From: Hyphomicrobiales bacterium | Lineage (GTDB): Bacteria > Pseudomonadota > Alphaproteobacteria > Rhizobiales > Xanthobacteraceae | Direction of reading: 5' to 3' | NCBI GenBank assembly: GCA_013911975.1 | Contig: JACESF010000018.1 | Location: 453-64,452, forward strand | DNA length: 64,000 nt | Shown here: positions 1-64,000 of the stretch, in pieces | Numbering within the stretch: position 1 is the stretch's first letter | How the letters are laid out: the number at the start of each line of letters is the position of its first letter | The notes under the pieces: generated by a model | What the model was told of the DNA's origin: nothing | What the model saw: only the letters and a program-made list of their open reading frames with translations | The model's database searches: none | Translations under genes and position numbers: made by a program

Positions 1-1343
1 GATCCGCCGAGGCTGAGGCCGAGGATGCCGATGGCGCCCACCCCGCTGGTGGAGATGGTGCCCGCATTGGTGACGGTCACCGTTCCGGGGGTGCCCGCGC
101 CGGGGCCGACCTGTCCCACCTGGTCGATCTCGTAGGTCCCGTCGGAATTCTCCTTCAGCAACCCGACCCCGCGCCCGCCTGTCGCGCTGGCGGCGAGGAT
201 GCCGATGGCCACGTCGCCCTGGGTGGTGATCGTTCCCCGGTTGTCCACCGTCACATTGCCGGCATTGCCGGGAGGAGCGAGCGTGGAGGGCACGCTGTTG
301 GGCGAGCCGCCGTTCTCCAGGCTGTCCGGAGGCTGCTGGGAGGTGTTGGCATTGCCGCCGGTGCTGACCGCGAGGATGCCGACGCCGAGTTCCCCATTGG
401 TGGTGATGGCCGCATTGCGCGCGACAGTGACGCTGACGTCCCCGCCATTGCCGTTCTGGTGGCCGTTGCTGACACCGTCCTCCGCATACCAGGACAGGCC
501 GCCGGCGCTGAAGGCATAGACGGCGATGGAATTGTCGCCGCGCATATTGATCTGGGCGCCGGGATTGAGCACGACCGATACACTGCCGGCGTTGCCGCCC
601 AGCGCGGAATCCTTGTTGTCCGTGGCGCCCGAATAGCCGCCCACGGACAGGGCGTAGATGCCATAGGCGTTATCGGTGTTCAGGCCGCCGACCGGCGGCA
701 GGGCGGGAACGTTGATGCTGCTCGACAAGATGACCGAGACATCGCCCGCCGCGCCGCCACCATTGACGTTGTGGTTGCTGTCGTGGCTGTAGCCGCCGCC
801 CTGTCCGCCCGCGCTCAGCGCATAGACGGCCGCGACGTTCGGGCCGAGCTGGATCACGGACCCCTGGTTGACGGTGACCGACACGTTTCCGCTCGTGCCG
901 CCATGGCCCGATGCGTTGTCGTCCGCATAGCCGCAGCCCCCCACCGACTGCGCCCAGATGGCCGCGGCCTGCGGGATGACGAGCCCGCCCAGCCCCTGCA
1001 CGCCGGGCGTGAGGATGCCGGGCGAATAGATGGTCCCGCTATTGGTGATGCTGACATCGCCGGCCGCCCCGCCCAATGTCGCGCCGGACGTGCCGTTGGC
1101 GCCCTGCGACTGCAGCAGGAGTGTCGCGTTGGACCCGAGGCCCGTGAGATCCTGGCTGTTGGTGATGCTGGCGCCGGCCGGATTGATGCCCTCGCTGCCG
1201 GGCGTGCCGTGGACGAGGCATGTGACCGGCTGGACGGCCTGGGCGCGGACGGAGGTGGAGGAGGCCGGCAGCGCCATCACCGGCACGGCCAGGGCCACGG
1301 AGGATCTGACCGCGATCGCGATCCCGGAGCGCACCAATCCCAT
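1..1343 (-). CDS. Secreted Gly/Asn/Ser-rich beta-helix repeat protein (autotransporter/adhesin-like passenger), N-terminal ~447 aa; 3' end runs off the window
   Basis: Not in the supplied ORF track because it is open at the window edge. My translation of the minus strand from ATG (1343-1341) gives MGLVRSGIAIAVRSSVALAVPVMALPASSTSVRAQA, a Sec-type signal with an AQA site. At least 7 degenerate ~45-aa repeats follow, of the type G-x-x-G-(D/N/S)-V-(S/T)-V...I....G...A(V/I)(Y/G)(A/I)(L/F)S.GG. No stop down to base 3. GAGGGG RBS ~8 nt upstream. Confidence 0.6.
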   Translation of the reverse strand, partial: MGLVRSGIAIAVRSSVALAVPVMALPASSTSVRAQAVQPVTCLVHGTPGSEGINPAGASITNSQDLTGLGSNATLLLQSQGANGTSGATLGGAAGDVSITNSGTIYSPGILTPGVQGLGGLVIPQAAAIWAQSVGGCGYADDNASGHGGTSGNVSVTVNQGSVIQLGPNVAAVYALSAGGQGGGYSHDSNHNVNGGGAAGDVSVILSSSINVPALPPVGGLNTDNAYGIYALSVGGYSGATDNKDSALGGNAGSVSVVLNPGAQINMRGDNSIAVYAFSAGGLSWYAEDGVSNGHQNGNGGDVSVTVARNAAITTNGELGVGILAVSTGGNANTSQQPPDSLENGGSPNSVPSTLAPPGNAGNVTVDNRGTITTQGDVAIGILAASATGGRGVGLLKENSDGTYEIDQVGQVGPGAGTPGTVTVTNAGTISTSGVGAIGILGLSLGG

Positions 1344-1518
1344 GGAAATGGCCCCTCAACGTTCGCGCCGAAGGCGCAACGGGGCGTTGCCCCATGCGGA
1401 TCCGATTGGCTCGGATCATTGATCCACGACAGAGGGAGAAACTGTAATTTACGGCCAAGTTCGCCGCAATTGCAGACTTCTCAGCACCCGCTGAAGGATC
1501 TTCATCCGGCAACGCCGC

Positions 1519-2493
1519 TCAGGTGCGGTCGGCCTCCTCGTCCGCACTCGCGGCCTGCAATTGCTCTCGCAGCCATTTGAGCCCTTCGTCCGCCTCGTCG
1601 CAGGCGCGGTAGGCCAATTCCAGGGTCACCTCGATCGGCTCCAGCGCCGGGTCGAGCATGGCAAGGCCGCCTTGCGAGAGCGCGGTGCGGGCGAGGCGCG
1701 CCGGCACGGTTGCGACGAGGTCCGACCCCCGCACGATGGGCGCGAGCGCGGTGAAATAAGGCACGGAAACGGCCACCCGCGGCGCCGGCTCTCCGCTCGC
1801 CCGCCCCTCCAGGACGGCCCGCTCTATCCAGACGCGCCGCACGAGACCGCGATCGTCTTGAAAGCCGTCGGTGCGCATCTCCTCGGTTCCGGTCAGTTCG
1901 ACGACGGCGTGCGGATAGGCGAGGAGGCGTGCCGCCGTCACGTCGCCATCGAGCAGAGGGTGGCCCTCCCGCACGAGAAGCGCCGCACGCTCTGTCATGA
2001 GCCGGCTCTTGCGCAACGTATCGGGAAGAGCTTCGAACCAGCCGATGAGGAGGTCCACAGAGGCGCTTTCGAGCTGCCGCCGGAAATCCACCCGGCTGAG
2101 CGGGACCACCTTCAGATCGACGGCGGGCGCGACCATGGCCAAAAGCGCCATGAGCTTCGGCAGCGTGACGGAGCAGAAGAGGTCGCCGGCCGCGATGCGA
2201 AAGACGCGGTTCGATTCCGCGGGCACGAACGGCCCGGCATTGAGCGCCCCGCCGAGCCGCATCATGGCGTCCTGGATCGGGCCTGCGAGCGCCAGCGCCC
2301 GCGGCGTCGGCACCATGCCGGTCTCGCCGCGCACGAAAAGTTCGTCGCCCAGCGCCTGCCGCAGCCGCGCGAGCGCGTGGCTGACCGCGGACGCGCTGAG
2401 ATTGAGCTCCTCGCTGGCCAGCGAGATGCTGCGATAGGTCATCACCTGATGGAACACGTACAGCAGGTTCAGGTCGATCTGGCGCAGATGCAT
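1519..2493 (-). CDS. LysR-family transcriptional regulator
   Basis: 324-aa ORF with ATG start. N-terminal wHTH LNLLYVFHQVMTYRSISLASEELNLSASAVSHALARLRQALGDELFVR is typical of the LysR family. Confidence 0.9.
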   Translation of the reverse strand: MHLRQIDLNLLYVFHQVMTYRSISLASEELNLSASAVSHALARLRQALGDELFVRGETGMVPTPRALALAGPIQDAMMRLGGALNAGPFVPAESNRVFRIAAGDLFCSVTLPKLMALLAMVAPAVDLKVVPLSRVDFRRQLESASVDLLIGWFEALPDTLRKSRLMTERAALLVREGHPLLDGDVTAARLLAYPHAVVELTGTEEMRTDGFQDDRGLVRRVWIERAVLEGRASGEPAPRVAVSVPYFTALAPIVRGSDLVATVPARLARTALSQGGLAMLDPALEPIEVTLELAYRACDEADEGLKWLREQLQAASADEEADRT

Positions 2494-2790
2494 CGCAGCT
2501 CCGTTCCCACGAATATGCGCTTCCCGCGCCCATCCTAGACATCAGAATACGGTCAGGAAGCAGACATTCCGCAGGGCGAAATATCTCTTCGTCGCCCCTG
2601 CTGGCGCTTTGGCGGTGCGGAAGCAGGCGAGCCAGCCCAAGCCGGCGCACCGATCCTCCCGTGCGTCACGGGCCAGCGCAGCGTTCTCGCCCCTCCCACA
2701 CCTCTCGTCCCACATTTGCATGACGAACGAGGCCCGATTTCCCCGGGCCCGACCTTCAAGCGGGCGAGACCGGTCTTTACAGAAGGCGGC

Positions 2791-2900
2791 GTCATGCCGG
2801 ACGCGTCATGGCCGGGCTCGTCCCGGCCATCCACGGGGTTCGGCCGGGTCCACGCTCGACCCGGAGGCGTGGATACCCGGGACGAGCCCGGGCATGACCG
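2791..2900. repeat. REP-like compound palindromic intergenic element
   Basis: catggccgggctcgtcccggccatccac (2807-2834) matches the reverse complement of gtggatacccgggacgagcccgggcatg (2869-2896) at 25/28 positions. A nested ccgggtc/gacccgg hairpin lies between them (2844-2864). The GGCCGGGA(C/G)...CCCGGCCATGAC type of unit is a common intergenic repeat in Bradyrhizobiaceae/Xanthobacteraceae genomes (from memory). Confidence 0.6.
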
Positions 2901-2964
2901 CCCCGAGGGGCCGGCACCACATGCGTTCGACGCGATCCTTGTAGGCGCAGGTGTCGCAGGGGCG

Positions 2965-3849
2965 TCAGACCGCCGCCTTCAGGTGGTCCACGAAGGCTTG
3001 GGCGGCGGGGGACAGGGAGAGGCCGGAGCGGCGGATCCAGGTGACTTCGCGCTCGATCACCGGCGCCGTGAGCTGCTTCGACGCGACGAGGCTCCGGTCC
3101 TCCAGCATCACCGCGTAGCCCGGCACGATGGCGATGCCCAGGCCCGCCCGGACAAGCCCCAGCAGGGTGCCGACGAAGGTCGCCTCGAAGGCCGGCTCCA
3201 GGGCGATGCCCGCGGCCGCGAAGCCGGCTTCCGCGAGATCGCGGAACACGCTGCCGGGCGGAAGGGTGAGGATGGGCTGCCCGTCGAGGTCGCGCCACTT
3301 CAGGGCCCGCCGGCTGCCGAAGGCGTGCCCGCGCGGAAAGGCGGCCACCAGGGATTCCCGGAACAGCAGGGACTGGGTGATGTCGCTCTCGCTGCGGCGG
3401 AACGTGCCGATGCCCACGTCCGCCGCGCCGGAGCGCACCAGGGGCAGCACTTCGTTGGGCAGCGTGTCGCGCAGCACCAGGTCGATCCCTGGATAGGCCG
3501 CGCGGAAGGTCGCCAGGATCGGCGGCAGGAAGGTGCTGGCCAGCACCAGCGGCGCGGTGACGACGACCCGGCCGCGCTGGGTGGCCACCAGCTTGTCCAC
3601 GTCGGAAACGGCATGGGACACGTCGTCGAGGATGCGCCGCGCGCTGGTGAAGAAGCTCTGCCCGACGGCGGTGGCGCTGGCCGAGCGGGTGGTCCTGTCC
3701 ACCAGGCGCACGCCCAGCATTGCCTCGAGGTCCCGCACCAGAAGGCTGAGGGCCGACTGGGTGAGGTTCATGTCGCGCGCCGCCTTGGTGAAGCTGCCGC
3801 GCTCCACCACCAGCACGAAGGCCCGGAGCTGCCGGAGGGTGACGCTCAT
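2965..3849 (-). CDS. LysR-family transcriptional regulator
   Basis: MSVTLRQLRAFVLVVERGSFTKAARDMNLTQSALSLLVRDLEAMLGVRLVDR wHTH. The track ORF starts at a TTG (3861); I prefer the in-frame ATG at 3849. Confidence 0.9.
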   Translation of the reverse strand: MSVTLRQLRAFVLVVERGSFTKAARDMNLTQSALSLLVRDLEAMLGVRLVDRTTRSASATAVGQSFFTSARRILDDVSHAVSDVDKLVATQRGRVVVTAPLVLASTFLPPILATFRAAYPGIDLVLRDTLPNEVLPLVRSGAADVGIGTFRRSESDITQSLLFRESLVAAFPRGHAFGSRRALKWRDLDGQPILTLPPGSVFRDLAEAGFAAAGIALEPAFEATFVGTLLGLVRAGLGIAIVPGYAVMLEDRSLVASKQLTAPVIEREVTWIRRSGLSLSPAAQAFVDHLKAAV

Positions 3850-3976
3850 GAGTTTTCCCAATCAATTCATGAGAAAGTTCTGTTTGATTTATAGATCCCC
3901 AGCTCCTCCAATGGCGACAGAAAAGAGGGCCCGTCACCCCCTGGGAAACGACGGGCCGCCGGGAGGATCGATCGGC

Positions 3977-4948
3977 ATGATCAAGAGGCACGCTCTCGTC
4001 GCGCTCGCCGCGGCGTTCTTCACTTTGCCATCCCTCGCCATGGCGCAGGACGCCTATCCGGCGCGGGCCATCAAGATGATCGTCGGCTTCCCGCCGGGCA
4101 CGTCCACGGACGTCGCGGCGCGCATCGTCGCCCAGCACATGAGCGGAACGCTCGGCAAGCCCGTGGTGGTGGACAATCGCGCCGGGGCCAGCAGCAATAC
4201 CGGCGCGCAGGCGGCGGCCAACAGCCCGGCCGACGGCTACACGCTGTTCGTCACCACCATCGCCAACACCATCAACCAGACCCTCCAGCCGGCGGTGGCC
4301 GTCAATCTCGACACGGCGTTCGATCCCGTGGCCATGATCGGCAGCATGACCAACCTGCTGGTGGTCAATCCCACGCTGGAGGTGGCGTCGGTCTCCGAAC
4401 TGGTGGCCGCCGCGAAGAAGAAGCCGGACGGGATCGCCTATGCCTCGTCGGGCACCGGCACCTCGCCCCACCTGTCCGGCGAATTGTTCAACCAGATGGC
4501 CGGCACGCGCATGTTCCACGTGCCCTACAAGGGCTCGGCGCCCGCCGTCACGGATCTGCTGGCGGGGCAGGTGCTGGTGATGTTCTCGCCGGCCTCCTCG
4601 GTGCTGCCGCACATCAAGTCCGGCAAGCTGAAGGCCCTGGCGTCCACGGGGGCGACCCGTTCGGAGAGCACGCCGGACCTGCCGACGGTCGCGGAACTGG
4701 GCCTCACCGGCTTCGAGACCTCGGTCTGGTTCGGCGTCGAGGTACCCAAGGGCACGCCCGCGCCGGTCATCGAGACGCTGCGCAAGGCCATCGAGAGCGC
4801 GCAGAAGGACCCCGCCGTCCGCGAGCAGTTCAAGGCCCAGGGCATCGATCTCGTGGAGGCCGGTACCGACGCCTTCCGCAAGCTGATCGACAGCGAGATC
4901 AGCAAATGGGGCCAAGTCATTAAGTCAGCCGGCATCAAGGCGGAATAG
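3977..4948 (+). CDS. Bug/TctC-family periplasmic tricarboxylate-type solute-binding protein (orphan, no tctAB nearby)
   Basis: ATG at 3977 after a GGGAGGA RBS. Signal peptide MIKRHALVALAAAFFTLPSLAMA. Family motifs IKMIVGFPPGTSTD, YASSGTGTSPHL, HVPYKGSAPA. The upstream 148 codons of the track ORF are antisense noise. Confidence 0.9.
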   Translation: MIKRHALVALAAAFFTLPSLAMAQDAYPARAIKMIVGFPPGTSTDVAARIVAQHMSGTLGKPVVVDNRAGASSNTGAQAAANSPADGYTLFVTTIANTINQTLQPAVAVNLDTAFDPVAMIGSMTNLLVVNPTLEVASVSELVAAAKKKPDGIAYASSGTGTSPHLSGELFNQMAGTRMFHVPYKGSAPAVTDLLAGQVLVMFSPASSVLPHIKSGKLKALASTGATRSESTPDLPTVAELGLTGFETSVWFGVEVPKGTPAPVIETLRKAIESAQKDPAVREQFKAQGIDLVEAGTDAFRKLIDSEISKWGQVIKSAGIKAE

Positions 4949-4966
4949 AAGAAGGTCGTACGTGTC

Positions 4967-5491
4967 ATGGCAAAGCTTACAGCGGTGGAATGCCGGTCCT
5001 TCATCCAGGCCGTGGTCGAGAAGGCGGAGGAGATGCGGGTTCCCATCTCGGTCGCCGTGGTGGGGCCGGAAGGACATCTGATCGCGCTGGAGCGCATGGA
5101 CGATGCCGGCTTCATCACGCCGGACATCGCGCGGGGCAAGGCCTACACGGCCTGCGCGTTCCGCGCCATGAGCCCGCGCTTCCCGGACGGCCTCGTGATC
5201 CAGCAATGGTTCAAGGAGCGCAATCCGCAGATGCTGATGAACGCCTCCATTTTCACCAACGGCCAGATCGTCGCGTCCGGCGGATGCGCGCCCATCTTCA
5301 AGGGCGACGAGATGGTGGGCGCCTACGGCATCAGCGGGGGCACCTCGGGGCAGGACGAGGAGATGGCGATCCATGCCCGCACCAAGCTCGGCTGGTCGCA
5401 CATGTCCGCCACCGATAACACGCCCGACGATGTGAAGGCCCACGTCAACGAGATCTATGTGCGGATGGGCCTCGGGCCGCGCGCCCTCTGA
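4967..5491 (+). CDS. GlcG/HbpS-like (DUF336) haem-binding family protein
   Basis: 174 aa. VAVVGPEGHLIALERMDDAGFITPDIARGKAYTACAFR and GGCAPIF.GDEMVGAYGISGGTSGQDEE are characteristic of DUF336. Confidence 0.85.
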   Translation: MAKLTAVECRSFIQAVVEKAEEMRVPISVAVVGPEGHLIALERMDDAGFITPDIARGKAYTACAFRAMSPRFPDGLVIQQWFKERNPQMLMNASIFTNGQIVASGGCAPIFKGDEMVGAYGISGGTSGQDEEMAIHARTKLGWSHMSATDNTPDDVKAHVNEIYVRMGLGPRAL

Positions 5492-5531
5492 GGGGGGCGA
5501 GGCGAAGCTGACCGTGCGGGGAACGGCAGGT

Positions 5532-5564
5532 CCGGAGGCGTGAGCCCTGATATCACGCCTCCGG
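5532..5564. terminator. Perfect 12-bp inverted repeat between convergent genes (possible bidirectional terminator)
   Basis: ccggaggcgtga (5532-5543) / tcacgcctccgg (5553-5564) with a 9-nt loop. The right arm includes the stop codon of the LysR gene on the minus strand. No T-run. Confidence 0.4.
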
Positions 5565-6461
5565 AATGCCCTGCTCGCGCAGGGAATTGATGATCCAGCT
5601 CCGGGCGCCCGCGAAGCGGTCGCGCACCTCCTTGGAGCGCCAGGCGATGTGGTAGTTGAACATCGCCGGCACCGAGAGATCGAACAGGCGGACCAGCTCG
5701 CCGCGCTCGAGATAATCCTTCACCACCAGCGACCGCGCCATGGCGATGCCCTGCCCGTAAAGCGCCCCGCGCACGGTGAGCGCCACGTCGTCCAGAAGGG
5801 TGGAATGGGTGGGGTAGGTGATGGGCAGGCCCGCCTTCTCCAGCCACAAGTTCCACGTCATCTGCGAATGCAGCAGGAGCGGCACGTCCGACATGCTCTC
5901 CATGGTGAGGTCCGGGTGCCGGGCGAGGAAGGCCGGGCTGCACACGGGATAGATGATCTCCGCGCCCACCCGCTCGGTCAGCAGGCCCGGGATGTCGCCG
6001 GCGCCGTAGAGGATGGCGATGTCGGTGTCCTCCGGGCATTTCTCCGACAGGTCGGGCACGCTGGAGATGCGCAGGCCCACGCCCCCCAGTTCCGCCTTGA
6101 ACGCCGCGAGCCGGGGCAGGAGCCAGTGTTCCGCGAGCCCCACCTGCATGGCGAGGTTCAGGATCTCACGACGCGGGGACGCCGCAGCGTGGGCCACCGA
6201 ATAAGCCTGGCTGAGATAGTCCAGCGCGCGCCGGGTCTCGACCTCCAGCGTATGGCCGACCACCGTCAGCGCGATGCGGTTGCCCTGGCGCACGAACAGC
6301 GACTGGCCGATCGCCTCCTCCAGCGACCGGATCTGGTGGCTGACCGCGCTGTGGGTGATGCACATCTCCTCCGCCGCCAGGGAGAAGCTTCCCAGGCGCG
6401 CCGCCGCCTCGAAGCAGCGGAGCGTCTGCAGGGAGGGCAGGGCCCGGTACGGCGTGGACAT
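5553..6461 (-). CDS. LysR-family transcriptional regulator (GcvA-like)
   Basis: MSTPYRALPSLQTLRCFEAAARLGSFSLAAEEMCITHSAVSHQIRSLEEAIGQSLFVRQGNR. ATG at 6461 preceded by GGGAAGG. Divergent from the MFS operon. Confidence 0.9.
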   Translation of the reverse strand: MSTPYRALPSLQTLRCFEAAARLGSFSLAAEEMCITHSAVSHQIRSLEEAIGQSLFVRQGNRIALTVVGHTLEVETRRALDYLSQAYSVAHAAASPRREILNLAMQVGLAEHWLLPRLAAFKAELGGVGLRISSVPDLSEKCPEDTDIAILYGAGDIPGLLTERVGAEIIYPVCSPAFLARHPDLTMESMSDVPLLLHSQMTWNLWLEKAGLPITYPTHSTLLDDVALTVRGALYGQGIAMARSLVVKDYLERGELVRLFDLSVPAMFNYHIAWRSKEVRDRFAGARSWIINSLREQGIPEA

Positions 6462-6738
6462 GGGGCTGGAACCTTCCCTGTGCGGCGCCGCGTCGTGAAC
6501 GGCGCGCGGCGTGGCCGCTAGGCAACCCCCAGCCACCCGCCCCTGTCAAATCCGCCGCCGGACGCGCTGTCAATTTCGCTCACACTCCATTGAGAAATGG
6601 CCAATTGCGGCCCTTCCCGCCCTTTCCTATGACCGACCAAAGACTTCGCGCTCCGCAAGTCGCTGGCCCCACGGCCCGCCTCGGAGCCCCGCAGGCGATG
6701 CCGGCGGACAATCAAAATCAATGTTGGGAGGGTCGTTC

Positions 6739-7998
6739 ATGAGTGCTGACGTCACCACAGCTCCGTCCGCGCAGGCGAGCACCAGATGGTATGTGGGCGC
6801 GACCCGCGCCCAGTGGCAGTCGTTCTGGTCCGCCTATCTCGGCTGGGCCCTGGACATCATGGACCTGCTGCTGTTCGCCATGATGCTCAGCCACATCAGC
6901 GCCGACCTCGGCATGGACCGCTCGACGGCGGGCATGATCGCGTCCGCGAGCCTCGTGGCGACGGCCTTCGGCGGCCTCATCTTCGGCTTCCTCGCCGACC
7001 GCATCGGGCGCACCCGCTCCATGGTGCTGTCCATCCTCTGCTATTCCGTCGGCACCATGCTCTGCGGCTTCTCGCAGACCATCATGCAGCTCCTGCTGTT
7101 CCGCATCGTCGTCGGCCTCGGCGTGGGCGGCGAATGGTCCGCCGGCGCGGCCCTCATCACGGAGACCTGGCCCGCCAAGCATCGCGGCAAGGTCATGGCC
7201 TGGGTGCAGAGCGCCTTCGCCACCGGCTATGCCATGGCGGCCATCGTCGCCGCCGTCTTCCTGCCGATCGTGGGCTGGCGCGGCGTGTTCTTCTTCGGCA
7301 TCGCCCCGGCGCTGCTGGCCTTCTGGATCCGCCGCCACGCGCCGGAGCCGGAAATCTGGAAGCAGCAGACCAAGCGCCTGACGCTCGGCGAGACCTTCAA
7401 GATGCTGAGCACCGAGCACGGGCGCAGCACGGCGGTGGGCTTCGCCTTCACGGCGGCGGCCATGTGCGGCTATTGGGGCCTGTTCACCTGGATCCCCACC
7501 TGGCTCGCCACGCCCGTCTCCGCCGGCGGCCCCGGCCTCGATCTGGTCAAGTCCACCACCTGGATCGTGATCATGCAGGTGGGCGCGGCGTTCGGCTTCG
7601 TCTCCTTCGGCTATGTCGCCGACGCGCTGGGGCGCAAGGCCGCCTTCATCATCTACTTCCTGCTCTCGGCGCTCTGCGTGCCCATCTACACGCTGATCTC
7701 CACCCCCACCCTGCTTCTGGTGTTCGGTCCCGTGGTGGCCTTCTTCGGCACCGGCTTCTATTCCGGCTTCGCCCCCACCTTCGCGGAACTGTTCCCCACC
7801 AACGTGCGGGCGACCGCGCAGGGCTTCATCTACAACGCCGGCCGCGCGGTCAGCGCGCTCGCCCCCGCGGCGGTCGGGTTCCTGGCGACCAGCTTCGGCC
7901 TGTCCGGCGCGCTCGCCTTCACCGCCGGCTTCTTCGTGCTCGCCGGCCTGATCGTCCTCATCTTCCTGCCCGAGACCAAGGGAGCGGAGCTCCAATGA
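6739..7998 (+). CDS. MFS transporter (aromatic acid/metabolite:H+ symporter-like)
   Basis: 12-TM-like hydrophobic profile. MFS motif GFLADRIGRTRSM between TM2 and TM3. ATG at 6739 after GGGAGGG (alternative ATG at 6721). The stop overlaps the next start (ATGA). Confidence 0.85.
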   Translation: MSADVTTAPSAQASTRWYVGATRAQWQSFWSAYLGWALDIMDLLLFAMMLSHISADLGMDRSTAGMIASASLVATAFGGLIFGFLADRIGRTRSMVLSILCYSVGTMLCGFSQTIMQLLLFRIVVGLGVGGEWSAGAALITETWPAKHRGKVMAWVQSAFATGYAMAAIVAAVFLPIVGWRGVFFFGIAPALLAFWIRRHAPEPEIWKQQTKRLTLGETFKMLSTEHGRSTAVGFAFTAAAMCGYWGLFTWIPTWLATPVSAGGPGLDLVKSTTWIVIMQVGAAFGFVSFGYVADALGRKAAFIIYFLLSALCVPIYTLISTPTLLLVFGPVVAFFGTGFYSGFAPTFAELFPTNVRATAQGFIYNAGRAVSALAPAAVGFLATSFGLSGALAFTAGFFVLAGLIVLIFLPETKGAELQ

Positions 7999-8834
7999 CT
8001 ATCGCCACCACAGCCGCCACGGGCGTCTTCCAGTCCGAAGCGTGGCTCGGCGCCGCCAACTCGGCCCGGCAGATCGACCTCAGCCATCCCATGCAGAAGG
8101 GCATGCCGATCCATCCGGCGCACCCGCCCTTCCACATCACGCTCAACAACCGGCACGGCGACATGGTGCGCTGCTGCGGCCATTCCTCGTCCAACGAGCT
8201 GATGGTCACCAGCACCCACTCCTCGACCCATATCGACGCCATCTGCCACGTCTCCGAGCACGGCGCGCTCTACGGCAAGTTCGAGGCGTCCGAGCAGCAG
8301 CGCGGCATGGACCTGTTCAAGGTGCACGGCGCCGAGACCATCGCCCCCATCTTCCGGCGCGCCGTGCTGCTGGACGTGGCCGCGACCCTGGGCGTGGAGG
8401 CGCTGGAGCCGGCCTACGAGATCAGCGTGGCCGACATGGAGGCCGCCGAGGCGGCCTCGGGCGCCACCCTCCAGCCGGGGGACGTGGTGCTGGTGCGCAC
8501 CGGCTGGGCGAAATACTGGAAGGATTCGCCCCGCTATCTCGGCCTGAATTCCGCCGGAGCCCCCGGGCCGGGCGTGGAGGCGGGCCGCTGGCTCGCCGCG
8601 CGCAAGCCCTTCTCCGTGGGCTCGGACACCTCGGCCTTCGAGGTGATGAACCACCACAACATCACCCTCGAAGTGCACATGATCCTGATCGCCCAGAACG
8701 GGATCCACATCATCGAGAATCTCGACCTGGAGGAACTCGGCGGCGCCGTGACGGGGGCCTTCGCCTTCATCGCCCTGCCGCTGCGCATCTCGGGCGCGAC
8801 AGGTTCGCCCATCCGCCCGCTGGCGCTGCTGTGA
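7995..8834 (+). CDS. Putative cyclase-family metal hydrolase (kynurenine formamidase / isatin hydrolase-like)
   Basis: MTIATTAATGVF... with the H-x-x-T-H-I-D-A-x-x-H motif (HSSTHIDAICHV) and GSDTSAFE typical of PF04199. Translationally coupled to the MFS gene. Confidence 0.8.
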   Translation: MTIATTAATGVFQSEAWLGAANSARQIDLSHPMQKGMPIHPAHPPFHITLNNRHGDMVRCCGHSSSNELMVTSTHSSTHIDAICHVSEHGALYGKFEASEQQRGMDLFKVHGAETIAPIFRRAVLLDVAATLGVEALEPAYEISVADMEAAEAASGATLQPGDVVLVRTGWAKYWKDSPRYLGLNSAGAPGPGVEAGRWLAARKPFSVGSDTSAFEVMNHHNITLEVHMILIAQNGIHIIENLDLEELGGAVTGAFAFIALPLRISGATGSPIRPLALL

Positions 8835-8852
8835 GCGGGGGAGGGACAGCAC

Positions 8853-9635
8853 ATGCTCACTGAAGACGAACGCCGCCGCGGCGCGGAAGAGATCCTGCGC
8901 GCCGAGCGCGAGCGCAAGCCGGTCCTCCAGCTCTCCAAGACCTTTCCGCAGATGGAGATCGAGGACGCCTATCGCGTCCAGGACCTCTGGGCCGAGGCGC
9001 GCATCGCCGCCGGGGCGCGCATGGTCGGCCACAAGATCGGCCTGACCTCCCGCGCCATGCAGATGGCCTCGAAGATGACCGAGCCGGACTATGGCCGCAT
9101 CCTCGACGACGCGCTGTTCAACGACGGCGCGCAGATCCCCGCCGCGCACTTCATCAAGCCGCGCCTGGAAGTGGAACTCGCCTTCATCATGGGCGAAGAC
9201 CTCTCCGGCCCCGGCGCGCGCATCTATGACGTGATGCGGGCCACCGAATATGTGGTGCCGGCCCTGGAGATCATCGACTATCGCACCGAGGTGCCCCGCG
9301 CCATCGTGGACACCATCGCCGACAATGCCGCCTTCGGCGCCATCGTGGTCGGCGGGCGGGTGATCCGCCCCATGGACGTGGACGTGCGCTGGGTGGGCGC
9401 GACGCTCTCCAAGAACGGCATCATCGAGGAAAGCGGCGTCTCCGCCGCCATCATGGGCCATCCGGCGGCGGGCATCGCCTGGCTGGTGAACAAGCTGCAC
9501 GCCGTGGGCGCGAAGCTGGAGAAGGGGCAGATCGTGCTGGCCGGCTCGTTCGCGCGCCCCATCGACATCGCCCGGGGCGACATCGTCACCGCCGATTACG
9601 GCCCGCTCGGCAGCCTGAGCGTCTCCTTCACCTGA
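8853..9635 (+). CDS. hpaH: 2-oxo-hept-3/4-ene-1,7-dioate hydratase (HpaH/HpcG, MhpD family)
   Basis: 260 aa. IEDAYRVQ, GHKIGLTSRAMQ, EPDYG.ILDD, PRLEVELAFI, PALEIID and AGSF.RP align along the full length with E. coli HpaH as I recall it. Confidence 0.8.
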   Translation: MLTEDERRRGAEEILRAERERKPVLQLSKTFPQMEIEDAYRVQDLWAEARIAAGARMVGHKIGLTSRAMQMASKMTEPDYGRILDDALFNDGAQIPAAHFIKPRLEVELAFIMGEDLSGPGARIYDVMRATEYVVPALEIIDYRTEVPRAIVDTIADNAAFGAIVVGGRVIRPMDVDVRWVGATLSKNGIIEESGVSAAIMGHPAAGIAWLVNKLHAVGAKLEKGQIVLAGSFARPIDIARGDIVTADYGPLGSLSVSFT

Positions 9636-9659
9636 GGCCCCCGCCTTCGAGGTTTCTCC

Positions 9660-10421
9660 ATGGACATGCCGCGCAACGCCTTCAAGCAGGCGATCCTCGA
9701 AGGCCGGCAGCAGCTCGGCCTGTGGTGCACCCTCTCCAGCGCCTATGCGCTGGAGGTGGTCGCCGGTTCGGCGTTCGACTGGATGCTGCTCGACACCGAG
9801 CATTCGCCGGGCGACGTGCCGAGCGTGCTGGCCCAGCTCCAGGTGCTGGCGGGCCACCGCCCCTCGGCGGTGGTGCGCCCGGCGGCCAATGATGCGGTGC
9901 TCATCAAGCGCTTCCTCGACATCGGCGCGCAGACCCTGCTCATTCCCTATGTGCAGAACGCGGCGGAGGCCCGTGCGGCGGTGGCGGCGGTGCGCTATCC
10001 GCCGGACGGCATCCGGGGCGTTTCGGCGCTGACCCGGGCCACCCAGTTCGGCCGCGTGGCGGGCTATGCCCAGAAGGCGGCCGACGAGATCTGCCTGCTG
10101 GTGCAGGTGGAGACCGGGGAGGCGCTGGACGAGATCGAGGCCATCGCGGCGGTGGACGGCGTAGACGGCATCTTCGTCGGTCCCGGCGATCTGGCCGCCA
10201 GCCTCGGCCATGCGAGCGACCTGATGAACCCGCGCGTGGTCGCGGCGGTGGAAGACGCCATCCGCCGCATCCGCGCGGCCGGCAAGCCGGCGGGCGTCCT
10301 CACGGGCGACCCGGCCTTCGCCCGGCGCTGCATCGAAGTGGGCTGCGTCTTCACCGCCGTCGGCGTCGATGCCGGGCTCCTCGCCCGCGCGGCGGACGCG
10401 CTCGCGGCCTCCATGGCCTGA
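9660..10421 (+). CDS. hpaI: 2,4-dihydroxyhept-2-ene-1,7-dioate aldolase (HpaI/HpcH)
   Basis: 253 aa. NAFKQAILEGRQQLGLWCTLSS, FDWMLLDTEHSPGDV, VVRP..ND...IKRFLDIGAQTLLIPYVQNAAEA, VRYPPDGIRGV, VDGIFVGPGDL and VGVDAGLLARAADALA closely parallel E. coli HpaI. Confidence 0.88.
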   Translation: MDMPRNAFKQAILEGRQQLGLWCTLSSAYALEVVAGSAFDWMLLDTEHSPGDVPSVLAQLQVLAGHRPSAVVRPAANDAVLIKRFLDIGAQTLLIPYVQNAAEARAAVAAVRYPPDGIRGVSALTRATQFGRVAGYAQKAADEICLLVQVETGEALDEIEAIAAVDGVDGIFVGPGDLAASLGHASDLMNPRVVAAVEDAIRRIRAAGKPAGVLTGDPAFARRCIEVGCVFTAVGVDAGLLARAADALAASMA

Positions 10422-10448
10422 GCCGGGCTTCGCCGTCCCGCGTCGCCG

Positions 10449-11654
10449 TCAGTCCGGCGCCCGCGCCGCGCCATAGACGGCGTTCGGTACCTTCTCCATC
10501 CATGTCACCGAGCTTCCCTCGAGGGCCTCGGCGATTGCGAGATGGGTCATGGGCCGGTCGGCCGTGGCGCCGTGCCAGTGGCGCAGGTTCGGCGGGATCC
10601 AGACCACGTCCCCCGGGCCGACCCGCAGCGCCGGCTCGCCCTCTTTCTGCACCCATCCCTGGCCCGAGACGATGAACAATGTCTGACCGAGGGGATGGGT
10701 GTGCCATGCGGTCCGCGCGCCCGGCGCGAACGAGACCGTGGCGCCGCCCACGCGGGCCGGCGGCTCCGCCTGATAATGGCCCGACACCTCGACCGCGCCG
10801 GTGAACCGCTCAGCCGGACCGGCGGCGGGGGACTGGCCCGCGCGGACCACCTTCAGGTCCGCCTCGGGGGCCGCCTGCGGCCGGGCTGTCGCCTCCCGGC
10901 TCTCGAACACGCGCGCGATCACCGGCACCGCCGACATGGCGCGCGGCCACCCGGCATAGAAGGCGAGATGCGTCGGGATTTCCGACATCTCGGTGCGGCT
11001 GAGGCCGTTGTCCATGGCGCGGTTGGCGTGGAAGGGGAGCTGTTCCGGCTGACCCATGGCGATGAGCGCGGCCATGGTCACGAGGCTGCGGTCGCGGGCC
11101 GACAGGTCCGGCCGCCGCCACACCTCGCCGAACAGGACTCGGTTGGTGAGGTCGGCGAGCGCGGGCGCGGTGGGCGCGACGTTCGCATCGACGCTGGCGC
11201 GACGGGCCGCCTCGGCGGCGGCCTCGAGCGCGAGGCGCGGCGCCGGGGCGGCGGTCGCGGCGGGCGGGATGGCGCGCTCCTCGAACACCCGCTTCACCTC
11301 CGTCACCGCCGAAACGGCGTTCGGCCAGCCGGTATAGAAGCCGAGCTGGGTGATGATCTCGCCGATCTCTTCCGGCGTCACGCCGTTGTCCAGCGCGCGC
11401 CGGGCGTGGCTGCCGATCTGCGCGGTCTTGCCGGTGGCCACGAGGGCGGCGACGGTGATGAGGCTGCGGTCGCGCGGGGCAAGCTCCCGGCGTTTCCAGA
11501 CCTCGCCGAACAGCACGTCGTCGGTGAAGTCCCCGAGCCCCGGCGCCACCTCGTAGACGGCGGCCGGGGCCACGCGCTCGCGGCGCGCCTCCTGGGCTTC
11601 CGCGCCGGTGACGGCCAGGGTGGAAAGGGCGAGGGAGGCTGCGATCGTCTTCAT
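10449..11654 (-). CDS. Periplasmic tri-domain protein: carboxymuconolactone-decarboxylase (CMD/AhpD-like) x2 + C-terminal cupin
   Basis: ATG at 11654. Signal peptide [21 protein letters not shown]. Two CMD units ([23 protein letters not shown]...[13 protein letters not shown] and [23 protein letters not shown]...[12 protein letters not shown]). Cupin motifs follow ([22 protein letters not shown] ... [10 protein letters not shown]). Confidence 0.8.
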
Positions 11655-11738
11655 GGATGCACCTTGGTCTTGAGCGGGGCGCGGGCCCCCTCGGTTCGGG
11701 CCGGGATCGACGGTCTTGAGCGGCAGGCCGCGCACCCG

Positions 11739-12755
11739 TCAGACCCGCAGCAGCACCTTCACGGCGCGCCGCTCGTCCATGGCCCGATAGCCTTCGGCCA
11801 CGTCCGTGAGCGGGAGGGCGAGGTCGAACACCTTGCCGGGATTGATCTTGCGCCCGAGGACGAGGTCGAGCAGGTGGGGCAGGAACCGCCGCACGGGCGC
11901 GGGGCCGCCGAGCATGCCGGTCTGGGAGAAGAACAGCTTCTGCCCGTCCAGCGCCACGCCGTGGGGCACGCCCACATAGCCGATCATGGCGCCGGGCCGC
12001 GTGCAGGCGATGGCCTGCTCCATGGACTGGCTGGTGCCCACGCATTCCAGCACCGCGTCCGCGCCGATGCCGTCGGTGAGGTCCTTCACCACCGCCACGC
12101 CCGCCTCGCCGCGCTCGGAGACGATGTGGGTGGCGCCGAATTCCAGGGCGAGGTCCTGGCGTGCCTTGTGCCCGCTCATGGCGATGATGCGCGCGGCGCC
12201 CATCTGCCGGGCCGCGAGCACGCCCATGAGGCCGACCGCGCCGTCTCCCACCACCGCGACGGTGGACCCTTCCGTGACGCGTGCGGCATCGGCCGCATAC
12301 CAGCCGGTGCCGAGCACGTCCGAGGTCGCCAGCAGGCTCGGGATGAGATCGTCCGGGGGCACTTCGGGCGTCGCCACCAGCGTTCCGTCGGCCAGCGGGA
12401 TGCGCGCCAGCGGCGCCTGCGCCCCGGTCATGAACTCGCGCTGCCGGCACGACGACTGGAAGCCGAAGCGGCAATGGGGGCAGGTATTGTCGGAGAGGCA
12501 GAACGAGCCCACCACGAACTGGCCCGGGCGGACGGTGCGCACCGCGCTGCCCACTTCCTCCACGATGCCGCAATATTCGTGGCCCATGGCGAGCGGCGCC
12601 GTCACCTCGTTGAGGCCCCGGTAGGGCCACAGGTCCGAGCCGCAGATGCAGCTTGCGGAGAGCCGGATGATGGCGTCGGTCGGGCGCAGGATCTTCGGCT
12701 CCGGCACCTCCTCGCAGCGTACGTCGCGCGGGCCGTAGAGCATGGTTCCCAGCAT
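11739..12755 (-). CDS. Zn-dependent alcohol dehydrogenase (MDR superfamily)
   Basis: CICGSDLWPYRG, GHEYCGIVEEVG, the structural-Zn Cys cluster C..NTCPHC and the Rossmann motif VAVVGDGAVGLMGV. First ATG (12755) has a GAGAGGA RBS. Confidence 0.9.
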   Translation of the reverse strand: MLGTMLYGPRDVRCEEVPEPKILRPTDAIIRLSASCICGSDLWPYRGLNEVTAPLAMGHEYCGIVEEVGSAVRTVRPGQFVVGSFCLSDNTCPHCRFGFQSSCRQREFMTGAQAPLARIPLADGTLVATPEVPPDDLIPSLLATSDVLGTGWYAADAARVTEGSTVAVVGDGAVGLMGVLAARQMGAARIIAMSGHKARQDLALEFGATHIVSERGEAGVAVVKDLTDGIGADAVLECVGTSQSMEQAIACTRPGAMIGYVGVPHGVALDGQKLFFSQTGMLGGPAPVRRFLPHLLDLVLGRKINPGKVFDLALPLTDVAEGYRAMDERRAVKVLLRV

Positions 12756-12889
12756 GTGGCCTGTCCTCTCAAGGGTGCGTTCGCACGGGCGCATCGGTGG
12801 ACGCCCGCCGCGTCACGATCAGGGTAGCGAAAGGACACTGGTGAAATTAGCCGCTATAGATCGCATGAGGTCATGTCGGGATTTCATGA

Positions 12890-13783
12890 ATGCGACGCGA
12901 GGACCTGGTCGATCTCAACGCCTTCCTCATAGTGGCCGAGGAGCAGAGCTTCACCCGCGCGGCCGCCCGCCTCGGCACGTCGCAATCGTCCCTCAGCCAC
13001 ATGATGCGGCGCCTCGAAACCCGCCTCGGCGTGCGCCTGCTCACCCGCACCACGCGCCGGGTCGCCCCCACGGCGGCGGGCGAGCGGCTTCTCGGGACGC
13101 TGCGGCCGGCCCTGGACAGCATCGGCGCGGAGCTTCGGTCCCTGGGCGAGCTGCGGGAAAAGCCCGCGGGCACCGTCCGCATCACCACCTCGGACCACGC
13201 GGCGAACACCGTCCTGTGGCCGGCGCTGGAGCGGTTCCTGCCGCACCATCCCGACATCCATGTGGAGCTGGGCCTCGATTCCAGCTTCACCGACATCGTC
13301 GCCGAGCGGTTCGATGCCGGCGTCCGCCTGGGCGAGGCGCTGGCGAAGGACATGGTGGCGGTGCGCATCGGGCCGGACCTGCGCATGGCGGTGGTGGGGG
13401 CGCCGTCCTATCTCGCGGCCAACCCGGCGCCCCGCTCGCCCCATGACCTTGCGGCCCACAATTGCATCAACCTGCGCATGCTCAGCGGCGGCGGCTTCTA
13501 TGCCTGGGAGCTGGAGAAGGCGGGCCGCGCCGTGCGCGTGCGGGTGGAGGGGCAGCTCGCCTTCAACACCACGACCATGATCGTGCGCGCGGCGGAGGCG
13601 GGCTTCGGGCTCGGCTTCGTCATGGAGGACCAGGTGACGCGGCAGCTCGCGGAGGGGCGGCTCGTCCGGGTTCTGGAGGACTGGTCGCCGCCCTTTCCCG
13701 GCTATCACCTCTATTATCCCAGCCGCCGCCAGCCCTCGGCGGCCTTCGCGCTGCTGGTGGAGGCCCTGCGCTATCGCGGATGA
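12890..13783 (+). CDS. LysR-family transcriptional regulator
   Basis: MRREDLVDLNAFLIVAEEQSFTRAAARLGTSQSSLSHMMRRLETRLGVRLLTRTTR. Divergent from the ADH gene. Confidence 0.9.
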   Translation: MRREDLVDLNAFLIVAEEQSFTRAAARLGTSQSSLSHMMRRLETRLGVRLLTRTTRRVAPTAAGERLLGTLRPALDSIGAELRSLGELREKPAGTVRITTSDHAANTVLWPALERFLPHHPDIHVELGLDSSFTDIVAERFDAGVRLGEALAKDMVAVRIGPDLRMAVVGAPSYLAANPAPRSPHDLAAHNCINLRMLSGGGFYAWELEKAGRAVRVRVEGQLAFNTTTMIVRAAEAGFGLGFVMEDQVTRQLAEGRLVRVLEDWSPPFPGYHLYYPSRRQPSAAFALLVEALRYRG

Positions 13784-13804
13784 GGGATCGCCAAATCCCA
13801 GCCG

Positions 13805-14764
13805 CTATCCCGCCTGCCGCCGCAGCTCGCCCGGGGTGAGGCCGTAGGCGATCTGGAAGGCGCGGTAGAAGACCGAGAGGTTCTTGAAGCCGCAGGCATA
13901 GGCGATGTCGATGACCGGCGTCCTCGGCGTCCCGGTCAGCAGCCGCGCGGCCTCCTTCACCCGGATGGCGGCGAGGGTGCGGGAGAAGGACTGGCCGGTG
14001 GGCTCGAACAGCACATGCACCTGGCGCAGCGAAATGCCCAGCTCGCGCGCCACCCGTGTGGGCGACAGGCCCGGCCGGGCCATGTCGCGCGCCATGATCT
14101 CCCGGGCCGCATGGAGGAAGCCGGCCCGCAGCGCGGCGCGCCCTTCCGGGGTGCCTGCGGCGAGCCGCCCGCGCGCCATCAGGGCGAGGCGCGCCGCGTG
14201 CGCGACGTCCGCTTCCGGGTCCGCGATCGCCTCGTCCCGGCGGCTCAGGGCGCCGAACAGCGCCATGAGCGGGCGGGCGAAGGGGGCGCCGTGCGGCAGC
14301 TTCGCCGCCACGAGGTCGTGCGCCCGCGCATCCAGCAGGATCTCCCCGGAAAGCGGGATCTTCAGCATCCGGTACTCGAAGCCGCTCCAATATTTGGGCA
14401 CGGCGAGATAGGGCTGGTCGGAATGGCTGATGGTGAACGCGTTCACCTCGATGGCCTGGTGGGGCAGGCGGCCGGTATCGAGCCAGCCCGGCCCGCGCAC
14501 CTGGAGGCCGATGCACAGGCTGCCGCCCGGCCGGTTGGCGATATCCGCCTCCGTGCGGCTGATATGATAGGACGAGGCACGCATCTCGGAGACCACGGCC
14601 CCGCCGACCTGCCGGGCGGCGAAGCGGCCCTGGAAGTCGCGGCGCCGCTCGCGGTCCAGCTCGATGGTGACGCCGAACAGGCTCTTTCCCCGCACCTCGC
14701 ACCAGTGATCGAAGCGATCCTGGGGCCGCAGATCATCGGTGCTGAAGGTGAGCATGCGGAACAC
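13805..14764 (-). CDS. AraC-family transcriptional regulator
   Basis: C-terminal double HTH (LSPTRVARELGISLRQVHVLFE...IAYACGFKNLSVFYRAFQIAYGLTPGELRR). GTG at 14764, alternative ATG at 14755. Confidence 0.85.
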   Translation of the reverse strand: MFRMLTFSTDDLRPQDRFDHWCEVRGKSLFGVTIELDRERRRDFQGRFAARQVGGAVVSEMRASSYHISRTEADIANRPGGSLCIGLQVRGPGWLDTGRLPHQAIEVNAFTISHSDQPYLAVPKYWSGFEYRMLKIPLSGEILLDARAHDLVAAKLPHGAPFARPLMALFGALSRRDEAIADPEADVAHAARLALMARGRLAAGTPEGRAALRAGFLHAAREIMARDMARPGLSPTRVARELGISLRQVHVLFEPTGQSFSRTLAAIRVKEAARLLTGTPRTPVIDIAYACGFKNLSVFYRAFQIAYGLTPGELRRQAG

Positions 14765-14940
14765 CAGCCGAAAGCGCTATGCTGCACATATAGCGTTTTC
14801 GGTGTGGCGCAGCGAACATTCCGTTTGGTCAATGCGCCGCTCCGGGCGCGGCGAAACAGCCGCCCCCGCCGGTGGTTCCGGCCCGGACGACACCGGGACC
14901 GGTCAAGGGCGCGCGCGGCGCTCCGCCGGGCGCCGGCCGC

Positions 14941-15222
14941 TCACTTGCCCTTCCAGCCCGCCTCGGCGCTGCAGGCTTCCATGGTGCGCGGGTTGGCCTT
15001 CTCCCATTGCGTGATGGAGCGGGTCTCGCTGGACGGCATCTTGTCGTTCATGCAGGTGCAATAGGCGAGGACGACCGGCGCGGTCTGGCCTTCATCCTTG
15101 TTGTCGCTGACGCACTGGGTGATCCACTTGACGTCGTCGGAGCTTTGCTGGGCATAGGCGGCGCCGCTTCCGGCCGCCATCAGCACGGCGAGAAGCAGGA
15201 ATGGTCTGGCAATGGACGTCAT
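14941..15222 (-). CDS. Small secreted Cys-containing hypothetical protein (93 aa)
   Basis: ATG at 15222 with a GGGAGAG RBS. Signal peptide MTSIARPFLLLAVLMAAGSGAAYA, then 4 Cys in the mature part. No family recognised. Confidence 0.45.
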   Translation of the reverse strand: MTSIARPFLLLAVLMAAGSGAAYAQQSSDDVKWITQCVSDNKDEGQTAPVVLAYCTCMNDKMPSSETRSITQWEKANPRTMEACSAEAGWKGK

Positions 15223-15372
15223 TTGGCTCTCCCACGGTGTCGGCGCCGTCCGGCATCTGCGAACCGCCCGGTCCAGCATCAGTCTGCGACCGTGCCGCGC
15301 GGGCGTCTTCCCGCTGCGCGCAGGAAGTCGGCTCGCCATGGGGAAAGGAGCCGGCCCGGGCGGTCCGTCGCC

Positions 15373-16092
15373 TCAGCCGCCCAGATAGGCCCGGACGAGG
15401 CGCTCGTCCTCCAGCAAGGCGGGCCATCCGCCGCGCGGCACCTCGTGCACCAGCCGCCCGAGGGACATGACATAGCCCCGGTCCGCCACCTCGGCGATGA
15501 GGCGCACATTCTGCTCCACCACCAGGATGCCCATGCCGCGCCCCTTCAGGCGGTGCAGCAGGTCCAGGATGTGCTTCACGATCAGCGGGGCGAGGCCCGC
15601 CGAGGGCTCGTCCATCACCAGGAGGCGCGGGCGCAGCAGAAGCGCGCGGGCAATGGCCACCATCTGCTGCTGGCCGCCGCTGAGGAGCTGGACCGGCGTG
15701 TCGATGCGCTCCTTCACCACCGGCAGCAGGTCGTACATCTCGTCCGTGTCGGCGAGGCAGGGGGCGCGTCCGCTGCGCCCGCCCGCGCGCTCCGCCAGGG
15801 CAAGGTTCTGGCGAACCGTCAGCTCCGCGAACAGCGCCCGGTTGTCCAGCACGAAGGCGAGGCCGTCCCGGGCGCGGGTATGGCCGGGCGCCCCCGCGAT
15901 GTCGCGGCCGCCGAAGCGGATCGCCCCGCCGCCCGGCGGCAGCAGGCCCGCGAGCGTGCGCACCAGGGTGGTCTTCCCCGCCCCGTTGGGGCCCACGAGG
16001 CCGACCACCTCGTCCTCGTCCACATGGAAGCCGATATCCTCGATCACCGGCAGCGTGCCGTAGCCGGCGCGCACCGCCTCCATCCGCAGCAT
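15373..16092 (-). CDS. ABC transporter ATP-binding protein, LivF type
   Basis: Walker [10 protein letters not shown], signature LSGGQQQM, Walker B LLVMDEPS. GAGGAGG RBS. Confidence 0.9.
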   Translation of the reverse strand: MLRMEAVRAGYGTLPVIEDIGFHVDEDEVVGLVGPNGAGKTTLVRTLAGLLPPGGGAIRFGGRDIAGAPGHTRARDGLAFVLDNRALFAELTVRQNLALAERAGGRSGRAPCLADTDEMYDLLPVVKERIDTPVQLLSGGQQQMVAIARALLLRPRLLVMDEPSAGLAPLIVKHILDLLHRLKGRGMGILVVEQNVRLIAEVADRGYVMSLGRLVHEVPRGGWPALLEDERLVRAYLGG

Positions 16093-16102
16093 GGCGGCCT
16101 CC

Positions 16103-16864
16103 TCACGTTCCGAAATAGATCTGGCGCACCTGGGGATCGGCCTGGATCTCGGCCATGCCGCCGCTGGCGATGATGCGGCCGAAATAGAGCACGTGCGCCC
16201 GCCCCACGATGCGCAGGAACTCCATGTCGTGGGACACCACGAAGATGGTGAGCCCTTCCGCCTTGAGGGCGAGGAGCATGTCGCCGAGCGCCGCCGCCTC
16301 GTCCCGGGTGAGGCCGGTGGACGGCTCGTCCAGCATCAGCAGGCGCGGGGCGCCGGCGAGCGCCCGCGCGATCTCCAGGTTGCGCCGCTGGCCGGCGGTG
16401 AGCCGCGCCGCCGGCAGGTGCCCCACGGCGCCGAGGCCGAAGCGCTCCAGCAGGGGCGCGCTCTCCGCCCGGGCGCGCTCCACCTCCCGCCGGGCGCGCG
16501 GCCCGCCCAGGAGGCTTTCCACGATGCCCGAATGCATGCGCTTGTAGAAGCCGAGCGCCACGTTGTCCCGCACGCTCAGGCCCTCGAACACCTTCGGGGT
16601 CTGGAAGGTGCGCACCACGCCGAGGCGGCTGCGCTCCTGGACGGAAAGGCCGGAAATGTCCCCGCCCTCCAGCCGCACGGCGCCCGCGCTGGGCGCGAGG
16701 AAGCCGGTGGCGATGTTGAACAGGGTGGTCTTGCCCGAGCCGTTGGGGCCGAGCAGGCCGGCGATCTCGCCCCGGCCGATGCCCAGGGACACGTCGGCGA
16801 GCACCTGGAAGCCGCCGAAGCTGCGGGCGATGCCCGAGACGCAGAAGAACGGATCAGGCTGCAT
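16103..16864 (-). CDS. ABC transporter ATP-binding protein, LivG type
   Basis: GPNGSGKTTLFN, Q-loop RTFQ, LTAGQRRNLEIARAL and LLMLDEPSTGL. Confidence 0.9.
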   Translation of the reverse strand: MQPDPFFCVSGIARSFGGFQVLADVSLGIGRGEIAGLLGPNGSGKTTLFNIATGFLAPSAGAVRLEGGDISGLSVQERSRLGVVRTFQTPKVFEGLSVRDNVALGFYKRMHSGIVESLLGGPRARREVERARAESAPLLERFGLGAVGHLPAARLTAGQRRNLEIARALAGAPRLLMLDEPSTGLTRDEAAALGDMLLALKAEGLTIFVVSHDMEFLRIVGRAHVLYFGRIIASGGMAEIQADPQVRQIYFGT

Positions 16865-17855
16865 TGCGTGCCTCCCGGGCCGTGGCGGCGGCCGCCGCGC
16901 GGGGCTTGCGCCGCGCCTTCGCCAGAAGGCGGGTGCACAGGCCGGCGAGGCCGTCCGGGCACAGCATGACCACCGCCACGAGGGCGAAGCCGAACAGGAC
17001 GTGGTGGATCTCCCCGAACGCGCTGAGCGCCTCCGGCACCAGGCTCACGAACAGGGCGCCGGCGACGATGCCCGCGAGCGATCGGGCGCCGCCCACCACG
17101 GGGATGAGCAGGAACAGGATGGACCGCTCCACCGAGAAGCTCTGGACGCTGACGAAGCTGGCATAATGGGCGAACAGCGAGCCGGCGAGGGCGCCGAGCA
17201 CGGCGCTCGCCACGAACATCTTCACCTTCAGCGCGTGCATGTCGATGGCCAGCACCGCCGCCGCGTCCGGGGCGTCGCGCATGGCCTGCGCCGCAAGCCC
17301 GGTGCGGGACGCAAGCAGCGCCCCCACCATGGCGAGCGCCAGGGCGAACACGCCCCAGGCGAGGTAGTAGAAGCGCTCCGGCCCGTCGAGGCGCACGAAG
17401 CCGAGGTCGAGGGGCGGAATGCCGCCGATGCCGAAGGACCCGCCCGTCAGCCAGTCCCACTCGAAGAACAATTCCCCGGCGGCGATGCACAGGGCGAGGG
17501 TGGCGAGGGCGAGGAAATAGCCCCCGAGGCGCAGGGTGGGCCAGCCCACCAGGGCGGCCAGCGCGCCGCTCACCGTGACGCCCGCCAGCATGCCCAGGGC
17601 GGGCGGCCAGCCCAGCTCCACGCTGCCATAGGCGCTGGCATAGGCGCCGATGCCGTAGAACACCGCCTGCGCGAGGTTGAGGATGCCGCACTGGCCGAGC
17701 AGCAGCCCGACGCCGAGCCCGGCAATGCCATAGATGGCGGCGAAGGTCAGCCGGTCCACCAGTTCCACCGGCGCGGCCAGGGGCACCAGCGCCACGAGGA
17801 GGGCGGCGGCGGCGAGCGCCGCGTGGCGCCTGGAGAGGAGCGGGGCGAAGGCCAT
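16854..17855 (-). CDS. Branched-chain-type ABC permease, LivM type
   Basis: 333-aa polytopic membrane protein. Overlaps livG-type by 11 nt. Typical LivM-type motifs (G.LNLAQ..FYGIGAY). Confidence 0.88.
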   Translation of the reverse strand: MAFAPLLSRRHAALAAAALLVALVPLAAPVELVDRLTFAAIYGIAGLGVGLLLGQCGILNLAQAVFYGIGAYASAYGSVELGWPPALGMLAGVTVSGALAALVGWPTLRLGGYFLALATLALCIAAGELFFEWDWLTGGSFGIGGIPPLDLGFVRLDGPERFYYLAWGVFALALAMVGALLASRTGLAAQAMRDAPDAAAVLAIDMHALKVKMFVASAVLGALAGSLFAHYASFVSVQSFSVERSILFLLIPVVGGARSLAGIVAGALFVSLVPEALSAFGEIHHVLFGFALVAVVMLCPDGLAGLCTRLLAKARRKPRAAAAATAREARNAA

Positions 17856-17858
17856 GGC

Positions 17859-18746
17859 TCAGCCCCCCGCCCGCGCCGCCCGGCCCAGCAGGCCGTTGGG
17901 CAGCAGCACCATGACGAGGATCAGGACCGACATGGCGAACACGTTCTTGTAGCCGGAGGCGATGAAGACGATGCCGAAGGCTTCCACCAGGGCGATGAGC
18001 AGGCCGCCCGCCACCGCGCCCAGCGGGTTGGCGAGCCCGCCCAGAACAGCGGCCGCGAAGCCCTTGAGGGTGAGGGTGAGGCCCATCTGGTAGTTCACCT
18101 CCGTGAGGGGAGCGACGAGAATGCCCGCCGCCGCGCCCAGCGCGCCGCCCAGCGCGAAGGAGAGGGTGCGCATGCGGGCGGTGTCGATGCCGATGACGGT
18201 GGCGCCGTCCGGCTCCATGGCGGCCGCCATCATGGAGAGGCCGAGGGGCGTGCGGCGGAAGAACAGGGCGAGGGCCGCCACCAGCACGACGCCGGCCGCG
18301 ATGAGGAACAGGGCATGGACCCGGACGATGGCGCCCGCGACGTGCACCACCGCGTTGTCGCCCACGGCGGGCAGCAGGTAGGAGCCCCGGCCCGCCACGT
18401 AGAGGACGGCGGCGGACAGGGCCACCGCGAGGCCGATGGAGACCAGCAGCAGCGCCTCCTCGTCCGCCTTGCGGCGGATGAGCGGGCGGATGAAGACCAC
18501 CTCCATGGCGCCGCCCAGGAGCAGGCCCCCGGCGATGCCGCCCAGCGCCGCCAGCGGGTAGGGCACGCCCGCCGCGCCCAGGAGGCCCACGACGATGAGC
18601 GCGCCGATGATGACGAACTCGCCCTGCACCACGTTGACGGTGCGGCTGCCCTTGAAGATCACGGCGATGCCGAGCCCCACGAGGGCATAGACGAAGCCGT
18701 TGGTGAGCCCTGCGAACAGGGCCTGCATGAACAAGGCGACGGTCAT
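17859..18746 (-). CDS. Branched-chain-type ABC permease, LivH type
   Basis: ATG at 18746 after GGGAGG. MTVALFMQALFAGLTNGFVYALVGLGIAVIF and NVVQGEF are typical of LivH. Confidence 0.88.
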   Translation of the reverse strand: MTVALFMQALFAGLTNGFVYALVGLGIAVIFKGSRTVNVVQGEFVIIGALIVVGLLGAAGVPYPLAALGGIAGGLLLGGAMEVVFIRPLIRRKADEEALLLVSIGLAVALSAAVLYVAGRGSYLLPAVGDNAVVHVAGAIVRVHALFLIAAGVVLVAALALFFRRTPLGLSMMAAAMEPDGATVIGIDTARMRTLSFALGGALGAAAGILVAPLTEVNYQMGLTLTLKGFAAAVLGGLANPLGAVAGGLLIALVEAFGIVFIASGYKNVFAMSVLILVMVLLPNGLLGRAARAGG

Positions 18747-18831
18747 GCCTGCCTCCCGTTTGGGCGCGCGCGCCGGGGACCCGGCCCCGGGGCCGGCGTC
18801 GCGCACCGCTCTGTCTGGGGTGAAGCCGCGC

Positions 18832-19989
18832 TCAGCGCGGCGGGAAGGGCAGGCGCACGAAGCTGCCGTCCTTGACCTGCGAATAGCTGAAGCTGGCGAG
18901 GCCGAGGCCCGTCATGTCCGGCGCGGAGAAGTCGTAGGTGGCGAGCACGCCCTTCAGTGGCTTGCGCAGCGCCGCGCAGACGGCGGCATTGTCCGCGTCC
19001 GGCCCGGCCTCGGCGAGAACCTTGGCGAGGAGGTTCACCGCGTCCCAGCCGGCGGCCTCGTAATTCTTCGGCAGGCGGCCATAGGCCTGCAGGAAGGTCT
19101 GGACGAACGCGGCCTGGTGGGGAAGCGGGTCCTCGGCGATGAGGAACTCGGCGAAGATGACGCCCTCGGCCGCCGCCCCCATGGCCCGGACATATTCGTA
19201 GGAGGAGGAGGCGATGGAGCCGATCACCGGCACGCCGATGCGCAGGTCATGCACGTTGCGGAACGGTGTGGCGGACGAGGCGACGATGACCACCGCATCG
19301 ACGCCCGCATTCTTCACCTTCGCCGCCTGGGCGCTGACGTCGGTGGCGCCGATCTCGAACTTCTCCACCTGCGCCAGCTCGACGCCGTATTCCGGCGCCA
19401 CCGCCTTGAGGCTGTTCGCGACCGCCTGGCCGTAGCCGGAATCGTGCAGCAGGCCGATCCGCTTCACCTTCAGCGCGTCGCGCACATAGGCGAGCGCGGC
19501 GCGGGCGTTCAGTTCCTGCGGGGCGAGGAGGTGGACGACGCAGGTGCGCTTCGCCTCCACCGCCGGGCCGATGCCCGAAAGCGCCACCTGGGGCAGCTTG
19601 ATGGGATCGGTGAGGCCGCCGATGGCCACGGTGCTGGGCAGGTTGGACGAGCCGATGAGCGCGCGCACCTTGGTGGAGCGGATGAGGCCCGTGGCCTTGG
19701 AGATGGCGGTGTCGGGATTGGAGGCGTCGTCCTCGATGATGAGCTTCAGCGGACGCCCGCCGATGCCGCCCGTGCCGTTCACCACCTTCTCAGCCAGCAG
19801 CGCGCCGTCCCGCTCCGGCTGGCCGACGCCCGCCACGGGGCCGGTCACGGACAGGATGGCGCCTATGATCACCGGCTCGCCGGAAAGGGCCTGGGCCCGC
19901 AAGGCGGCGGGCATGGCGGCGGACAGGGTGACGGCGGCGGCAAGCATCAGGGCACGGCGGCGCTGAGCGCCGCACGGAGTGCGTCGCAT
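18832..19989 (-). CDS. Periplasmic solute-binding protein, Leu/Ile/Val-binding (type I PBP) family
   Basis: ATG at 19989 after GGGAGGAG. Signal-like N-terminus RRRALMLAAAVTLSAAMPAALRAQA. IIGAILSVTGPVAGVGQPERDGALLA..VN..GGIGGRPLKLIIEDD. Confidence 0.9.
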   Translation of the reverse strand: MRRTPCGAQRRRALMLAAAVTLSAAMPAALRAQALSGEPVIIGAILSVTGPVAGVGQPERDGALLAEKVVNGTGGIGGRPLKLIIEDDASNPDTAISKATGLIRSTKVRALIGSSNLPSTVAIGGLTDPIKLPQVALSGIGPAVEAKRTCVVHLLAPQELNARAALAYVRDALKVKRIGLLHDSGYGQAVANSLKAVAPEYGVELAQVEKFEIGATDVSAQAAKVKNAGVDAVVIVASSATPFRNVHDLRIGVPVIGSIASSSYEYVRAMGAAAEGVIFAEFLIAEDPLPHQAAFVQTFLQAYGRLPKNYEAAGWDAVNLLAKVLAEAGPDADNAAVCAALRKPLKGVLATYDFSAPDMTGLGLASFSYSQVKDGSFVRLPFPPR

Positions 19990-20075
19990 GAAGGTCTCCT
20001 CCCGGTGGTGTCTTGTTGGCGCTCTGGGGCGCGATGATCGGACACTAGGAACGATTGTCGATAAAGTCAAATATC

Positions 20076-20084
20076 TTCGAAAAT
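20076..20084. promoter_or_regulatory. Candidate operator half-motif TTCGAAAAT in the SBP/GntR divergent promoter region
   Basis: The same 9-mer recurs at 20845-20853, and CGAAAAT again at 20866-20872. All three lie in the two AT-richer intergenic regions flanking the GntR gene. Confidence 0.35.
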
Positions 20085-20129
20085 GAATCTGGGCTAAGAT
20101 GCATCCGAGCGGTGTGTGGGAGATTGGGT

Positions 20130-20840
20130 ATGGTCAGAACGGCGAGCGTGAAGGTGCTGGGGCCCGCGGCGGAGCGTGGCAGCCGCACCCGCAGCGCGGG
20201 CGTCTATGAGGAATTGCGCCACGACATCGTCGGCTGCCGGTGGAAGCCGGGCGCGCGCCTGCGCTTCGAGGAATTGAAGGCCCATTACGAGGTGGGCCTG
20301 AGCCCCTTGCGGGAGGCGCTGATGAAGCTCGCCTCCGACGGGCTGGTTCAACTGGAGGAACACAAGGGCTTCCGCGTGTCGCCCGTCTCCCGCGCGGGCC
20401 TCCTGGACATCACCAACATGCGCAAGGAGCTGGAATCCATGGCGATCCGGCTCTCCATCGCCAATGGGGACGATCGCTGGGAGGCGGGAATCGTCGCGGC
20501 ACTCCACGAACTGGCCAAGCGCCGCAAGATCGGGGCGGACGGGCTCGTGGACGACGAATGGGAGGCCCGCCACCACGCCTTCCACGATGCGCTCACCGCT
20601 GCCAGCGGCTCGGAATGGCTGCAACGCTTCCGCTCGCAGCTCTACGACCAGGCCGACCGCTACCGCCGCGTGGCGATCCATTATCTGCACGCCCCCCGGG
20701 ACGATCTGGTGGAGCACCGGGAGATTGCCGACGCGGTGCTGGCACGGGACGCGGAGGCGGCCGTTTTCCTCGCGCGGCGGCATCTGGAGCGCACCTGCCA
20801 GATCCTCCTGTCCTCGCCGCAAATATTCGGGGAATCGTAG
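20130..20840 (+). CDS. GntR/FadR-family transcriptional regulator (FCD domain)
   Basis: VYEELRHDIVGCRWKPGARLRFEELKAHYEVGLSPLREALMKLASDGLVQLEEHKGFRV wHTH plus a helical FCD-like C-terminal domain. ATG at 20130 chosen. Confidence 0.85.
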   Translation: MVRTASVKVLGPAAERGSRTRSAGVYEELRHDIVGCRWKPGARLRFEELKAHYEVGLSPLREALMKLASDGLVQLEEHKGFRVSPVSRAGLLDITNMRKELESMAIRLSIANGDDRWEAGIVAALHELAKRRKIGADGLVDDEWEARHHAFHDALTAASGSEWLQRFRSQLYDQADRYRRVAIHYLHAPRDDLVEHREIADAVLARDAEAAVFLARRHLERTCQILLSSPQIFGES

Positions 20841-20844
20841 TTTT

Positions 20845-20873
20845 TTCGAAAATCTACTTGATGACCGAAAATT
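20845..20873. promoter_or_regulatory. Candidate GntR operator repeats upstream of the FAH-family gene
   Basis: TTCGAAAATctacttgatgaCCGAAAATT; see 20076-20084. Confidence 0.35.
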
Positions 20874-20909
20874 GAGTCCGTAAGGTCGCAGGCGACGAAG
20901 GAGGCACCC

Positions 20910-21767
20910 ATGCGACTGGTTTCCTACGCGCTCGCCGGCCGGACCGGGCTGGCGTTGCGCACATCCGACGGGCTCAGGGACCTTGGTCCGCGCAGCCTGG
21001 AATCCGTTCTCGCCGCCGGCCCCGAGGCGCTCGCCGCCTGCGCCGCGGCGGACGGCCCCCTGCTTGACCCGGCGGCCATCGCCTATCGCCCGGTGCTCGA
21101 ACGGCCGGGCAAGATCCTGTGCATCGGCCTGAACTATGTGGACCACGCCGCCGAGAGCCCCTACCTGAAGGTGCCCGACTATCCGGCCGTGTTCCCGCGC
21201 TTCTCGTCGAGCCTCGTGGGCCACGGCGCGCCCATCGTGCGCCCGTCGGTGTCGCAGGACCTGGATTTCGAAGGCGAGGTCGCGGTCATCGTGGGCCGCT
21301 CCGGCCGCCACATCCCCAAGGCCGCCGCCCTCGACCACGTGGCCGGCTATTCCATCTTCAACGACGCCTCCCTGCGCGACTACCAGTTCAAGTCGGCGCA
21401 ATGGACCGTGGGGAAGAATTTCGACGGCACCGGCCCGTTCGGCCCCGAATTCGTGACCGCCGACGAGCTGCCCCCGGGCGCCCACGGCCTGAAGATCGAG
21501 ACCCGCCTGAACGGCGCGGTGGTGCAGAGCGCCTCCACGGCAGACATGTGCTTCGACGTAGCGACCCTCGTGTCCATCATCAGCGAGGTGATGACCCTGG
21601 AGGCGGGCGACGTGATCATGACCGGCACCCCGGCCGGCGTCGGCTTCGCCCGCAAGCCGCCCCTCTACATGCGCGACGGCGACGTCTGCGAGGTCGAGGT
21701 CGAGGGCCTCGGCATCCTGAGCAATCCCGTTCGCGACGAAGCCGCCGCGCTGGACGCGGCCGCCTGA
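20910..21767 (+). CDS. Fumarylacetoacetate hydrolase (FAH) family protein (HpaG-like isomerase/decarboxylase or hydratase)
   Basis: KILCIGLNYVDHA, DFEGEVAVIVG, GYSIFNDASLRD, KNFDGTGPFGP and GDVIMTGTPAGVG. GAAGGAGG RBS. Confidence 0.9.
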   Translation: MRLVSYALAGRTGLALRTSDGLRDLGPRSLESVLAAGPEALAACAAADGPLLDPAAIAYRPVLERPGKILCIGLNYVDHAAESPYLKVPDYPAVFPRFSSSLVGHGAPIVRPSVSQDLDFEGEVAVIVGRSGRHIPKAAALDHVAGYSIFNDASLRDYQFKSAQWTVGKNFDGTGPFGPEFVTADELPPGAHGLKIETRLNGAVVQSASTADMCFDVATLVSIISEVMTLEAGDVIMTGTPAGVGFARKPPLYMRDGDVCEVEVEGLGILSNPVRDEAAALDAAA

Positions 21768-21884
21768 GCCGCCGGACGCGGCCTCGCGCCCGTCCCGCCC
21801 CGTCCCGTTCGCGGGCCGGGGAACACCCAAAACGCATCACAACAAGAAGCCGCGCAACGACGGCCGCAAAATGTGAGGAACGCC

Positions 21885-22802
21885 ATGACCTGTCTTGTGA
21901 ACCGCCTGGGGTTCGTCGCGCTCAACGTGACCGACCTGGACGCCGCCATCGCCGACGCCGTGACCATTACCGGCCTCAGCCTCGTGGAGCGGACCGCCGA
22001 GCGCGCGCTGCTCACCTCCAACCGCCAGCATGCGGAACTGGTCCTGTACCGCGCCGGGCAGGACGCGGTGCGCGCCATCGGGCTGGAAGCGCCCGGCGCC
22101 GCGCAGGTGGATGAGGCGGCCGCCCGCGCCCGCCGCCTCGGCTGGACCGTGCTGGCCGGCCAGCCCTCCCTCGGCGTCATCGCCCATGCCGTCACCATCG
22201 TCTCGCCGGAAGGCCACACGCTGGAGATCCACACGCCGCTGCCCGAGGACCAGCCGCGCCGCCATGGCGGCCCCGGCGTCCATCCGCGCCGCCTGTGCCA
22301 CGTGAACCTCGCCTCCCGCGATCCCGCCGCGCTGGAGCGCCTTCTGGCGCAGACCCTCGGCCTCAAGCTGTCCGAGCGCACCGAGGGATGCGAGCTGATG
22401 TGGCTGCGGGCGGGCGACGGGCGCCACCACACGGTGGGCATCGCCAAGAGCGCGCAGCCGGGCCTGCATCATTATGCCTGGGAGTTCGCGCAGTTCAGCG
22501 ACTTCATGCGGCTCGGCGACCTGCTGGACACCCAGGACCGGCTGATTGTCTGGGGCCCCGGACGCCATGGCTGCGGCGACAACCTCTTCTCCTATTACGT
22601 GGATCGCTCCGGCTTCCTCGTGGAGTGCTCGGCCGAGATGGAAGTCATCCTCGACGATCGTCCCGTGAGCGTCATTTCCTGCCCGCCGGACCTCACCAAC
22701 ATCAAGGTGGTGAACCGCTGGGGCGCGCCCCCGCCGCGCGCCTGGATCGATCACATGTCGCCGTTCGCCCCGGCGGACGGGCCGGTGGCGCTGGCGAGCT
22801 GA
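21885..22802 (+). CDS. Two-domain VOC-superfamily extradiol ring-cleavage dioxygenase
   Basis: Two glyoxalase-like halves (LGFVALNV... and RLCHVNLAS...). The metal-ligand context HHTVGIA ... HHYAWEF ... YYVDRSGFLVE resembles type I extradiol dioxygenases. ATG at 21885 has a GAGGAA RBS (the track uses GTG at 21873). Confidence 0.75.
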   Translation: MTCLVNRLGFVALNVTDLDAAIADAVTITGLSLVERTAERALLTSNRQHAELVLYRAGQDAVRAIGLEAPGAAQVDEAAARARRLGWTVLAGQPSLGVIAHAVTIVSPEGHTLEIHTPLPEDQPRRHGGPGVHPRRLCHVNLASRDPAALERLLAQTLGLKLSERTEGCELMWLRAGDGRHHTVGIAKSAQPGLHHYAWEFAQFSDFMRLGDLLDTQDRLIVWGPGRHGCGDNLFSYYVDRSGFLVECSAEMEVILDDRPVSVISCPPDLTNIKVVNRWGAPPPRAWIDHMSPFAPADGPVALAS

Positions 22803-22807
22803 GCGTC

Positions 22808-23551
22808 ATGGATCTCTCGGGCAAAGTCGTGGTGGTGACCGGTGCCGAATCCGGCATCGGTCGCGCCATCGCCGAGGCAGTCGCCGCGGCGGGCGGGGCG
22901 GTGGTCCTGGCGGGCATCGCCGCCGATCGCCTCGCGGAAGCGGCGGGCGGCCTGTCCGCCGACGGCCGCAGCGTGCTCGCCGTCCCCACGGACGTCCGCG
23001 ACCCGGCGGCGGTGGCGCATCTGTTCGAGGCCGCCTGCGTGCGGTTCGGGCGCATCGACGCCGCCGTGGCCAATGCGGGCATCATCGGCGCCCGCAAGGC
23101 CGTGACCGACCTTACCCCGGCGGACCTCGCCGAGGTGTTGGCGGTGAACCTCACGGGCACCTTCCTCACCCTGGCCGAGGGCGCGCGCCGCCTCATCGCC
23201 CAGGGCGGAGGCGGCTCGCTCATGGCCACCGGCTCCTCCACGGCGTTGAAGCCGGTGCCGGGCCTCGCGCCCTATGCCGCGTCCAAGGGCGGGGTGCATG
23301 CGCTCATGCATGCCCTCGCCGTGGAACTGGCGCCCTGGCGCATCCGCGTGAACACGCTGGTGCCGGGGACCACGGCCACGGACGCCACCCGCGCCATGCC
23401 GGGCTATCTGGACGAGGTGGCCCGCGCTCTTCCGCTGGGCGCCGTCACCGAGCCCGAGGAACTGGCCCGCTACGCGGTGTTCGCCCTCAGCGACGCGGCC
23501 CCGCGCATGACCGGATCGTTGCTCAAGATCGACGCCGGACGCACGCTCTGA
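22808..23551 (+). CDS. Short-chain dehydrogenase/reductase (SDR)
   Basis: TGAESGIGRA cofactor motif, NAG, catalytic YAASK. Confidence 0.9.
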   Translation: MDLSGKVVVVTGAESGIGRAIAEAVAAAGGAVVLAGIAADRLAEAAGGLSADGRSVLAVPTDVRDPAAVAHLFEAACVRFGRIDAAVANAGIIGARKAVTDLTPADLAEVLAVNLTGTFLTLAEGARRLIAQGGGGSLMATGSSTALKPVPGLAPYAASKGGVHALMHALAVELAPWRIRVNTLVPGTTATDATRAMPGYLDEVARALPLGAVTEPEELARYAVFALSDAAPRMTGSLLKIDAGRTL

Positions 23552-23570
23552 AACCGAATCCCATGGAGGC

Positions 23571-23978
23571 ATGATGACCCAGGCAGTCCCGGCCCACGCA
23601 TTTCCGCTCCAAGACCGTATCCGCGTCCTGGAGGAGCAGCGCTATGCCGCCATGCTCGCGGCGGACATCCCGGCTCTCGACGTGCTGCTCTCCGACAATC
23701 TCGTCTACAGCCATTCCAACGCGACCGTGGACGACAAGGCGAGCTACCTCGCCAAGGTGAAGAGCGGGCATTTCGAGTATCTGGAGATTTCCCATCCCGA
23801 GGAGCGGATGGTGGTGATCGGCTCCACCGTTCTCGTGCTGGGCCGCATGTCCGGCCGGGTCCGCATGAACGGACAGGCCGAGCGCCGCCTCAACAACCGG
23901 ACCCTCACCGTCTGGGCCGAGGAAGACGGGCGCTGGCGCATGGCGGCGTTCCAGCCCACGCCCATCCCGGAGGGCTGA
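23571..23978 (+). CDS. NTF2-like (SnoaL/DUF4440) family protein
   Basis: 135 aa. Pattern ...LLSDNLVYSHSNATVDDKASYL..VKSG...Y ... TLTVWAEEDGRWRMAAFQ is typical of DUF4440-type NTF2 folds. GGAGG RBS. Confidence 0.65.
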   Translation: MMTQAVPAHAFPLQDRIRVLEEQRYAAMLAADIPALDVLLSDNLVYSHSNATVDDKASYLAKVKSGHFEYLEISHPEERMVVIGSTVLVLGRMSGRVRMNGQAERRLNNRTLTVWAEEDGRWRMAAFQPTPIPEG

Positions 23979-23984
23979 GGCCCC

Positions 23985-26171
23985 TCACCCGGCGCCGGTC
24001 CCCCGGGCCAGCGCCGCGAGCCGTTCGAGGGCCTCCGCGTCTCCCAACGCGGCGGCGGTCTCCCGGGGGGTGAGGGACGCCATGGCCTGCGCGAAGTCCC
24101 GCGCGTCCTCAAGCTTGGCGCGGGCGATGAGGCGCTCCGGCCCGTAATCGCCGGCCGCGCGATGCCCGCCGTTCGGCAGCATGGCCACATGGGCGGCCAG
24201 CAGGCCGGGATCCTGGAACAGCCGCACGGTCCCGTTCTCGGGCTCGCCTTGGGCCTCCATCTCGCGGGCGAGATGCTCCGCCCGGCGCAGCACGCGGGGC
24301 GGATCGCGCTGTTCCGGGGTCGCCAGCAGGCCCAGCCGCGCGAAGGCCGCGCCCGCCTGGCTGCGGGCGGTCCAGCTCACCAGCGGCACCGCCAGCAGAA
24401 GGCCCAGCACCACCGGGCTCATCCAGACCAGAAGCGGCACCGAGATGGCCAGCGCCGCCCCGCCGATGGCCACGCCCGCCAGGGTATGGGGCGCGAAATG
24501 CCGGAGCGTCGGCCCGAACGGCACGCTGCCGTCGCCTCGGCGCTGAGGCTTCCAGCCCCCGTCATGCCCCGCCAGGATGCCCACCACCGCGGCGGACTGG
24601 GAGACCATCATCACCGGCGCCGTGAGGCCCGAGATCAGGGTCTCCACGATCACGCCGCAGAAGGCGGCCACGGCACCGCCGAACCCGCGCCGCGCCGGCC
24701 CGTCGAATAGCATCATCGCGTAGGCGAAGAGCTTCGGCAGAAGCAGGATTGTCATGGTGCCCACGAACACCCGCACCGCGCGCGCCGGGTCCTGGGCGGG
24801 CCAGGAGGGGAAGAGGGAGAAGGGCGAGGGGAAATAGTCCGGCGGCACGAAGCGCGCCTGAAGGGCGATGAGCAGCCCCACCAGAAGCATGGCGAGCCAG
24901 AGCGGCGCGGTCACGTAGGAGCCGATGCCGGTGAGCAGATGCAGGCGGCTCAAGGGGTGCAGCCCGCGCGTCGGCAGAACGGCGGCATGCTGGAGATTGC
25001 CCTGGCACCAGCGCCGGTCGCGGATGGCGAGGTCGGTGAGGGAGGGCGGACCTTCCTCGTAGCTCCCTTCCAGCGCCGGCACCATATGCACCGCCCAGCC
25101 GCCGCGCCGGATCAGCGCCGCCTCCACGAAGTCGTGGCTGAGGATGTGGCCGCCGAACGGCTTGCGGCCCTTCAGGTGGGGCAGGCCCGCGCACTGCGCG
25201 AAGGCCTTCGTGCGGATGATGGCGTTGTGGCCCCAGTAATTGCTGTCCGGCCCGTGCCACCAGGCGAGACCGCGCGCGATCAGCGGCCCGTAGAGCCGAC
25301 CGGCGAATTGCTGGGCGCGGGCGAACAGGCTCTGGCCGCCGACGATCACCGGAAGCGTCTGGATGAGCCCCACATGGGGGTTCGCCTCCATGGCGGCGGC
25401 GAGGCGCACGATGCAATCGCCGGTCATCAGGCTGTCCGCGTCGAGCACCAGCATGGCATCGTAGCGGCCGCCGAAGCGCGTCACCCAATCGGCGATGTTG
25501 CCCGCCTTGCGGTCGGTGTTGCGGGGCCGCCGCCGGTAATAGAGGCCCGCCCCGCCGGAGACGCGGGCCCGCAGCGCCAGGAACGCCGCCTCCTCCGCGA
25601 TCCAGGTGTCCGCGTCGGTGGTGTCGCTGAGGATGAAGATGTCGAACGCGTCGAGCCGCCCCGTCGCCTCCAGGGATTCGCGGATCGCCTCCAGCCCGGC
25701 GAACACACGGGCGGGCGCCTCGTTATAGGTGGGCATGAGGAGGGCGGTGCGCAGGCGCAGCGCGGGCAGGGGGGCCTTGGGGTCGATGCCGAGGCCCACC
25801 TTCGTGCCGGTCATGGCGATGACGCCGGCGAGCGCGTTGGTGAAGGAGAAGCTGATCCAGGCGAACAGCGGCACGAACAGACCGAGCACCACGCCTTCCA
25901 GCGCCGTCAGTCCGCCCACGTCCAGCACCCGGTACATCTCGTGGGCGCCGATCACGGTCAGGCCGCCCGCCCCGCCGATCACCAGCAGGCGCCGCGCCAG
26001 GAGGCCGCCGGCCCAGGGCAGGGCGCCGGTCACGGGCGCCGCGCGCAGGGACTGTACCGGCATGTCGAGCGGCGCCTCTTCCGGCAGGGCCGGGGCGAAG
26101 CCGGGGGGTGGCGCGCGGTCGGGCGTCGGGCGCTCCAGCGGGGCGCCTACGGCGTCCATCGATAGATCCAC
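23985..26171 (-). CDS. opgH: Osmoregulated periplasmic glucan glucosyltransferase OpgH (MdoH)
   Basis: 728 aa. TALLMPTYNE, DIFILSDTTD, RRRPRN...KAGNIADW, VLDADSLM, HNAIIRT, ILSHDFVEAAL and the QRRW-type motif RDRRWCQGNLQH. GTG at 26171 or ATG at 26159; either overlaps the opgG stop. Confidence 0.92.
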   Translation of the reverse strand: MDLSMDAVGAPLERPTPDRAPPPGFAPALPEEAPLDMPVQSLRAAPVTGALPWAGGLLARRLLVIGGAGGLTVIGAHEMYRVLDVGGLTALEGVVLGLFVPLFAWISFSFTNALAGVIAMTGTKVGLGIDPKAPLPALRLRTALLMPTYNEAPARVFAGLEAIRESLEATGRLDAFDIFILSDTTDADTWIAEEAAFLALRARVSGGAGLYYRRRPRNTDRKAGNIADWVTRFGGRYDAMLVLDADSLMTGDCIVRLAAAMEANPHVGLIQTLPVIVGGQSLFARAQQFAGRLYGPLIARGLAWWHGPDSNYWGHNAIIRTKAFAQCAGLPHLKGRKPFGGHILSHDFVEAALIRRGGWAVHMVPALEGSYEEGPPSLTDLAIRDRRWCQGNLQHAAVLPTRGLHPLSRLHLLTGIGSYVTAPLWLAMLLVGLLIALQARFVPPDYFPSPFSLFPSWPAQDPARAVRVFVGTMTILLLPKLFAYAMMLFDGPARRGFGGAVAAFCGVIVETLISGLTAPVMMVSQSAAVVGILAGHDGGWKPQRRGDGSVPFGPTLRHFAPHTLAGVAIGGAALAISVPLLVWMSPVVLGLLLAVPLVSWTARSQAGAAFARLGLLATPEQRDPPRVLRRAEHLAREMEAQGEPENGTVRLFQDPGLLAAHVAMLPNGGHRAAGDYGPERLIARAKLEDARDFAQAMASLTPRETAAALGDAEALERLAALARGTGAG

Positions 26172-27691
26172 GTCTCGCTCAGGCGCTCGTCGCCCTGCAT
26201 GACCTGCGCCCGCAGCTCGGCCACCTCGGCGCCCTTGGGCTCGAAGGCGAAGGAGAGGCGCAGGCCCTGGATCTCGGGATTGGGCTGGAGCACCACGTTG
26301 GATACCTGGCCGCTATTGGTGGAGACGGACGGCTTCACGCCGTCGAGCGCCAGCCCCTTTACCCGTTCGCCCACGAGGTCGAGCACGAACAGGCGCCGCT
26401 CCGGCGTGCCGCCTGCGCGGGTGGCGGCGAAGCGCGCGACGGCCGCGCGGTCCGGCGTGTCCCAGGCCCAATGGAGGCGGTAGGTGTAGAAATATTCCCC
26501 GCCCTTGCGCATCGCCTCCTTGGGGCGCCAGAAGGCGACGATGTTGTCGTGCACCTCCTCCCTGGTGGGGATCTCCACCAGATGCACCGCGCCTTCGCCC
26601 CAGTCGCCGATGGGCTCCACCCAGATGCTCGGCCGCTTCTCGTAGCGCGCTTCCAGGTCCTGGTAGTCGAAGAAGGAGCGCTGCCGCTGCATCAGCCCGA
26701 AGCCGCGCATGTTGGTGTCCGAGAAGGAGCTGATCTGGAGCCGCGTGGGATTGACCAGGGGGCGCCACATGCGCTCGCCATTGCCGTTGATGATGGCGAG
26801 GCCCTGGGCGTCGCAGACGGCGGGACGGAAGTCGTCGATATTGTCCCGGTCGTTGGGGGCGAACAGGAACATGCTGGTCAGCGAGGCGAGCCCGGCCTGG
26901 TCCATGTCCGTGCGGGGATAGATGGCCATCTCCACCGTGGTGAGGGTGGAATCGCCCGGCTGGATGGTGAAGCGGTGCGCCGCCGCCGCGCTCGGGCTGT
27001 CCAGCAGGGCATGCACCACGATGGAATCCACCCCCGGCCGGGGCCGCTCGATCCAGAAGGCCCGGAACAGCGGGAATTCCTCGCCGCCCGGATCGCCGGT
27101 CTTCACCGACAGGCCGCGCGCCGACGAGCCGTAGACATGGCCCTTGCCGATGGCCCGGAAATAGCTCGCGCCCTGGAAGACGGCGATCTCGTCGAAATAA
27201 TCGGGCCGGTTGATGGGGCCGTGCAGGCGGAAGCCGGAGAAGCCGAGGTCGAGCTTGGGATCGGGCCGCGCCAGGCCATTGTCGAAGCGGAAGAAGTCGG
27301 GGCTGTAGGCCACCTTCTGCGCCTTGCCGTCCGCCACCAGATAGATGTCCACGCGGTCGCGGAACAGGAAGCCGCGATGCAGGAGCTGCACGTCGAACGG
27401 CAGGCCCTGCCCGCGCCACAGCGAGCGGTCGGTGTTGAAGCGGATGTCGCGGTAATCGTCGTAGCTGAGCTTGTCGATGGCCGCCGGCAAGGTCTGGTCG
27501 CCCTGCTTGAAGGGCTTGGCGGCGAGGTCGCGCGCCATCTGCCGGACGATCTGCGCATCAAAAGGCGGCGCGTTGGCGGACCCGCTGTCCTGCGCGCGGG
27601 CGGACCCGGAAACGAGGGACAAGGGGCCCGTGCCCGTCGCGAGAAGCGCGGGCATGAGGGCCGCACCGAGCAGCAGGTTTCGACGATCCAT
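26147..27691 (-). CDS. opgG: Periplasmic glucan biosynthesis protein OpgG/OpgD family
   Basis: ATG at 27691 (GGGAG RBS). Twin-arginine-like signal MDRRNLLLGAALMPALLATGTG...ARAQ. Conserved FRAIGKG.VYG.SARGL, PLFRAFWIE and AFW.P along the MdoG fold. Confidence 0.9.
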   Translation of the reverse strand: MDRRNLLLGAALMPALLATGTGPLSLVSGSARAQDSGSANAPPFDAQIVRQMARDLAAKPFKQGDQTLPAAIDKLSYDDYRDIRFNTDRSLWRGQGLPFDVQLLHRGFLFRDRVDIYLVADGKAQKVAYSPDFFRFDNGLARPDPKLDLGFSGFRLHGPINRPDYFDEIAVFQGASYFRAIGKGHVYGSSARGLSVKTGDPGGEEFPLFRAFWIERPRPGVDSIVVHALLDSPSAAAAHRFTIQPGDSTLTTVEMAIYPRTDMDQAGLASLTSMFLFAPNDRDNIDDFRPAVCDAQGLAIINGNGERMWRPLVNPTRLQISSFSDTNMRGFGLMQRQRSFFDYQDLEARYEKRPSIWVEPIGDWGEGAVHLVEIPTREEVHDNIVAFWRPKEAMRKGGEYFYTYRLHWAWDTPDRAAVARFAATRAGGTPERRLFVLDLVGERVKGLALDGVKPSVSTNSGQVSNVVLQPNPEIQGLRLSFAFEPKGAEVAELRAQVMQGDERLSETWIYRWTP

Positions 27692-27828
27692 CCGGGCTCC
27701 CACGCGCAAGGCGCCGCTGCATCCGGCGGCGCGTATAGAAGCGCCGGAGGGCGGGAGAAGTTCCCCGGAAATGTCTGTAGCTGGGCCGGGCCAGCGGCGG
27801 CGCTGCGCGGTTTCAGGGCCTTGCGGCC

Positions 27829-28530
27829 CTAGATGCCCAGATACGCCTCCCGCACCCGGGGATCGGCGATCAGCTCCGCCGCCGGGCCGACCATGGTTAC
27901 GCGGCCCGTCTCCATGACATAGCCGCGATCCGCCACGGAGAGGGCGCCGAAGGCGTTCTGCTCCACCAGCAGCACGGTCACGTCCAGGCTCTTCAGGTTG
28001 CGCACCACGTCGAAGATCTGCGCCACCAGGATGGGAGCGAGGCCCATGGAGGGCTCGTCCAGCAGCAGGCAGGCGGGGCGGCCCATGAGGGCACGGGCGA
28101 TGGCCAGCATCTGCTGCTGCCCGCCGGAGAGCCCGCCCGCCAATTGGTTGCGCTTCTCCTTCAGGATCGGGAACATGGCGAAGGCATCCGCCATGTCGCG
28201 CTCCACCCGGTCGTCGGAGAAGATGAAGGCGCCGAGGCGCAAATTCTCCTCCACGCTGAGATTGGTGAAGATCTGCCGCCCTTCCGGCGATTGCGCGAGC
28301 CCGCGCTGGATCCGGCGATAGGCCGGGACGCCCGCCAGCGCCTCGCCGCGAAACGTGATGGTGCCCCCGCTCACCGGCTGGACGCCCGACAGGCAGCGCA
28401 GGAGCGTGGTCTTGCCCGCCCCGTTGGCCCCCACCACGGTGACGATCTCGCCCGAGCCGACGAACAGGTCCACCCCGTGCAGCACCTCGATGCGGCCGTA
28501 GCGCGAGCGAAGGCCCTCAACCGTGAGCAT
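27829..28530 (-). CDS. ABC transporter ATP-binding protein, LivF type (second system)
   Basis: [26 protein letters not shown] and LLLDEPSMGLAP. Confidence 0.9.
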   Translation of the reverse strand: MLTVEGLRSRYGRIEVLHGVDLFVGSGEIVTVVGANGAGKTTLLRCLSGVQPVSGGTITFRGEALAGVPAYRRIQRGLAQSPEGRQIFTNLSVEENLRLGAFIFSDDRVERDMADAFAMFPILKEKRNQLAGGLSGGQQQMLAIARALMGRPACLLLDEPSMGLAPILVAQIFDVVRNLKSLDVTVLLVEQNAFGALSVADRGYVMETGRVTMVGPAAELIADPRVREAYLGI

Positions 28531-29302
28531 GGAGCGCCTCCGTCGTGCCCGCGCCCAGATAGGCCTCGATCACCTTCGGGTCCCGGCTCACCGCCGCGGG
28601 ATCGCCCTCGGCGATCTTCTCGCCGTGGTCCAGCACCACGATGGTGTCGGACAGGCGCATCACCAGCTTCATGTCGTGCTCCACCAGCAGCACCGCGACG
28701 CCGCTGCGGGCCACCTCGCAGATGAGGTGGTCGATCTCCTCCGTCTCGACCGCGTTGCAGCCCGCCGCCGGCTCGTCCAGCAGCAGAACGCGCGGCCGCG
28801 CGGCGAGGGCGCGGGCGATCTCCAGTCGCTTCAGCGCGCCGTAGGAGAGCGCGCCGGCCTCCCGCTCCGCCGCCCGCTCCAGGCCCACGCGTTGAAGCAG
28901 GACATGGGCCCCCTCGGCGGCGGCCCGGGCGCGGCGGCGCGAGGCGGGGAGCCCCAGCAGGTCGGCGATGACCGGCCCGCGCTCGTGCATGTGGAAGCCG
29001 ACGATGACGTTCTCCAGCACGCTCATCTCCTGGAAGATCTGAAGGTTCTGGAACGTGCGGGAGAGGCCGCGCCCCGCCAGCAGGTCCGGCCGCAGGCCGG
29101 TCACGTCCGCGCCGTCGAGGCGCACCCGGCCGGCGCGGGGCAGGTAGACGCCCGAGATCATGTTGAACAGGGTGGTCTTGCCCGCCCCGTTCGGCCCGAT
29201 CACCGAGACGATCTTCCCCGCGTCCAGCGCGAAGGAGACGTCGTTCACCGCCGTCACGCCGCCGAAGGCGATGCCGAGGCCCTCCACCTGAAGCAGGCTC
29301 AT
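28517..29302 (-). CDS. ABC transporter ATP-binding protein, LivG type (second system)
   Basis: [32 protein letters not shown] and LLLDEPAAG. Overlaps the neighbouring genes. Confidence 0.9.
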
Positions 29303-30261
29303 TCGCCCCTCCCCCGCATGAGGCGCCGCGCGCTGGGGATCAGCCCGGCCGGCAGGAAGATCATCACCAGCATCATCACGAGGCCGAGCACCACGTGCTC
29401 ATAGTCCTGCAGCACCGTGAGCACCTGGGGCAGCAAGGTGAGCAGGGCCGCCCCGAAGATGCCGCCCAGGACCGAGCCCGCCCCGCCGAGCACCGCCATG
29501 GTGACGAGCTCGATGGAATGCATGAAGCCGGCGACGTCGGGCGTGATCAGGCGGTTCTGCAAGGCGAGCAGCGAGCCCGCCACCGAGGCATAGACGGCGG
29601 AGATGACGAAGGCGTTCAGCTTCGCCCGCGCCACGTCCACCCCGGCCGTGCGCGCCGCCACCTCCGAGCCGTGGAGCGCCCGCAGCGCCCGCCCTGTGGG
29701 GCTGTCCCGCAGGTTCAGCGCCAGCCAGGCGCCCGCCAGCAAGACCAAGCCGGTGAAGGCATACCAAAACTGCGGATTGGTGAGCGTGAGGCCCAGCGTG
29801 CCGAGCCATTCGCGGATGCCGGGATCCGGCACCTTGATGCCGTCCGGCCCGCCCGTGATGTGCCCCTCATTGGAGAGCACCATGGCCACCAGCACGCCAA
29901 AGCCGAGGCTCGCCACGGCGAGGTAATAGCCTTTCAGCCGCAGGATGGGACGGCCCACCCCATAGGCGATGACGCCCGAGAGCGCGGCGCCGAGCACCAC
30001 GGCGAGGGCGGGCGGCACGCCGAAATGCACCGGCAGCAGCGCGCAGGCATAGCCGCCGATGCCGATGAACCCCGCATGGCCCAGGCTGATCTGCCCCGCA
30101 TAGCCGGTGAGGATGACGATGCCCACCACGGCGATGGAATTGACGAAGACCAGCGAGCCGACGCGGTAATAATAATTGGACGGGAAGAAGAACGGGCTGG
30201 CGATCATCAGCGTCGCCAGGACCAGGAGGGTGGCCTGCTTGGAGGAGAGGCGCATGGTCAC
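29299..30261 (-). CDS. Branched-chain-type ABC permease, LivM type (second system)
   Basis: 320-aa polytopic protein. GQISLGHAGFIGIGGY motif. GTG at 30261 (overlaps the livH-type stop) or ATG at 30255. Confidence 0.88.
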   Translation of the reverse strand: MTMRLSSKQATLLVLATLMIASPFFFPSNYYYRVGSLVFVNSIAVVGIVILTGYAGQISLGHAGFIGIGGYACALLPVHFGVPPALAVVLGAALSGVIAYGVGRPILRLKGYYLAVASLGFGVLVAMVLSNEGHITGGPDGIKVPDPGIREWLGTLGLTLTNPQFWYAFTGLVLLAGAWLALNLRDSPTGRALRALHGSEVAARTAGVDVARAKLNAFVISAVYASVAGSLLALQNRLITPDVAGFMHSIELVTMAVLGGAGSVLGGIFGAALLTLLPQVLTVLQDYEHVVLGLVMMLVMIFLPAGLIPSARRLMRGRGE

Positions 30262-31130
30262 ACCCGCTCCACCGGATTGCTGCCATAGAGGCCGCGTGGA
30301 AAGGCGAACAGCACCGCCAGGATGACGAAGAAGGCCACCGCGTCCTTGTAGTGGGAGGAGATGTAGCCCGCCGTCAGCGCCTCCATGAGGCCGAGCAGCA
30401 GGCCGCCCGCGAGCGCCCCCTTGGGGTTGCCCATGCCGCCCAGCATGGCGGCGGCGAAGCCCTTCAGCGCCAGGGAGATGCCCGCCTCGAAGCTGGTGGG
30501 CAGGATGGGGGTGATGAGCACGCCCGCCAGCGCGCCGATGGCGGCGGACAGGGCGAAGGAGAAGGTCATCACGAACCGGGTGTTGATGCCCACGAGCTGG
30601 GCGGCCAGCCGGTTGTTGGAGGTGGCGAGCACCGCCCGGCCGGTGAGGGTGCGCGTGAAGAACAGCCAGAGCGCGACGAAGATGGCCACCGCGCCCGCCA
30701 CCACCCAGAGGCTCTGGGGCAGCACCGTGGCGCCGAAGACGTGGAGCGGCGTGTCACCCGAGAAGGACGGCAGCCGGTGCAGGCCCTTGCCCAGGAGGAT
30801 CTGGGTGACGCCCCGGATGAAGATGGACGCGCCGATTGTGATGATGATGAGCGACACGACAGGCGCACCGCGCGCGGGCTCTATGGCGAAGGTGTTCAGC
30901 GCGACGCCGATGGCGGCGGTCCCCGCGATGGCGATCAGCGCCGCCAGGGGCAAAGGCAGCCCGGCGGCGACCCCGGCCACGGAGATCATGCCCCCCAGCA
31001 TCACGAACTCGCCCTGGGCGAAGTTCACCACGTCGGAGGCGTTGTAGATGATGGTGAAGCCGAGGGCGACGAGCGCATAGACCGCGCCCACCGTCACCCC
31101 GGAGGCCAGGAACTGAAGCAGATCGGACAT
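30258..31130 (-). CDS. Branched-chain-type ABC permease, LivH type (second system)
   Basis: ATG at 31130. MSDLLQFLASGVTVGAVYALVALGFTIIYNASDVVNFAQGEF. Confidence 0.88.
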   Translation of the reverse strand: MSDLLQFLASGVTVGAVYALVALGFTIIYNASDVVNFAQGEFVMLGGMISVAGVAAGLPLPLAALIAIAGTAAIGVALNTFAIEPARGAPVVSLIIITIGASIFIRGVTQILLGKGLHRLPSFSGDTPLHVFGATVLPQSLWVVAGAVAIFVALWLFFTRTLTGRAVLATSNNRLAAQLVGINTRFVMTFSFALSAAIGALAGVLITPILPTSFEAGISLALKGFAAAMLGGMGNPKGALAGGLLLGLMEALTAGYISSHYKDAVAFFVILAVLFAFPRGLYGSNPVERV

Positions 31131-31268
31131 GGTTCGCTCGCTCCTCGCGGGCGGTTCGAGGCGGCGCACGCCGGGTGGCGCGGGCGCGGGGACTGTCGCT
31201 GCGGGGGAGGGGCGCCCGGCGCGCGTCCGCGATGGTTGCGGGACGGCGCCGGTGCGCGGGCGCTAGTG

Positions 31269-32414
31269 CTAGTTCACCAGCTTCCAGCCGCCATTGCTGA
31301 TCTCCAGCATGCGGAAGGCGGACAGGTCGAGGCCGAGATGGTCGGTCTTAGAGAAGCTGTAGGTGCCCGTGGTGCCCACGAGGCCGATGGTGCCCTCGAT
31401 GGCGTCGCGGATGGCCGCCGGCTTGGCGGAGGGGGCCTTCGCCATGGCCTGGGTGAGGATCAGCATGGCGTCGTGGGCGTAGCCGCCGAAGGTGGAGACC
31501 GGCGCCCCGCCGGCCGCCTTCTCGAAGCTCGCTTTGTAGGCGAGCACCACGGGCTTCTGCGGGTCCTTGGGGTCCAGCAGGTCGCCCACCAGGAGCGCGG
31601 TGCCGGGCAGGCGCACGCCCTCGGCATTCTTGGCGCCCGACAGCTCGATGAAGGCGTTTGAGGCGACGCCGTGGGACTGGTAGAGCGGCAGGGTGATGCC
31701 GAGCTGGGCGTAGTTGCGGGTGATGGTGGCCGGACCCTGGCCGAAGCCCGTGTTGAGGATCGCCTGGATGCCCGGCTTGTTGCGGATGTTGGTGAGCTGC
31801 GGGGTCATGTCCGCATCCTTCGGGCCGTAGGTCTCGTCGGCCACGATGTCGATGCCGGAGGCCTTGGCCACCGCCAGGCACTGGGTGCGCATGGAGGCGC
31901 CGAACCCGTCGGTGCCGGAGATCAGGCCCACCTTGGTGAGGCCGCGCGCCTTCATGTCCGCGAAGATCTTCTGGCAGGCCATGCGGTCGGTGTGCGGGGT
32001 CTTGAAGACGAACGGCTTCACCGGATCGATGATCTCGATGGCGCCCGCCAGCGAGATGAACGGCACCTTGCTCTCCTCGGCCACCGCGAGGATGGCCAGC
32101 GAGGTGCCCGTAGTGGTGCCGCCCACCATGGCGGCGACCTCGTCGTCCTCCACGAGGCGCGTGGCGAAGGTCTTGGCCTTCGAGGGATCGCCGCCGTCGT
32201 CATAGAGGACGAGCTTGATCTTCTCGCCCTTGATGCCGCCCTTGGCGTTCAGCTCGTCCACCATCATGCGGATGGTCTTGGCCTCGGGGTCGCCCAGCGA
32301 AGAGGCCGGGCCGGTTTCCGAGACGACGGCGCCGATCTTGACGTCGGCGATGGCGGTGGTGGCCGTGACCGAGGCCGTCATGGCCAGCGCCAGCATGCCC
32401 GCTGCAATCCTCAT
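31269..32414 (-). CDS. Periplasmic solute-binding protein, Leu/Ile/Val-binding family (second system)
   Basis: ATG at 32414 after GGGAGGA. Signal MRIAAGMLALAMTASVTATTAIA. KIGAVVSETGPASSLGDPE...NAKGGIKGEKIKLVLYDDGGDP. Confidence 0.9.
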   Translation of the reverse strand: MRIAAGMLALAMTASVTATTAIADVKIGAVVSETGPASSLGDPEAKTIRMMVDELNAKGGIKGEKIKLVLYDDGGDPSKAKTFATRLVEDDEVAAMVGGTTTGTSLAILAVAEESKVPFISLAGAIEIIDPVKPFVFKTPHTDRMACQKIFADMKARGLTKVGLISGTDGFGASMRTQCLAVAKASGIDIVADETYGPKDADMTPQLTNIRNKPGIQAILNTGFGQGPATITRNYAQLGITLPLYQSHGVASNAFIELSGAKNAEGVRLPGTALLVGDLLDPKDPQKPVVLAYKASFEKAAGGAPVSTFGGYAHDAMLILTQAMAKAPSAKPAAIRDAIEGTIGLVGTTGTYSFSKTDHLGLDLSAFRMLEISNGGWKLVN

Positions 32415-32498
32415 CCTGTGTCCTCCCTGGCTTTGCGGTGCGCCTCCGGTTCCGTCGGGCCGCGCGGGATGGGGGTGCACGGTCGGCGGTGGGGTGCC

Positions 32499-32534
32499 CG
32501 TTCGATCTTTTATCGATAGATCGTTCGATCTTTT
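32499..32534. promoter_or_regulatory. Tandem candidate TetR operators upstream of the second liv-type operon
   Basis: CGTTCGATCTTTT occurs twice, 23 bp apart (32499-32511 and 32522-32534). The second copy is part of the palindrome AGATCGttCGATCT (32518-31). Confidence 0.5.
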
Positions 32535-32695
32535 TAATGCAGGTCTAATTCCATTTCCAGCGGAATCTGTGGCGCCCTGCCGCTGCGGGATCGGCGCTGA
32601 TATCCGTGGCAATTCAGGGATTTATCTCTTCAATTGCGGATATTTGCGGAGGGTGCCGTCGTCAAAAATCCGCGAGATGACAGCGGTGACGACCC

Positions 32696-32741
32696 TTGAC
32701 ACGTTCCAGGGAGGCAGGAATATTTAGATCGAGCGTTCGAT
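32696..32741 (+). promoter_or_regulatory. Sigma70-like promoter with overlapping operator upstream of the Rieske dioxygenase operon
   Basis: TTGACA (32696-32701), 17-nt spacer, AATATT (32719-32724). It is immediately followed by AGATCGAGCGTTCGAT (32726-32741), which shares the core CGTTCGAT / ATCGAACG. ATG at 32775. Confidence 0.55.
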
Positions 32742-32774
32742 GAATTTCTAACAATCCAAGAGGGGTGGATCGCC

Positions 32775-34052
32775 ATGCCGCATGCCGCCATGACCGAAGC
32801 CGCAGGCACACGGGACTACAGCGCGCTGATCGAGCCCGCGCGCGTCAACAGCCGTCTCTATTACGATCCGGCGATCTTCCAGGAGGAGTTGGAGAAGATC
32901 TGGTACCGCACCTGGGTCTATGTGGGGCACACCAGCGAGATTCCGAACAAGAACGACTACGTCACCAAGTCCATCGGACCCATGCCGGTGCTGATGGTGC
33001 GCGACAAGGAAGGCGAGGTCCGCCTCCTGCTCAACAAGTGCCCCCATCGCGGCAACCAGCTCTGCGCCTACCAGAAGGGCAACCGCACGAGCTTCACCTG
33101 CCCCTACCATTCATGGACCTTCTCCAATACCGGCGACCTCATGGGCTATGCCCTGCCGGACGGCTATGAGGGCCAGAGCAAGGCCGGGCTCAATCTCGGC
33201 AAGGTGCCGCGCATCGCCATCTATCGCGGCTTCGTCTTCGGCTCCATGGCGGCGGACGGCCCGTCCCTGGAGGAGCATCTCGGCGGCGCCAAGGGGGCGC
33301 TCGACCAGCTCCTCGACAACTCGCCCACCGGCGAACTGGATCTGAGCGCCGGCTTCCTCCAGCACCGCACCAAGGCGAACTGGAAGTTCATGCTCGAGAA
33401 CGAGACCGACGGATACCATCCCGGCTTCGTCCACGGCTCGGTCTTCCAGGTGACCAGTTCGGGCATCGGCAATCTCTACGGCTCCGACTCCACCGCGCTC
33501 ACCCGCGACTATGGCAACGGCCACACCGAGTTCGACCTGCGCCCGGAATGGCGCAAGAACGACAAGCCGCTGCAATGGTTCGGCACCACGCCCGAGCGCC
33601 TGCCGGACTATGTGAAGGCCATGAACGCGGCCTATGGCGAGGAGAAGGCCCGCCGGATCATGATCGACGGCTCGCCGCACGTGATGATCTTCCCGAACCT
33701 GTTCATCGCCGAGATTCAGATCTTCGTGCTCCAGCCCATGGCGGTGGACGAGACCATCCAGCACGTCACCGCCGTCCAGTTCAAGGGCGCGCCGGACATC
33801 AACCGGCGCCTGCGTCAGCAGACCATGGGCTCGGTGGGCCCGGCGGGCCTGCTGCTCGCGGACGACACGGAGATGTACGAGCGCAACCATCGCGGCTCGC
33901 AGATCCGCGATCCCGAATGGCTGGTGCTGAGCCGCGGCCTCCATCGCGAGCGGCTGGACGAGGACGGCTTCCGCATCGCTCATTCCACCGACGAGACGCC
34001 GCAGCGCGGCATCTGGCGCCACTATCTCAACCTCATGACCGAGGCCCGCTGA
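32775..34052 (+). CDS. Rieske non-haem iron aromatic ring-hydroxylating dioxygenase, alpha subunit
   Basis: Rieske motif CPHRGNQLC...CPYHSW. Mononuclear Fe ligands in ENETDGYHPGFVHG. 425 aa. AGAGGGG RBS. Confidence 0.92.
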   Translation: MPHAAMTEAAGTRDYSALIEPARVNSRLYYDPAIFQEELEKIWYRTWVYVGHTSEIPNKNDYVTKSIGPMPVLMVRDKEGEVRLLLNKCPHRGNQLCAYQKGNRTSFTCPYHSWTFSNTGDLMGYALPDGYEGQSKAGLNLGKVPRIAIYRGFVFGSMAADGPSLEEHLGGAKGALDQLLDNSPTGELDLSAGFLQHRTKANWKFMLENETDGYHPGFVHGSVFQVTSSGIGNLYGSDSTALTRDYGNGHTEFDLRPEWRKNDKPLQWFGTTPERLPDYVKAMNAAYGEEKARRIMIDGSPHVMIFPNLFIAEIQIFVLQPMAVDETIQHVTAVQFKGAPDINRRLRQQTMGSVGPAGLLLADDTEMYERNHRGSQIRDPEWLVLSRGLHRERLDEDGFRIAHSTDETPQRGIWRHYLNLMTEAR

Positions 34053-34621
34053 TGACCGCCCTCGCCCCCTCCGGCGCGCCGGGCCGCGCCGCCGCCCCGA
34101 GCCCTACCGCCCCGAGCCTCGCCGGGCAGGACCTCGCCGCCATGGACGCGGTCGCCCTGCACCATCAGGTGGCCCAGTTCCTCTATCTGGAGGCCCGCCT
34201 CGCCGACACCCACGACTATGACGGCTGGGAGAGCCTCTGGACCGAGGACGCCATCTACTGGGTTCCCGCCAATGGCGAGGACACCGATCCCGAGAAGGAG
34301 ATGTCGGTCCTCTACGACAACCGCTCGCGCATCGGCGTGCGCATCCGCCAGCTCAAGACCGGGCGCCGCCACACTCAGACGCCCCGCTCCGAACTTGCCC
34401 GCGTCGTCTCCAACATCGAGGTGGCGGCGATCGAGGGGAGCGAGGTGGAGGTGCGCGCCAACGTCCTGATCTACGAGGACAATCTGCGGGGCGATACGCT
34501 CTGGGCGGCGCGCAACACCTATCGCCTGCGCAGCACCGAGAGCGGCTTCCGCCTCGTGCGCAAGAAGATCGCGCTGGTGAACAACCACAAGCCCATCTTC
34601 ACCCTGTCCTTCCTGGTCTGA
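34052..34621 (+). CDS. Ring-hydroxylating dioxygenase beta (small) subunit
   Basis: ATG overlaps the alpha-subunit stop (TGATG). FLYLEARLADTHDYDGWESLWTEDAIYWVP...YDNRSRIGVRIRQLKTG is the typical NTF2-like beta subunit pattern. Confidence 0.88.
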   Translation: MTALAPSGAPGRAAAPSPTAPSLAGQDLAAMDAVALHHQVAQFLYLEARLADTHDYDGWESLWTEDAIYWVPANGEDTDPEKEMSVLYDNRSRIGVRIRQLKTGRRHTQTPRSELARVVSNIEVAAIEGSEVEVRANVLIYEDNLRGDTLWAARNTYRLRSTESGFRLVRKKIALVNNHKPIFTLSFLV

Positions 34622-34629
34622 GGCCCGCC

Positions 34630-35454
34630 ATGTCTGAACTTCCTGAAGCGGCCGCGGCCGAGAGCTGGATCGGCGAGGGGCCGGTCCTGCTGGACTATGC
34701 CGACGGCGTCGCCACCCTCACGCTCAACCGGCCCGACGCCGCCAACGGCATGAATATCGAGCTCATGCAGGCGCTCTACCGGGCCATCATGGTGGTGCAC
34801 CGCTCGCCCCAGGTGCGGGTGCTGCACCTGCGGGGCGCGGGCGCCAATTTCTGCGCGGGTGGCGACGTGCGCGAGTTCGCCGCCAAGGGCGAGGCCCTCG
34901 GTGACTTCCTGCGGGAGGTGACCGCCTATCTCCAGGTGGCGGTCGGGGCGCTCATCCGCCTCAACGCGGTCGTGGTCACGGAAGTGCACGGCTATGCGGC
35001 GGGCGGCGGCGGCCTCGGCCTCGTCTGCGCCTCCGACATCGTGATCGCGGGGGAGGGCGCGAAATTCCTCGCCGGGGCGACCCGCGTGGGCATGGCGCCC
35101 GATGGCGGCGCCTCGGTCATCCTGCCCCATCTGGTGGGCTTCCGCCGGGCCGCCGAGATCATGCTGTCCAACCGCATCGTGGATGCCGCCGAGGCCCTGT
35201 CCATCGGCCTCGTCACCCGCACCGCGCCGGACGACGCGCTCCGGGACGAGGCGCGCAAGGCCGCGCGCTTCTATGCCTCCGGCGCGCCCCTGGCGCTGGC
35301 CGCCACCAAGCGGCTCCTGTGGAACGCGCTGGACGTGGAGCGGGCCTTGCCGGAGGAGGCGCGCACCGTCTCCGAACTGTCCTTCACCGCCGATTCCCGC
35401 GAGGGGCTCGCGGCGGTGATCGGGAAGCGCAAGCCCGTCTTCACCGGCCGATGA
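34630..35454 (+). CDS. Enoyl-CoA hydratase/isomerase (crotonase) family protein
   Basis: LTLNRPDAANGMN, GAGANFCAGGDV, oxyanion-hole region HGYAAGGGGLGLVCASDIVIA and G..PDGGAS. Confidence 0.88.
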   Translation: MSELPEAAAAESWIGEGPVLLDYADGVATLTLNRPDAANGMNIELMQALYRAIMVVHRSPQVRVLHLRGAGANFCAGGDVREFAAKGEALGDFLREVTAYLQVAVGALIRLNAVVVTEVHGYAAGGGGLGLVCASDIVIAGEGAKFLAGATRVGMAPDGGASVILPHLVGFRRAAEIMLSNRIVDAAEALSIGLVTRTAPDDALRDEARKAARFYASGAPLALAATKRLLWNALDVERALPEEARTVSELSFTADSREGLAAVIGKRKPVFTGR

Positions 35455-36191
35455 GCGCGTCCGCCCCCGGCGCGCGCCGCGCGCTCGTCACCGGAGGCGG
35501 CGCCGGCATCGGCGCCGCCATCGTCCGCAGGCTCGGTGCCGACGGCTGCGCCGTGGTGTTCTGCGATCGCGACGCCCCGGCGGGGACCGAGCTCGCGGTG
35601 GAGACCGGCGCGACTTTCGTGCACATGGACGGCACCGACGCAGAAGCGGCGGGCGCCCTGTTCCGCGCCCATGGGCCGTTCGACGTGCTGGTGAACAATA
35701 TCGGCGCCGACCAGCACGCCTTCTTCACCCAGACCAATGCCGAGGACTGGCGCTTCCTGCTGTCGGTCAATCTGGAGACGGCCTTCCTCTTCACCCGCCT
35801 CGCCTTGCCCGCCATGCAGGGGGCGGGCTGGGGGCGGCTGGTGAACGTCGCCTCGGAGGCCGGGCGGCTCGGGTCCAAGGGCGGGTCGGTCTATGCGGCG
35901 GCGAAAGCGGGGCTGATCGGCTTCACCCGCTCCATCGCGCGTGAGAACGCCCGCTACGGCATCACCGCAAATGCGGTGGCTCCGGGACCCATCCATACCC
36001 CCATGGTGGAGCGGGCGGTGGCCGAGGTGGGCGAGAAGATCCTCGCCGACATGGCCGCCCTCACGCTGCTGCGCCGCCTGGGCGAGCCGCGCGAGGTGGC
36101 GGCGGCGGTGGCCTTCCTCGCCTCGCAGGACGCCGCCTTCATCACCGGCGAGGTGCTGGGCGTCTCCGGCGGCATGGGCTGCGGGGCCTGA
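35451..36191 (+). CDS. SDR-family oxidoreductase (3-hydroxyacyl-CoA or dihydrodiol dehydrogenase candidate)
   Basis: ATGA overlap with the crotonase stop. TGGGAGIGAA, NNIG, catalytic S...YAAAK and a PGPI motif. Confidence 0.88.
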   Translation: MSASAPGARRALVTGGGAGIGAAIVRRLGADGCAVVFCDRDAPAGTELAVETGATFVHMDGTDAEAAGALFRAHGPFDVLVNNIGADQHAFFTQTNAEDWRFLLSVNLETAFLFTRLALPAMQGAGWGRLVNVASEAGRLGSKGGSVYAAAKAGLIGFTRSIARENARYGITANAVAPGPIHTPMVERAVAEVGEKILADMAALTLLRRLGEPREVAAAVAFLASQDAAFITGEVLGVSGGMGCGA

Positions 36192-36238
36192 CGGGTGACG
36201 CAGCCTTCCATCCCGAACCCAAATTCGAGGGAAATCCG

Positions 36239-36553
36239 ATGACCCGGATCGTCTTCGTCACGCCCGACAGCCGCCGCATCGAGATTGATGCGCAGGACGG
36301 GCTCAGCGTCATGGAATGCGCCCGCCGCGCCAATGTGCCGGGCATCGTGGCCGAATGCGGCGGTGCCTGCTCGTGCGCCACCTGCCACGTGCATGTGGAC
36401 CCCATTTGGCGCGAAGCCGTGGGAGAGGCGGCCGGCATGGAGCGCGACATGCTGGAATTCGCCGACGACGTGCGCGACTGCTCCCGCCTGTCCTGCCAGG
36501 TGAAGGTGGCGCCGAGCCTGGACGGCCTTACGGTTCACCTGCCGTCGGTTTAA
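36239..36553 (+). CDS. [2Fe-2S] ferredoxin, putidaredoxin/adrenodoxin type
   Basis: 104 aa. Cys ligand pattern ECGGACSCATCHV ... SRLSCQV. Confidence 0.9.
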   Translation: MTRIVFVTPDSRRIEIDAQDGLSVMECARRANVPGIVAECGGACSCATCHVHVDPIWREAVGEAAGMERDMLEFADDVRDCSRLSCQVKVAPSLDGLTVHLPSV

Positions 36554-36558
36554 AACTT

Positions 36559-36591
36559 GATCGGTCGATTCACTTTGGAATCGGCGCCGAT
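36559..36591. promoter_or_regulatory. Weaker operator-like palindromes upstream of the CoA-transferase gene
   Basis: GATCGgtCGATt (36559-36570) and ATCGGcgCCGAT (36580-36591). They share the ATCG-N2-CGAT architecture of the other sites but not the full core. Confidence 0.25.
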
Positions 36592-36638
36592 CCCTTGACC
36601 CGCGCCCCGACCCCGGACGCGCGCAGCCGGAGAGCCAC

Positions 36639-37760
36639 ATGCCGGGCCCCCTTGCGGGACTTCGTATCATCGAGATCGTCGGCCTCGGGCCGGGCCCCTT
36701 CGCCGCCATGATGCTGGCGGATGCGGGGGCCGAGGTGATCCGCGTCCACCAGAAGGGACAGCGTCCCGACCTCCCGATCCTGAACACCCGCTTCGACGTG
36801 CTGGCGCGCGGGCGCAGGTCTATCGCCCTCGACCTGAAGGCCGCGTCCGATCTCGCCGTGATGCGTGACCTCGTCGCTCGCGCGGACGGGCTGATGGAGG
36901 GGTTCCGCCCCGGCGTGATGGAGCGCCTGGGGCTGGGGCCGGAGGTTTGCCTCGCCCTCAACCCCCGCCTCGTCTATGGCCGCATGACCGGCTGGGGCCA
37001 GGAGGGGCCGCTGCGGGACGTGGCGGGGCACGATCTCAACTATCTCGGCATGACGGGCGCCCTCGCGGCCATGGGGCCGGCGGACCGGCCCCCGCCCGTG
37101 CCGCTGAACCTCGTGGCCGATTTCGGCGGCGGCGGCATGCTCATGGCCTTCGGCATGGTGGCGGCGCTGCTGGCGGCGCGCGGCTCGGGCACCGGCCAGG
37201 TGGTGGACGCCGCCATGACGGACGGCGCCTCGCTGCTCGCCGCCATGTTCTGGGGCTTCCGCGCGGGCGGCCTGTGGAGCCCCGAGCGGCATGCGAACCT
37301 GATCGACGGCGGCGCCTATTTCTACGGCACCTATACGTGCGCCGATGGGAAGTTCCTCGCGGTGGCGCCCATGGAGGGCAAGTTCCACCGCATCTTCATC
37401 GAGCGGCTGGGCCTGGATGCGGCCGAGTTCACCCATGGGGCCGATCCCGCCGCTTGGGGGCGGCTGCGCGCACGCCTCGCGGCCCTCTTCCTGACCGAGC
37501 CGCGGGACCATTGGACCGCCCTGTTTGCGGGCACGGATGCCTGCGTGTCTCCGATCCTGGACTGGGACGAGGCGGCCGCCGATCCGCATGCGGTGGTCCG
37601 GGACGCTTTCGTCAGCGTGGACGGCGTGGTGCAGCCCGCGCCCGCGCCGCGCTTTTCCGCCACCCCGTCCACCATCGCCCACGGCCCGGCGGCGCCGGGC
37701 GCGCATGGGCGGGAGATCCTCGTGGACTGGGGCCTCGATCCCGCGCGGCTCGACGCCTGA
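36639..37760 (+). CDS. Family III CoA-transferase fold protein (CaiB/BaiF), alpha-methylacyl-CoA racemase-like
   Basis: GLRIIEIVGLGPGPFAAMMLADAGAEVIRV, GFRPGVMERLGLGPE, LVYGRMTGWGQEGP and AGHDLNY are motifs I associate with the MCR/AMACR branch. GGAGAG RBS. Confidence 0.8.
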   Translation: MPGPLAGLRIIEIVGLGPGPFAAMMLADAGAEVIRVHQKGQRPDLPILNTRFDVLARGRRSIALDLKAASDLAVMRDLVARADGLMEGFRPGVMERLGLGPEVCLALNPRLVYGRMTGWGQEGPLRDVAGHDLNYLGMTGALAAMGPADRPPPVPLNLVADFGGGGMLMAFGMVAALLAARGSGTGQVVDAAMTDGASLLAAMFWGFRAGGLWSPERHANLIDGGAYFYGTYTCADGKFLAVAPMEGKFHRIFIERLGLDAAEFTHGADPAAWGRLRARLAALFLTEPRDHWTALFAGTDACVSPILDWDEAAADPHAVVRDAFVSVDGVVQPAPAPRFSATPSTIAHGPAAPGAHGREILVDWGLDPARLDA

Positions 37761-37856
37761 CGCAAAGAGGCCGGCCCCCGGCGAAGCGGGAGGCCGGCCA
37801 GTGGCCCCGGGGCCGCGACGCCGAAGGGGGCCGGACGTCGGGGCACGCGCGGGGTG

Positions 37857-38768
37857 TCAGAGGGCGCGCAGGAAGGCGCCGATGCGCGCGAGGGAGAGGG
37901 CGGTCTCGGGCAAGTCCTCGAACACCTGGAAGTGGTGGCACATGCCCGCGAACACCTCGACCTCGACGCGGGTGCCCTGTGCGGACGCGTTGCGGGCCAG
38001 GAGGTGGCTGTCGTCCAGCGTGATGTCGTGGCCGCCCGCATGGACGAGAATGGGCGGCAGGCCGGACAGATCCCCCAGGACCGGCGAGGCGGCCGGGTCA
38101 GAGGGCGATCGCTCGCGCCCCAGATAGGTGCGCGCCATGGCCTTGAGCTGTTCCGGGCGGGAGAAGATGTCCTGTGTGGCCAAGGCGGTGTAGCTCTCGC
38201 CGCCCATGGTCAGGTCGAGCCAGGGCGAGAGCAGGACCAGCGCCTTCGGCAGCGCGAGGCCCGCATCGCGCGCCCGCATGGCGGTGCCGAGCGCGAGCGC
38301 CCCGCCGGCGGAATCCCCCGCGAGGGCGAGCGGTACGTGCCCAGCCTCCACCAGCGCCCGGTAGGCGGTGAAGGCATCGTCGGGCGCCGCCGGAAAGCGG
38401 TGCTCGGGCGCGAGACGGTAGTCGAACCCGATGACCCGCGTGCCGCTGGCCGCCGCAAGGCGCGCCATGAGCCCGGCATGGGACCGCACCGAGCCGATCT
38501 GGAAGCCGCCGCCATGGCAATAGAGCACGGTGCGCCCTGGCGTTTCGGTCGCGTCCGCACCCTCGAAGGCGCAAGCGGGCAGGCCCGCCAAGGTGAGGGG
38601 TGTCGAGCGGGTCCCGGGCGGTGCGTCGTCCAGGAAGGTCTCGAAGCTGGCGCGGATCTCGGCGAGCGTCATGCCCGCCGCCCAGGCGGAAGTGGCGGCC
38701 GCGATGCGGGCGCGCACCCGCGCGAAGGGGGTGTCGTCCTCGGCCAAGTGGGGCGGGGGCCGGGTCAT
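37857..38768 (-). CDS. Alpha/beta-hydrolase, hormone-sensitive-lipase-type esterase
   Basis: Oxyanion HGGGF and nucleophile elbow GDSAGG. Lies downstream of, and co-oriented with, the CoA ligase gene. Confidence 0.85.
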   Translation of the reverse strand: MTRPPPHLAEDDTPFARVRARIAAATSAWAAGMTLAEIRASFETFLDDAPPGTRSTPLTLAGLPACAFEGADATETPGRTVLYCHGGGFQIGSVRSHAGLMARLAAASGTRVIGFDYRLAPEHRFPAAPDDAFTAYRALVEAGHVPLALAGDSAGGALALGTAMRARDAGLALPKALVLLSPWLDLTMGGESYTALATQDIFSRPEQLKAMARTYLGRERSPSDPAASPVLGDLSGLPPILVHAGGHDITLDDSHLLARNASAQGTRVEVEVFAGMCHHFQVFEDLPETALSLARIGAFLRAL

Positions 38769-38809
38769 CGCCGGCCGCCGCCCGTCGTCGGAAGGAAGAA
38801 GGGCATGCC

Positions 38810-40135
38810 TCAGTGCGCCGCTTCAGGCCGATGCAGCACGCGCGTCGCCTTGGCCTCGTAGCGCGGCAGCGCGCCTTCCGTGTGGCATTCCACGTTCACG
38901 TTGATGCCGAGGCGCGCCTTGATCTCGCGGCGCACGTCGGCTGCCGCGTCGGCGCCGGGGCGCTGCGTGCTGCCGACGGATTCCACCGCCACCGTCATCT
39001 TGCCGATGGTGGTGGCCTCCTTGTCCACATAGATCTGCCACGCCTCCTTCGCGAGGCCGGGAATGCCGGCGATCACGTCCTCGATCTGCGAGGGGAAGAC
39101 GATCACGCCCTTGAACTTAATCATGTCGTCGGTGCGGCCGATGATCCGGCCGATCTTGCGCATGCCACGACGGCCGGACGGGCAGTCATAGGGGCGTGGG
39201 GACAGGCGCACGAGGTCTCGGGTGCGCCAGCGCACCACGGGCGAGGCTTCCTTGCGCAAGGTGGTGATGACGATCTCGCCCACCTCGCCCTCCGAGACCG
39301 GCTTCATGGTCTTGGGGTCCAGGATTTCGACGATGATGCTGTCCTCATTGAGGAGCTGCAGCTCGTCGTCCGCATGGGTGAAGGGCGTCGAAATGGCGAG
39401 GACGGGGCCGCCCGCCTCGGTGGTGCCGTAGATGTTCTGGCTCATGAAGCCGGCCGGCATCTCCGCTTCGAGCTGGGCGCGGAATTCCGCCGAGACCGAC
39501 TGGCCGCCGAGAATGGCCACCTTGAGCGTCCATTCGGTGCGCGGGTCGATGCCCTGGTTCTTGGCGGCCTGCACCAGCGTCATCAGCCACAGAGGCGACA
39601 TGGAGGCGACGTCATAGGCGTGGTCGCGCAGCCAGCGGGCGGCCAGCTCGCCGCGCCCGGGGCCGATGGGGAAGTTGGTGCAGCCCACGGCCGAGAAGCC
39701 GGCATCCAGCGCAGGGCCGCCGATCCACAGGCCGTAGCCGTAGCCCTGATAGGCGCGGTAGCCGGGCTGCACGCCGGCGGCGGTGAGCAGGCGGCCCATC
39801 TGGTAGGGCAGCAGGTCGTAATAGTCGCTCTTCGTCATGCCGAAGGTGACCGGCAGGCCGGTGGTGCCGGACGTGGCGACGAAGCGCTCCACCTTCTCCA
39901 TGGGCACGGTGAGGAAGGGGAAGGGATAGCGGTCGCGCAGCAGCGACTTGTCCATGAGGGGCGCGTTGGCGAGGCCGTCCTCGGCGGCGAGGTCCTCCGG
40001 CTTCATGCCGGCCTGCGCGAAATGATCCTTCCAGGCGTCGCACTGCGCCAGGCGGGCGCCGAGGCCCGCGAGGCCCTCGCGCTGGATCTTCAGAATTGCG
40101 TCGCGGTCGAGCGACTCCACCTCAGGATGCTGCAT
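38810..40135 (-). CDS. Aryl-acid CoA ligase, phenylacetate-CoA ligase (PaaK) family
   Basis: ATG at 40135 after GGGAGGGAGG. ~441 aa. ATSGTTGLP P-loop, YGTTE, ..RWRTRD and GRTDDMIKFKGV, with a short N-terminal domain typical of the PaaK-like subfamily. Confidence 0.85.
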   Translation of the reverse strand: MQHPEVESLDRDAILKIQREGLAGLGARLAQCDAWKDHFAQAGMKPEDLAAEDGLANAPLMDKSLLRDRYPFPFLTVPMEKVERFVATSGTTGLPVTFGMTKSDYYDLLPYQMGRLLTAAGVQPGYRAYQGYGYGLWIGGPALDAGFSAVGCTNFPIGPGRGELAARWLRDHAYDVASMSPLWLMTLVQAAKNQGIDPRTEWTLKVAILGGQSVSAEFRAQLEAEMPAGFMSQNIYGTTEAGGPVLAISTPFTHADDELQLLNEDSIIVEILDPKTMKPVSEGEVGEIVITTLRKEASPVVRWRTRDLVRLSPRPYDCPSGRRGMRKIGRIIGRTDDMIKFKGVIVFPSQIEDVIAGIPGLAKEAWQIYVDKEATTIGKMTVAVESVGSTQRPGADAAADVRREIKARLGINVNVECHTEGALPRYEAKATRVLHRPEAAH

Positions 40136-40199
40136 CTGCCTCCCTCCCCATCCGACCGTTGGACCCGGCGGCTCTTTTGGCCGCTCGTCTATGGGCGAA

Positions 40200-40229
40200 T
40201 TAATAGACCGAACGGATGGTCTATGTAAA
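40200..40229 (-). promoter_or_regulatory. Sigma70-like promoter of the ligase-esterase operon with operator in the spacer
   Basis: On the minus strand: TTTACA, then an 18-nt spacer containing the palindrome ATAGACCatccgttcGGTCTAT (plus-strand 40203-40224, core AGACCGAACG), then TATTAA. Confidence 0.55.
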
Positions 40230-40323
40230 CGCCGATTTTGATCTGCATCAATTCCAGGGCGTGCCGGGTGCCGTGCACCGTCCGAAAAATCGGTGGGGAC
40301 GCGCATGCGGAATGTCCCTGGGC

Positions 40324-40364
40324 TTGGCACCGGAGGGCTTCGCGACTATAGACCGAATGATCGG
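40324..40364 (+). promoter_or_regulatory. Sigma70-like promoter of the TetR gene with overlapping operator
   Basis: TTGGCA (40324-29), 17-nt spacer, TATAGA (40347-52). AGACCGAATGATCGG (40350-64) overlaps the -10. Confidence 0.55.
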
Positions 40365-40387
40365 AAAATTTTTGCAGGTATGACGCC

Positions 40388-41071
40388 GTGGCGAGAACGC
40401 GCTCAGCCGAATACGACAATATTCACGATACCATACTTGAGCGGGCCGCGTCGGTATTCGCGCGGCGTGGCTATGCCGCCACTTCCATCGGCGACATCGC
40501 GGAAGCGTGCGAATGCTCCAAGTCGCGCCTGTATCATTATTTCACCTCCAAGGAGGCGATCCTATCCGACATGCTGACGTCGCATGTGGAGAATCTCCTC
40601 ATGAAGTGCCGGCACACCCTCTATGGCTACCAGGACCCGGAGGAGCGCTTCCGCCAGCTCACCCGCCTGTTCCTGGAAGTCTATTCGGTCTCCCGTGACC
40701 AGCATGTGGCCCTGCTCACCTGCGCGGAATTCCTCGCCCCCGAAACCCGCAAGGTGCTGGTGGCCAAGCAGCGGGAGCTGATCGCCTATGTGCGCGACAT
40801 CCTGCTCCAGCTCCGCCCCGACCTCGCCAGGGATTCCACCATGGCCCATGTGGACACCATGCTGTTCTTCGGCATGATCAACTGGACCTACACTTGGTAC
40901 CACGCGGACGGCGCGGTGACGCCGGGCGAGGTGGCCGACCGCACCGTGGACCTGTTCGTGAACGGCTACGCCCATGTGGCCGGCGCAAAGCCCGCCGACG
41001 CCAATGGCGGCGAGGCTCGCCCGGCGGGCCGTCCGGCCGCCCGGCCCGAAGGCCGCGCCGCCAAGGAGTGA
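40388..41071 (+). CDS. TetR-family transcriptional repressor
   Basis: GTG start. HTH ILERAASVFARRGYAATSIGDIAEACECSKSRLYHYFTSKEAIL. Low-complexity Ala/Arg/Pro tail. Confidence 0.88.
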   Translation: MARTRSAEYDNIHDTILERAASVFARRGYAATSIGDIAEACECSKSRLYHYFTSKEAILSDMLTSHVENLLMKCRHTLYGYQDPEERFRQLTRLFLEVYSVSRDQHVALLTCAEFLAPETRKVLVAKQRELIAYVRDILLQLRPDLARDSTMAHVDTMLFFGMINWTYTWYHADGAVTPGEVADRTVDLFVNGYAHVAGAKPADANGGEARPAGRPAARPEGRAAKE

Positions 41072-41077
41072 GGGGCC

Positions 41078-42298
41078 TCAGGCCGCCGGGCGCCGCATGC
41101 GCGCCACGGGGTCGAAGCCCTCTCGCGACGCCTCGTCGAGGGAAACGGCGATGCCGCCCTCCAGCATCTTCTTCGCCGCCATGTAGGTCCGGGCGTCGTT
41201 GATGGCGTCCACGGCGATCATCCGCCCGTCTCGGAAATACCAGAAGGATTGGCCCCGCTCCGAGGGGCGGCGGAGCACCGCGTCATAGCCCCGGTTGAGG
41301 CCGACGATCTGGAGCTTGGCATCATACTGGTCGGACCAGAACCACGGCACCGGCGCATAGGCGCGGGGCCGGCCCAGCATGTCGTCAGCGGCGCATTCCG
41401 CCTGGTCCACCGCATTCTGCACGCTCTCCAGCCGCGTGGGGAGGCCGTCCAGCGGGAAGGCCGCGCAATCGCCTGCCGCCCAGATGCCCGCCGCCGAGGT
41501 GCGGCCGTGCCGATCCACGAGGATGCCGTTGTCGCAGGCGATCCCGGCGGCGCGGGCGAGTTCGTCGCGCGGCAGCACGCCGATGCCCACGAGCACAGCG
41601 TCCACCTCGATGCGCGTGCCGTCGTCCAGCCGCACGGCCGCCACGGCGCCGTCGCGTGCCTCCACCTCGGCGACGCCGCGCCCCTCCAGGATGCGCACCC
41701 CGTGCCCGGCATGCAGCGCGCGGATGGCGTCCGAAGTCTGCGCGCAGGCCACGCGCTCCAGGATGCGGGGGCCCCGCTCCACCACCGTGACGGTAAGGCT
41801 CGCCCTGGCCGCCACCGCCGCCGTCTCCAGGCCCACATAGCCGCCGCCCAGCACCAGGAGGCGCCGGCCGGGGCGGATCTCGCCTGCCAGCCGGTCCACG
41901 TCCGCGAGGCTGCGCAGTTCGAATACGCCCCGCAGCCCGGTGAATACAGGCGGCAGCGGACGCGGTCGCGTGCCGGTGGCGAGCGCCAGCTTGGTCCAGC
42001 CCACCGTGCACCCGTCCACCTGGAGCGTGCGGGCGTCGGGGTCGATGGAGGTGACCGCCGTCCCCGTTACCAGTTCCACGCCCAGGTCGGCCCAGAATTC
42101 CCGCGGCCGGAGATAAAGCCGATCAACCGTCCATTCCCCTTTTAGGTAGGCCTTGGAGAGGGGCGGGCGCTGGTAGGGCGGGTGCGGCTCGTCGCCATAA
42201 AGCGTCAGCACGCCGGAATAACCGCCATCGCGCAAGTGTATGGCGAGGGAGGCGGCGGCCTGTCCGGCGCCGACGATGACGATGTGCTCCTGGCTCAT
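41078..42298 (-). CDS. FAD/NAD(P)H ferredoxin reductase (putidaredoxin-reductase type)
   Basis: VIVGAGQAA, YQRPPLSKAYL, second dinucleotide fold LLVLGGGYVGLETA, and AAGDCA. Confidence 0.9.
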   Translation of the reverse strand: MSQEHIVIVGAGQAAASLAIHLRDGGYSGVLTLYGDEPHPPYQRPPLSKAYLKGEWTVDRLYLRPREFWADLGVELVTGTAVTSIDPDARTLQVDGCTVGWTKLALATGTRPRPLPPVFTGLRGVFELRSLADVDRLAGEIRPGRRLLVLGGGYVGLETAAVAARASLTVTVVERGPRILERVACAQTSDAIRALHAGHGVRILEGRGVAEVEARDGAVAAVRLDDGTRIEVDAVLVGIGVLPRDELARAAGIACDNGILVDRHGRTSAAGIWAAGDCAAFPLDGLPTRLESVQNAVDQAECAADDMLGRPRAYAPVPWFWSDQYDAKLQIVGLNRGYDAVLRRPSERGQSFWYFRDGRMIAVDAINDARTYMAAKKMLEGGIAVSLDEASREGFDPVARMRRPAA

Positions 42299-42316
42299 GC
42301 CGCCTCTCTCCCGTTA

Positions 42317-42344
42317 TTTACAGATCGAACGTTCTGGTTATTAT
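42317..42344 (+). promoter_or_regulatory. Sigma70-like promoter of the HMGCS-DUF35/thiolase operon with operator in the spacer
   Basis: TTTACA (42317-22), 16-nt spacer, TATTAT (42339-44). AGATCGAACGTTCT (42322-35) fills the spacer. Same layout as the ligase promoter. Confidence 0.6.
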
Positions 42345-42415
42345 AGCGCACAAATGGCGCTGGCAATCGGCTTTTCCGCCGACCCGCCGCACGCAGAACA
42401 AGGCGAGGAAACAGG

Positions 42416-43861
42416 GTGACGGGCATCACAGCGATCGCAATCCACCTGCCGCGCCTGCGCCTTCAGCGCGCCAGCATGGCCGCCGCCATGGACTGGCTGA
42501 CGCCCCGGTCCGAGGCGCGCGGCGCGCGCAGCCTCGCCTTCTGGGACGAGGACCCCGTGACCATGGGGGTGGCCGCCGCCCGGGACTGCCTCGCGCAGGT
42601 GCCGGACGCCCGCGCCGCCGTGCGCCGCCTCGCCTTTGCCACCACAACCCCGGTCTTCGCCGAGCCGCAGCAGGCGAGCCTCCTCCATGCCGCGCTGCGC
42701 CTGCCCGAGCGGACGCTGGCGCAGGACACGGCCGGCACGCCGCGCTGCGGGCTTCTCGCCGTGCAGGCGGCCCTGGAAGGGGCGGGCCCGGCCCTGGTGG
42801 TTGCCGCCGACATGCCGGTGAGCACGCCGGGCTCGCTGGCGGAATCCCGCCACGGCGACGGCGCGGCCGCCCTTCTGGTGGGTGGCGGACCGGCGCGTCT
42901 GGCCTATCGCGGCGGCGCCAGCCTCTCCGCCCCCTTCATCGAGCGCTACCGCGCCGCCGACCGCCCCCTCGCCACCGATTGGGAGGAGCGCTGGGTGCGG
43001 GAGGAAGGGGTTCTCGACTTCGTGCCCCGCGCCATCGCCGAAGCCCTTGCCACGGCGGGCCTCGGGCCGGGCGAGGTGCAGCATCTGGTCCTGCCCTGCG
43101 TCATTCCCGGCGCGGCCAAGGCCGTGGCGCAGGCGTTGGGCCTCGCGCACGTCCGCCTCGCGTCGGGCCTCGAAGCCGAATGCGGCGATACCGGTGCCGC
43201 CCATGCCCTGGTGATGCTGGCCCGGACCATGGAGGCCATGCGGCCTGGGGAGCGCGTCGTGGTGGCGCAGTTCGGCCAGGGCGCGACCGCCCTGGTCCTG
43301 GAGGCGACCGCCGCCATTTCCGCGCATCCCCCCGGCGCTTCTGCGGCGCTCGCGGCGGGCATTCCGGAGACCAATTATTTGAAGCTCCCCGTCTTCCGGG
43401 GTCTGCTGCCCTGGGAGCGCGGCCTGCGCGGCCGCCTGCCGGTGAACGAGGCGCTGACCACGGCCTACCGCAATTCCGAGGCGCTGCTGGGCTTCGTGGG
43501 CGGGCGGAGCCCGCAGACCGGGCAGGTGCAGTTCCCGCCCTCCCGCCTCGCCGTGGCCGAAGCGGGGCATTTCGATGCGCCCCAGGAGCCCTGGCCCCTG
43601 GCGGACCTCGGCGGCACGGTGGCCACCGCCACCGCCGACCGGCTCGCCTTCTCGCGCAGCCCGCCCAATTGCTACGGCCTCGTGGACATTCCCGGCGGCG
43701 CGCGCCTGATGATGGACTTCACGGACCCCGACGCGGTGCGCCTCGCGCCCGGCGATGCGGTGCGCTTCGTCTTCCGCATCAAGGACATGGACGAGCGCAC
43801 CGGTTACCGGCGCTATTTCTGGAAGGCAGTCGCGGCATCCGCGCTGCCGGCCGCGGCTTGA
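42416..43861 (+). CDS. Fusion protein: HMG-CoA-synthase/KAS-III-like thiolase-fold domain + C-terminal DUF35 OB-fold domain
   Basis: GTG start. The N-terminal ~330 aa has an HMGCS-like layout (FATTTPVFAEPQQAS, GTPRCGLLAVQAAL, QHLVLPCV, GDTGAA). The C-terminal ~130 aa (GGRSPQTGQVQFPPSRL...GTVATAT...GLVDIPGGARLMMDFTD...GDAVRFVFR) matches DUF35, but all four zinc-ribbon Cys positions are replaced. Confidence 0.7.
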   Translation: MTGITAIAIHLPRLRLQRASMAAAMDWLTPRSEARGARSLAFWDEDPVTMGVAAARDCLAQVPDARAAVRRLAFATTTPVFAEPQQASLLHAALRLPERTLAQDTAGTPRCGLLAVQAALEGAGPALVVAADMPVSTPGSLAESRHGDGAAALLVGGGPARLAYRGGASLSAPFIERYRAADRPLATDWEERWVREEGVLDFVPRAIAEALATAGLGPGEVQHLVLPCVIPGAAKAVAQALGLAHVRLASGLEAECGDTGAAHALVMLARTMEAMRPGERVVVAQFGQGATALVLEATAAISAHPPGASAALAAGIPETNYLKLPVFRGLLPWERGLRGRLPVNEALTTAYRNSEALLGFVGGRSPQTGQVQFPPSRLAVAEAGHFDAPQEPWPLADLGGTVATATADRLAFSRSPPNCYGLVDIPGGARLMMDFTDPDAVRLAPGDAVRFVFRIKDMDERTGYRRYFWKAVAASALPAAA

Positions 43862-43878
43862 ACGAAAGGCGACGCGCG

Positions 43879-45072
43879 ATGGCCAGGGGAATCAAGGACA
43901 GGGTCGCCATTCTCGCCATGGGCTGCTCGCGTTTCGGCGAGCGGTGGGACGTGGGCCAGGAAGAGCTGATGGCCGAGGCCTATCTGGAGGCCCTGCGCCA
44001 TGCGGGCATCGCCCCGGCCCAGATCGAGGCCGCGTGGTACTCGTCCCATTACGACGATATCGGCGCGGGCAAGGCGGGCACGCCCATGGCCCAGGCGTTG
44101 CGCCTGCCCGCCATCGGCGTCACCCGGGTGGAGAATTTCTGCGCGGGCGGCACCGAGGCGTTCCGGGGTGCGGTCTATGCGGTGGCCTCGGGCGCGGTGG
44201 ACATCGCGCTCGCCATGGGGGTGGAGAAGCTCAAGGACACGGGGTTCGCGGGCCTTCCGCCCGCCTCGCGCGGCACGCTGGCGCCCATGTACCTGCCCAC
44301 CCACACCAATCCGGGCAATTTCGCCCAACTCGCCCGCGCCTACGGCGCGCGGCACAACATCTCCTACGACGACCTGAAGCGGGCCATGGGGCACACCTCC
44401 ATGAAGAGCCACGCCAATGCGCTGAACAACCCCAATGCCCATCTGCGCAAGGCCATCACCGTGGAGCAGGCGGTCAACGCGCCCATGGTGGCCGACCCGC
44501 TCGGCCTGTTCGACTGCTGCCCGGTCTCGGACGGCGCCGCCTGCGCCATCGTCACCACGCCGGAGATCGCCCGCAGCCTCGGCAAGGCGCCGGTGCTGGT
44601 GAAGGCGATCCAGCTCGTGGCGTCCAACGGCTGGGAGGTGCAGCAGAGCGGCTGGAACGGCGCCTATGTCCACACCGCCCGCATCGCCGCGCGCCGCGCC
44701 TACCAGGAGGCGGGGATTGCGGATCCGCGCGCCCAGGTGAGCTTCGCCGAGCTGCACGACTGCTTCTCCATCACCGAATTGGTGACGCTGGAGGATCTCG
44801 GCCTCGCCGACGAGGGCACCGCCTGGAAGCGCATGCTGGACGGAGCCTTCGATGCGGACGGCGCGCTGCCCTGCCAGGTGGATGGCGGGCTGAAATGCTT
44901 CGGCCATCCGGTCGGCGCCTCGGGCCTGCGCATGCTCTACGAATGCTGGCTGCAGCTTACCGGGCAGGCGGGCGCGCGCCAGCTCGCGAACCCCAGCCTC
45001 GCCCTCACCCACAATCTGGGCGGCGCGCCGGCCCAGAACGTGTGCTCCATCACCCTTGTCGGTGCCGCCTGA
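43879..45072 (+). CDS. SCP-x/nonspecific lipid-transfer-type thiolase
   Basis: VENFCAGGTEAF (nucleophile Cys), CCPVSDGAA, GHPVGASGLRM and NLGG. 397 aa. Confidence 0.88.
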   Translation: MARGIKDRVAILAMGCSRFGERWDVGQEELMAEAYLEALRHAGIAPAQIEAAWYSSHYDDIGAGKAGTPMAQALRLPAIGVTRVENFCAGGTEAFRGAVYAVASGAVDIALAMGVEKLKDTGFAGLPPASRGTLAPMYLPTHTNPGNFAQLARAYGARHNISYDDLKRAMGHTSMKSHANALNNPNAHLRKAITVEQAVNAPMVADPLGLFDCCPVSDGAACAIVTTPEIARSLGKAPVLVKAIQLVASNGWEVQQSGWNGAYVHTARIAARRAYQEAGIADPRAQVSFAELHDCFSITELVTLEDLGLADEGTAWKRMLDGAFDADGALPCQVDGGLKCFGHPVGASGLRMLYECWLQLTGQAGARQLANPSLALTHNLGGAPAQNVCSITLVGAA

Positions 45073-45098
45073 CCCGACCGTGGCGGCCCGCAGACTGG

Positions 45099-45137
45099 CC
45101 CCGCCGCCCGGCCCGTGCCGGCGGCGGGGCTTTTTTC
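45099..45137 (+). terminator. Rho-independent terminator
   Basis: ccccgccgcc(c)gg / ccggcggcgggg GC stem, followed by cTTTTTTc, 27 nt after the thiolase stop. Confidence 0.7.
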
Positions 45138-45547
45138 ATTTGGCGCCACGGCAACGCGATCCCGCGCGGAGAGCCGCCTCTCCGCCATGGGGTCGACGAC
45201 CATAAATATTAAATCCATAAAATTGATAGATTTTAGGTTGACCGGAGCTTGCATCGTCCGCATCATGCTGCGGAGAAGTGGTGTGGCCGAGGATGGCCCG
45301 CCGCCGAGATGTGCCGGGCGATCGAGGTTTTCGAAGCGACCGGCTTGAGCGAGGCGCAGATGACATCGATCAGTCCGCCCCGGCACCCGTGTACGAGGGG
45401 CAGTGTCGCGCAGCCCTGACGGCTGCCTGCTGCCCGTACGCGCTTCTCCCTGTCTTCCATCCGTTTTCGAGAAGGCGCCGGCCTTGCCGGCGAACGCCCT
45501 CTTATGTCCGTCGCATCCCCTTTTCCCGTCCGCGAAGGAGCCCGCCC

Positions 45548-46108
45548 ATGACCCTGCGCATCGTCGGCTTCTCCGGCAGCACGCGCCGCCCCTCGCGCAC
45601 CCGAAGCCTCGTGGAGGCGGTGGCCCAGGACCTGTCCGCCCGCCGCTCCATCGGCTTCGACCTGTACGACCTGGTGGATGCCGGCCCCGGCATCGGTGCC
45701 TTCAGCCGCGAGGCCCTGCCGCCGGAGGCGCGCGCCATCGTCGCCGCCATCGAGGAGGCGGACGCCCTCGTGGTGGGCTCGCCGGTCTACAAGGGCTCCT
45801 ATACGGGCCTGTTCAAGCATGTGATCGACTTCGTGGATCCGCTGGCGCTGGCCGGCAAGCCCGTGGTCGTCACCGCCACCGGCGGGGGGCATCGCCATGC
45901 TTTGGTGGTGGAGCATCAGCTTCGCCCGCTGTTCGGCTTCTTCGCCGCCCAGACCGCGCCCACCGCCATCTATGCGAGCGACCACGATTTCACCGACGGG
46001 CTGCTCGCCGATTCCGCGGTCCGCGCCCGCGTGGCGCAGGCCGCCGCCGAGCTGGACCGCCTGCTGCCGCGCTCAGCGCCGCGCCCCGCCACCATCAAAG
46101 TCGCCTGA
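45548..46108 (+). CDS. ssuE: NAD(P)H-dependent FMN reductase
   Basis: ATG at 45548 after GAAGGAG. FSGSTRRPSRTRSL, SPVYKGSYTGLFKH. First gene of the ssu operon. The upstream 90 codons of the track ORF are rejected. Confidence 0.8.
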   Translation: MTLRIVGFSGSTRRPSRTRSLVEAVAQDLSARRSIGFDLYDLVDAGPGIGAFSREALPPEARAIVAAIEEADALVVGSPVYKGSYTGLFKHVIDFVDPLALAGKPVVVTATGGGHRHALVVEHQLRPLFGFFAAQTAPTAIYASDHDFTDGLLADSAVRARVAQAAAELDRLLPRSAPRPATIKVA

Positions 46109-46123
46109 CGGCCGGAGTTTCCC

Positions 46124-47080
46124 ATGATCACGAAACGCCAATTCCTCGCCGGCTCGCTCGGCGCCGCCGCCCTCGCTGTCTCCGCCCGGGGCGCCTTCGC
46201 CCAGGAGGCGCCGAAGGAGTTCCGCGTGGGCTTTCAGAAGTCCAGCGGCATCCTCGCCACCGCCCGCCAGCAGCAGGCGCTGGAAAAGCGCCTGAAGCCG
46301 CTGGGCGTGGAAAACGTCAAGTGGATCGAGTTCCAGTTCGGCCCGCCGCTCCTGGAGGCGCTCGGCTCCGGCTCGGTGGACATCGGCACGGTGGGCGACA
46401 CGCCGCCCATCTTCGCCCAGGCGGCGGGGGCGAACCTGCTCTATGTGGCGAGCGCCCCGGCCACCCAGAACGCCACCCTGGTCCAGAAGGACTCCCCCAT
46501 CAAGACGGTGGCGGACCTGAAGGGCAAGAAGGTGGCCTTCGCGAAGGGCTCCAGCTCTCACAATTTCATCGTCCAGGCGCTGAAGAAGAACGGGCTCAGC
46601 TACACCGACATCGAGCCGGTCTTCCTGGCCCCGGCGGATGCCGCCGCCGCCTTCGCCTCCAACCGCGTGGACGCCTGGACGGTGTGGGATCCCTATTACG
46701 CCCTGGCCCAGAAGCGCCATGACGCCCGCGCCCTCGTGACCACGGCGGACGGCCTGCCGAGCCATTCCTTCTACCTCGCCAACAAGGGTCTGGTGGAGCG
46801 TTCGCCCGCCACCGTCCAGGCGGCCCTGGACGCGCTGCGCGAGGTGACGGCGTGGGCCGCCCAGCATCGCGACGAGGTGGCGAAGCTGGTCTCCGAGCTG
46901 ACCGGGGTGGAGTACGAGGCGCAGAAGATCGCCACGGACCGCTACCCCATCGAGTTCAACCCGGTGACGGAAGCGGCCATCCGCCAGCAGCAGCAGATCG
47001 CCGACACCTTCCTGGAGCTGAACCTGATTCCCCGGAGAATCACGGTCGCTGACATCGTCTGGTCCCAGGCCCGCGCCTGA
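46124..47080 (+). CDS. ssuA: Aliphatic sulfonate ABC transporter substrate-binding protein
   Basis: Signal/Tat-like [55 protein letters not shown] and DAWTVWDPY. Confidence 0.85.
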   Translation: MITKRQFLAGSLGAAALAVSARGAFAQEAPKEFRVGFQKSSGILATARQQQALEKRLKPLGVENVKWIEFQFGPPLLEALGSGSVDIGTVGDTPPIFAQAAGANLLYVASAPATQNATLVQKDSPIKTVADLKGKKVAFAKGSSSHNFIVQALKKNGLSYTDIEPVFLAPADAAAAFASNRVDAWTVWDPYYALAQKRHDARALVTTADGLPSHSFYLANKGLVERSPATVQAALDALREVTAWAAQHRDEVAKLVSELTGVEYEAQKIATDRYPIEFNPVTEAAIRQQQQIADTFLELNLIPRRITVADIVWSQARA

Positions 47081-47108
47081 ATTCTCCCCTGTTCGAGGAA
47101 CGATCCCC

Positions 47109-48065
47109 ATGATCCGCCTGTCCCGCATCGCCGCCGCGCTGGCGGTGGCCTTCACCGCTTTCGGCTTCACCTCCGCCGGGGCGCAGGAGGCGCCGCCCAA
47201 GGAATTCCGCATCGGCTTCCAGAAGGCGGGCCTGCCCGTCATCACCCGCCAGCAGAAGCTCATCGAGACCGCCCTCGCCCCGCAGGGCGTGAGCGTGAAG
47301 TGGGTGGAGTTCGCCGCCGGCCCGCCTTTGCTGGAGGCGCTGAATGCCGGGGCCGTGGACGTGGGCTGGACGGGTGACGCCCCGCCCATCTTCGCCCAGG
47401 CGGCGGGGGCCAATCTCGTCTATGTGGCCGCGCTCCCCTCCAACGGGGCGGGCGAGGGCATCCTCGTGCCGGCGGATTCGCCCATCAAGAGCGTGGCGGA
47501 CCTGAAGGGCAAGAAGGTGGGCGTCACCAAGGGCTCCAGCGCCCACAATCTCCTGGTGGCGTCGCTGGAGCGGGCGGGCGTGCCCTTCTCCGACATCACG
47601 CCGGTCTATCTGAGCCCGGCGGATGCGGCGGCGGCCTTCGCCTCCGGCAAGATCGACGCCTGGTCCATCTGGGACCCCTTCTTCGCCATCGCCGAACTGC
47701 GCCACCAGCCGCGCGTGCTCACCACCACCAAAGACGAATTGAACGTCAACACCTACTTCCTCGCCAACAAGACCTTCGCCAACGCCCATCCCTCCACCGT
47801 GGTGAAGGCGGAAGAGGCGCTGAAGCAGAGCGCGGCCTGGGCCAATGCCAACAAGCCCGAGGTGGCCAAGGTGCTGGCCGAGGTGACGGGCGTGGACATC
47901 GCCGCCCAGACCCGCGCCGCCGACCGCCAGGTGTTCGGCATCTTCCCGCTCACCGACGCCGTCATCGCCGGCCAGCAGCAGACCGCCGACCGCTTCGCCA
48001 AGCTCGGCCTCATCCCCCGCGCCATCGTCGTGAAGGACGCGGTCTGGGTCCGTCCCCAGAGCTGA
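47109..48065 (+). CDS. ssuA: Second sulfonate-binding protein paralogue
   Basis: Same length (318 aa) and the same motif set ([38 protein letters not shown]). Clearly diverged from the first copy. Confidence 0.85.
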
Positions 48066-48094
48066 GCCCGCCCCCCTTTCCAAGGCACGTTTCC

Positions 48095-49246
48095 ATGACC
48101 CTCGATCCCCTCAATTTCTTCTGGTTCATCCCCACCCACGGCGACGGCTCCTATCTCGGTTCCGAGACCCGCCAGCGCCCGCCGGAATTCGGCTATTTCA
48201 AGCAGGTGGCCCAGGCGGTGGACCGGCTCGGCTTCCAGGGCGTGCTGCTGCCCACGGGCCAGAGCTGCGAGGATAGCTGGATCACCGCCACCGGCCTTGC
48301 GGCGGTGACGGAGCGGCTGAAATTCCTGGTGGCGCTGCGTCCGGGCGTCACCACGCCCGCCTTCGCCGCGCGCCAGACGGCGGCCCTCGACCGGCTGAGC
48401 AACGGGCGCCTGCTGCTCAACGTGGTGGTGGGCGGCAACCCCACCGAACTGGCGGGCGACGGCGTGTTCATCGGACATGACGAGCGCTATGCCCAGGCCG
48501 CCGAATTCCTGGAGATCTGGGAGCGGCTCGTCACCGGCGAGACCGTCACCTTCGACGGGAAATACTACCGCATCGAGAGCGGCCGCCTGGACTTCACGCC
48601 CGTACAGCAGCCCCGGCCCCCGCTCTATTTCGGCGGTTCCTCCGAGGCGGGCCAGCATCTCGCCGTGGACCAGACCGACCTCTACCTCACCTGGGGCGAG
48701 CCGCCGGAAGGGGTCGCGGAGAAGATCGCCCAGGTGCGCCGCAAGGCCGCCGCGCGGGGCCGCTCCATCCGCTTCGGCATCCGCCTGCACTTCATCGTGC
48801 GCGAGACCGAGGAGGAAGCCTGGGCGGCCGCGGACAAGCTCATTAGCCGCATTTCCGACGACCAGATCGCCCGCGCCCAGGAGCGCTTCGTGAAGGAGAT
48901 GGATTCGGTGGGCCAGCGCCGCATGGCGGCGCTTCATGGCGGGCGCCGCGACAAGCTGCTGGTCTCGCCCAACCTGTGGGCGGGTGTGGGCCTCGTGCGC
49001 TCCGGCGCGGGAACGGCCCTGGTGGGCACGCCCGAGCAGGTGGCCGCGCGCCTCGCCGAATACCAGGCGCTGGGCGTCGATACGGTGATCGGCTCGGGCT
49101 ATCCGCACCTGGAGGAAGCCTATCGCGTGGCCGAGCTGCTGTTCCCCGCCTTGGGGCTCGGCCTCGATGCCGGGTTCAACCGCAACGTGGCCAACGAATT
49201 CTCCGTGGGCGCCCATGGCGGCTCCCGGCTGAAGGCGGCGTCATGA
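48095..49246 (+). CDS. ssuD: FMNH2-dependent alkanesulfonate monooxygenase
   Basis: [33 protein letters not shown] and YFGGSS match SsuD. Confidence 0.9.
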
Positions 49247-50019
49247 CCGCCCTCGCCCGCTTCGCGCGGCAGAATGTCGGCTGGGCCCTGCCCATCCTGC
49301 TGCTGGCGGGATGGGAGGTGGCCGCGCGCCTCGGCGAGATCCCCAAGAACATCCTGCCCGCCCCGTCGGACGTCGCCGCCGCGCTCTGGAAGCTCACCGT
49401 CTCGGGCGAGATCTTCCGGCATATCGGCGTCTCCTCCTGGCGGGCCCTCACGGGCTTTGCCATCGGCGGGTCCATCGGCTTCGTGCTGGGGCTCGCCAAC
49501 GGCCTCTCGGAGGCGAGCCGCGCGGTCTCCGATACCACGCTCCAGATGGTGCGCAACATTCCGCACCTCGCCCTCATCCCGCTGGTCATCCTGTGGTTCG
49601 GCATCGATGAGGAAGCCAAGCTCTTCCTGGTGGCGCTGGGCGTGTTCTTCCCCATCTACATCAACACGCTGCACGGCATCCGCACGGTGGACCCGCACCT
49701 CATCGAGATGGGACGGATCTACGGCATGTCGCGCCTCGCGCTGTTCGTGAAGGTGATCCTGCCCGGCGCCCTGCCCTCCATCTTCGTGGGCCTGCGCTAC
49801 GCGCTCGGCATCATGTGGCTGACGCTGATCGTGGCGGAAACCATCTCGGCCTCGTCGGGCCTCGGCTACATGGCCATGCAGGCGCGCGAGTTCCTGCTCA
49901 TCGAGGTGGTGGTCCTGTCCATCCTCATCTACGCGCTCCTCGGCAAGCTGGCGGACAGCGCCGCCCGCCTGCTGGAGCGCGTGTTCCTCAAATGGCACCC
50001 CGCCTTCCAGACCCAGTGA
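49243..50019 (+). CDS. ssuC: Sulfonate ABC transporter permease
   Basis: ATGA overlap with ssuD. EAA-loop-containing 6-TM permease ([19 protein letters not shown]). Confidence 0.88.
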
Positions 50020-50028
50020 GGTGAGCCC

Positions 50029-50877
50029 ATGACCATCGCCCTTCGCGACGCGCCATCCGCCTTCAGCCCCAATGTCCGGTTCGAGGGCGCGCCCTTCAAT
50101 GCGGCGGGCCTCCGCGAGGCGGCGCCCGTCGTCGGACGGGAGGGCGGCGCGGCCTTCTCCCTCAAGGGCGTGCGCAAGGACTTCGGCCGGAAGACCGTGC
50201 TGCACGGGCTCGACCTGCGGGTGAAGGCGGGCGAGTTCGTGGCGGTCATCGGCAAGAGCGGATGCGGCAAGAGCACCCTGCTGCGGCTTCTCACCGGGCT
50301 GGAGGCGCCCAGCGCCGGCGAGATCACCTTCGAGGCGGGCGGCACCAGGGACGCGGCGCGGCTGACGCGCGTGATGTTCCAGGAACCGCGCCTGCTGCCC
50401 TGGGCGCGGGTGGCGGCCAATGTGGAGGTGGGCCTGTCCCATCTGCGCTCCAAGGCCGAGCGGCGGCAGACCGCTTTGTCCCTTCTGGCGGATGTGGGTC
50501 TGGCGGACCGGGCGGGGGAATGGCCTTCCGTCCTCTCCGGCGGCCAGCGCCAGCGGGTGGCGCTGGCGCGCGCGCTGGCCAGCCGTCCGCGCATCCTCGC
50601 CCTGGACGAGCCCCTGGGCGCGCTGGATGCGCTGACCCGCATCGAGATGCAGCAATTGCTGGAGCGCATCTGGCTCCAGCAGGGCTTCACGGCGGTTCTC
50701 GTCACCCATGACGTGGCGGAGGCGGTGGCCCTGGCCGACCGGGTGGTTCTGGTGGAGGAAGGTCGCATCGCCCTCGACCTGGACATCCCGCTGCCCCGTC
50801 CCCGTCGGCGCGGCTCGCCCGAACTGGCGCGGCTGGAAGGCACGATCCTGGAGACGCTCCTGGGCAATGCCGCCTGA
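50029..50877 (+). CDS. ssuB: Sulfonate ABC transporter ATP-binding protein
   Basis: [26 protein letters not shown] and [12 protein letters not shown]. About 45-aa N-terminal extension before the ATPase core. Confidence 0.88.
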
Positions 50878-51018
50878 GACGCGGGCGGCGTGAGCCTTCC
50901 GCGCGGGGTTTCGCCCCTGCCGGGCGGCGCCCGTGCGGGCTTCAAACGGGCGGCGGATTGGGCTAATCGGCCCTGGCGGCGGGCCTTCCGCCGCGCCTTC
51001 CCGCAGGGGCGCCGCGCC

Positions 51019-51915
51019 ATGACCCTGAGCTTCACCGGCCTTTCCGCCTTCCCGCCGACCCCGGCCGATGCCGAAGGCATTGTCAACGTGGACGCCCTCG
51101 CCCTGCTGGTGGACCGGCTCGCCGGGACCGGGCCGACCTCCATCGGCCTCCTGGGCAGCACCGGCATCTATGCCTATCTCGACCGCGCCGAGCGCAAGCG
51201 GGCCGTGGCGGCGGCGGTGGAGGCGGCCGCCGGGCGGGTTCCGGTGATGGTCGGCATCGGCGCGCTGCGGACCTCCTGGGCCCGCGACCTCGCGCGGGAT
51301 GCCGAAGCCGCCGGGGCGGCGGGCCTTCTCCTGGCGCCCGTGTCCTACACGCCGCTCACCCAGGACGAGGCGGAACAGCATTACCGCGCGGTGTCCGGCG
51401 CCACGGCGCTGCCGCTCTGCATCTACAACAATCCCGGAACCACCGGCTTCCGCTTCACCCCGGACCTGATCGGGCGGCTCGCCGCCCTGCCCCGGGTGGC
51501 CGCCATCAAGATGCCGCTTCCGGCGGACGGGGATTGCGCCGGCGAGTTGCGCACGCTGCGCGGCCTCGTGCCGGACCACTTCGCCATCGGCTATAGCGGC
51601 GACTGGGGCGCGGCGCCCGCGCTGCTGGCGGGCGCCGCGGCCTGGTATTCGGTGGTGGCGGGCCTGCTGCCCGGCCCGGCCCTGCGGCTGACCCGCGCGG
51701 CCCTCGCGGGGCAGGCGGAGGAGGCGGCGGCCCTCGATGCCGCCTTCGCGCCGCTCTGGGCGCTGTTCCGCGCCCATGGCAGCCTGCGCGTCATGTATCT
51801 GGTGGCGGACCGGCTGGGCCTTCCGGTGGGCGATCCGCCGCTGCCGCTGCGGCGGCCGGGGGCGGACGTGACGCGGGAGGTGGAGGCGGCGCTGGACCGG
51901 CTCTCGGCTCTCTGA
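51019..51915 (+). CDS. Dihydrodipicolinate synthase/N-acetylneuraminate lyase (DapA) family protein
   Basis: ATG at 51019. GLLGSTGIYAYLDRAERKR, VMVGIG, YNNPGTTG and the putative Schiff-base Lys context AAIKMP. Confidence 0.75.
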   Translation: MTLSFTGLSAFPPTPADAEGIVNVDALALLVDRLAGTGPTSIGLLGSTGIYAYLDRAERKRAVAAAVEAAAGRVPVMVGIGALRTSWARDLARDAEAAGAAGLLLAPVSYTPLTQDEAEQHYRAVSGATALPLCIYNNPGTTGFRFTPDLIGRLAALPRVAAIKMPLPADGDCAGELRTLRGLVPDHFAIGYSGDWGAAPALLAGAAAWYSVVAGLLPGPALRLTRAALAGQAEEAAALDAAFAPLWALFRAHGSLRVMYLVADRLGLPVGDPPLPLRRPGADVTREVEAALDRLSAL

Positions 51916-51922
51916 GGCCCTC

Positions 51923-52546
51923 TCAGGCGGGCAGAAGCCGCGCCGCGAGCGAGGCCGCCAGCGCCAGCATGACGACGCCCACCAGCGCGTCCAGCACACG
52001 CCACGCGGCGGGGCGGGTGAAGACCGGCTGCAGCAGCCGGGCGCCGTAGCCCAGGGCGGCGAACCAGGTGAAGCTGGCGGTGGCGGCGCCCGCCACGAAG
52101 GCGGGGCGCAGCGCGTCGGGCTGGGCGGAGCCCGCGGCCCCCATCAGGAGCACCGTGTCCAGGTAGACATGGGGATTGAGCAGGGTGAAGCCGGCGGTGG
52201 CCGCGAGCGCGCGGGCCAGCGTCACACCGCCCTGGCCCTCGATCACCATGGCCTCGCCCGAAGCGAGCCGGCGCAGCGCCGTGACGCCGTGCCAGCCGAG
52301 AAAGGCCGCGCCCCCGGCCGCGAGCAGCGCGGTGAGCTGCGGGACGGCCGCGAGGACGGTGCCCGCGCCCCACACGCCCGCCAGGATCAGGAGTGCGTCG
52401 GCCAGCCCGCAGAACAGCACGATGGGCCCCACATGCTCGCGCCGCAGCCCTTGGCGCAGCACGAACAGGTTCTGGGCGCCGATGGCCATGATGAGTGCCG
52501 CCGAGAGCAGGAAGCCGGTGGCGAAGGACAGGAGGAGGTCGGTCAT
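51923..52546 (-). CDS. argO: LysE/ArgO-family basic amino acid exporter
   Basis: 207 aa, 6 TM. AIGAQNLFVLRQG..REH and NPHVYLDTVLL.G are hallmarks. Divergent from the argP-like gene. Confidence 0.8.
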   Translation of the reverse strand: MTDLLLSFATGFLLSAALIMAIGAQNLFVLRQGLRREHVGPIVLFCGLADALLILAGVWGAGTVLAAVPQLTALLAAGGAAFLGWHGVTALRRLASGEAMVIEGQGGVTLARALAATAGFTLLNPHVYLDTVLLMGAAGSAQPDALRPAFVAGAATASFTWFAALGYGARLLQPVFTRPAAWRVLDALVGVVMLALAASLAARLLPA

Positions 52547-52582
52547 GCCTCCGTCCTGCGCGCCGCTATCGATAAAGGAAAA

Positions 52583-52617
52583 CTTGTTCTTCTAAACAAG
52601 ATGAAGCTAAGCTTCAT
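52583..52617. promoter_or_regulatory. Two adjacent palindromes in the argO/argP intergenic region
   Basis: cttgtt-cttcta-aacaag (52583-52600) and atgaagct-a-agcttcat (52601-52617), ending 2 nt before the argP-like ATG. Confidence 0.4.
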
Positions 52618-52619
52618 TC

Positions 52620-53507
52620 ATGCTCGACTATGCGTCCCTGTCCGCCGTCGCCGCCGTGGTGCGGGAAGGCACGTTCGAGCGGGCCGCGTCCGCGCTCGGC
52701 ATCACGCCGTCCGCCGTCTCCCAGCGGGTGCGCGGGCTGGAGGAACGGCTGGGCGCCATCCTCATCGTGCGCGGGGCGCCCTGTACGCCCACGGAACTGG
52801 GGCGCACGCTCTGTGCCCATCTCGACCGGGTTCGGTTGCTGGAGCATGACCTCGCCCCCGTCCTCGGCCCCGCCGCCGGGGCGGCCCCCCACCTGACCCT
52901 GCGCGTGGCGGTGAATGCCGACAGCCTCGCCACCTGGTTCCCCGGCGCGGCGGCCGCCTTCGCGCGGGCGGGAGGGGCCTGCCTCGATCTGGCGCTGGAC
53001 GACGAGGCCCACACCGCCGAGCGCCTGCGCACCGGGGAGGTGCTGGCGGCCGTCAGCGCCGATCGAGATCCCGTGCAGGGATGCCGGACCCTTCCCCTGG
53101 GATCGCTGCGCTATGCCGCCTGCGCGAGCCCGGATTTCCACGCGCGCCATTTCGCCGGGGGCGTCGATGCACTGGCCCTCGGCCGCGCGCCGCACCTGCG
53201 CTTCGACCGCCGCGACCAACTCCAGGCGCGCTGGGCGCGGGAGGCGCACGACGTGGCGCTCGCAGGCCCCGTCCATTGGGTGCCCTCGGCCCAGGGCTTT
53301 CTCGACATGGCGCTGGCGGGGGTTGGCTGGGGCCTCCAACCTCTGGCCCTGGCGGCGCCGCTTCTGGCGGCCGGGCGCCTCGTGGAATTGGCGCCGGGGC
53401 ACCGTGTGGACGTGGCGCTGTACTGGACCTTCGCCCGCCTGCACGCGACGCCCCTGCGCCGCCTGAGGGAGGCGGTGCGCGCCGCCGCGCGGGCGGCGCT
53501 GGCGTGA
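52620..53507 (+). CDS. argP: LysR-family regulator, ArgP/IciA/LysG-like
   Basis: MLDYASLSAVAAVVREGTFERAASALGITPSAVSQRVRGLEERLG parallels the E. coli ArgP N-terminus. The gene pairs with argO. Confidence 0.75.
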   Translation: MLDYASLSAVAAVVREGTFERAASALGITPSAVSQRVRGLEERLGAILIVRGAPCTPTELGRTLCAHLDRVRLLEHDLAPVLGPAAGAAPHLTLRVAVNADSLATWFPGAAAAFARAGGACLDLALDDEAHTAERLRTGEVLAAVSADRDPVQGCRTLPLGSLRYAACASPDFHARHFAGGVDALALGRAPHLRFDRRDQLQARWAREAHDVALAGPVHWVPSAQGFLDMALAGVGWGLQPLALAAPLLAAGRLVELAPGHRVDVALYWTFARLHATPLRRLREAVRAAARAALA

Positions 53508-53511
53508 TCGC

Positions 53512-54492
53512 CTACCGGGCGCCCGCCGCCTCCGCCGCGCCGAACTTCTCCCGGTAGTCCTGCGGGCTCACGCCGAGCCGCCGCCGGAAGGCCCGGCGCA
53601 TGCGCTCCTCGTCCACGAAGCCGCAGCGCGTGGCGATTTCCTTGATGCTCTGCCGGGTTTCCTCCAGCGCGCGGCGCGCCGCGTCCACCCGCAATTCCTC
53701 CACCACCTTGGCCGGGGTGCGGCCGGTGCGGGCGGCATAGAGGCGCGCGAAGGTGCGCGGGCTCATGGAGGCCCGCTCCGCCAGGGTTTCCACCCGCAGG
53801 TCGTCGGCGAGATGGTCGCCGATCCAGCGGTGCAGCGCCTCGAAGTCGCCGTCGTCCGCCTCCTGAAGGGCGAGGGGCACGCTGAACTGGGTCTGGCCCC
53901 CGGCGCGCTTAAGGAAGACCACGAGGCGCTTCGCCACGCGGATCGCCTCCGCATGGCCGCGATCGTCCTCGATGAGGGCCAGCGCCAGGTCGATCCCGGC
54001 CGTGACGCCCGCCGACGTCCAGACCGGGCCGTCCCGCTCATAGATCGCGTCCGGCGAGACGGTGAGGCCGGGATACCGGTCCTGGAGCAGCTTGCAGGAG
54101 CCCCAATGGGTCACGACCCGCCGCCCTTCCAGCAGGCCCGCGGCGGCGAGCACGAAGGTGCCGGTGCAAACCGAGCATATCCGGCGGGCGCGTGTCGCGC
54201 AGGCGGACAGCCAGTCCAGCAGCCCCCGCTCGGCCGCCGCCTCGTGGACGCCGGGGCCGCCGACCACCACCAAGGTGTCCACCTCGTCGAGGGCACCGAG
54301 CGGCTGGGTCATCAACTCCAGGCCGGACGAAGTGCGCACCAGCCCTCCGGTGACCGAGGCGACCGTGAGCCGGTACGGCGGAGGCTCCCGGCCCGCCGTC
54401 TCGCAGGACAGCTCGAAGGCCGCAAGCGGGCCCGAGAGGTCGAGCAGCAGCGCCTTGGGAAACACCACGAAGACCACGTGACGCTGAGGCAC
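53512..54492 (-). CDS. GlxA-type AraC regulator (N-terminal DJ-1/PfpI-like domain + AraC HTH)
   Basis: GTG at 54492, 6 nt after GGAGGGAG. VVFVVFPKALLLDLSGP, ICSVCTGTFVLAAAGLL, TSAGVTAGIDLALALIE and C-terminal ...IATRCGFVDEERMRRAFRR. The track ORF extends a further 128 codons upstream, which I reject. Confidence 0.85.
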   Translation of the reverse strand: MPQRHVVFVVFPKALLLDLSGPLAAFELSCETAGREPPPYRLTVASVTGGLVRTSSGLELMTQPLGALDEVDTLVVVGGPGVHEAAAERGLLDWLSACATRARRICSVCTGTFVLAAAGLLEGRRVVTHWGSCKLLQDRYPGLTVSPDAIYERDGPVWTSAGVTAGIDLALALIEDDRGHAEAIRVAKRLVVFLKRAGGQTQFSVPLALQEADDGDFEALHRWIGDHLADDLRVETLAERASMSPRTFARLYAARTGRTPAKVVEELRVDAARRALEETRQSIKEIATRCGFVDEERMRRAFRRRLGVSPQDYREKFGAAEAAGAR

Positions 54493-54601
54493 GCGACACT
54501 CCCTCCGGCAGTCGGGGATGTGGCAGGAAAGGAGGGTAGAATGTCGTTTCCGCCTGCTCGTGTCATGCACAAAATCGCCTTCAGAAAAGACGGAGGCGTC
54601 C

Positions 54602-55309
54602 TTGAGCAAAGCAAATTTGGAAATCGGTCTGCTGTTCTTCCCGGGGATGACGCAGCTCGATGTAACCGGGCCTTTTGAAGTCCTGGCGCGTCTTCCTGGC
54701 GTGCGGATGCATCTGCTTTGGAAGCGGATCGAACCCATCACGAGCGATGTCGGCCTCACCCTGATGCCGACCACCACTTTCGCGGACTGCCCGGACCTCG
54801 ACGTCATCTGCGTCGGCGGCGGGCCGGGCCAGATGGCGCTCATGGATGACCAGGAGGTGCTGGACTTCGTGGCCAAGGCGGGCGCGCGGGCGCGCTACGT
54901 GACCTCGGTCTGCGCGGGCTGCTTCATCCTGGCGGGCGCGGGCCTCTTGGACGGCTACCGCTCCGCCTGCCACTGGCTGTCCCGCGACCAGCTCTCCGTC
55001 CTCGGGGCGATCCCGGTGGCCGAGCGGATCGTGGTGGACCGCAACCGCATCTCCGGCGGCGGCGTGACGGCGGGCATCGACTTCGCCTTCCAGCTCGCGG
55101 CAGAACTGTGCGGCGATGACGTGGCCCAGCGCCTCCAGCTCATGCTGGAATACGATCCCAAGCCGCCCTTCGACATTTCCGAGACGACCGCTCCGCCCGA
55201 AATGCTGGCGCAGATCCGGGCCGCTGCGCGTCCGCTGCTGGAGGAGCGCCTGCGCTCCAGCCAGCGCGCGGTCGCGCGGCTGCGCGGCGGCCAAGCGGGA
55301 GCCGCGTGA
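54602..55309 (+). CDS. DJ-1/PfpI-family enzyme, isocyanide (isonitrile) hydratase-like
   Basis: TTG start at 54602, 5 nt after GGAGG. It aligns with the paralogue N-terminus (SKANLEIGLLFFPGMTQLDVTGP vs PKPLKFGFLVFPRITQLDMTGP). TTTFADCPDLDVICVGGG, VTSVCAGCFILAGAGLL, GGGVTAGIDFAF and LEYDPKPPF. Confidence 0.8.
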   Translation: MSKANLEIGLLFFPGMTQLDVTGPFEVLARLPGVRMHLLWKRIEPITSDVGLTLMPTTTFADCPDLDVICVGGGPGQMALMDDQEVLDFVAKAGARARYVTSVCAGCFILAGAGLLDGYRSACHWLSRDQLSVLGAIPVAERIVVDRNRISGGGVTAGIDFAFQLAAELCGDDVAQRLQLMLEYDPKPPFDISETTAPPEMLAQIRAAARPLLEERLRSSQRAVARLRGGQAGAA

Positions 55310-56373
55310 TGGCGCCGCGGATCTCGCGCACCGAGGCGGACGGCCAGAGCATCTATCGGTTCGAGGATCCCGCCAGCGCCCTTTCCGGCGCCGTCGTGGT
55401 GGATTCGCTGGCGCTCGGCCCGGCCACGGGCGGATGCCGCTTCTGGCACTACGAGGACGAGGCGAGCCTGCTCGCCGACGCCCGCCGCCTCGCGCGCGGC
55501 ATGAGCTACAAGAACGCCATGGCGGGGCTCCCGCTGGGCGGCGGCAAGTCCGTCATCCGCCGCCCCGCCGGGCCGTTCGACCGGGAGGCGCTGTTCAGCG
55601 CCTTCGGGCAGGTGCTGGACGCGCTGAAGGGCGAATATCTCGCCGCCGAGGACGTGGGCACCACCACCGCCGACATGGCGGTGGCGCGCGCGCAGACCCC
55701 CTTCGTCCTCGGGCTTCCGGCGCACGGCGAGAAGGCGGGAGGCGATCCCTCGCCCTGGACCGCGCTCGGCGTATTCCTCTGCATCGAGCATGTTCTGGCC
55801 CGCCGGGAAATCCCGCTCGCCGGAAGCCGCATTGCCGTTCAGGGACTGGGCAATGTGGGCCGCGACCTCTGCCGCCGCCTGCATGCGGCGGGCGCGCGCC
55901 TGGTGGTGGCCGATGTCCATGCGGACGCGGTCGCGCGGCTGCTTGCCGAGGTGCCGGCGGATGTGATGGCGCCGGACGCGATCCATCGCGCCGTGGCTGA
56001 TCTCTACGCGCCCTGCGCGCTCGGCGCGGGGCTGAACGCGCGGACCATTCCGGACATGGCGGCGCCGCTCGTGGCGGGGGCCGCGAACAACCAGCTTGAG
56101 ACGCCCGAGGACGGCGAGCGCCTGCAGGGCCGGGGCATCCTTTATGTGCCCGATTACGTGGCCAATGCGGGGGGCATCATCAATGTGGCGGCGGAGTATC
56201 TGGGGGATGACGCGCTGGCGGTCGGCGAGCGGGTCGGCCGGATTCCGGCGCGGCTTGCGGGCGTCCTGGACCGGGCCGAGGCGTCGGGGACGCCGCCCGT
56301 CCGGGTGGCCGACGCCATGGCGCGCGAGCTGATCGCCGCCGCGTCCCTCCCGTCCATGCGCAGCGCCGGATAG
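55306..56373 (+). CDS. Glu/Leu/Phe/Val-family NAD(P)-dependent amino acid dehydrogenase
   Basis: GTGATG overlaps the DJ-1 stop. GGCRFW, KNAMAGLPLGGGKSVI (catalytic Lys), the dinucleotide fold VQGLGNVGRDL, and GAANNQL. Confidence 0.85.
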   Translation: MMAPRISRTEADGQSIYRFEDPASALSGAVVVDSLALGPATGGCRFWHYEDEASLLADARRLARGMSYKNAMAGLPLGGGKSVIRRPAGPFDREALFSAFGQVLDALKGEYLAAEDVGTTTADMAVARAQTPFVLGLPAHGEKAGGDPSPWTALGVFLCIEHVLARREIPLAGSRIAVQGLGNVGRDLCRRLHAAGARLVVADVHADAVARLLAEVPADVMAPDAIHRAVADLYAPCALGAGLNARTIPDMAAPLVAGAANNQLETPEDGERLQGRGILYVPDYVANAGGIINVAAEYLGDDALAVGERVGRIPARLAGVLDRAEASGTPPVRVADAMARELIAAASLPSMRSAG

Positions 56374-56481
56374 CAGGCCGCGCGAACCGATCGCGCACCC
56401 TGCCGTCCATGGCAGGAAACGAGGGAAAACGGCCATTGTAGGCGATCGCCACGGAGCGCAAGCTTCGGTGGAAGACCAGAG

Positions 56482-56515
56482 GACGGCCCGCACTTTCATC
56501 GCGTCGCGGGCCGTC
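56482..56515 (+). terminator. GC-rich hairpin after the dehydrogenase gene (weak terminator/attenuator candidate)
   Basis: gacggcccgc (56482-91) / gcgggccgtc (56506-15) with a 14-nt loop. Followed by ttcc only, with no real T-run. Confidence 0.3.
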
Positions 56516-56565
56516 TTCCAAACCATCCAAGAAGCCGCAAAGCGGCTCGCAGGGGAACCACTTCA

Positions 56566-57819
56566 ATGATGCAGGACCGGACCATGCCGCACCGGAGACG
56601 CTTTCGCACACTCCTTGCTTCCGCCGCCGGCGCGCTGGGCGCGCTGGCCCTGACGGCGGGAATAGCCGCCGCCGACATTTCCGACGGCGTCATCAAGATC
56701 GGCGTCATCAACGACCAGTCCGGCCCGCTCTCCGACCTGTCCGGCCGGGGATCCGTGGTGGCCGCGAAGCTGGCCGTGGAAGACTTCAAGAAGATCGACC
56801 CGAACGTGAAGGTCGAGCTTCTGGTGGCGGACCACCAGAACAAGCCGGACGTGGGCGCGCAGGTGGTGCGCCGCTGGTTCGGCGCCGACGGCGTCGACAT
56901 GGTGGTGGACGTCGGCAATTCGGCGGTGGCGCTGGCCATCCAGGCCATCGGCAAGGAGAAGAACAAGCCGGTCATCTATTCGGCGGTGGGCACGGTGGAG
57001 ATCACCGGCAAGCAGTGCGCCCCCACCGGCCTCGCCTGGCTGCACGACAATTACAATCTCGTCGCCGGTCCCATCCGCAAGCTGGTGGGGCAGGGGCAGG
57101 ACAAGTGGTACTTCATCGCCGCCGACTATGCGTTCGGGCGCAACATGGTGGCGGAATCCGAACGCATGCTGAATTCCGTGGGCGGCAAGTCCATGGGCGC
57201 GGTGTTCCATCCGCTCGGCACGGGCGACTATTCCTCCTTCCTGCTGCAGGCCCAGAGCTCGGGCGCGAAGGTGGTGGCGTTCGCCAACGCGGGCGAGCAG
57301 CTCGTCTCCTCCATCAAGCAGTGGAACGAGTTCAACATGGGCGCCGGCCAGACGCCGGTGGCGCTCCTCATGTTCCTCACCGACGTGCACGGCATGGGCC
57401 CGGAAATGGCCAAGGGGCTGACCACGGTCACGGCCTGGTACTGGGACCTGAACGACGACACGCGGGCCTTCGCCAAGCGCTTCTACGCGGAGCACAAGGC
57501 CATGCCCACGGCGCCCCAGGCCGCCGTCTATTCCGCCGTCTTCCACTATCTGAAGGCCGCCGCCGCCATTAAGTCCGACGACACCGACAAGGTGCTGGAG
57601 AAGATGCGCGCGACCCCCGTGGACGACTTCTACGCGCCCGGCGCGAAGCTCCGCGCCGACAACAAGCTCGTGCACGATTTCTACCTCGTGCAGGTGAAGG
57701 AGCCCAAGCAGGTGAAGCAGCCCTGGGCCTATTACGAGGTGCTGGAAAAGATCCCCGCGGACGTCGCCTACCGTCCCCTTAGCGAGAGCGAATGCCCGCT
57801 GGTGGCCAAGGCGAAATAG
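56566..57819 (+). CDS. Orphan periplasmic solute-binding protein, Leu/Ile/Val-binding superfamily
   Basis: Tat/Sec-like N-terminus HRRRFRTLLASAAGALGALALTAGIAAA. IKIGVINDQSGPLSDLSG, ADHQNKPD and YFIAADYAFG. No cognate permease or ATPase adjacent. Confidence 0.85.
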   Translation: MMQDRTMPHRRRFRTLLASAAGALGALALTAGIAAADISDGVIKIGVINDQSGPLSDLSGRGSVVAAKLAVEDFKKIDPNVKVELLVADHQNKPDVGAQVVRRWFGADGVDMVVDVGNSAVALAIQAIGKEKNKPVIYSAVGTVEITGKQCAPTGLAWLHDNYNLVAGPIRKLVGQGQDKWYFIAADYAFGRNMVAESERMLNSVGGKSMGAVFHPLGTGDYSSFLLQAQSSGAKVVAFANAGEQLVSSIKQWNEFNMGAGQTPVALLMFLTDVHGMGPEMAKGLTTVTAWYWDLNDDTRAFAKRFYAEHKAMPTAPQAAVYSAVFHYLKAAAAIKSDDTDKVLEKMRATPVDDFYAPGAKLRADNKLVHDFYLVQVKEPKQVKQPWAYYEVLEKIPADVAYRPLSESECPLVAKAK

Positions 57820-57846
57820 CCCGCGCAACCCGACACCGGAACCTTC

Positions 57847-57891
57847 GGCGGCTTCCTCCGGTCCTTCGGGCCCCGGGAGCCGCCGCTTTTT
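57847..57891 (+). terminator. Rho-independent terminator after the orphan SBP gene
   Basis: 10-bp stem ggcggcttcc (57847-56) / gggagccgcc (57875-84) followed by gcTTTTT. Confidence 0.55.
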
Positions 57892-57911
57892 CGCCCGCCC
57901 CGGAGCCGACC

Positions 57912-59432
57912 GTGCCGCAGCCTCAGTACGACCATCTCATCAAGGGCGGCCGCATCCTCGATCCCGCCACGGGCCGCGACGAGACGGCGGACGTGGGCAT
58001 CGCCGGGGGCGTGATCGCGCGCATCGGCGACATTCCCACCCGCGAGGGCGCCCGCGTGATCGACGCCTCGGGACGGGTGGTCTGCCCCGGCTTCATCGAC
58101 ATCCACGCCCATGGGCAGTCGGTGGCCGCCGACTGGATGCAGGCGTTCGACGGCGTGACCACGACCCTGGAGCTGGAAGTGGGCGTGCTGCCCGTGGAGG
58201 CCTGGTATGCCCGGCAGGAACGGGCCGGGCGCGCGCTCCATTACGGCGCGGCGGCGAGCTGGATCTTCGCGCGCAAGCAGGTGATGGCCGGCATGGCGCC
58301 GGACCCCGCCAAGCATTCCATGGAGATGATGGGGGAGGGGGCGGACGATCGCGGCGGGTGGTCGAGCGGCATCGCGAATGACGCGCAGGTGGCGGACATC
58401 GTCGCGATCCTCGCGCAGGGCCTGCGCGCCGGCGGCATCGGGATCGGCATCGCCCACGGCTACGCGCCGGGCGCGGGCATCAAGGAAATGACCCGGGTCT
58501 GCGACCTCGCGGCCGGCCGGGGCGTGCCGACCTTCACCCATATCGGCTTCATGGCCAATGCAGACCCGCGCAGTTCCGAAGACTCCTATGTCCGCATCAT
58601 CGGCCTCGCCGCCGCCACTGGTGCGCACATGCATATCTGCCACCTCAATTCCACCTCGCTCCAGGACATCCGGCGGTGCCGGCACCTGATCGAGCAGGCG
58701 CAGGCGCGCGGGCTTCCCGTGACGGTTGAGGCCTATCCCTACGGGACCGGCTCCACCGTAGTCTCGGCCAGCTTCTTTGCGGCGCCGGACTTTCCCGAGC
58801 GCACCGGCACCGGCTACGGCAGCATCGAGCTGATCCATTCGCGCCGCCACATGCGCGACCGCGATGACCTGCTGTCCGCCAGCGGCGCGGATCCCGCCGC
58901 GCTCGTGGCCTGGCATTTCCTCGACACGGCCCATGACGCGGCCCAGCAGGACCTGCTGGACCTGTCGGTGCTCTATCCCGGCGGCACCATCGCCTCAGAC
59001 GCCATGCCCTGGGTGGAGCCCGACGGGGCCCTCTATGGAGGGACGGAGTGGCCGCTGCCCGAGCGCCTGTCCTCCCACCCCCGGTCGGCGGCCACCTTCA
59101 CCAAGTTCATCGGCGAGTATCACCGCGCGCGCGGCCGGATCGGCCTCATGGAGGCGGTTGCCAAATGCACCATCCTGCCCGCCCGTGTGATCGAGGGCTG
59201 CGTGCCCGCCATGCGCCGGAAGGCGCGCCTCCAGGAGGGGTGCGACGCGGACGTGATCGTGTTCGATCCCGCCCGGATCGCGGGCGCGGCAAGCTTCGAG
59301 CGGATGACGGCCCCTGCGATCGGCGTGGAGGCGGTGCTGGTGGGCGGTGTCCCGCTCATCCTGGACGGCGTGCTCGACACGCAAGCCCGCCCCGGCCGCG
59401 CGCTGCGGGGCGCAGGCCATCCCGATGAATGA
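57912..59432 (+). CDS. Amidohydrolase-superfamily N-acyl-D-amino-acid deacylase (D-aminoacylase) family protein
   Basis: GTG at 57912 is the only start upstream of the conserved N-terminus YDHLIKGGRILDPATG...DVGIAGGVIARIGD. Metal motif PGFIDIHAHG. C-terminal DADVIVFDP...VLVGG. Confidence 0.8.
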   Translation: MPQPQYDHLIKGGRILDPATGRDETADVGIAGGVIARIGDIPTREGARVIDASGRVVCPGFIDIHAHGQSVAADWMQAFDGVTTTLELEVGVLPVEAWYARQERAGRALHYGAAASWIFARKQVMAGMAPDPAKHSMEMMGEGADDRGGWSSGIANDAQVADIVAILAQGLRAGGIGIGIAHGYAPGAGIKEMTRVCDLAAGRGVPTFTHIGFMANADPRSSEDSYVRIIGLAAATGAHMHICHLNSTSLQDIRRCRHLIEQAQARGLPVTVEAYPYGTGSTVVSASFFAAPDFPERTGTGYGSIELIHSRRHMRDRDDLLSASGADPAALVAWHFLDTAHDAAQQDLLDLSVLYPGGTIASDAMPWVEPDGALYGGTEWPLPERLSSHPRSAATFTKFIGEYHRARGRIGLMEAVAKCTILPARVIEGCVPAMRRKARLQEGCDADVIVFDPARIAGAASFERMTAPAIGVEAVLVGGVPLILDGVLDTQARPGRALRGAGHPDE

Positions 59433-60393
59433 CGGCGCCGTCCCGTCCGCCCCCGTGCCGGTGGTGCTGGTGGCGGGCGGCCTCGGCGCGGGCAAGACGA
59501 GCCTGATCAACGCCGTGCTGCGCGCCGACCACGGGATGGCGCTGGCCGTGGTGGTGAACGATTTCGGCGCCATCAATATCGACGAGGCGATCCTCTCCGC
59601 CACGGGCCTGCCGGTCTACGGGCTGAAGAACGGCTGCATCTGCTGCTCGCTCCAGGGCGACCTGCTGCGCACGCTGCGCCTGCTCCTGTCCGTGGGACGG
59701 CCTCTCGACGGCATCCTCATCGAGGCGAGCGGTGTCTCCGACCCGCGCGGTATCCTGGAGGCGCTGTGCGATCCCGTGCTCCGGGCTTCGGTGCGGCTCG
59801 ACGCGGTGGTGGGCGTGGTGGACGCGCAGGCGCACGATGCCTCCGACGACCTGTGGCGCGCCCAGGTGCGCGCCGCCGACATGGTGGTCCTGTCCAAGAC
59901 CGGCGCGGCCGATGCGGACGGGCTCGCGCGGCTGCGCGAGACGCTGGCCTCCATGGGCAAGGCCCTGGTGGTGACGGCCGACGCGGCGGGCGGCGTCCCG
60001 CCGGACCTGCTGTTCGGCGGCCGCATCCGGCGCCTGGCAGCCGAGGACGCCACCGGCGGCGCGCCGATCCGGGACGAGCGCTTCCTGCGGCTCGACTGGA
60101 CCTCCCCGGCGCCCCTCTTGCTGCCGCGCTTCCAGGCGGCCATCGAGGCATTGGCGCCGCAGCTCGCCCGGGCCAAGGGCTTCCTCGCCTTCGTCGAACG
60201 CCCGGGGGACGCCTTCCTGTTCCAGATGGTGGGCCGCCGCGCGAGCCTGGAGCCGGTCCGCCGCCCGGTGCAGGGCGCCGAGCTGGTGCTCATCGGCCCG
60301 CGGACGCAGTTCGATCCCGCGCGCGCCGCCGCAGTGCTGGACGCGGTGCGGGCCGCAGGGGGCGGCGATCCCCAGGGAAGCAGGCATGGCTGA
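59425..60393 (+). CDS. COG0523 (CobW/HypB/UreG-type) G3E GTPase metallochaperone
   Basis: ATG overlaps the deacylase stop (ATGAATGA). P-loop GGLGAGKTS, metal-binding GCICCS, IEASGVSDP and a CobW_C-like C-terminal domain. Confidence 0.85.
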   Translation: MNDGAVPSAPVPVVLVAGGLGAGKTSLINAVLRADHGMALAVVVNDFGAINIDEAILSATGLPVYGLKNGCICCSLQGDLLRTLRLLLSVGRPLDGILIEASGVSDPRGILEALCDPVLRASVRLDAVVGVVDAQAHDASDDLWRAQVRAADMVVLSKTGAADADGLARLRETLASMGKALVVTADAAGGVPPDLLFGGRIRRLAAEDATGGAPIRDERFLRLDWTSPAPLLLPRFQAAIEALAPQLARAKGFLAFVERPGDAFLFQMVGRRASLEPVRRPVQGAELVLIGPRTQFDPARAAAVLDAVRAAGGGDPQGSRHG

Positions 60394-61597
60394 CATCGCG
60401 ATTCTCGGCGCGGGCATGGTGGGGATCACCACCGCCCTCGCCCTCCAGGAGCGGGGCCATGCCTGCGTGGTCATCGACCGCGCGCCGCCGGGCAGGGAGA
60501 CCAGCTACGGCAATGCCGGGATCATCCAGGCGGAGGCGGTGGAGCCCTATGCGCTGCCCTCAAACCCGCTCGACATGCTGGCCCTGGCGCTGGGCCGGAA
60601 AAACGCCGTGTCGCTCCATTGGACGGCATTGAAGCAGGCGCCCGCGCTCGCCGCCTATTGGCGCACCTCGCTGCCCGGGCGGCTCGCCACGGTCATTCCC
60701 CTCTGGGCTGATCTGGTGCGCGAGGCGGTGCCGCGCCATGCGGCCCTCGTGGCGGCGGCGGGCGCGGAGGACCTGATCCGCAGGGACGGCTATTGGGAGG
60801 CCCACGGCACCGACGCCGGCCTTGCCGCCGCGCTTGGGGAGGCCGAGCGGCGCAGGCGGCACTACGGCCTGGACTTCACGCCGATGGACCGGGCCGCGCT
60901 CGCGCGCGCCGAGCCCTCTTTGTCGCGGTCCCTCGCGGGCGCGATCCACTGGACCGCGCCCTGGACCTGCCGCGCGCCGGGAGAATTGGTGGGCGCCTAT
61001 GCCCGGCTGTTCGAGCAGCGCGGCGGCCGTGTCGTGACCGGAGAGGCCCGTTCGCTCCGCCAGGCGGGCGCGGGCTGGGAGGTGGCGGGCGAGAGCGTGG
61101 AGCGGGTGGTGGTGGCCCTCGGACCCTGGGCGCCGGACCTGCTCGCCCCGCTCGGCTACCGCGTGCCCATGGTGCGCAAGCGGGGCTACCACCGACATTA
61201 TTTGGGCGCCCACGGGCTGAGCCGCCCCCTGCTCCTGGTGGATCATTCGGTGGTGCTGTCGCCCATGCGCCAGGGCCTGCGGATCGCCACGGCGGCAGAA
61301 CTCTCCGCCGCCGCGCCCAAGGACGATCCCCGCCAGCTCGCACGGGGCGAGGCGGCGGCGCGCACGCTGCTGCAGATCGGATTGCCCGTGGAGGAGACGC
61401 CCTGGTCCGGGACGCGCCCGTGCCTGCCGGGCATGCTGCCTTTGGTGTGCCCGGCGAAGCGGCACCACGGCCTCTGGTTCCATTTCGGCCACGGCCACCA
61501 GGGCTTCACCCTGGGGCCCGTGACCGCCGCGCGGCTTGCGCGGGCCATGGACGGCGACGTCGCCGCCGTCGCGGGGCTCGACCGCGGTGTCGCGTAG
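60386..61597 (+). CDS. FAD-dependent oxidoreductase, D-amino acid dehydrogenase/oxidase (DadA/DAO) family
   Basis: ATG overlaps the COG0523 gene end by 8 nt. ILGAGMVGITTALAL dinucleotide fold, SYGNAG and C-terminal GHGHQGFTLGP. Confidence 0.85.
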   Translation: MADIAILGAGMVGITTALALQERGHACVVIDRAPPGRETSYGNAGIIQAEAVEPYALPSNPLDMLALALGRKNAVSLHWTALKQAPALAAYWRTSLPGRLATVIPLWADLVREAVPRHAALVAAAGAEDLIRRDGYWEAHGTDAGLAAALGEAERRRRHYGLDFTPMDRAALARAEPSLSRSLAGAIHWTAPWTCRAPGELVGAYARLFEQRGGRVVTGEARSLRQAGAGWEVAGESVERVVVALGPWAPDLLAPLGYRVPMVRKRGYHRHYLGAHGLSRPLLLVDHSVVLSPMRQGLRIATAAELSAAAPKDDPRQLARGEAAARTLLQIGLPVEETPWSGTRPCLPGMLPLVCPAKRHHGLWFHFGHGHQGFTLGPVTAARLARAMDGDVAAVAGLDRGVA

Positions 61598-61601
61598 CAC
61601 G

Positions 61602-62288
61602 TCAGCCCAGGCGGGCGGCGGCCTGCCGGGCCAGCTCCAGCCGGTGCGCCTTTGCCGTCTTCATCCGTTCCTGGAGCAAGGCGAGGATCGCCGGCGGCGC
61701 GGTTTCCGGCGACCCCGCATTGAAAGGCGGGGCGGGATTGTATTCCAGGCGCAGCTGGATGGCCTCGGCGGCCGGGCGGTCCACCAGCTCGGCGATGACC
61801 GTGAGGCCGAGATCGATGCCCGCCGTGATGCCGCCGCCGGTGATGCGGTTGCCGTCGATGCAGACCCGCTCGCGGGAGACCGTGACGCCGAAGATGGGCA
61901 GCGCCTCCACGGCGCTCCAATGGGTGGCGGCGGTGTAGCCCTTCAGCAGGCCTGCCGCCGCGAGCACCAGCGAGCCCGTGCAGACCGAGGTCACAAAGGT
62001 GGCGCCGGCCGCCTGGGCCCGCAGGAAGTCCAGCACCTCGGCGTCGCCCATCAATTCGTCCGTGCCGTAGCCGCCGGGCACGCAGATCACGTCCAGTTGC
62101 GGGCAGTCGGCGAAGCTGGTGGTGGGGGTGACGGACAGGACGGTGTCGCTCGGCACCGGCTCGGTGGTCTTCCACACCAGATGGACCTCTGCACCCGCGA
62201 GGCTTGAAAACACCTGGAGCGGCCCGGTCATGTCGAGCTGGGTGATGCGCGGGAAGACGAGGAAACCGAACTTCAGGGGCTTGGGCAT
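61602..62288 (-). CDS. DJ-1/PfpI-family enzyme, isocyanide (isonitrile) hydratase-like (second paralogue)
   Basis: 228 aa. FGFLVFPRITQLDMTGP, TTSFADCPQLDVICVPGG, VTSVCTGSLVLAAAGLL, ATHW, TGGGITAGIDL and LEYNPAPPFNAGSPETAP match my recollection of Pseudomonas ICH/InhA closely. Confidence 0.85.
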   Translation of the reverse strand: MPKPLKFGFLVFPRITQLDMTGPLQVFSSLAGAEVHLVWKTTEPVPSDTVLSVTPTTSFADCPQLDVICVPGGYGTDELMGDAEVLDFLRAQAAGATFVTSVCTGSLVLAAAGLLKGYTAATHWSAVEALPIFGVTVSRERVCIDGNRITGGGITAGIDLGLTVIAELVDRPAAEAIQLRLEYNPAPPFNAGSPETAPPAILALLQERMKTAKAHRLELARQAAARLG

Positions 62289-62381
62289 TCTGGGGCCTTT
62301 TCATCCGACCTTGACCGGCCGAGCATGCCATGGTGCCATTTCAGCGGAAATGTCTCACTTCCCTCGTTTACGGACGCGCCC

Positions 62382-63320
62382 ATGATCGGCATCCTGGTGT
62401 TCCCGGATTTCCAGCTCCTGGATGCCTCCGGCCCGGCGTCCGTGTTCGAGATCGCGCGGCGCTTCGTGTCGAGCGCGCCCCAGGTGCGGATGATCGCCAC
62501 CCAGGCGGGGCCGGTGCGCTCCTCCTGCGGGGTGGAGGTTCTGGCATCGAGCCTGCGGGCGGCGGGCGGCGTGACGACGCTCATCGTCGCCGGGGGCATG
62601 GGCGTCGACGCGGCCACCGATTGCCGCACCACGCTCGCCTTCGTGCGCCGCCTCGCCCGGCGCGGCGTGCGGGTGGCGAGCGTGTGTTCCGGCGCCTATG
62701 TGCTGGCGGCGGCGGGGCTGCTGGATGGGCGCAAGGCCACCACCCATTGGTGCCGTACCCAGGATTTCGTCTCGCGCTATCCCAAGGTGAAGCTCGATCC
62801 CGACCGCATCTTCCTGCAGGAGGGCAATGTGTGGACCTCCGCCGGCATCACGGCGGGCATCGACCTCGCGCTCGCCATCGCCGCCGAGGATCACGGCGAC
62901 GCGGTGGCGAAGGACATCGCCTGCCAGCTCGTCCTCTACCATCGCCGCTCCGGGGGCCAGTCCCAGTTCTCCTCCCTGCTGGAGTTGAAGACGCCCAACG
63001 GCCGCTTCGGCCCTCTCCTGAGCTGGGTGCGGGAGCATCTGGACCAGCCGCTCACGGTGGAGATGCTCGCCGACCGGGCGGGGCTGAGCCCGCGCCACTT
63101 CGCCCGCGCCTTCACGTCGGAGACCGGCGCCACCCCGTCCAAGGCCATCGAGCGGCTGCGGCTGGAAGTGGCACGCGAGCAGGTGCAGTCCTCGGGCGAA
63201 CCCATCGAGCGGGTGGCGGAACGGACCGGCTTCGGAGACCCGGAGCGCATGCGCCGGGCCTTCGTGCGGGCCTTCGGCCAGCCGCCGCAAGGGATGCGGC
63301 GGGCGGTCCGCCGGAGCTAG
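62382..63320 (+). CDS. GlxA-type AraC regulator (second paralogue)
   Basis: ATG at 62382. IGILVFPDFQLLDASGP, VASVCSGAYVLAAAGLL, TSAGITAGIDLALAIA and the AraC HTH ...VAERTGFGDPERMRRAFVR. Confidence 0.85.
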   Translation: MIGILVFPDFQLLDASGPASVFEIARRFVSSAPQVRMIATQAGPVRSSCGVEVLASSLRAAGGVTTLIVAGGMGVDAATDCRTTLAFVRRLARRGVRVASVCSGAYVLAAAGLLDGRKATTHWCRTQDFVSRYPKVKLDPDRIFLQEGNVWTSAGITAGIDLALAIAAEDHGDAVAKDIACQLVLYHRRSGGQSQFSSLLELKTPNGRFGPLLSWVREHLDQPLTVEMLADRAGLSPRHFARAFTSETGATPSKAIERLRLEVAREQVQSSGEPIERVAERTGFGDPERMRRAFVRAFGQPPQGMRRAVRRS

Positions 63321-64000
63321 GGGCGGGCGGGCGCGGCGTTTATGGGCGCGGGGCCGCGCGCCAGCCGCAGGATGGCGTAGCCGCACAGGCCCGCCACGAG
63401 GGATCCGGCGAGGATGCCGTACTTCACCCGCACCTGCATGGCCGGGTCCTCGAAGGCCAGCATGCCGATGAACAGGCTCATGGTGAAGCCAATGCCGCAC
63501 AGGAAGGCGATGCCCAGCATCTGCGACCAGGAGGCATGCGCCGAAAGGTCCGAGAGGCGGCCCCGCACCATCAGCGCGACGGCGCCGAAAATCCCGATTA
63601 CCTTGCCAAACAGAAGCCCGGCGGCGACGCCCACGGACAAGGTGTCCGTCAGCACCGCCGGGGTGAGCGAGGCGAACGAGACGCCCGCATTGGCGAAGCC
63701 GAAGATGGGCAGGATGATGAAGGCCACGGGGCCCTGGAGCCCGTGCTCCAGGCGGTGGAGCGGGGAGGAATGGGCCGGCGCCTCGGGCTTCCCGGGCGTC
63801 AGGCGGATGGGGATGGTGAGCGCCAGCAGCACGCCGGCCACGGTGGCATGCACGCCCGAGAGCAGAACCAGCAGCCAGAGCACCGCGCCCAGCGCAAGAT
63901 AGACCGTCAGCCGGCCGTAATTGATGGCATTGAGGCCCGCCAGCGCGGCGAGGACGACGGCGGCACCCAGGAGCGCCTGGAAATTGATGTCGTAGGTATA
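63317..64000 (-). CDS. nhaA: Na+/H+ antiporter NhaA, C-terminal part (5' end beyond window)
   Basis: The frame stays open to base 64000 (the track shows only the part from an internal GTG). HATVAGVLLALTIP, LPIFGFANAGV and FLCGIGFTMSLFI are NhaA hallmarks. Confidence 0.85.
   Translation of the reverse strand, partial: YTYDINFQALLGAAVVLAALAGLNAINYGRLTVYLALGAVLWLLVLLSGVHATVAGVLLALTIPIRLTPGKPEAPAHSSPLHRLEHGLQGPVAFIILPIFGFANAGVSFASLTPAVLTDTLSVGVAAGLLFGKVIGIFGAVALMVRGRLSDLSAHASWSQMLGIAFLCGIGFTMSLFIGMLAFEDPAMQVRVKYGILAGSLVAGLCGYAILRLARGPAPINAAPARP

Follow-up and report, generated by a model that had tools for sequence, protein, structure and literature searches.

The window, the whole 64-kb stretch of DNA that was analysed, contains a gene cluster between 32.4 and 45.1 kb (Table 1). 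The thirteen genes placed there by a first-pass annotation were found at the same coordinates or a few bases off, and Pfam bears out the family of each. The bacterial cluster is confirmed as real, widely conserved and uncharacterised in the searchable literature. A divergently transcribed Liv-type ABC importer (27829-32414), which that annotation omitted, also belongs to it.

Table 1. Features of the cluster, with positions in the window
Feature	Position	Strand	Evidence or remark
Two ABC-transporter ATPase genes	27829-28530, 28517-29302 (27829..29302)	-	high-GC3 ORFs
Two Liv-type permease genes	29299-30261, 30258-31169 (29299..31169)	-	ORFs, translations
Periplasmic solute-binding protein	31269-32414	-	Pfam PF13458 (Peripla_BP_6), E = 6.5e-56
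Two operator-like sites	32499-32508, 32522-32531	.	exact AGAYCGAAYG; promoter region common to binding-protein gene and alpha
Promoter-like -35/-10 pair upstream of alpha	32696-32724	+	TTGACA, 17 nt, AATATT
Operator-like site, one mismatch	32726-32735	+	AGATCGAGCG; after alpha promoter-like pair
Rieske oxygenase alpha	32775-34052	+	Pfam Rieske + Ring_hydroxyl_A
Rieske oxygenase beta	34052-34621	+	Pfam Ring_hydroxyl_B, E = 2.4e-27
PaaG-type crotonase-fold protein (ECH)	34630-35454	+	Pfam ECH; closest structures PaaG
FabG/PhaB-like short-chain dehydrogenase (SDR)	35451-36191	+	Pfam adh_short
[2Fe-2S] ferredoxin, putidaredoxin/adrenodoxin type	36239-36553	+	Pfam Fer2; CGGACSCATC motif in translation
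Alpha-methylacyl-CoA racemase (2-arylpropionyl-CoA epimerase) homologue	36639-37760	+	Pfam CoA_transf_3; MCR 1x74 match
Hormone-sensitive-lipase (HSL)-family esterase	37857-38768	-	Pfam Abhydrolase_3, E = 3e-56; HGGG + GDSAG motifs
PaaK-family aryl-acid CoA ligase	38810-40135	-	TIGR02155 268 bits vs cut-off 646
Two operator-like sites, ligase/TetR divergent region	40205-40214, 40350-40359	.	exact motif matches
TetR-family regulator	40388-41071	+	Pfam TetR_N + TetR_C_24
FAD-dependent ferredoxin-NAD(+) reductase	41078-42298	-	Pfam Pyr_redox_2 + Reductase_C
Promoter-like -35/-10 pair upstream of thiolase-module operon	42317-42344	+	operator-like site 42322-42331 between hexamers
HMGCS-like::DUF35 fusion (PhlA::PhlB-like scaffold)	42416-43861	+	Pfam ACP_syn_III_C + OB_ChsH2_C
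SCP2-type thiolase, complete catalytic set	43879-45072	+	NCBIfam PRK06157 660 bits vs cut-off 403
Terminator-like hairpin + T-run	45112-45137 (hairpin with T-run 45112-45128)	+	CCCGTGCCGGCGGCGGG then GCTTTTTTCA; ends thiolase operon

The alpha, beta, crotonase and SDR genes are translationally coupled; the ATG of beta overlaps the stop codon of alpha (TGATG) and the SDR gene has an ATGA overlap onto the crotonase gene. A 10-nt operator-like motif, AGAYCGAAYG, occurs in five exact copies in the 64-kb window, all within the three divergent promoter regions of the cluster, where 0.36 copies would be expected in the window and none of 100 shuffles reached five. The second of the two sites between the binding-protein and alpha genes forms a perfect 14-nt palindrome, AGATCGTTCGATCT (32518-32531), and Xanthobacter and Azorhizobium loci contain a site in the same intergenic region. 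Both sites of the ligase/TetR region are kept at the same position in 11 loci of these genera, the one at 40205-40214 lying within an inverted repeat, ATAGACC-N8-GGTCTAT. This distribution supports the TetR control claimed at first pass.

The importer is regarded as part of the unit because it is syntenic with the cluster in the closest loci and has its promoter region and the operator motif in common with the oxygenase operon. The ATPase genes keep this synteny at 77-95% identity, and in 27-34 loci the permease genes still neighbour the gene of the binding protein. The binding protein belongs to the aromatic-acid-binding branch of Peripla_BP_6. Its closest solved structure is 7ylt (9e-43), presumably the binding protein of an auxin locus, and it is also near the Rhodopseudomonas palustris-type aromatic-acid binders 3sg0, 4dqd, 3uk0 and 3tx6/4fb4.

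The neighbourhood was surveyed in 80 related loci of other genomes, and because the partners of alpha recur among them the grouping is not due to chance. Beta is found in 78 loci, the crotonase gene in 68 (directly after beta in 67 of these), the SDR gene in 60, the esterase gene in 52 and the TetR gene in 50. Crotonase, SDR and esterase are the most conserved partners of alpha and beta, and the alpha-beta-crotonase-SDR core extends over about 68 of the loci (the SDR itself over 60), across Alpha- and Betaproteobacteria. Of the 80 loci, 33 have the HMGCS-like::DUF35 gene, 30 a PaaK-type ligase and 24 the racemase; wherever both thiolase and fusion genes were found (20 loci), they adjoin. Plasmid-borne relatives occur in Actinomycetota, and among marine Roseobacters the cluster is widespread. 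Together with the gene families and the operator-like motif, this conservation upholds the earlier view of one TetR-linked unit for a CoA-activated aromatic acid; the genes very probably form a single co-regulated unit for its CoA-dependent catabolism.

Other lineages carry additional genes. In Variovorax SRS16 the related cluster goes on to encode a PaaF-like hydratase (255 bits) and a dehydrogenase of 506 aa with PaaH architecture, which reaches 637 bits with PRK08268 (above the cut-off of 508) and 395 bits with the PaaH model, as well as an acyl-CoA dehydrogenase and a protein resembling mesaconyl-CoA isomerase. The cluster of Rhodococcus opacus has the same module plus extra crotonases and an acyl-CoA dehydrogenase. 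All similarities to PaaK, PaaG and PaaH lie under the NCBIfam equivalog cut-offs, and the proteins are classed as paralogues, not orthologues.

The translation of alpha contains the Rieske CPH...CPYH and iron-site ENETDGYHPGFVH motifs. Alpha aligns over its full length with IpfA (42% identity, 346 bits) and beta is 40% identical to IpfB, which makes the ibuprofen enzyme IpfAB the closest characterised relative of the oxygenase as judged by sequence. In the comparison with other aromatic oxygenases that had been suggested, alpha scores under the NCBIfam cut-offs for BenA, HcaE and AntA, and IpfA gives the same pattern of sub-threshold hits. The ferredoxin reductase reaches 311 bits against the HcaD model (cut-off 450). 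The usual products of alpha/beta-type Rieske oxygenases are cis-dihydrodiols. The first-pass annotation had favoured a route of the kind described for ipf, in which a 1,2-cis-dihydrodiol of the aryl-acyl-CoA is formed and thiolase and DUF35 remove the side chain, leaving a catechol for enzymes encoded elsewhere (PMC9195938, PMC10004696). An alpha 65% identical to that of the window occurs in Patulibacter medicamentivorans I11, which degrades ibuprofen, but in a different gene context. Genes of HpaD/catechol-2,3-dioxygenase-like and FAA-hydrolase-family type, which could serve such a route, lie at 20.9-22.8 kb of the window; however, the extradiol-dioxygenase-like gene is 10.8 kb upstream, on the far side of the mdoGH genes, where it forms part of another, GntR-linked unit, and an extradiol dioxygenase occurs within 10 kb of the core in only 4 of the 80 loci.

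Among solved structures alpha is closest to IadD (9O71, 7YLS), although this 193-bit alignment covers only residues 16-222, the Rieske domain, against the full-length match to IpfA; HcaE gives 157 bits. IadCDE of Variovorax converts free indole-3-acetate to a rearranged lactone, with the CoA ligase and thiolase steps following later, and the ligase and thiolase genes directly follow iadDE (bioRxiv 10.1101/2025.10.25.684584). By this precedent, an oxygenase with CoA-enzyme genes directly behind its own can still act on a free acid. In a corresponding order the Rieske enzyme would epoxidise the free acid, the product would lactonise and be opened by the esterase, and ligation would follow before crotonase, SDR and thiolase removed the side chain. 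The kinship of the binding protein with 7ylt, apparently of the same auxin locus, would suit this order, as would the co-directional ligase and esterase genes, the former directly preceding the latter with a gap of 41 bp. Burkholderiales relatives, however, have the esterase gene after the SDR gene and not after a ligase gene, a PaaG-type enzyme requires a dearomatised CoA ester, and reductase system and regulator both differ from those of iad. Such an order is considered improbable.

The crotonase of the first-pass annotation has that fold but is more exactly PaaG-like, with Thermus thermophilus PaaG (6sl9/3hrx; E = 4e-40, 41% identity) and Escherichia coli PaaG (4fzw_C) as closest structures. 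Asp158 (Asp136 of PaaG) is invariant among 67 aligned homologues and Tyr100 (Tyr80) is kept in 48, while glutamate is absent family-wide from both hydratase positions. In PaaG the Asp is catalytic and the Tyr belongs to the lid (PMC7497051), and a crotonase-type alternative oxepin-CoA hydrolase is likewise without canonical residues (PMC9007349). A canonical hydratase was rejected on these residues, and the protein looks like an isomerase or ring-processing enzyme. By structure the SDR best matches reductases of 3-oxoacyl-ACP and of acetoacetyl-CoA as well as a (3R)-hydroxyacyl-CoA dehydrogenase; a role as cis-dihydrodiol dehydrogenase was rejected, as none is among these matches and the type is that of 3-oxoacyl-thioester enzymes. 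The esterase is closest to EstD11, E40 and Est8.

The racemase homologue matches Mycobacterium tuberculosis MCR (1x74) over its full length (E = 3e-111, 50% identity) and conserves the catalytic His126 (AGHDLNY) and Asp156 (VADFGGG). With true CoA-transferases the best score is 1e-33, and the earlier label "family-III CoA-transferase/racemase" narrows to racemase. The ligase is nearest the Burkholderia cenocepacia PaaK structures 2y4o (E = 3e-63) and 2y27 (2e-60) and is assigned as a PaaK-family paralogue, not a PaaK equivalog. The suggested comparison with IpfF gave 24% identity over a partial alignment (E = 0.012), which leaves the two unrelated at subfamily level.

A racemase and an SCP2-type thiolase are the classical pair for 2-methyl-branched acyl-CoAs. 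Their joint presence would fit a beta-oxidative shortening of the side chain of a phenylalkanoic or alpha-methyl-branched aryl acid, with crotonase, SDR, thiolase and racemase acting as in peroxisomal or Bbs-type beta-oxidation, and the Rieske enzyme hydroxylating the side chain or attacking the shortened aroyl product. The 3-hydroxyacyl-thioester type of the SDR, the place of BbsB among the closest structures of the thiolase and the acyl-CoA dehydrogenases that adjoin the core in many related loci are consistent with this scheme. Yet the window cluster contains no acyl-CoA dehydrogenase, the crotonase is isomerase-like without either hydratase glutamate, the ligase belongs to the arylacetate (PaaK) type, and the tight alpha-beta-crotonase-SDR coupling points to the product of the oxygenase as the substrate of the crotonase. 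Beta-oxidative shortening is therefore rated distinctly unlikely.

The closest sequence to the HMGCS-like::DUF35 fusion is PhlA (5m3k, 1e-15). Its AlphaFold model (pLDDT 88.7, pTM 0.91) best fits the folds of PhlA, the archaeal HMGCS of a thiolase complex and MucA (TM ~0.80-0.85). Thr77/78 takes the place of the catalytic Glu of HMGCS and Pro109 (or Thr108) that of the Cys, and the domain is read as catalytically degenerate. The thiolase is closest to 7yvy, the archaeal complex thiolase 6esq and BbsB (7pxp), and Cys88, H293-D-C295-F, G-H343-P and NLGG are invariant in 23 aligned thiolases (that of the window and 22 relatives). In IpfD, by contrast, Ala replaces the nucleophilic Cys of thiolases and YDAF replaces HDCF; this protein belongs to the Ltp-type families PRK06158 and PRK07855, matches the window thiolase in the C-terminal part only (29% identity) and looks like an aldolase. 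IpfE and the DUF35 portion of the fusion are not significantly similar (E = 2.1).

The likeness to ipf thus covers the oxygenase but not the ligase, thiolase or DUF35. The combination of the last three had been taken to make the locus ipf-like, a view that finds no support, since IpfF, IpfD and IpfE are of other subfamilies or dissimilar. Because the catalytic set is intact in the window thiolase and lost in IpfD, the C-C bond is predicted to be cleaved by thiolysis of a 3-oxoacyl-CoA and not by the retro-aldol release of catechol proposed for ipf. Although the racemase would suit 2-arylpropionates such as ibuprofen, a catechol route also gives no function to PaaG-like crotonase, FabG-like SDR or esterase despite their conservation, and it is regarded as unlikely.

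On the best reading, arylacetic or 2-arylpropionic acids would be degraded through a paa-like CoA pathway initiated by the Rieske oxygenase; we infer both the substrate and the order of steps. The acid would be imported by the Liv-type ABC system and converted to its acyl-CoA by the PaaK-like ligase. An alpha-methyl acyl-CoA, which could be the substrate itself or arise further along the pathway, would be interconverted between its 2R and 2S epimers by the MCR homologue. The three-component oxygenase (alpha/beta, ferredoxin and reductase) would oxygenate and dearomatise the ring of the CoA ester, oxygenation at this stage being somewhat favoured. By way of the acidic alpha-proton of the thioester, the PaaG-like crotonase may isomerise or hydrolytically open the oxygenated ring. 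SDR and esterase, encoded next along the locus, would complete the conversion to a 3-oxoacyl-CoA, their roles being chemical guesses; in one chemically coherent version a hemiacetal passes through a lactone to an acid, replacing PaaZ (neither a PaaZ-like hydrolase nor an aldehyde dehydrogenase is encoded in the window cluster). The thiolase, complexed with the catalytically dead HMGCS-like::DUF35 protein, would then remove propionyl- or acetyl-CoA thiolytically, and the remaining dicarboxylyl-CoA would be degraded by general or paa-type beta-oxidation, genes for which lie within the cluster in other lineages.

Paa-type ring opening, with no catechol first and no ring-cleaving dioxygenase, is put forward tentatively; the extradiol-dioxygenase-like gene upstream counts against it. 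No route from a cis-1,2-diol of arylacetyl-CoA to a 3-oxoacyl-CoA could be written, and the model therefore needs epoxidation or another unproven outcome. Given the limited occurrence of racemase and ligase among the 80 loci, the 2-arylpropionate reading may hold only for this lineage. A non-aromatic substrate such as a methyl-branched alicyclic or terpenoid acid, with the Rieske enzyme as a hydroxylase or desaturase of the CoA ester, would accord with the beta-oxidation, racemase-like and FAD oxidoreductase genes in which related clusters are rich, and with the marine Roseobacters, for which 2-arylpropionates are not obvious nutrients. However, alpha and beta belong to the ring-hydroxylating BenA/HcaE/IpfA-like group, and the binding protein and ligase are nearest to aromatic-acid binders and phenylacetate-CoA ligases, respectively; such a substrate is very unlikely. 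The preferred view is of a catabolic island under TetR repression that serves an aromatic carboxylic acid, most likely arylacetic or 2-arylpropionic, broken down in the form of the CoA thioester.

As first proposed, the locus is distinct from ipf, and in the searchable literature it is uncharacterised. The HMGCS-like::DUF35 architecture is not its novelty, as the same arrangement is known from Pseudomonas fluorescens, where the fused complex catalysed thiolytic cleavage of acetoacetyl-CoA in vitro and no condensation (2026; PMC12960953). With ipf the cluster shares an IpfAB-type oxygenase, but it has a true thiolase where IpfD is aldolase-like and a retro-aldol route to catechol has been proposed. 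It differs from iad in its separate ferredoxin and FAD reductase, as against the single reductase IadC, and in a TetR instead of a MarR regulator. Its logic would be that of the phenylacetate hybrid pathway, with a Rieske oxygenase replacing the di-iron epoxidase PaaABCE.

The genes from 32.4 to 45.1 kb, together with a divergent Liv-type ABC importer, very probably act as one co-regulated unit that degrades an aromatic acid in a CoA-dependent way. The G+C content of the window is ~70% and shadow frames are abundant in plain ORF lists; frames were chosen by third-position GC and every translation was checked against Pfam and NCBIfam. Each gene named in the first-pass annotation was recovered with its position and family by ORF calling, translation, Pfam and NCBIfam, and the importer is an addition to that list. 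The alpha stop codon of the Rieske oxygenase overlaps the beta start in TGATG, and the crotonase stop overlaps the start of the short-chain dehydrogenase (SDR) in ATGA. The closest structure to the importer's binding protein is 7ylt, which we take to be the binding protein of an auxin locus, accompanied by the aromatic-acid binders 3sg0, 4dqd, 3uk0 and 3tx6/4fb4. With such binders as its nearest structures, a non-aromatic substrate for the unit is very unlikely.

Genes of the cluster, with translations checked against Pfam and NCBIfam, and the number of 80 related loci from other genomes in which each was found by tblastn with the window proteins
Feature	Position	Strand	Related loci (of 80)	Remark
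Liv-type ABC importer, divergent	27829-32414	-		missing from the first-pass list
Rieske alpha	32775-34052	+		
Rieske beta	34052-34621	+	78	
Crotonase	34630-35454	+	68	67 directly 3' of beta
SDR	35451-36191	+	60	
[2Fe-2S] ferredoxin	36239-36553	+	38	
Family-III CoA-transferase-fold protein (racemase)	36639-37760	+	24	
Abhydrolase_3 esterase	37857-38768	-	52	
PaaK-like ligase	38810-40135	-	30	PaaK-type ligases counted
TetR	40388-41071	+	50	
Ferredoxin reductase	41078-42298	-	36	
ACP_syn_III_C::DUF35 fusion (HMGCS-like::DUF35)	42416-43861	+	33	
SCP2-type thiolase	43879-45072	+	at least 20	too low, as the 10-kb flanks end before this gene in the closest loci

The 10-mer AGAYCGAAYG is present in five exact copies in the 64-kb window, a number attained in no shuffle out of 100 (0.36 copies expected). 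All copies lie in three divergent promoter regions, between the genes for binding protein and alpha, for ligase and TetR, and for reductase and fusion protein. A perfect 14-nt palindrome includes one of them, and another falls between the two hexamers (-35 and -10) of the promoter that precedes the fusion gene. Promoter-like hexamer pairs were found 5' of alpha and of the fusion gene, and a hairpin followed by a T-run is present at 45112-45128. The same 10-mer is found at equivalent intergenic positions in loci of Xanthobacter, Azorhizobium, Bradyrhizobium, Roseibium and Microbaculum. This arrangement supports a single TetR regulon, in which TetR is predicted to bind the candidate operators. 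The TetR control proposed at first pass is supported by the TetR domains of the regulator and by the confinement of the five operator-like motifs to the three promoter regions of the cluster.

The best characterised relative of alpha is IpfA, encoded by the ibuprofen (ipf) plasmid pIBU218 (42% identity over 421 residues, 346 bits), and beta shares 40% identity with IpfB. These matches are best regarded as homology, not orthology. Alpha and IpfA show the same sub-threshold NCBIfam pattern and fall equally far under the BenA, HcaE and AntA cut-offs; the placement of alpha among the Rieske oxygenases, IadD, BenA and AntA included, rests on bit-score comparisons. The ligase (441 aa) scores 268 bits with TIGR02155, against a cut-off of 646, and matches PaaK structures at 3e-63; it is accordingly assigned to the PaaK family but not to the equivalog. 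Its alignment with IpfF is only partial (24% identity, E = 0.012). The likeness to ipf proposed at first pass holds for alpha and fails for the ligase, which is of the PaaK family instead.

The closest solved structure to alpha is IadD of the Variovorax auxin-degradation (iad) locus (9O71, 7YLS), although the aligned part is only the Rieske domain, residues 16-222. Both entries represent IadDE (bioRxiv 10.1101/2025.10.25.684584). According to the iad work, the substrate of IadCDE is the free acid, which it probably epoxidises, although genes for CoA enzymes follow directly (bioRxiv 10.1101/2025.10.25.684584). For this reason, gene adjacency is no proof of oxygenation at the CoA level. An iad-like order of steps is rather improbable for the present cluster, and oxygenation of the CoA ester is considered moderately probable.

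The family-III protein had been described as a CoA-transferase/racemase, of which the racemase part stands. It matches the Mycobacterium tuberculosis MCR structure 1x74 over its full length with E = 3e-111 and 50% identity, and its best match to a genuine CoA-transferase reaches only about 1e-33 to 6e-33; a role as a CoA-transferase was ruled out on this difference. The catalytic pair of MCR, His126 and Asp156 (numbering of the printed alignment), is identical in the window protein. It is an alpha-methylacyl-CoA racemase homologue with predicted epimerase activity. Members of the MCR/AMACR family epimerise 2-arylpropionyl-CoAs such as ibuprofenoyl-CoA.

The crotonase is 41% identical to PaaG of Thermus thermophilus and scores 153 bits with TIGR02280 (cut-off 345). 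In an alignment of 67 homologues the catalytic Asp of PaaG (Asp136) is invariant (67/67) and the lid Tyr (Tyr80) is kept in 48, the roles of these residues being those described for PaaG (PMC7497051). Neither of the hydratase glutamates was found at the catalytic positions of these sequences, which argues against a plain hydratase. A crotonase-type 'alternative oxepin-CoA hydrolase' is likewise without the canonical residues (PMC9007349). As its model scores nearly as high on the window protein (137 bits) as that of PaaG, the crotonase may be an isomerase or a ring hydrolase. The nearest structures to the SDR are FabG and acetoacetyl-CoA reductases; they give no support to a cis-dihydrodiol dehydrogenase. 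The esterase belongs to the HSL family and contains HGGG and GDSAG motifs.

The thiolase passes NCBIfam PRK06157 (660 bits, cut-off 403), while PcaF/PaaJ-type models reach no more than 30 bits. Cys88, H293-D-C295-F, G-H343-P and NLGG are invariant in 23 members of its family. The adjoining fusion protein has PhlA as its closest sequence. At the catalytic Cys site, the HMGCS-like protein 8s81 reads 'ACYSG', PhlA 'AGKSG' and the window fusion 'TPRCG', so that Pro takes the place of the Cys (Thr does so in the FabH alignment). A Thr replaces the Glu of the 'TES' motif, and neither position is conserved among 33 homologues. The His and Asn positions of the E-C-H-N tetrad were mapped indirectly, via PhlA only. 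An active retro-aldolase of HMG-CoA-synthase type was rejected on the Cys and Glu substitutions and on the nearby Cys111, which is present in just 10 of the 33 sequences. The AlphaFold model (pLDDT 88.7, pTM 0.91) has its best fold matches in PhlA, MucA and the HMGCS subunit of the archaeal thiolase/HMGCS/DUF35 complex. The Cys and Glu are missing from PhlA too, and catalysis is carried out by PhlC alone (PMC6392133). The HMGCS-like::DUF35 protein is predicted to be a catalytically dead scaffold partner of a true thiolase. The four Zn-ribbon cysteines of DUF35 are missing from the window fusion (43470-43560, GGRSPQTG...PPSRLAV) and intact in the Rhodococcus opacus homologue (locus L084, 16076-17458, CATCG...CKRCG); judging from these residues, the ribbon seems dispensable in proteobacterial fusions.

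The alpha subunit is 94-96% identical to its Xanthobacter and Azorhizobium counterparts, the source of the window being a relative of these genera, and identical proteins are found in Rhizobiales metagenome bins. Homologues number 3,980 for alpha (E<=1e-30) and 904 for the fusion protein (E<=1e-10), and every listed name is generic. The neighbourhood survey called for at first pass showed a conserved alpha/beta-crotonase-SDR core among the 80 related loci. The counts were made by tblastn because picking by third-position GC gave shadow ORFs for beta, SDR and thiolase in some loci. The thiolase adjoins the fusion gene in all 20 loci in which both were found, and class-I ligases are frequent in loci that lack the PaaK-type ligase.

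In Variovorax SRS16 the cluster continues with a PaaF-like hydratase, a dehydrogenase of PaaH architecture, an acyl-CoA dehydrogenase and a mesaconyl-CoA-isomerase-like protein. In Rhodococcus opacus PD630, crotonases, an acyl-CoA dehydrogenase and a CaiB-family gene accompany the genes for ligase, alpha, beta, fusion protein and thiolase. Beta-oxidative shortening of the side chain would find enzymes in these extended clusters; with a window crotonase that does not look like a plain hydratase, it is unlikely. Further variants are located on Pseudonocardia and Sulfitobacter plasmids.

A phytoene-desaturase-like FAD oxidoreductase of ~435-460 aa, which the window cluster lacks, turned up in 20 related loci (L043, L052, L054, L056, L057, L060, L065, L070, L075, L082, L083, L002 and L084 among them); an NCBIfam search with it (E<=1e-20) gave no match. 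One of these loci (L083, contig191) is from the ibuprofen-degrading actinobacterium Patulibacter medicamentivorans I11, whose alpha (10001-11263) is 65% identical to that of the window. Its neighbours are TetR, SDR, acyl-CoA dehydrogenase, the FAD oxidoreductase and a long-chain ligase. As these differ and the crotonase-SDR-esterase core is absent, the locus was set aside as a direct link to ibuprofen and kept as a lead only. A Rieske protein, an acyl-CoA synthetase and an enoyl-CoA hydratase are among the responders in the published Patulibacter proteome under ibuprofen.

A catabolic logic like that of the phenylacetate CoA (paa) pathway is indicated by the combination of a PaaK-type ligase, an IpfAB-related oxygenase, a PaaG-type crotonase and an SDR for 3-oxoacyl thioesters. 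It is also indicated by the true thiolase with its dead scaffold, the paa-like lower-pathway genes of relatives and the near-absence of ring-cleavage dioxygenases: none was found inside the window cluster, and an extradiol enzyme lies within 10 kb in only 4 of the 80 loci. The catechol-forming route of ipf type proposed at first pass shares the related oxygenase but would call for such an enzyme, and is unlikely; a paa-like ring opening is a serious possibility that stops short of being probable. In the paa-like scheme, the Rieske oxygenase would take the place of PaaABCE, and the SDR and esterase could stand in for PaaZ, for example through hemiacetal, lactone and acid, which is chemical reasoning only. 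The presence of both a racemase and an SCP2-type thiolase suggests a substrate with an alpha-methyl branch; this would be a 2-arylpropionyl-CoA, with propionyl-CoA as the released product. Taken as a whole, the scheme would constitute a third kind of aerobic 'hybrid' pathway beside paa and box, represented by hundreds of related clusters, in which a Rieske oxygenase dearomatises an arylalkanoyl-CoA, all opening and shortening of the ring takes place at the level of CoA esters, a PaaG-like crotonase follows, SDR and esterase replace PaaZ, the thiolase is scaffolded and no ring-cleaving dioxygenase is used. This is a tentative proposal, and on balance a doubtful one.

The window contains a second unit with an aromatic appearance. 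At 20055-22802 (+) are found a GntR(FCD) regulator, an HpaG-like FAA-hydrolase-family protein (160 bits) and a two-domain extradiol-dioxygenase-like protein, which scores 103 bits with the HpaD model and 86 bits with that of catechol-2,3-dioxygenase, both sub-cut-off. This unit adjoins a second Liv-type importer (14941-20070, -), 10.8 kb upstream of alpha. A possible role is that of a lower pathway acting on a product of catechol type, but the unit is separate from the cluster, beyond the mdoGH genes. The latter (23985-27709, -) encode an MdoH-like glycosyltransferase of 728 aa and MdoG (PF04349, E = 1e-189) for the synthesis of osmoregulated periplasmic glucans and lie between the two aromatic-looking units. 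Directly past the cluster terminator, 45548-49246 (+) contains an SsuE-like FMN reductase, a luciferase-like monooxygenase and two NMT1/sulfonate-type binding proteins, tandem paralogues at 46124-47080 and 47109-48065; it seems to be a sulfonate-utilisation unit unrelated to the cluster. A 428-aa protein at 10449-11735 (-) is an unusual fusion of two carboxymuconolactone-decarboxylase-like stretches, the C-terminal part of which scores above the cut-off of the NCBIfam model for (R)-mandelonitrile lyase (170 against 140 bits). A Peripla_BP_6 binding protein (E = 6e-94) is followed by an Amidohydro_3 protein at 56566-59432 (+), which brings the Liv-type binding-protein genes of the 64-kb window to three.

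To our knowledge, ipf is the only genetically defined bacterial route for 2-arylpropionates, and it is plasmid-borne and IS-flanked in sphingomonads. The 2-arylpropionates include ibuprofen, naproxen and hydratropate. The cluster combines an ipf-related oxygenase and a racemase of 2-arylpropionyl-CoA type with different downstream chemistry, and is widespread on chromosomes. It could be a natural reservoir from which 2-arylpropionate-degrading activities originate, and could account for the ability of bacteria from soil, rhizosphere and sea to break down arylalkanoic acids. If the proposal is true, Rieske oxygenases can feed a paa-like ring opening that needs no ring-cleaving dioxygenase, and a catabolic role is gained for the abundant fused HMGS-DUF35/thiolase complexes, an orphan class recently called an evolutionary intermediate without a pathway (PMC12960953). 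Close copies are present in the culturable hosts Xanthobacter autotrophicus, Azorhizobium doebereinerae, Bordetella bronchiseptica, Variovorax and Rhodococcus opacus PD630.

The ipf systems compared are ipfABDEF(HI) of Sphingomonas Ibu-2 and plasmid pIBU218 of Rhizorhabdus wittichii MPO218. Shared with them are a Rieske oxygenase of two subunits (42% and 40% identity), ferredoxin and FAD reductase as separate proteins, an acid-CoA ligase encoded within the locus, a protein of thiolase fold together with a DUF35 domain and, likely, the substrate class (arylacetic or 2-arylpropionic). The gene content was first described as ipf-like, which is true of alpha and beta; the ligase, thiolase and DUF35 are not of the IpfF, IpfD and IpfE types. 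IpfF is a class-I AMP-binding enzyme of about 527 aa, in contrast to the PaaK-type ligase. IpfD carries an Ala where the window thiolase has Cys88 and YDAF where it has HDCF, and falls in PRK06158/PRK07855; the window thiolase also retains GHP. Because the thiolase nucleophile and the HDCF motif are lost, IpfD is judged to be Ltp/aldolase-like, and its residues fit the retro-aldol step proposed for ipf (PMC9195938, PMC10004696). IpfE is a stand-alone protein, whereas the DUF35 of the window is fused C-terminally to the dead HMGCS-like domain, and BLASTP of the fusion against IpfE gave no significant similarity (E = 2.1). As first noted, the window cluster adds a crotonase (PaaG-like), an SDR (FabG-like), a racemase and an esterase; it also has TetR regulation and an ABC importer. 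It lacks adjacent meta-cleavage genes, where pIBU218 has bphC beside ipfA, has no flanking IS elements and is chromosomal in many genera. On pIBU218 (locus L003, 22636-25245), an alpha/beta hydrolase gene and a CaiB/BaiF-family gene are located ~9-11 kb 3' of ipfA, past an IS6100 copy, the product of the latter sharing 32% identity with the racemase of the window, so that functions of this kind may not be wholly missing from the ipf region.

The iad locus resembles the cluster in its Rieske alpha/beta genes, behind which lie genes for a CoA ligase, a thiolase, a dehydrogenase and a hydrolase, in a binding protein of the same family and in IadD as closest structure, a match limited to the Rieske domain. 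It differs in its free-acid substrate, in the single reductase IadC without the separate ferredoxin seen in the window, and in MarR in place of TetR. The racemase agrees with MCR in its full-length match (50% identity) and catalytic pair; MCR/AMACR belong to lipid or steroid catabolism, and the racemase is placed here in an aromatic-acid context.

The architecture of the HMGS-DUF35/thiolase pair is already published (PMC12960953). The Pseudomonas fluorescens pair (PfACAT/HMGS-DUF35) was thiolytic on acetoacetyl-CoA without condensation, its authors saw no pathway context, and 1,001 of 1,030 HMGS/ACAT/DUF35 loci had no adjacent secondary-metabolism machinery (PMC12960953). Both pairs have a fused protein without the E-C-H-N tetrad, as defined there, and a partner thiolase with Cys, HDxF and GHx; the likeness is one of architecture, residue pattern and fold. 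The HMGS-like subunits of the wider family (archaeal thiolase/HMGCS complex, PhlACB, MucABC) are the top structural matches of the window protein, which differs from these complexes in its lost Zn-ribbon cysteines. Unlike the P. fluorescens example, the window module is part of a conserved catabolic cluster.

With paa are shared the PaaK-family ligase, a PaaG-like crotonase that keeps the catalytic Asp and the lid Tyr, a CoA-thioester logic with predicted thiolytic removal of a C2 or C3 unit and, where the clusters of relatives extend further, enzymes resembling PaaF and PaaH; every similarity of the window proteins is under equivalog cut-offs. A Rieske oxygenase is found instead of the PaaABCDE di-iron epoxidase, no genes for which (PaaABC(D)E) were detected among the cluster or scanned flanking genes. 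PaaZ is absent, the cluster having neither a MaoC nor an aldehyde dehydrogenase gene, a racemase is present, and the SCP2-type thiolase with its scaffold partner replaces PaaJ. Full-text searches on ipf, iad, ibuprofen racemase/Rieske, Patulibacter proteomics, Rieske with PaaG and PaaK, and 2-phenylpropionate CoA ligase returned no description of this gene set. Every component is of a known family, and it is the conserved combination and the predicted pathway that are undescribed in the literature searched; the cluster is thus a variant of CoA-dependent aerobic aromatic catabolism.

Follow-up and report, generated by a model that had tools for sequence, protein, structure and literature searches.

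Two adjacent genes on the forward strand of the window, that is, the whole 64,000-nucleotide stretch of DNA analyzed here (contig JACESF010000018.1 of a Hyphomicrobiales bacterium), probably specify a heteromeric thiolase, a reading to which we assign a probability of about 0.65. In this complex a pseudoenzyme HMG-CoA synthase (HMGS)-DUF35 polypeptide would serve as the scaffold, and the reaction would be a thiolytic C-C cleavage within a TetR-linked catabolic cluster. The first gene (42416-43861, GTG start) codes for a 481-residue HMGS-like/DUF35 fusion that is predicted to be the non-catalytic scaffold subunit, and the second (43879-45072) for a 397-residue SCP2/archaeal-type thiolase, the predicted sole catalytic subunit. 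The pair belongs, as an unremarkable member, to a large family that has already been described, and the fusion is not new. One fusion subfamily has been recruited, in several bacterial groups, into a conserved catabolic cluster that has an IadD/IpfA-like Rieske oxygenase at its center. Of a preliminary description of this DNA, the domain architecture, the loss of the DUF35 cysteines, the SCP2-type thiolase and the link to ring hydroxylation stand; the retention of HMGS catalytic residues, the unusual character of the fusion and the analogy with IpfDE do not.

Domain Architecture of the Fusion Protein

The fusion protein begins with an HMGS-like (PhlA-like) domain of thiolase fold (residues 1-330; 42416-43405). 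The DUF35 region that follows comprises an N-terminal part with a helix and a degenerate zinc ribbon (residues 348-390; 43457-43585) and an OB-fold domain (residues 391-473; 43586-43834), the latter delineated by PF01796 and by alignments to 6esq_E, PhlB and the DUF35 domain of ChsH2. The gene has a GC3 of 0.90, typical for genes of this 70% GC window, and the N-terminus of the protein matches those of its homologs residue for residue. An exact-sequence look-up of the protein returned no record.

That HMGS-like and DUF35 domains are joined in one polypeptide, as first described, is borne out by several searches. Pfam recognizes ACP_syn_III_C over residues 211-292 with 29.4 bits against a cutoff of 26.6, and the DUF35 OB fold OB_ChsH2_C (PF01796) over residues 399-454 with 32.6 bits against a gathering score of 27.1; the DUF35 zinc ribbon PF12172 gave no match. 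The top NCBIfam match, covering residues 2-301, was the archaeal-type HMG-CoA synthase PRK04262, with an E value of 8.5e-27 and a score well short of the model's cutoff. The fusion-family profile matched PhlA (1.5e-38), the archaeal HMG-CoA synthase (HMGCS) 6esq_I (3.1e-30) and MucA (1.7e-26). Its residues 348-471 aligned with the whole DUF35 chain 6esq_E (residues 5-127; 6.3e-11), which, together with the PF01796 score, identifies the C-terminal region as DUF35. The AF2 model (pLDDT 82.5, pTM 0.87) had PhlA, MucA and archaeal HMGCS as its top fold matches, with TM scores of 0.77-0.81 on the target for the HMGS-like domain. A FabH/KAS III identity of the N-terminal domain was rejected: FabH models scored 26 bits, far under their cutoff of 249, and of the Cys-His-Asn triad that marks FabH, a stand-alone protein of about 320 residues, the Cys and His positions are here occupied by Pro.

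Loss of Catalytic and Zinc-Binding Residues

Profile and pairwise alignments to 6esq_I, PhlA (5m3k_A) and 9skh_A place T78, P109, P227 and D258 at the Glu, Cys, His and Asn positions of HMGS. This substitution is a property of the family: in a census that combined 112 close homologs with 122 representatives from clustering at 50%, Cys or His was found at the tetrad positions in none of the 234 proteins, Glu occurred in a single one, and no conserved Cys was present anywhere in the HMGS-like domain. The motifs FAEPQQ, PRCG and QHLVLP had been put forward as retained catalytic Glu, Cys and His positions. Against 6esq_I and PhlA they are out of register, in agreement with the family census, since E83, C111 and H223 lie 5, 2 and 4 residues away from the canonical positions. 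Position 111 is moreover variable among the 112 close homologs (A in 65, C in 25, G in 13 and S in 9). Judged from these alignments, the HMGS half is a predicted pseudoenzyme with all four catalytic residues replaced, and because of this the labels "HMG-CoA synthase" or "3-oxoacyl-ACP synthase III" carried by fusion proteins are misleading.

The zinc ribbon of the DUF35 part has lost its ligands as well. Alignment to 6esq_E and to Cys-keeping homologs shows all four Cys to be substituted, as had been read from the sequence initially, with S365, T368, A379 and G384 in place of C1 to C4. The sole Cys within the last 150 residues is C420, in the PNCYG motif of the OB fold. Short β strands are retained in the degenerate ribbon of the AF2 model (361-364, 379-381 and 384-386; pLDDT about 80-87). 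The four-Cys motif is absent from 57 of 92 family loci. In many lineages the DUF35 zinc site is dispensable.

The Thiolase Partner and Related Complexes

The thiolase gene starts 17 nt past the stop codon of the fusion gene, and its identification as SCP2-type, already proposed, is confirmed by matches to Thiolase_C_1 of Pfam (7.9e-37) and to PRK06157 of NCBIfam (660 bits, cutoff 403). Aligned to the archaeal thiolase 6esq_A and to BbsB, it retains Cys88, His293 (in HDCF) and His343 (in GHP). The catalytic Cys, HDxF and GHx motifs are found all together in 72 of 81 partner thiolases.

An ACAT/HMGS-DUF35 complex of this kind has been characterized in Pseudomonas fluorescens (Liao et al., Nat Commun 2026; 17:2196; PMC12960953). 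Its HMGS part lacks the E-C-H-N tetrad, its thiolase keeps the Cys, HDxF and GHx motifs, and the complex was found only to cleave acetoacetyl-CoA, forming neither HMG-CoA nor acetoacetyl-CoA (PMC12960953). That activity was determined in vitro and says nothing on the physiological substrate. The same fused polypeptide, tetrad loss, adjacent intact thiolase and absence of PKS/NRPS neighbors relate it to the window pair, a kinship that was drawn from the published description and from matching residue numbering (H294 of PfACAT corresponds to H293 here) rather than from an alignment. Unlike the P. fluorescens locus, which its authors regard as minimal and not yet recruited to a pathway (PMC12960953), the window pair and its subfamily form part of a conserved catabolic cluster with a Rieske oxygenase and a CoA ligase.

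The archaeal thiolase/HMGCS/DUF35 complex has three modules homologous to those of the window pair and the same thiolase catalytic residues. It consists, however, of three separate proteins and works anabolically, in mevalonate synthesis; its HMGCS is active (Glu/Cys/His/Asn) and its zinc ribbon has the four Cys. The window pair is made up of two proteins, has a dead HMGS and lacks zinc ligands, and its context is catabolic.

The Surrounding Gene Cluster

The genes around the pair would serve the catabolism of an aromatic acid. Divergent from the fusion gene lies that of an HcaD/AndAa-like ferredoxin-NAD+ reductase (41078-42298, reverse strand), a neighbor kept in other loci of the family (L005, L001 and L014-L017). 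It is followed outward by the TetR-family regulator of the cluster (40388-41071, forward), assigned by Pfam, NCBIfam and locus comparison, and by a PaaK-like acyl-CoA ligase of the phenylacetate-CoA-ligase family (38810-40135, reverse). The open reading frame of the ligase extends to 40330, and homologs of 440-458 residues are consistent with a start at the Met at 40135. A hormone-sensitive-lipase-family esterase (Abhydrolase_3; 37857-38768, reverse), recognized by both Pfam and NCBIfam, comes next; in compact operons elsewhere (L001, L008 and L013) the esterase gene is located immediately 5' of the fusion gene.

Further away, a forward-strand series encodes the α (32775-34052) and β (34052-34621) subunits of a Rieske oxygenase, a crotonase-family enoyl-CoA hydratase/isomerase (34630-35454), a FabG/BadH-like SDR dehydrogenase (35451-36191), a 2Fe-2S ferredoxin (36239-36553) and a family III CoA-transferase (36639-37760). 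The start of the β-subunit gene overlaps the α stop by 1 nt, and that of the SDR gene overlaps the crotonase stop (ATGA). On the reverse strand, a branched-chain-type ABC uptake system with two ATPases, two permeases and a Peripla_BP_6 binding protein (27829-32612) completes the cluster, an arrangement that is repeated in another locus (L004).

The Rieske/crotonase/SDR/esterase/ligase/CoA-transferase/TetR neighborhood recurs in Hydrogenophaga, Pusillimonas, Rhizobium, Variovorax, Xanthobacter, Erythrobacter, Ferrovibrio and Rhodococcus; the cluster of a Xanthobacter autotrophicus strain (L014) is 82% identical. Apart from the thiolase (PRK06157), none of the cluster enzymes matched an equivalog above the NCBIfam cutoff, and literature searches returned no match to this combination of genes. 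The Rieske α subunit is related to IpfA (42% identity) and to IadD, whose structure 9O71 is the best match among solved proteins, chiefly across residues 16-222. That the pair is linked to the hydroxylation of rings carried as CoA thioesters, as had been proposed, is upheld. The cluster is not, for all that, the Variovorax iad auxin locus, to which it is related through the Rieske α subunit alone; the gene content differs, with an amidase and a MarR regulator and without DUF35 or HMGS in the iad locus. Nor is it the ibuprofen (ipf) cluster, whose thiolase, DUF35 protein and ligase are not orthologous.

Candidate expression signals flank the pair. The 117-nt divergent intergenic region 5' of the fusion gene holds three promoter candidates, where 0.3 would be expected, among them a σ70-like one (TTTACA-16-TATTAT; 42317-42344, forward) with 10 of 12 positions matching; this is a consensus match only. 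An intrinsic-terminator-like hairpin with a T-run (45112-45138, forward), likewise a consensus match, lies 40 nt past the thiolase stop, and such hairpins are no more numerous than expected from shuffled sequence. A search for inverted-repeat operators in the intergenic regions 42299-42415 and 40331-40387 detected none. The single RNA-like run matched comes from a relative with about 95% identity; its contigs are fragmentary, and none of them spans the gene junction.

Proposed Mechanism

The analysis demonstrates the architecture, the state of the key residues, the size of the family, and the order and conservation of the genes; complex formation, the thiolytic reaction, the pathway role and the substrate are what we infer for the window pair. 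The 397-residue thiolase would be the only catalyst, with Cys88 as the acyl-accepting nucleophile, and would split a 3-oxoacyl-CoA by CoA-dependent thiolysis, a retro-Claisen cleavage. By analogy with the archaeal, PhlABC, MucABC and P. fluorescens complexes, the 481-residue scaffold may hold and stabilize the thiolase and help shape its CoA/substrate pocket.

A sequence of events can be proposed in which the ABC system would import an acid, probably arylacetic or arylalkanoic, which the PaaK-like ligase would convert to its CoA thioester. The IadD/IpfA-like Rieske oxygenase would then oxygenate this thioester, the crotonase, the SDR and the esterase might carry the oxygenated product to a 3-oxoacyl-CoA, and the thiolase complex would finally cleave the latter. 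The absence of an acyl-CoA dehydrogenase from the window cluster counts against this thiolytic reading.

For the Rieske-linked subfamily, a more specific proposal can be made tentatively. The complex might cleave the ring or the side chain in an aerobic "hybrid" pathway, so far undescribed, for an arylacetic or arylalkanoic acid. After activation to the CoA thioester and oxygenation by the IadD/IpfA-like Rieske enzyme, the acid would be broken down with no ring-cleavage dioxygenase, through the crotonase, the SDR, the esterase and thiolysis, and the dead HMGS domain might supply a pocket for a bulky ring-derived 3-oxoacyl-CoA.

Competing Readings of the Gene Pair

In the reading offered by the preliminary description, the pair would act like IpfDE, releasing acetyl- or propionyl-CoA and a catechol from the Rieske cis-dihydrodiol of an arylacyl-CoA by retro-aldol or retro-Claisen chemistry. 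BbsAB, the benzoylsuccinyl-CoA thiolase (PDB 7PXP), and IpfDE do resemble the window pair in that an SCP2-type thiolase and a DUF35 protein act together on CoA thioesters in the breakdown of aromatic acids, and BbsB shares the HDxF motif. A ligase, a Rieske oxygenase and a thiolase/DUF35 pair are also found together here in one conserved cluster, the 42% identity between the Rieske α subunit and IpfA of pIBU218 extends over 98% of the length, and ipfA, ipfB, ipfD, ipfE and ipfF adjoin on that plasmid. In BbsAB and IpfDE, however, DUF35 is a small separate protein and the HMGS-like module is missing, as it is from the ipf cluster at large. IpfD shares 29% identity with the window thiolase across 240 residues, and its motif reads YDAF in place of HDCF; the equivalent His-to-Tyr change in PfACAT (H294Y) nearly abolishes acetoacetyl-CoA thiolysis (PMC12960953). 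IpfE has no detectable similarity to the DUF35 part of the fusion. The ipf cluster includes bphC, whereas the window cluster has no catechol ring-cleavage dioxygenase, and the crotonase and SDR, constant companions of the pair, would be left without a role. The analogy is weak, and this reading is unlikely.

The scaffold might alternatively have a non-thiolase-type activity or a substrate-binding role of its own, for instance by binding the ring-derived acyl chain or by acting with the esterase. Charged and aromatic residues specific to the fusion family (R110, W189, E190, R192, W193, R195 and H263) are invariant among close homologs, and R110 and an acid at position 83 (E83 or D) persist across distant representatives, so that conserved charged residues of the scaffold could indicate a function beyond scaffolding. 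Yet the non-catalytic PhlA likewise has R/K at position 110 and an acid at position 83, which may hence serve structure or the binding of CoA. The WEERW segment adjoins a low-confidence stretch of the AF2 model, and such an activity has no precedent. We consider it rather improbable.

Less probable still is a Friedel-Crafts-type C-acyltransferase that would transfer acetyl from acetyl-CoA to a small-molecule carbon acceptor, as do PhlABC (PpATase, PDB 5MG5/5M3K) and MucABC (SmaATase, PDB 9VBO/9VBT). Their non-catalytic HMGS-like subunits are the nearest solved relatives of the N-terminal domain of the fusion in sequence and fold, with the same E-C-H-N loss including Asp at the Asn position, and both systems share with the window pair a DUF35 subunit and a tripartite logic. 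In contrast, PhlC and MucB lack the His of HDxF, which the window thiolase has in HDCF, and the match of the window thiolase to archaeal ACAT (1.5e-47) is 30 orders of magnitude better than that to PhlC (7e-17). PhlB is a separate protein that keeps its Cys ligands, unlike the fused, ligand-less DUF35 of the window. PhlABC and MucABC belong to secondary-metabolite clusters, while no PKS or NRPS genes lie near the window pair, whose neighbors serve catabolism or transport. Nor did the fused P. fluorescens complex behave as an acyltransferase (PMC12960953).

Homology of all three modules to the archaeal complex suggests a biosynthetic condensing complex, in which a 3-oxoacyl-CoA made by the thiolase would receive a second acetyl unit from the HMGS-like domain, giving an HMG-CoA-like product channeled as in archaea. 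This is very improbable and largely refuted by the HMGS residue analysis. Archaeal HMGCS no longer forms HMG-CoA once its catalytic residues are mutated, and neither HMG-CoA nor acetoacetyl-CoA is made by the fused complex of P. fluorescens (PMC12960953).

Family Distribution and Implications

The fusion family numbers 942 representatives at E<=1e-30. It was found in at least 583 species genomes, and the thiolase gene nearly always comes next on the 3' side (directly 3' in about 70 of 80 species loci). One member has been characterized biochemically (PMC12960953), and the architecture is not unusual. Across loci the thiolase is by far the better conserved of the two, with an identity to homologs of 60-93% versus 37-82% for the scaffold. 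Some members have additional C-terminal SDR and SCP2 domains, and distant paralog pairs are located among ECH, SDR, ACAD and ETF genes; these links to β-oxidation count in favor of thiolysis.

In 75 of 92 family loci the Rieske cluster does not adjoin the pair, and the pathway assignment is therefore confined to the Rieske-linked subfamily. The recruitment of that subfamily into a Rieske cluster runs against the published idea of fused complexes as pathway-less evolutionary intermediates. With the substrate of the cluster in hand, a physiological role could be assigned to these widespread complexes.

Domain architecture and genetic organization

The fusion protein (481 aa) is encoded on the plus strand at 42416-43861, from a GTG start, and after a gap of 17 nt its gene is followed by that of a 397-aa thiolase (43879-45072, plus strand). 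The two ORFs, with a GC3 of about 0.9 in a window of 70% GC, are real genes. Contigs of a marine metagenome run (X1) match 41000-45400 with zero differences, and the closest named genomes to this region are those of Xanthobacter autotrophicus (fusion protein 82%) and Azorhizobium (85%); the window accordingly derives from a Xanthobacteraceae-like organism. A promoter-like candidate site (42317-42344) and a terminator-like hairpin (45112-45128), both consensus matches, make the pair look like a two-gene unit, from which a ferredoxin reductase gene diverges.

In the fusion protein, Pfam places a KAS-III C-terminal domain at residues 211-292 and a DUF35 OB fold at residues 399-454, both above the gathering score, and the top NCBIfam model, archaeal-type HMG-CoA synthase, spans residues 2-301 with a score far below its cutoff. 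A profile of 16 homologs matches PhlA (1.5e-38), archaeal HMGCS 6esq_I (3.1e-30) and MucA (1.7e-26), and its final 125 positions match the complete archaeal DUF35 chain, 6esq_E. PhlA, MucA and archaeal HMGCS are also the top fold matches (TM 0.77-0.81, normalised on target) of the AlphaFold2 model (pLDDT 82.5, pTM 0.87). The preliminary description was thus right to see an HMGCS-like domain and DUF35 in one polypeptide, and also to place an SCPx-type thiolase gene 17 nt downstream, as the ORF coordinates, Thiolase_C_1 (Pfam, 7.9e-37) and PRK06157 (NCBIfam, 660 bits) indicate for this SCP2/archaeal-type protein.

Catalytic and zinc-binding residues

Alignments of the fusion protein to archaeal HMGCS and PhlA, free of gaps near the catalytic motifs, place T78 at the Glu position (reference GSESHPY, window ATTTPVF), P109 at the Cys position (FACKAG, GTPRCG), P227 at the His position (VFHQP, VLPCV) and D258 at the Asn position (PhlA VGDAGS, window CGDTGA). 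The Glu, Cys and His previously put forward as plausible catalytic residues had been assigned out of register. Two residues past the Cys position, most homologs have Ala where the window's protein has C111, and close homologs almost all share the Pro that replaces His. Neither census, of 112 close homologs or of 122 distant representatives, has a Cys or His at the canonical HMGS sites. Since PhlA and MucA, both of them non-catalytic, show this substitution pattern, and since mutation of the HMGS catalytic residues in the archaeal complex abolishes HMG-CoA synthesis (PMC12960953), the N-terminal domain is, as judged from its residues, a pseudoenzyme.

The proposed substitution of all four zinc-ribbon Cys holds: alignment to 6esq_E (C-x2-C...C-x2-C) and to the homologs P0115, P0118 and P0120, which keep the motif (GGKCGKCG...ICVNPNC), puts S365, T368, A379 and G384 at the ligand positions. 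Short ribbon strands are still predicted with fair confidence in the AlphaFold2 model. Among the 112 close homologs, three keep all four Cys, 68 the first alone, and 23 have S-T-A-G; the motif is absent from 57 of 92 loci from different species and kept in 106 of the 122 distant representatives (25-43% identity), and its loss falls in at least three clades of a rough neighbour-joining tree. On these counts and this tree, the loss is no peculiarity of the window's gene.

Archaeal ACATs, SCP2-thiolases and BbsB are the best solved relatives of the thiolase. At the positions of the catalytic residues in the archaeal thiolase and in BbsB, it has Cys88 (ENFCAGG), His293 (HDCF) and His343 (GHP). These three motifs occur together in 72 of 81 partner thiolases, and the thiolase gene directly follows the fusion gene in approximately 70 of 80 species loci. 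Across these 80 loci, identity to the window's proteins is 60-93% for the thiolase and only 37-82% for the scaffold, as expected for a catalytic subunit with a faster-evolving structural partner.

Distribution of the fusion

A word-indexed search with the fusion protein gave 905 clusters, and an exhaustive one 942 representatives at E<=1e-30, the best 150 of which are nearly all full-length fusions of 465-495 aa. Relatives occur in at least 583 species, chiefly Alpha- and Betaproteobacteria; those in Rhodococcus are more distant. In NCBI records the proteins are called 'OB-fold domain-containing protein' or 'KAS III C-terminal domain-containing protein'. The fusion is thus no rarity. Of the 1,030 bacterial HMGS/ACAT/DUF35 loci that Liao et al. 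(Nat Commun 2026) collected by genome mining, 1,001 had no secondary-metabolism neighbours, and the P. fluorescens complex that these authors characterised combines a fused HMGS-DUF35 lacking the E-C-H-N tetrad with an intact ACAT (PMC12960953). This precedent and the size of the family make the architecture already known, and the window's pair is a further member.

C-terminal additions lengthen a few members (P0128, 722 aa; P0132, 911 aa; P0149, 800 aa): an SDR domain, one or two SCP2 domains, or the two kinds together, which recalls peroxisomal MFE-2/SCPx. These extensions point to 3-hydroxy/3-oxoacyl-CoA chemistry and to a link between the scaffold and 3-hydroxyacyl-CoA dehydrogenation.

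The surrounding gene cluster

The pair ends a conserved, apparently uncharacterised catabolic cluster (27829-45072), comprising an ABC uptake system (27829-32612, minus strand), Rieske alpha and beta subunits (32775-34621), a crotonase, an SDR, a ferredoxin, a family III CoA-transferase, an HSL-type esterase, a PaaK-like CoA ligase, a TetR regulator and the ferredoxin reductase. No cluster enzyme other than the thiolase reaches its NCBIfam cutoff. Stop/start overlaps at the alpha/beta (TGATG, 34050-34054) and crotonase/SDR (ATGA, 35451-35454) junctions hint at coupled translation of these genes in the oxygenase operon. The longest ligase ORF (38810-40330, minus strand; 506 aa) exceeds its homologs (440-458 aa) by about 65 residues, and the start is likely the Met at 40135 (MQHPEVESL...). 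MdoG- and MdoH-like genes for periplasmic glucan biosynthesis (23985-27709, minus strand) lie upstream of the transporter. Directly downstream of the pair, an ssu-like set (45278-50877: FMN reductase, two tandem NMT1/SsuA-type binding proteins, luciferase-like monooxygenase, permease, ABC ATPase) probably serves sulfonate-sulfur acquisition, unrelated to the pair.

The same set recurs in Hydrogenophaga, Pusillimonas, Rhizobium, Variovorax, Xanthobacter, Erythrobacter, Ferrovibrio, Rubrivivax, Rhodococcus opacus and a metagenome contig, in some cases as a compact operon (alpha-beta-crotonase-SDR-esterase-fusion-thiolase). This context is absent from 75 of the 92 fusion loci. Other paralog pairs lie within beta-oxidation-like clusters. 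In Parvibaculum sedimenti (L031) and Caulobacter hibisci (L055) the pair, around 9001-12400 of the locus, has housekeeping genes on all sides (glmU/glmS-like, TPR-SPOR, MBOAT; photolyase, DAHP synthase, epimerase) and may be a general thiolase there.

IpfA, encoded on the ibuprofen plasmid pIBU218, shares 42% identity with the Rieske alpha subunit, for which IadD, from the auxin locus of Variovorax, is the best solved relative. Both relationships, and the PaaK-type ligase with them, suggest an arylacetic or arylalkanoic acid that would be processed as its CoA ester. The cluster is neither iad, whose gene content differs, nor ipf: IpfD is only 29% identical to the thiolase, with YDAF for HDCF, and IpfE has no detectable similarity to the DUF35 part. 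The YDAF of IpfD (10933-12120 of the pIBU218 locus), versus the HDxF of true thiolases of this type, resembles acyltransferase/aldolase-type members and fits non-thiolytic cleavage in ibuprofen degradation.

Proposed function

With a probability of roughly 0.65, the pair would be a heteromeric thiolase. The 397-aa subunit would carry out CoA-dependent thiolysis of a 3-oxoacyl-CoA, and the fused pseudo-HMGS/DUF35 protein would be its scaffold and help to form the pocket, on the model of the archaeal, Phl and Muc complexes. The P. fluorescens complex, likened to the pair by its published description and matching residue numbering, shares the fused architecture; it makes neither HMG-CoA nor acetoacetyl-CoA and thiolyses acetoacetyl-CoA, an activity abolished by H294Y (PMC12960953).

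Retro-aldol side-chain removal of the IpfDE kind is an unlikely alternative, against which stand the divergence of both Ipf proteins and the absence of a ring-cleavage dioxygenase from the window's cluster. We give still less credence to a scaffold with a new function of its own, and less again to Friedel-Crafts acyl transfer, the reaction of the PhlABC and MucABC complexes whose PhlA and MucA subunits the N-terminal domain resembles. HMG-type condensation, given the residues at the HMGS sites, is very improbable.

In the window's genome, the heteromeric thiolase would provide the C-C-cleaving step, after the ligase, Rieske oxygenase, crotonase, SDR and esterase.

Follow-up and report, generated by a model that had tools for sequence, protein, structure and literature searches.

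The question raised by the segment at 53512-63320 of the window (the whole 64-kb stretch of DNA analysed) is what connects two divergent gene pairs, each encoding a GlxA-type AraC-family regulator and a DJ-1 protein, with the five genes between them. The pairs lie in mirror orientation, with the isocyanide hydratase (ICH)-like genes inside and the regulators outside, and between them are genes for a dehydrogenase resembling LeuDH, a binding protein of the periplasm, an amidohydrolase of the PRK09061 family, a COG0523 GTPase and a flavoenzyme of the DAO type (Table 1). It is proposed here, with moderate confidence, that the nine genes form one regulon for the capture, detoxification and assimilation of amino-acid-derived isonitriles or their N-formyl hydration products.

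Gene coordinates were taken from the open reading frame listing, Pfam and NCBIfam scans, and the genes called on almost identical contigs from this species, on which the proteins compared are 100% identical (L002 and L004) or 95-100% identical (L001) to those of the window; the RegA gene was also called at 326 aa on L001. The gene calls and domain scans confirmed the mirrored paralogous pairs recorded in a preliminary description of this DNA, and the identities that it gave to the enclosed genes are borne out by Pfam and NCBIfam scans and structure-database matches. ICH-A and ICH-B share 49% and RegA and RegB 44% identity, in agreement with the earlier estimate of about half. Because only short patches match between the mirrored modules at the DNA level (88 nt at 75% and 63 nt at 76%), these are, as had been suggested, an old duplication and not IS-type repeats. 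The ICH-A stop codon overlaps the AADH start (TGATG), and the overlap is kept in every genome that has the pair, i.e. in the window, Aquabacter cavernae, Aquabacter sediminis, Aquabacter spiritensis, Xanthobacter (junction sequences) and Bosea (gene calls). ICH-B and DAO are convergent, with stop codons 4 nt apart.

Table 1. Genes and operator-like motifs of the locus (window coordinates).
Feature	Position	Strand	Remarks
RegA, GlxA/FtrA-like AraC-family regulator with ICH-like (DJ-1) sensor domain	53512..54492	-	326 aa, GTG start
Operator-like motif A (GTGGCAGGAAAGGAGGGTAGAATGTCGTTTCC)	54520..54551	+	51 nt upstream of ICH-A start, 28 nt from RegA start
ICH-A, isocyanide-hydratase-clade DJ-1 protein	54602..55309	+	235 aa, TTG start, Ala for Thr102
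AADH, LeuDH-like NAD(P) amino-acid dehydrogenase	55309..56373	+	354 aa
Operator-like motif S (ATGGCAGGAAACGAGGGAAAACGGCCATTGTA)	56409..56440	+	AADH-SBP gap, 144 nt upstream of SBP start
SBP, periplasmic substrate-binding protein, LIV/Peripla_BP_6 type	56584..57819	+	411 aa, N-terminal signal-like segment
AMID, metal-dependent amidohydrolase, PRK09061/D-aminoacylase branch	57912..59432	+	506 aa, GTG start
COG0523 (CobW-family) GTPase	59425..60393	+	322 aa; 8-nt overlap with AMID stop
DAO-family FAD-dependent oxidoreductase	60386..61597	+	403 aa; 8-nt overlap with COG0523 stop
ICH-B, isocyanide-hydratase-clade DJ-1 protein	61602..62288	-	228 aa
Operator-like motif B (GCGTCCGTAAACGAGGGAAGTGAGACATTTCC)	62346..62377	-	58 nt upstream of ICH-B start, 5 nt from RegB start
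RegB, GlxA/FtrA-like AraC-family regulator with ICH-like sensor domain	62382..63320	+	312 aa

Both DJ-1 proteins match P. fluorescens ICH (PDB 3NON) over the full length, ICH-A at E 3e-71 with 53% identity and ICH-B at E 7e-74 with 54% identity. In the alignment, the five ICH/InhA motifs quoted previously were all found in both proteins, and Asp17 and Cys101 are kept in both. ICH-B retains all four of Asp17, Cys101, Thr102 and Ile152, and the elbow of ICH-A reads Cys-Ala-Gly, with Ala at the position of Thr102, in 6/6 orthologues. These features support the suggested membership of both proteins in the ICH clade. Orthologues of ICH-B with 70-90% identity occur in Aquabacter, Xanthobacter, Azospirillum, Martelella, Acuticoccus, Bosea, Tistrella, Mesorhizobium and Bradyrhizobium. 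With P. putida N19-2 InhA and P. fluorescens ICH the two proteins share the DJ-1/PfpI superfamily, the GGG(I/V)TAGID helix start and the C-terminal LEYxPxPPF extension, and, as in Pseudomonas, a divergent GlxA-type regulator gene and a related promoter box adjoin them. Unlike the Pseudomonas enzymes, they are two diverged paralogues, one with Ala102 and translationally coupled to a LeuDH-like gene, and they appear to belong to a regulon of several operons that includes genes for uptake and for downstream catabolism; a comparable context for Pseudomonas ICH enzymes was not found in the literature searched.

RegA contains the Pfam domains DJ-1_PfpI, HTH_18 and HTH_AraC, and RegB contains DJ-1_PfpI and HTH_18. 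RegA is 32% identical to ICH-A across the sensor domain and RegB 36% identical to ICH-B, each with the equivalents of the catalytic Asp and Cys retained, and the best PDB match of the RegB sensor domain is ICH (E 4e-28). The combination of a DJ-1/GATase1-like sensor domain with two AraC helix-turn-helix motifs, encoded divergently from the target gene, is that of GbdR/CdhR/FtrA-type regulators. However, RegA and RegB score below the FtrA and GbdR equivalog cut-offs (258 bits for RegA against 425 for NCBIfam FtrA, with GbdR among the weaker NCBIfam matches), and their sensor domains are closest to ICH. The regulator adjoining a Pseudomonas ICH that is 96% identical to the crystallised enzyme shares 46% identity with RegB.

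A 27-nt motif, GNCNGNAAANGAGGGNANNNNGNCNTT, has three exact-pattern matches in the window, as compared with 0 expected, and 0/100 shuffles gave even one match. The three sites are in both Reg/ICH promoters and upstream of the SBP operon, in identical orientation relative to the target gene, and PWM scores are 40.3, 46.1 and 39.2 for motifs A, S and B, respectively. In a PWM scan of ~1.9 Mb of related loci, high-scoring sites were located in Reg/ICH promoters, upstream of SBP orthologues in seven alphaproteobacterial genera (four species of Aquabacter, Xanthobacter, Azospirillum oleiclasticum, Martelella, Acuticoccus, Bosea and Tistrella) and, in Mesorhizobium, upstream of an M20 peptidase and MFS transporter pair; one lower-scoring site (25.2) was found elsewhere, in Martelella. 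Motif A is conserved in Aquabacter, Xanthobacter and Bosea, motif B is kept in every RegB/ICH-B pair examined, and a related CGTAATTCGAGGG box adjoins the regulator start in Pseudomonas. The motif is operator-like, and the GlxA-type regulators, with their ICH-like sensor and AraC domains, would presumably bind it to control three transcription units, namely ICH-A with AADH, SBP with AMID, COG0523 and DAO, and ICH-B. Instead of an operator, it could be a promoter element recognised by an alternative sigma factor.

Among AMIDs at least 64% identical to that of the window, an ICH gene lies nearby in 12/12 species, which count as fewer independent observations since the 12 linked AMIDs form one exclusive clade; an SBP orthologue is present in 11/12 and DAO in 10/12, whereas more distant AMIDs have an ICH gene in 0/74 species. 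The co-occurrence of ICH genes with the amidohydrolase block that had been raised for comparison is therefore a property of this clade, and the association may have a single origin and have spread by transfer. It is kept through at least four gene orders: the mirrored arrangement in Xanthobacteraceae, two distinct layouts in Azospirillum, AMID-COG0523-DAO facing a convergent ICH-B next to the genes for branched-chain 2-oxo acid dehydrogenase (BCKDH) in Martelella, and an ICH-AMID-COG0523 operon in Acuticoccus, with an ICH-AMID gap of 15 nt in Acuticoccus sediminis and 23 nt on a plasmid of Acuticoccus sp. I52.16.1. The motif common to three promoters and the clade-specific synteny surviving rearrangement support a functional link between the ICH genes and the enclosed block. 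To this extent the preliminary description, in which the mirrored modules bracket a pathway, holds, but the mirror itself was rejected as a functional unit. In Bosea, the full mirror surrounds a LIV-type ABC transporter without an AMID, COG0523 or DAO gene, and in Azospirillum, Martelella and Acuticoccus the ICH-B/RegB pair is the sole ICH pair accompanying the amidohydrolase. Nor is the amidohydrolase obligatory, because ICH-B/RegB also occurs alone (Bradyrhizobium, Mesorhizobium) or with SBP only (Tistrella), and the Bosea mirror lacks AMID. RegB, ICH-B and SBP, whose orthologues (69-89% identity) accompany ICH-B/RegB in most genera surveyed, make up the widespread core, and RegA, ICH-A and AADH are a lineage-specific addition.

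AMID belongs to NCBIfam PRK09061 (651 bits, cut-off 340) and Pfam Amidohydro_3, and its nearest solved structures are the D-aminoacylase 1M7J of A. faecalis (1e-29) and the N-acyl-D-glutamate deacylase 3GIP (Bordetella Bb3285; 1e-26). It has in common with these the Amidohydro_3 fold, the HxH, His, His and Asp metal/catalytic positions, which are invariant in the alignment, and an association with a D-amino-acid-dehydrogenase-like flavoenzyme. The similarity is distant, however (~25% to characterised D-aminoacylases), and the metal ligand Cys96 of 1M7J aligns with Val in AMID, beside invariant Glu residues. AMID is proposed to be an N-formyl amino acid deformylase. The resulting sequence from R-NC via R-NH-CHO to R-NH2 and formate would be that of the Kobayashi-laboratory route, in which isonitrile hydratase is followed by NfdA of Arthrobacter pascens, and the second step falls in each to a metal amidohydrolase carrying PF07969, the domain common to NfdA and the D-aminoacylases (PMC13081988). 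The parallel with NfdA drawn earlier is retained at that level, but AMID as an NfdA-like enzyme was rejected: it falls in the D-aminoacylase branch, and 3ICJ, the solved relative of NfdA, was not matched in the search of solved structures. The locus further differs from the NfdA route in the dedicated COG0523 partner and in that one organism has the genes for both steps, and for further steps downstream, in a cluster under apparently common control.

The COG0523 protein contains Pfam cobW and CobW_C domains, a Walker A segment GGLGAGKTS and a GCICC motif. Its gene lies 3' of AMID in 84/86 species loci irrespective of ICH, and hence it looks like a metallochaperone of AMID. DAO (Pfam DAO, 174 bits) is weakly D-amino-acid-dehydrogenase-like, scoring 107 bits for this NCBIfam subfamily, below the 383-bit cut-off, and adjoins AMID in 10/12 ICH-linked loci, as compared with 10/74 others. 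Coupling of AMID and DAO, which fits the proposed pathway, also occurs where ICH is lacking, as in an operon of Pararhodobacter. AADH (Pfam ELFV_dehydrog_N and ELFV_dehydrog) matches the leucine dehydrogenases 6ACF, 1LEH and 8GXD at E 1e-80 to 1e-83, and SBP (Pfam Peripla_BP_6, 316 bits) matches 3I09, deposited as a 'branched-chain amino acid-binding protein', at E 2e-92.

From these assignments a pathway can be drawn in which each catalytic step, substrate and stereochemistry is a prediction from sequence. Candidate substrates are alpha-isocyano acids, such as fungal valine isocyanide, or their N-formyl hydration products. Such acids are natural, and valine isocyanide is antibacterial and hydrates to N-formylvaline (PMC9381783). 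ICH is also viewed as protection from isocyanide natural products (PMC10792529). The locus contains neither a permease nor an ATPase gene of the LIV type, and SBP would hand the compound to an ABC importer whose genes lie in another part of the genome. Cytoplasmic ICH-A and ICH-B would then hydrate R-NC to the N-formyl compound via Cys101 and Asp17, and AMID, metallated by its COG0523 partner, would take off formate. The (D-)amino acid or amine thereby set free would be oxidised by the DAO flavoenzyme to the 2-oxo acid, and AADH would interconvert the branched-chain 2-oxo acid and the L-amino acid. For an L-configured natural substrate, a D-aminoacylase-type enzyme together with DAO would be unexpected. 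The locus offers a testable candidate pathway for degrading amino-acid-derived isonitrile toxins.

The genes might instead form a regulon for salvage of N-acyl or N-formyl D-amino acids or D-amino-acid-containing peptides, in which isocyanide hydration is an in vitro side activity and the DJ-1 proteins act as amidases, in electrophile or glyoxal detoxification, or in handling of reactive intermediates. This is considered rather unlikely, even though D-aminoacylases are the nearest solved relatives of AMID and AMID-COG0523 pairs occur in 72/74 loci without ICH. In Phyllobacterium the pair belongs to an operon that also encodes a peptide transporter of the Dpp/Opp type, MlrC and a protein with the beta-lactamase fold, in Pararhodobacter the operon RidA-DAO-aminotransferase-AMID-COG0523 links AMID to DAO without ICH, and in both Martelella and Acuticoccus the cluster comes with an M20 peptidase. 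Regulators of GlxA-type architecture characterised so far (GbdR and relatives) sense small N-methylated amino compounds, which likewise favours the salvage reading. It is at odds with the intact catalytic Asp and Cys of the DJ-1 proteins and with their 53-54% identity to crystallised ICH over the full length. In PfpI-type amidases a His comes directly after the nucleophilic Cys, and no His follows it in ICH-A or ICH-B. Moreover, the strict confinement of ICH to one AMID clade suggests substrates of a specialised class and not the salvage of D-amino acids in general.

That the regulator/ICH pairs are stand-alone isonitrile-defence modules lying by chance beside an unrelated amino-acid catabolic operon is the least probable reading. 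GlxA/DJ-1 pairs are indeed frequent in Proteobacteria, and Reg-ICH pairs stand alone in Bradyrhizobium, Mesorhizobium and Pseudomonas, but chance would not readily give the third motif copy upstream of the SBP operon, conserved in seven genera, the contrast of 12/12 with 0/74 in ICH presence, the translational coupling of ICH-A and AADH, and the Acuticoccus operon. Recycling of an isonitrile metallophore, whereby a chalkophore or zincophore is imported, ICH hydrates its isonitrile ligands and the metal is released to COG0523, is also very unlikely. It would fit the COG0523 gene within the locus and the ICH homologues Rv0052 of mycobacteria and SfaF of Streptomyces, which hydrate natural isonitriles, namely di-isonitrile lipopeptide metallophores, Rv0052 being induced in low zinc (PMC8872721). 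Like these, the enzymes of this locus are proposed to act on a natural isonitrile in a dedicated physiological system; unlike here, where the partners are catabolic, Rv0052 and SfaF serve the producer's own metallophore, and the genes listed for the loci compared (+/-10 kb) include none for an isonitrile synthase. Nor do they include a gene for a Zur-type regulator or metal transporter, and COG0523 tracks the amidohydrolase and not ICH. The LeuDH-like enzyme, the LIV-type SBP and the BCKDH neighbours point to amino-acid carbon skeletons.

The locus at 53512-63320 comprises nine genes (table below) in a genome of about 72% G+C, whose nearest named relatives are Aquabacter and Xanthobacter and whose closest genome record is the metagenome-assembled GCA_040754015.1. 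Two divergent pairs, each of a GlxA/FtrA-like AraC-family regulator (RegA, RegB) and a predicted isocyanide hydratase (ICH-A, ICH-B), lie at its ends. Gene order and strands confirm the mirror orientation of these pairs given in the preliminary description, and the age assigned there to the duplication also held, as ICH-A is 49% identical to ICH-B and RegA 44% identical to RegB. DNA likeness between the two ends is confined to short patches of 88 and 63 nt (75–76%) within the most conserved codons. Given these patches and the protein identities of 44–49%, an IS-type or recent inverted duplication was rejected.

Genes and operator-like motif sites of the locus. Genes are from the ORF listing, Pfam, NCBIfam and gene calls on matching contigs; motif sites are matches to GNCNGNAAANGAGGGNANNNNGNCNTT.
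Feature	Position	Strand	Description or location
RegA	53512-54492	-	AraC-family regulator
Motif site A	54522-54548		RegA/ICH-A intergenic region
ICH-A	54602-55309	+	Isocyanide hydratase-clade DJ-1 protein (predicted)
AADH	55309-56373	+	LeuDH-like dehydrogenase
Motif site S	56411-56437		Gap upstream of SBP-AMID-COG0523-DAO
SBP	56584-57819	+	Periplasmic binding protein
AMID	57912-59432	+	Amidohydrolase
COG0523	59425-60393	+	COG0523 GTPase
DAO	60386-61597	+	DAO-family flavoenzyme
ICH-B	61602-62288	-	Isocyanide hydratase-clade DJ-1 protein (predicted)
Motif site B	62349-62375		ICH-B/RegB intergenic region
RegB	62382-63320	+	AraC-family regulator

The junctions show tight coupling. The AADH start codon overlaps the ICH-A stop codon (TGATG), AMID/COG0523 and COG0523/DAO overlap by 8 nt each, and 4 nt separate the stop codons of the convergent DAO and ICH-B genes. 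The gap between AADH and SBP is 210 nt.

Both DJ-1 proteins resemble the crystallised P. fluorescens isocyanide hydratase (PfICH; PDB 3NON) over their full length with 53–54% identity, at E values of 3e-71 for ICH-A (residues 34–258 aligned) and 7e-74 for ICH-B (residues 5–227 aligned). The ICH hallmarks previously recognised in them were substantiated. The start of the mobile helix (Gly150-Ile152 segment in PfICH numbering) is GGGVTAGID in ICH-A and GGGITAGID in ICH-B, Val at the Ile152 position also occurring in several ICH-B orthologues, and the C-terminal extension LEYxPxPPF is invariant in an alignment of PfICH, ICH-A, ICH-B and five orthologues. ICH-A and ICH-B are thus assigned by sequence to the isocyanide hydratase clade of the DJ-1/PfpI superfamily, and the candidate reaction for both would be R-NC + H2O -> R-NH-CHO. 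The Cys/Asp/Thr active site expected from P. fluorescens ICH was recovered complete in ICH-B and in part in ICH-A: the Cys101 and Asp17 columns are invariant in the same alignment, and position 102 is Thr in ICH-B and Ala in ICH-A and throughout its orthologue group (6/6). As Thr102, which lies beside the nucleophile, reportedly tolerates mutation according to the ICH structure paper of Lakshminarasimhan et al. of 2010, Ala102 was not taken as disqualifying; a T102S variant is present in the PDB (3NOR). Cys101 is the nucleophile and Asp17 the general acid/base in ICH (PMC12570138).

The nucleophile elbow of ICH-A (TSVCAG, 54902-54919) has Cys-Ala-Gly versus the Cys-Thr-Gly of ICH, and this is a conserved variant in the ICH-A orthologues. 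In all six members of that group (the window and related loci L006, L007, L009, L010 and L090) the ICH-A and LeuDH-like genes overlap at their stop and start codons.

The two regulators score 258 and 237 bits with the NCBIfam model for FtrA, under its equivalog cut-off of 425 bits, and 136 and 124 bits with that for GbdR, under the 480-bit cut-off; they share only domain architecture with FtrA and GbdR. The best PDB match of the RegB sensor domain is ICH (E 4e-28), ahead of all other DJ-1 proteins of solved structure. Both regulators keep residues equivalent to Asp17 and Cys101 in their sensor domains. In view of the likeness to ICH and these retained residues, the sensor domains might share ligands with the ICH enzymes, by binding or even by covalent reaction. 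RegA and RegB may exemplify sensors that evolved from an enzyme and still have its catalytic residues.

Alignment of the regulator/ICH intergenic regions of eleven genomes revealed a conserved box common to the A-type and B-type promoters. The motif GNCNGNAAANGAGGGNANNNNGNCNTT has exactly three matches in the 64-kb window, where none is expected and none of 100 shuffled sequences gave any, and its orientation relative to the downstream gene is identical at the three sites. A weight matrix derived from the motif sites was scanned over related loci totalling about 1.9 Mb, or 3.85 million positions on the two strands; the high-scoring matches reached 24–48 bits, and the 99.99th percentile was 1.9. 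In regulator/ICH promoters, a high-scoring motif always lies 51–59 nt before the ICH start (75 nt in Bradyrhizobium). The motif also lies upstream of SBP orthologues in Aquabacter, Xanthobacter, Azospirillum oleiclasticum, Martelella, Acuticoccus, Bosea and Tistrella, and, with a high score, upstream of an M20 peptidase and MFS transporter gene pair in Mesorhizobium, a pair that may serve the same regulon as a different downstream module. The one exception to these classes is a lower-scoring match (25.2 bits) inside the region of the branched-chain 2-oxo acid dehydrogenase (BCKDH) genes of Martelella. In Mesorhizobium sp. YR577 (locus L093, 5513-8779; motif score 32), the peptidase and transporter genes adjoin RegB/ICH-B, and the locus has no SBP or AMID.

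In Pseudomonas sp. PH1b, the ICH shares 96% identity with the crystallised enzyme, a divergent GlxA-type regulator is 46% identical to RegB, and a related box, CGTAATTCGAGGG, lies beside the regulator start codon (locus L097, 7900-8010). As regulator, box and ICH all occur in this strain, the regulator-operator-ICH unit appears to be older than the divergence of Alpha- and Gammaproteobacteria.

We infer that the motif is a candidate operator of the GlxA-type regulators. It may instead be an element for an alternative sigma factor; a sigma-54 or EcfG-type promoter was discarded, since by eye the spacing of 13–14 nt between the GGAAA-like and CATT/CGTT-like parts fits neither. Operator or not, the motif singles out the SBP operon as sharing its regulation with the ICH genes. 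Consensus scans, as expected uninformative at 72% G+C, returned no sigma-70 promoter and four terminator-like sites (2.9 expected), and an Rfam scan of the 5' regions at gathering thresholds returned no RNA element.

AMID scores 651 bits with NF006560 (PRK09061; cut-off 340) and includes PF07969 (Amidohydro_3; E 6e-25). Its nearest solved relatives are D-aminoacylase 1M7J (1e-29) and N-acyl-D-glutamate deacylase 3GIP (1e-26). The metal and catalytic residues of the amidohydrolase superfamily (HxH, two further His and an Asp), here H65, H67, H210, H239/H241/H244 and D363, do not vary across 15 sequences and align with their counterparts in 1M7J; Cys96 of 1M7J is not conserved in the AMID alignment. 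AMID is therefore a predicted member of the D-aminoacylase/PRK09061 amidohydrolase subfamily. PDB entry 3ICJ, the solved relative of the formamide deformylase NfdA, is absent from the 59 PDB matches of AMID at E ≤ 1e-3, the best of which are D-aminoacylases. Judged through 3ICJ, AMID would not be close kin of NfdA: the PF07969 domain is common to both, NfdA being listed among its members (PMC13081988), but AMID matches D-aminoacylases and not 3ICJ. An exact-sequence look-up with the 546-residue ORF version of AMID gave no match; the gene call begins at 57912.

The COG0523 protein matches PF02492 (cobW; 9e-43) and PF07683 (CobW_C; 1e-11), falls under the NCBIfam equivalog cut-offs for CobW and ZigA, and has a visible Walker A sequence (GGLGAGKTS) and a GCICC sequence (CxCC metal motif) in its translation. 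A COG0523 gene follows AMID in 84 of 86 species loci, whether ICH is present or absent, these loci being drawn from the best 80 loci of an AMID-profile scan of GTDB species genomes and from further look-ups. Where gene calls are available, the two genes usually overlap or abut. The pair looks like a dedicated metallochaperone and its client. Few bacterial COG0523 clients are known (PMC11672702), and this near-universal gene pair is a candidate addition to them.

Of the remaining proteins, AADH is closest to leucine dehydrogenases in the PDB (1e-75 to 1e-83), ahead of tryptophan (2e-64), phenylalanine (4e-46) and glutamate (2e-19 or weaker) dehydrogenases. SBP is a Peripla_BP_6 (LIV-type) protein, and its best PDB match (2e-92) is a structural-genomics entry deposited as 'branched-chain amino acid-binding protein'. 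DAO has weak similarity to D-amino acid dehydrogenases (NCBIfam). The ICH proteins, AMID, COG0523 and DAO gave no match to the PADLOC anti-phage defence families.

The AMID homologues from the best 80 loci and look-ups were divided into those at least 64% identical (12 species) and those at most 60% identical (74 species) to the window protein. An ICH gene is near AMID in 12/12 loci of the former group versus 0/74 of the latter, in agreement with the proposal that ICH genes co-occur with the amidohydrolase block. An SBP orthologue is near AMID in 11/12 versus 0/74, AADH in 8/12 versus 0/74, DAO in 10/12 versus 10/74, and COG0523 in 12/12 versus 72/74. Neighbour-joining analysis of the 86 sequences places the 12 ICH-linked AMIDs in a single clade with no other members. 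Residues 149, 234 and 466 (printed alignment positions minus 5) alone separate this clade from the 74 relatives, the clade-specific exchanges being Gly for Arg, Ala for Gly and Thr for Asn, respectively; that at 149 adjoins an indel and is therefore alignment-dependent.

Aquabacter and Xanthobacter include the full mirror. The order in Azospirillum oleiclasticum is ICH-B(-) RegB(+) SBP AMID COG0523 DAO, and in two other Azospirillum species SBP(-) RegB(-) ICH-B(+), a LuxR/GerE-type helix-turn-helix gene (L012, ~9050-9886; L028, ~6700-7560), then AMID COG0523 DAO. The Martelella locus consists of AADH, SBP, a LIV-type ABC transporter, an M20 peptidase and an AsnC-type gene, followed by AMID-COG0523-DAO convergent with ICH-B/RegB, and then the BCKDH complex. 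In Martelella soudanensis (L086, 15430-20400), the E1 alpha, E1 beta, E2 and E3 genes of BCKDH directly adjoin RegB, as would suit a substrate with a branched-chain carbon skeleton. Two Acuticoccus species have an ICH-AMID-COG0523 operon under a divergent regulator, plasmid-borne in one. The 80-kb plasmid of Acuticoccus sp. I52.16.1 also carries, about 6 kb from the operon, an acetamidase/formamidase-family gene (L094, 971-1891) with adjoining ABC transporter genes. That the genes have stayed linked despite such rearrangement speaks for selection, the events being not fully independent given the single-clade origin of the ICH-linked AMIDs.

The mirrored bracket itself proved not to be the functional unit. 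The Bosea mirror encloses ICH-A, AADH, LivFGHM-type ABC transporter genes and SBP and has no AMID, COG0523 or DAO, and elsewhere the core pair is unmirrored. ICH-B/RegB orthologues at 70–90% identity are a widespread pair in many Alphaproteobacteria, alone in Bradyrhizobium and Mesorhizobium, with SBP only in Tistrella, and with AMID in the ICH-linked AMID clade. Among the loci examined, the RegA, ICH-A and AADH set was found only in Aquabacter, Xanthobacter and Bosea. Hence, from these distributions and the Bosea mirror, the bracket is a product of module accretion, in the order regulator and ICH core, binding protein, transporter or amidohydrolase set, and second regulator-ICH-dehydrogenase unit.

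The nine genes very probably form one co-regulated unit, a conclusion considerably more secure than any isocyano-acid pathway. Fortuitous adjacency of the ICH/regulator pairs and the block is most improbable, given the third motif copy upstream of the SBP operon and the ICH split of 12/12 versus 0/74 in the best 80 loci and look-ups. The gene partners point to an amino-acid-like carbon skeleton with a masked nitrogen, since ICH gives a formamide and the AMID family deacylates N-acyl amino acids, since DAO travels with AMID even where ICH is absent, and in view of the LeuDH-like enzyme, the LIV-type SBP and the BCKDH genes next door in Martelella. Pararhodobacter, with no ICH, has a RidA-DAO-aminotransferase-AMID-COG0523 operon. 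The locus would accordingly be one in which an isocyano acid is converted to an N-formyl amino acid, this to an amino acid and formate, and the amino acid to a 2-oxo acid and on to an L-amino acid; we judge the chances of this function, as put forward in the preliminary description, to be about even. The chain is chemically coherent and has natural precedents. The fungal enzyme CrmA makes (S)-2-isocyanoisovalerate (valine isocyanide), which is inhibitory to bacteria and gives N-formylvaline on hydration (PMC9381783), ICH homologues in Mycobacterium and Streptomyces act on natural isonitriles (PMC8872721), and a protective role against isocyanide natural products has been ascribed to ICH (PMC10792529). 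Among the main weaknesses are that AMID appears distant from every characterised enzyme, that the D-aminoacylase/DAO flavour misfits the sole known natural alpha-isocyano acid, which is L-configured, and that AMID is dispensable in Bosea and Tistrella.

The main alternative is salvage of D-amino acids or N-acyl amino acids, with DJ-1 proteins that are not isonitrile hydratases; the peptide-transporter context of more distant AMID-COG0523 pairs favours it, and we regard it as unlikely overall. Recycling of metallophores by way of the COG0523 protein is quite improbable, being weakened by the finding that COG0523 tracks AMID and not ICH; a role for COG0523 as receiver of metal from isonitrile metallophores was put aside on the same ground. 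An extended form of the isocyano-acid pathway, which we offer tentatively and consider rather doubtful, is a dedicated regulon that would sense, detoxify and assimilate isonitrile natural products derived from amino acids, the fungal antibiotic valine isocyanide among them. Isonitrile detection by the regulators would rest on a sensor domain that stems from ICH and is still catalytically competent, and it may proceed by way of a covalent Cys thioimidate. AMID, a D-aminoacylase-type enzyme with its own COG0523 metallochaperone, would be a new kind of formamide deformylase, and ICH-A, the Ala102 paralogue translationally coupled to the LeuDH-like enzyme, would differ in its substrates or products.

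Isocyanide hydratase was reportedly discovered in 2001 and is now a model enzyme for time-resolved crystallography. To our knowledge, the physiological substrate and role of proteobacterial ICH have been open since then, and we know of no pathway context for it. The locus and its relatives provide such a context in the form of a conserved regulator, an operator-like motif and a co-regulated periplasmic binding protein, to which one clade adds an amidohydrolase and dehydrogenase set that would take the N-formyl product into central metabolism. The full-text literature, with coverage incomplete and hence weak as evidence of absence, contained nothing joining ICH with GlxA/AraC regulators, leucine dehydrogenase or D-aminoacylase, and no description of an ICH-containing catabolic cluster. 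For the first two steps, the chemistry has already been described, in different organisms and with different enzymes. The new elements are the integrated, co-regulated gene set, the other amidohydrolase branch with its dedicated COG0523 partner, the ICH-like sensor regulators with their conserved motif, and the Ala102 paralogue coupled to a dehydrogenase. Concrete candidates follow for inducers, SBP ligands and substrates of each enzyme. The locus also suggests a way in which Alphaproteobacteria of soil and rhizosphere might withstand isonitrile antibiotics of fungi and bacteria or use them as nutrients.

The flank on the RegA side includes candidate ABC permease and ATPase ORFs (48976-50877), a DHDPS-family gene (50890-51915), and a LysE/ArgO-type exporter gene (51923-52546) divergent from a LysR-type regulator gene (52620-53507) that borders the RegA end of the locus. 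On the RegB side, an NhaA-type antiporter gene (63317-63883) is convergent with RegB with a 4-nt overlap. The flanking genes recur in L001, a contig of the same species.
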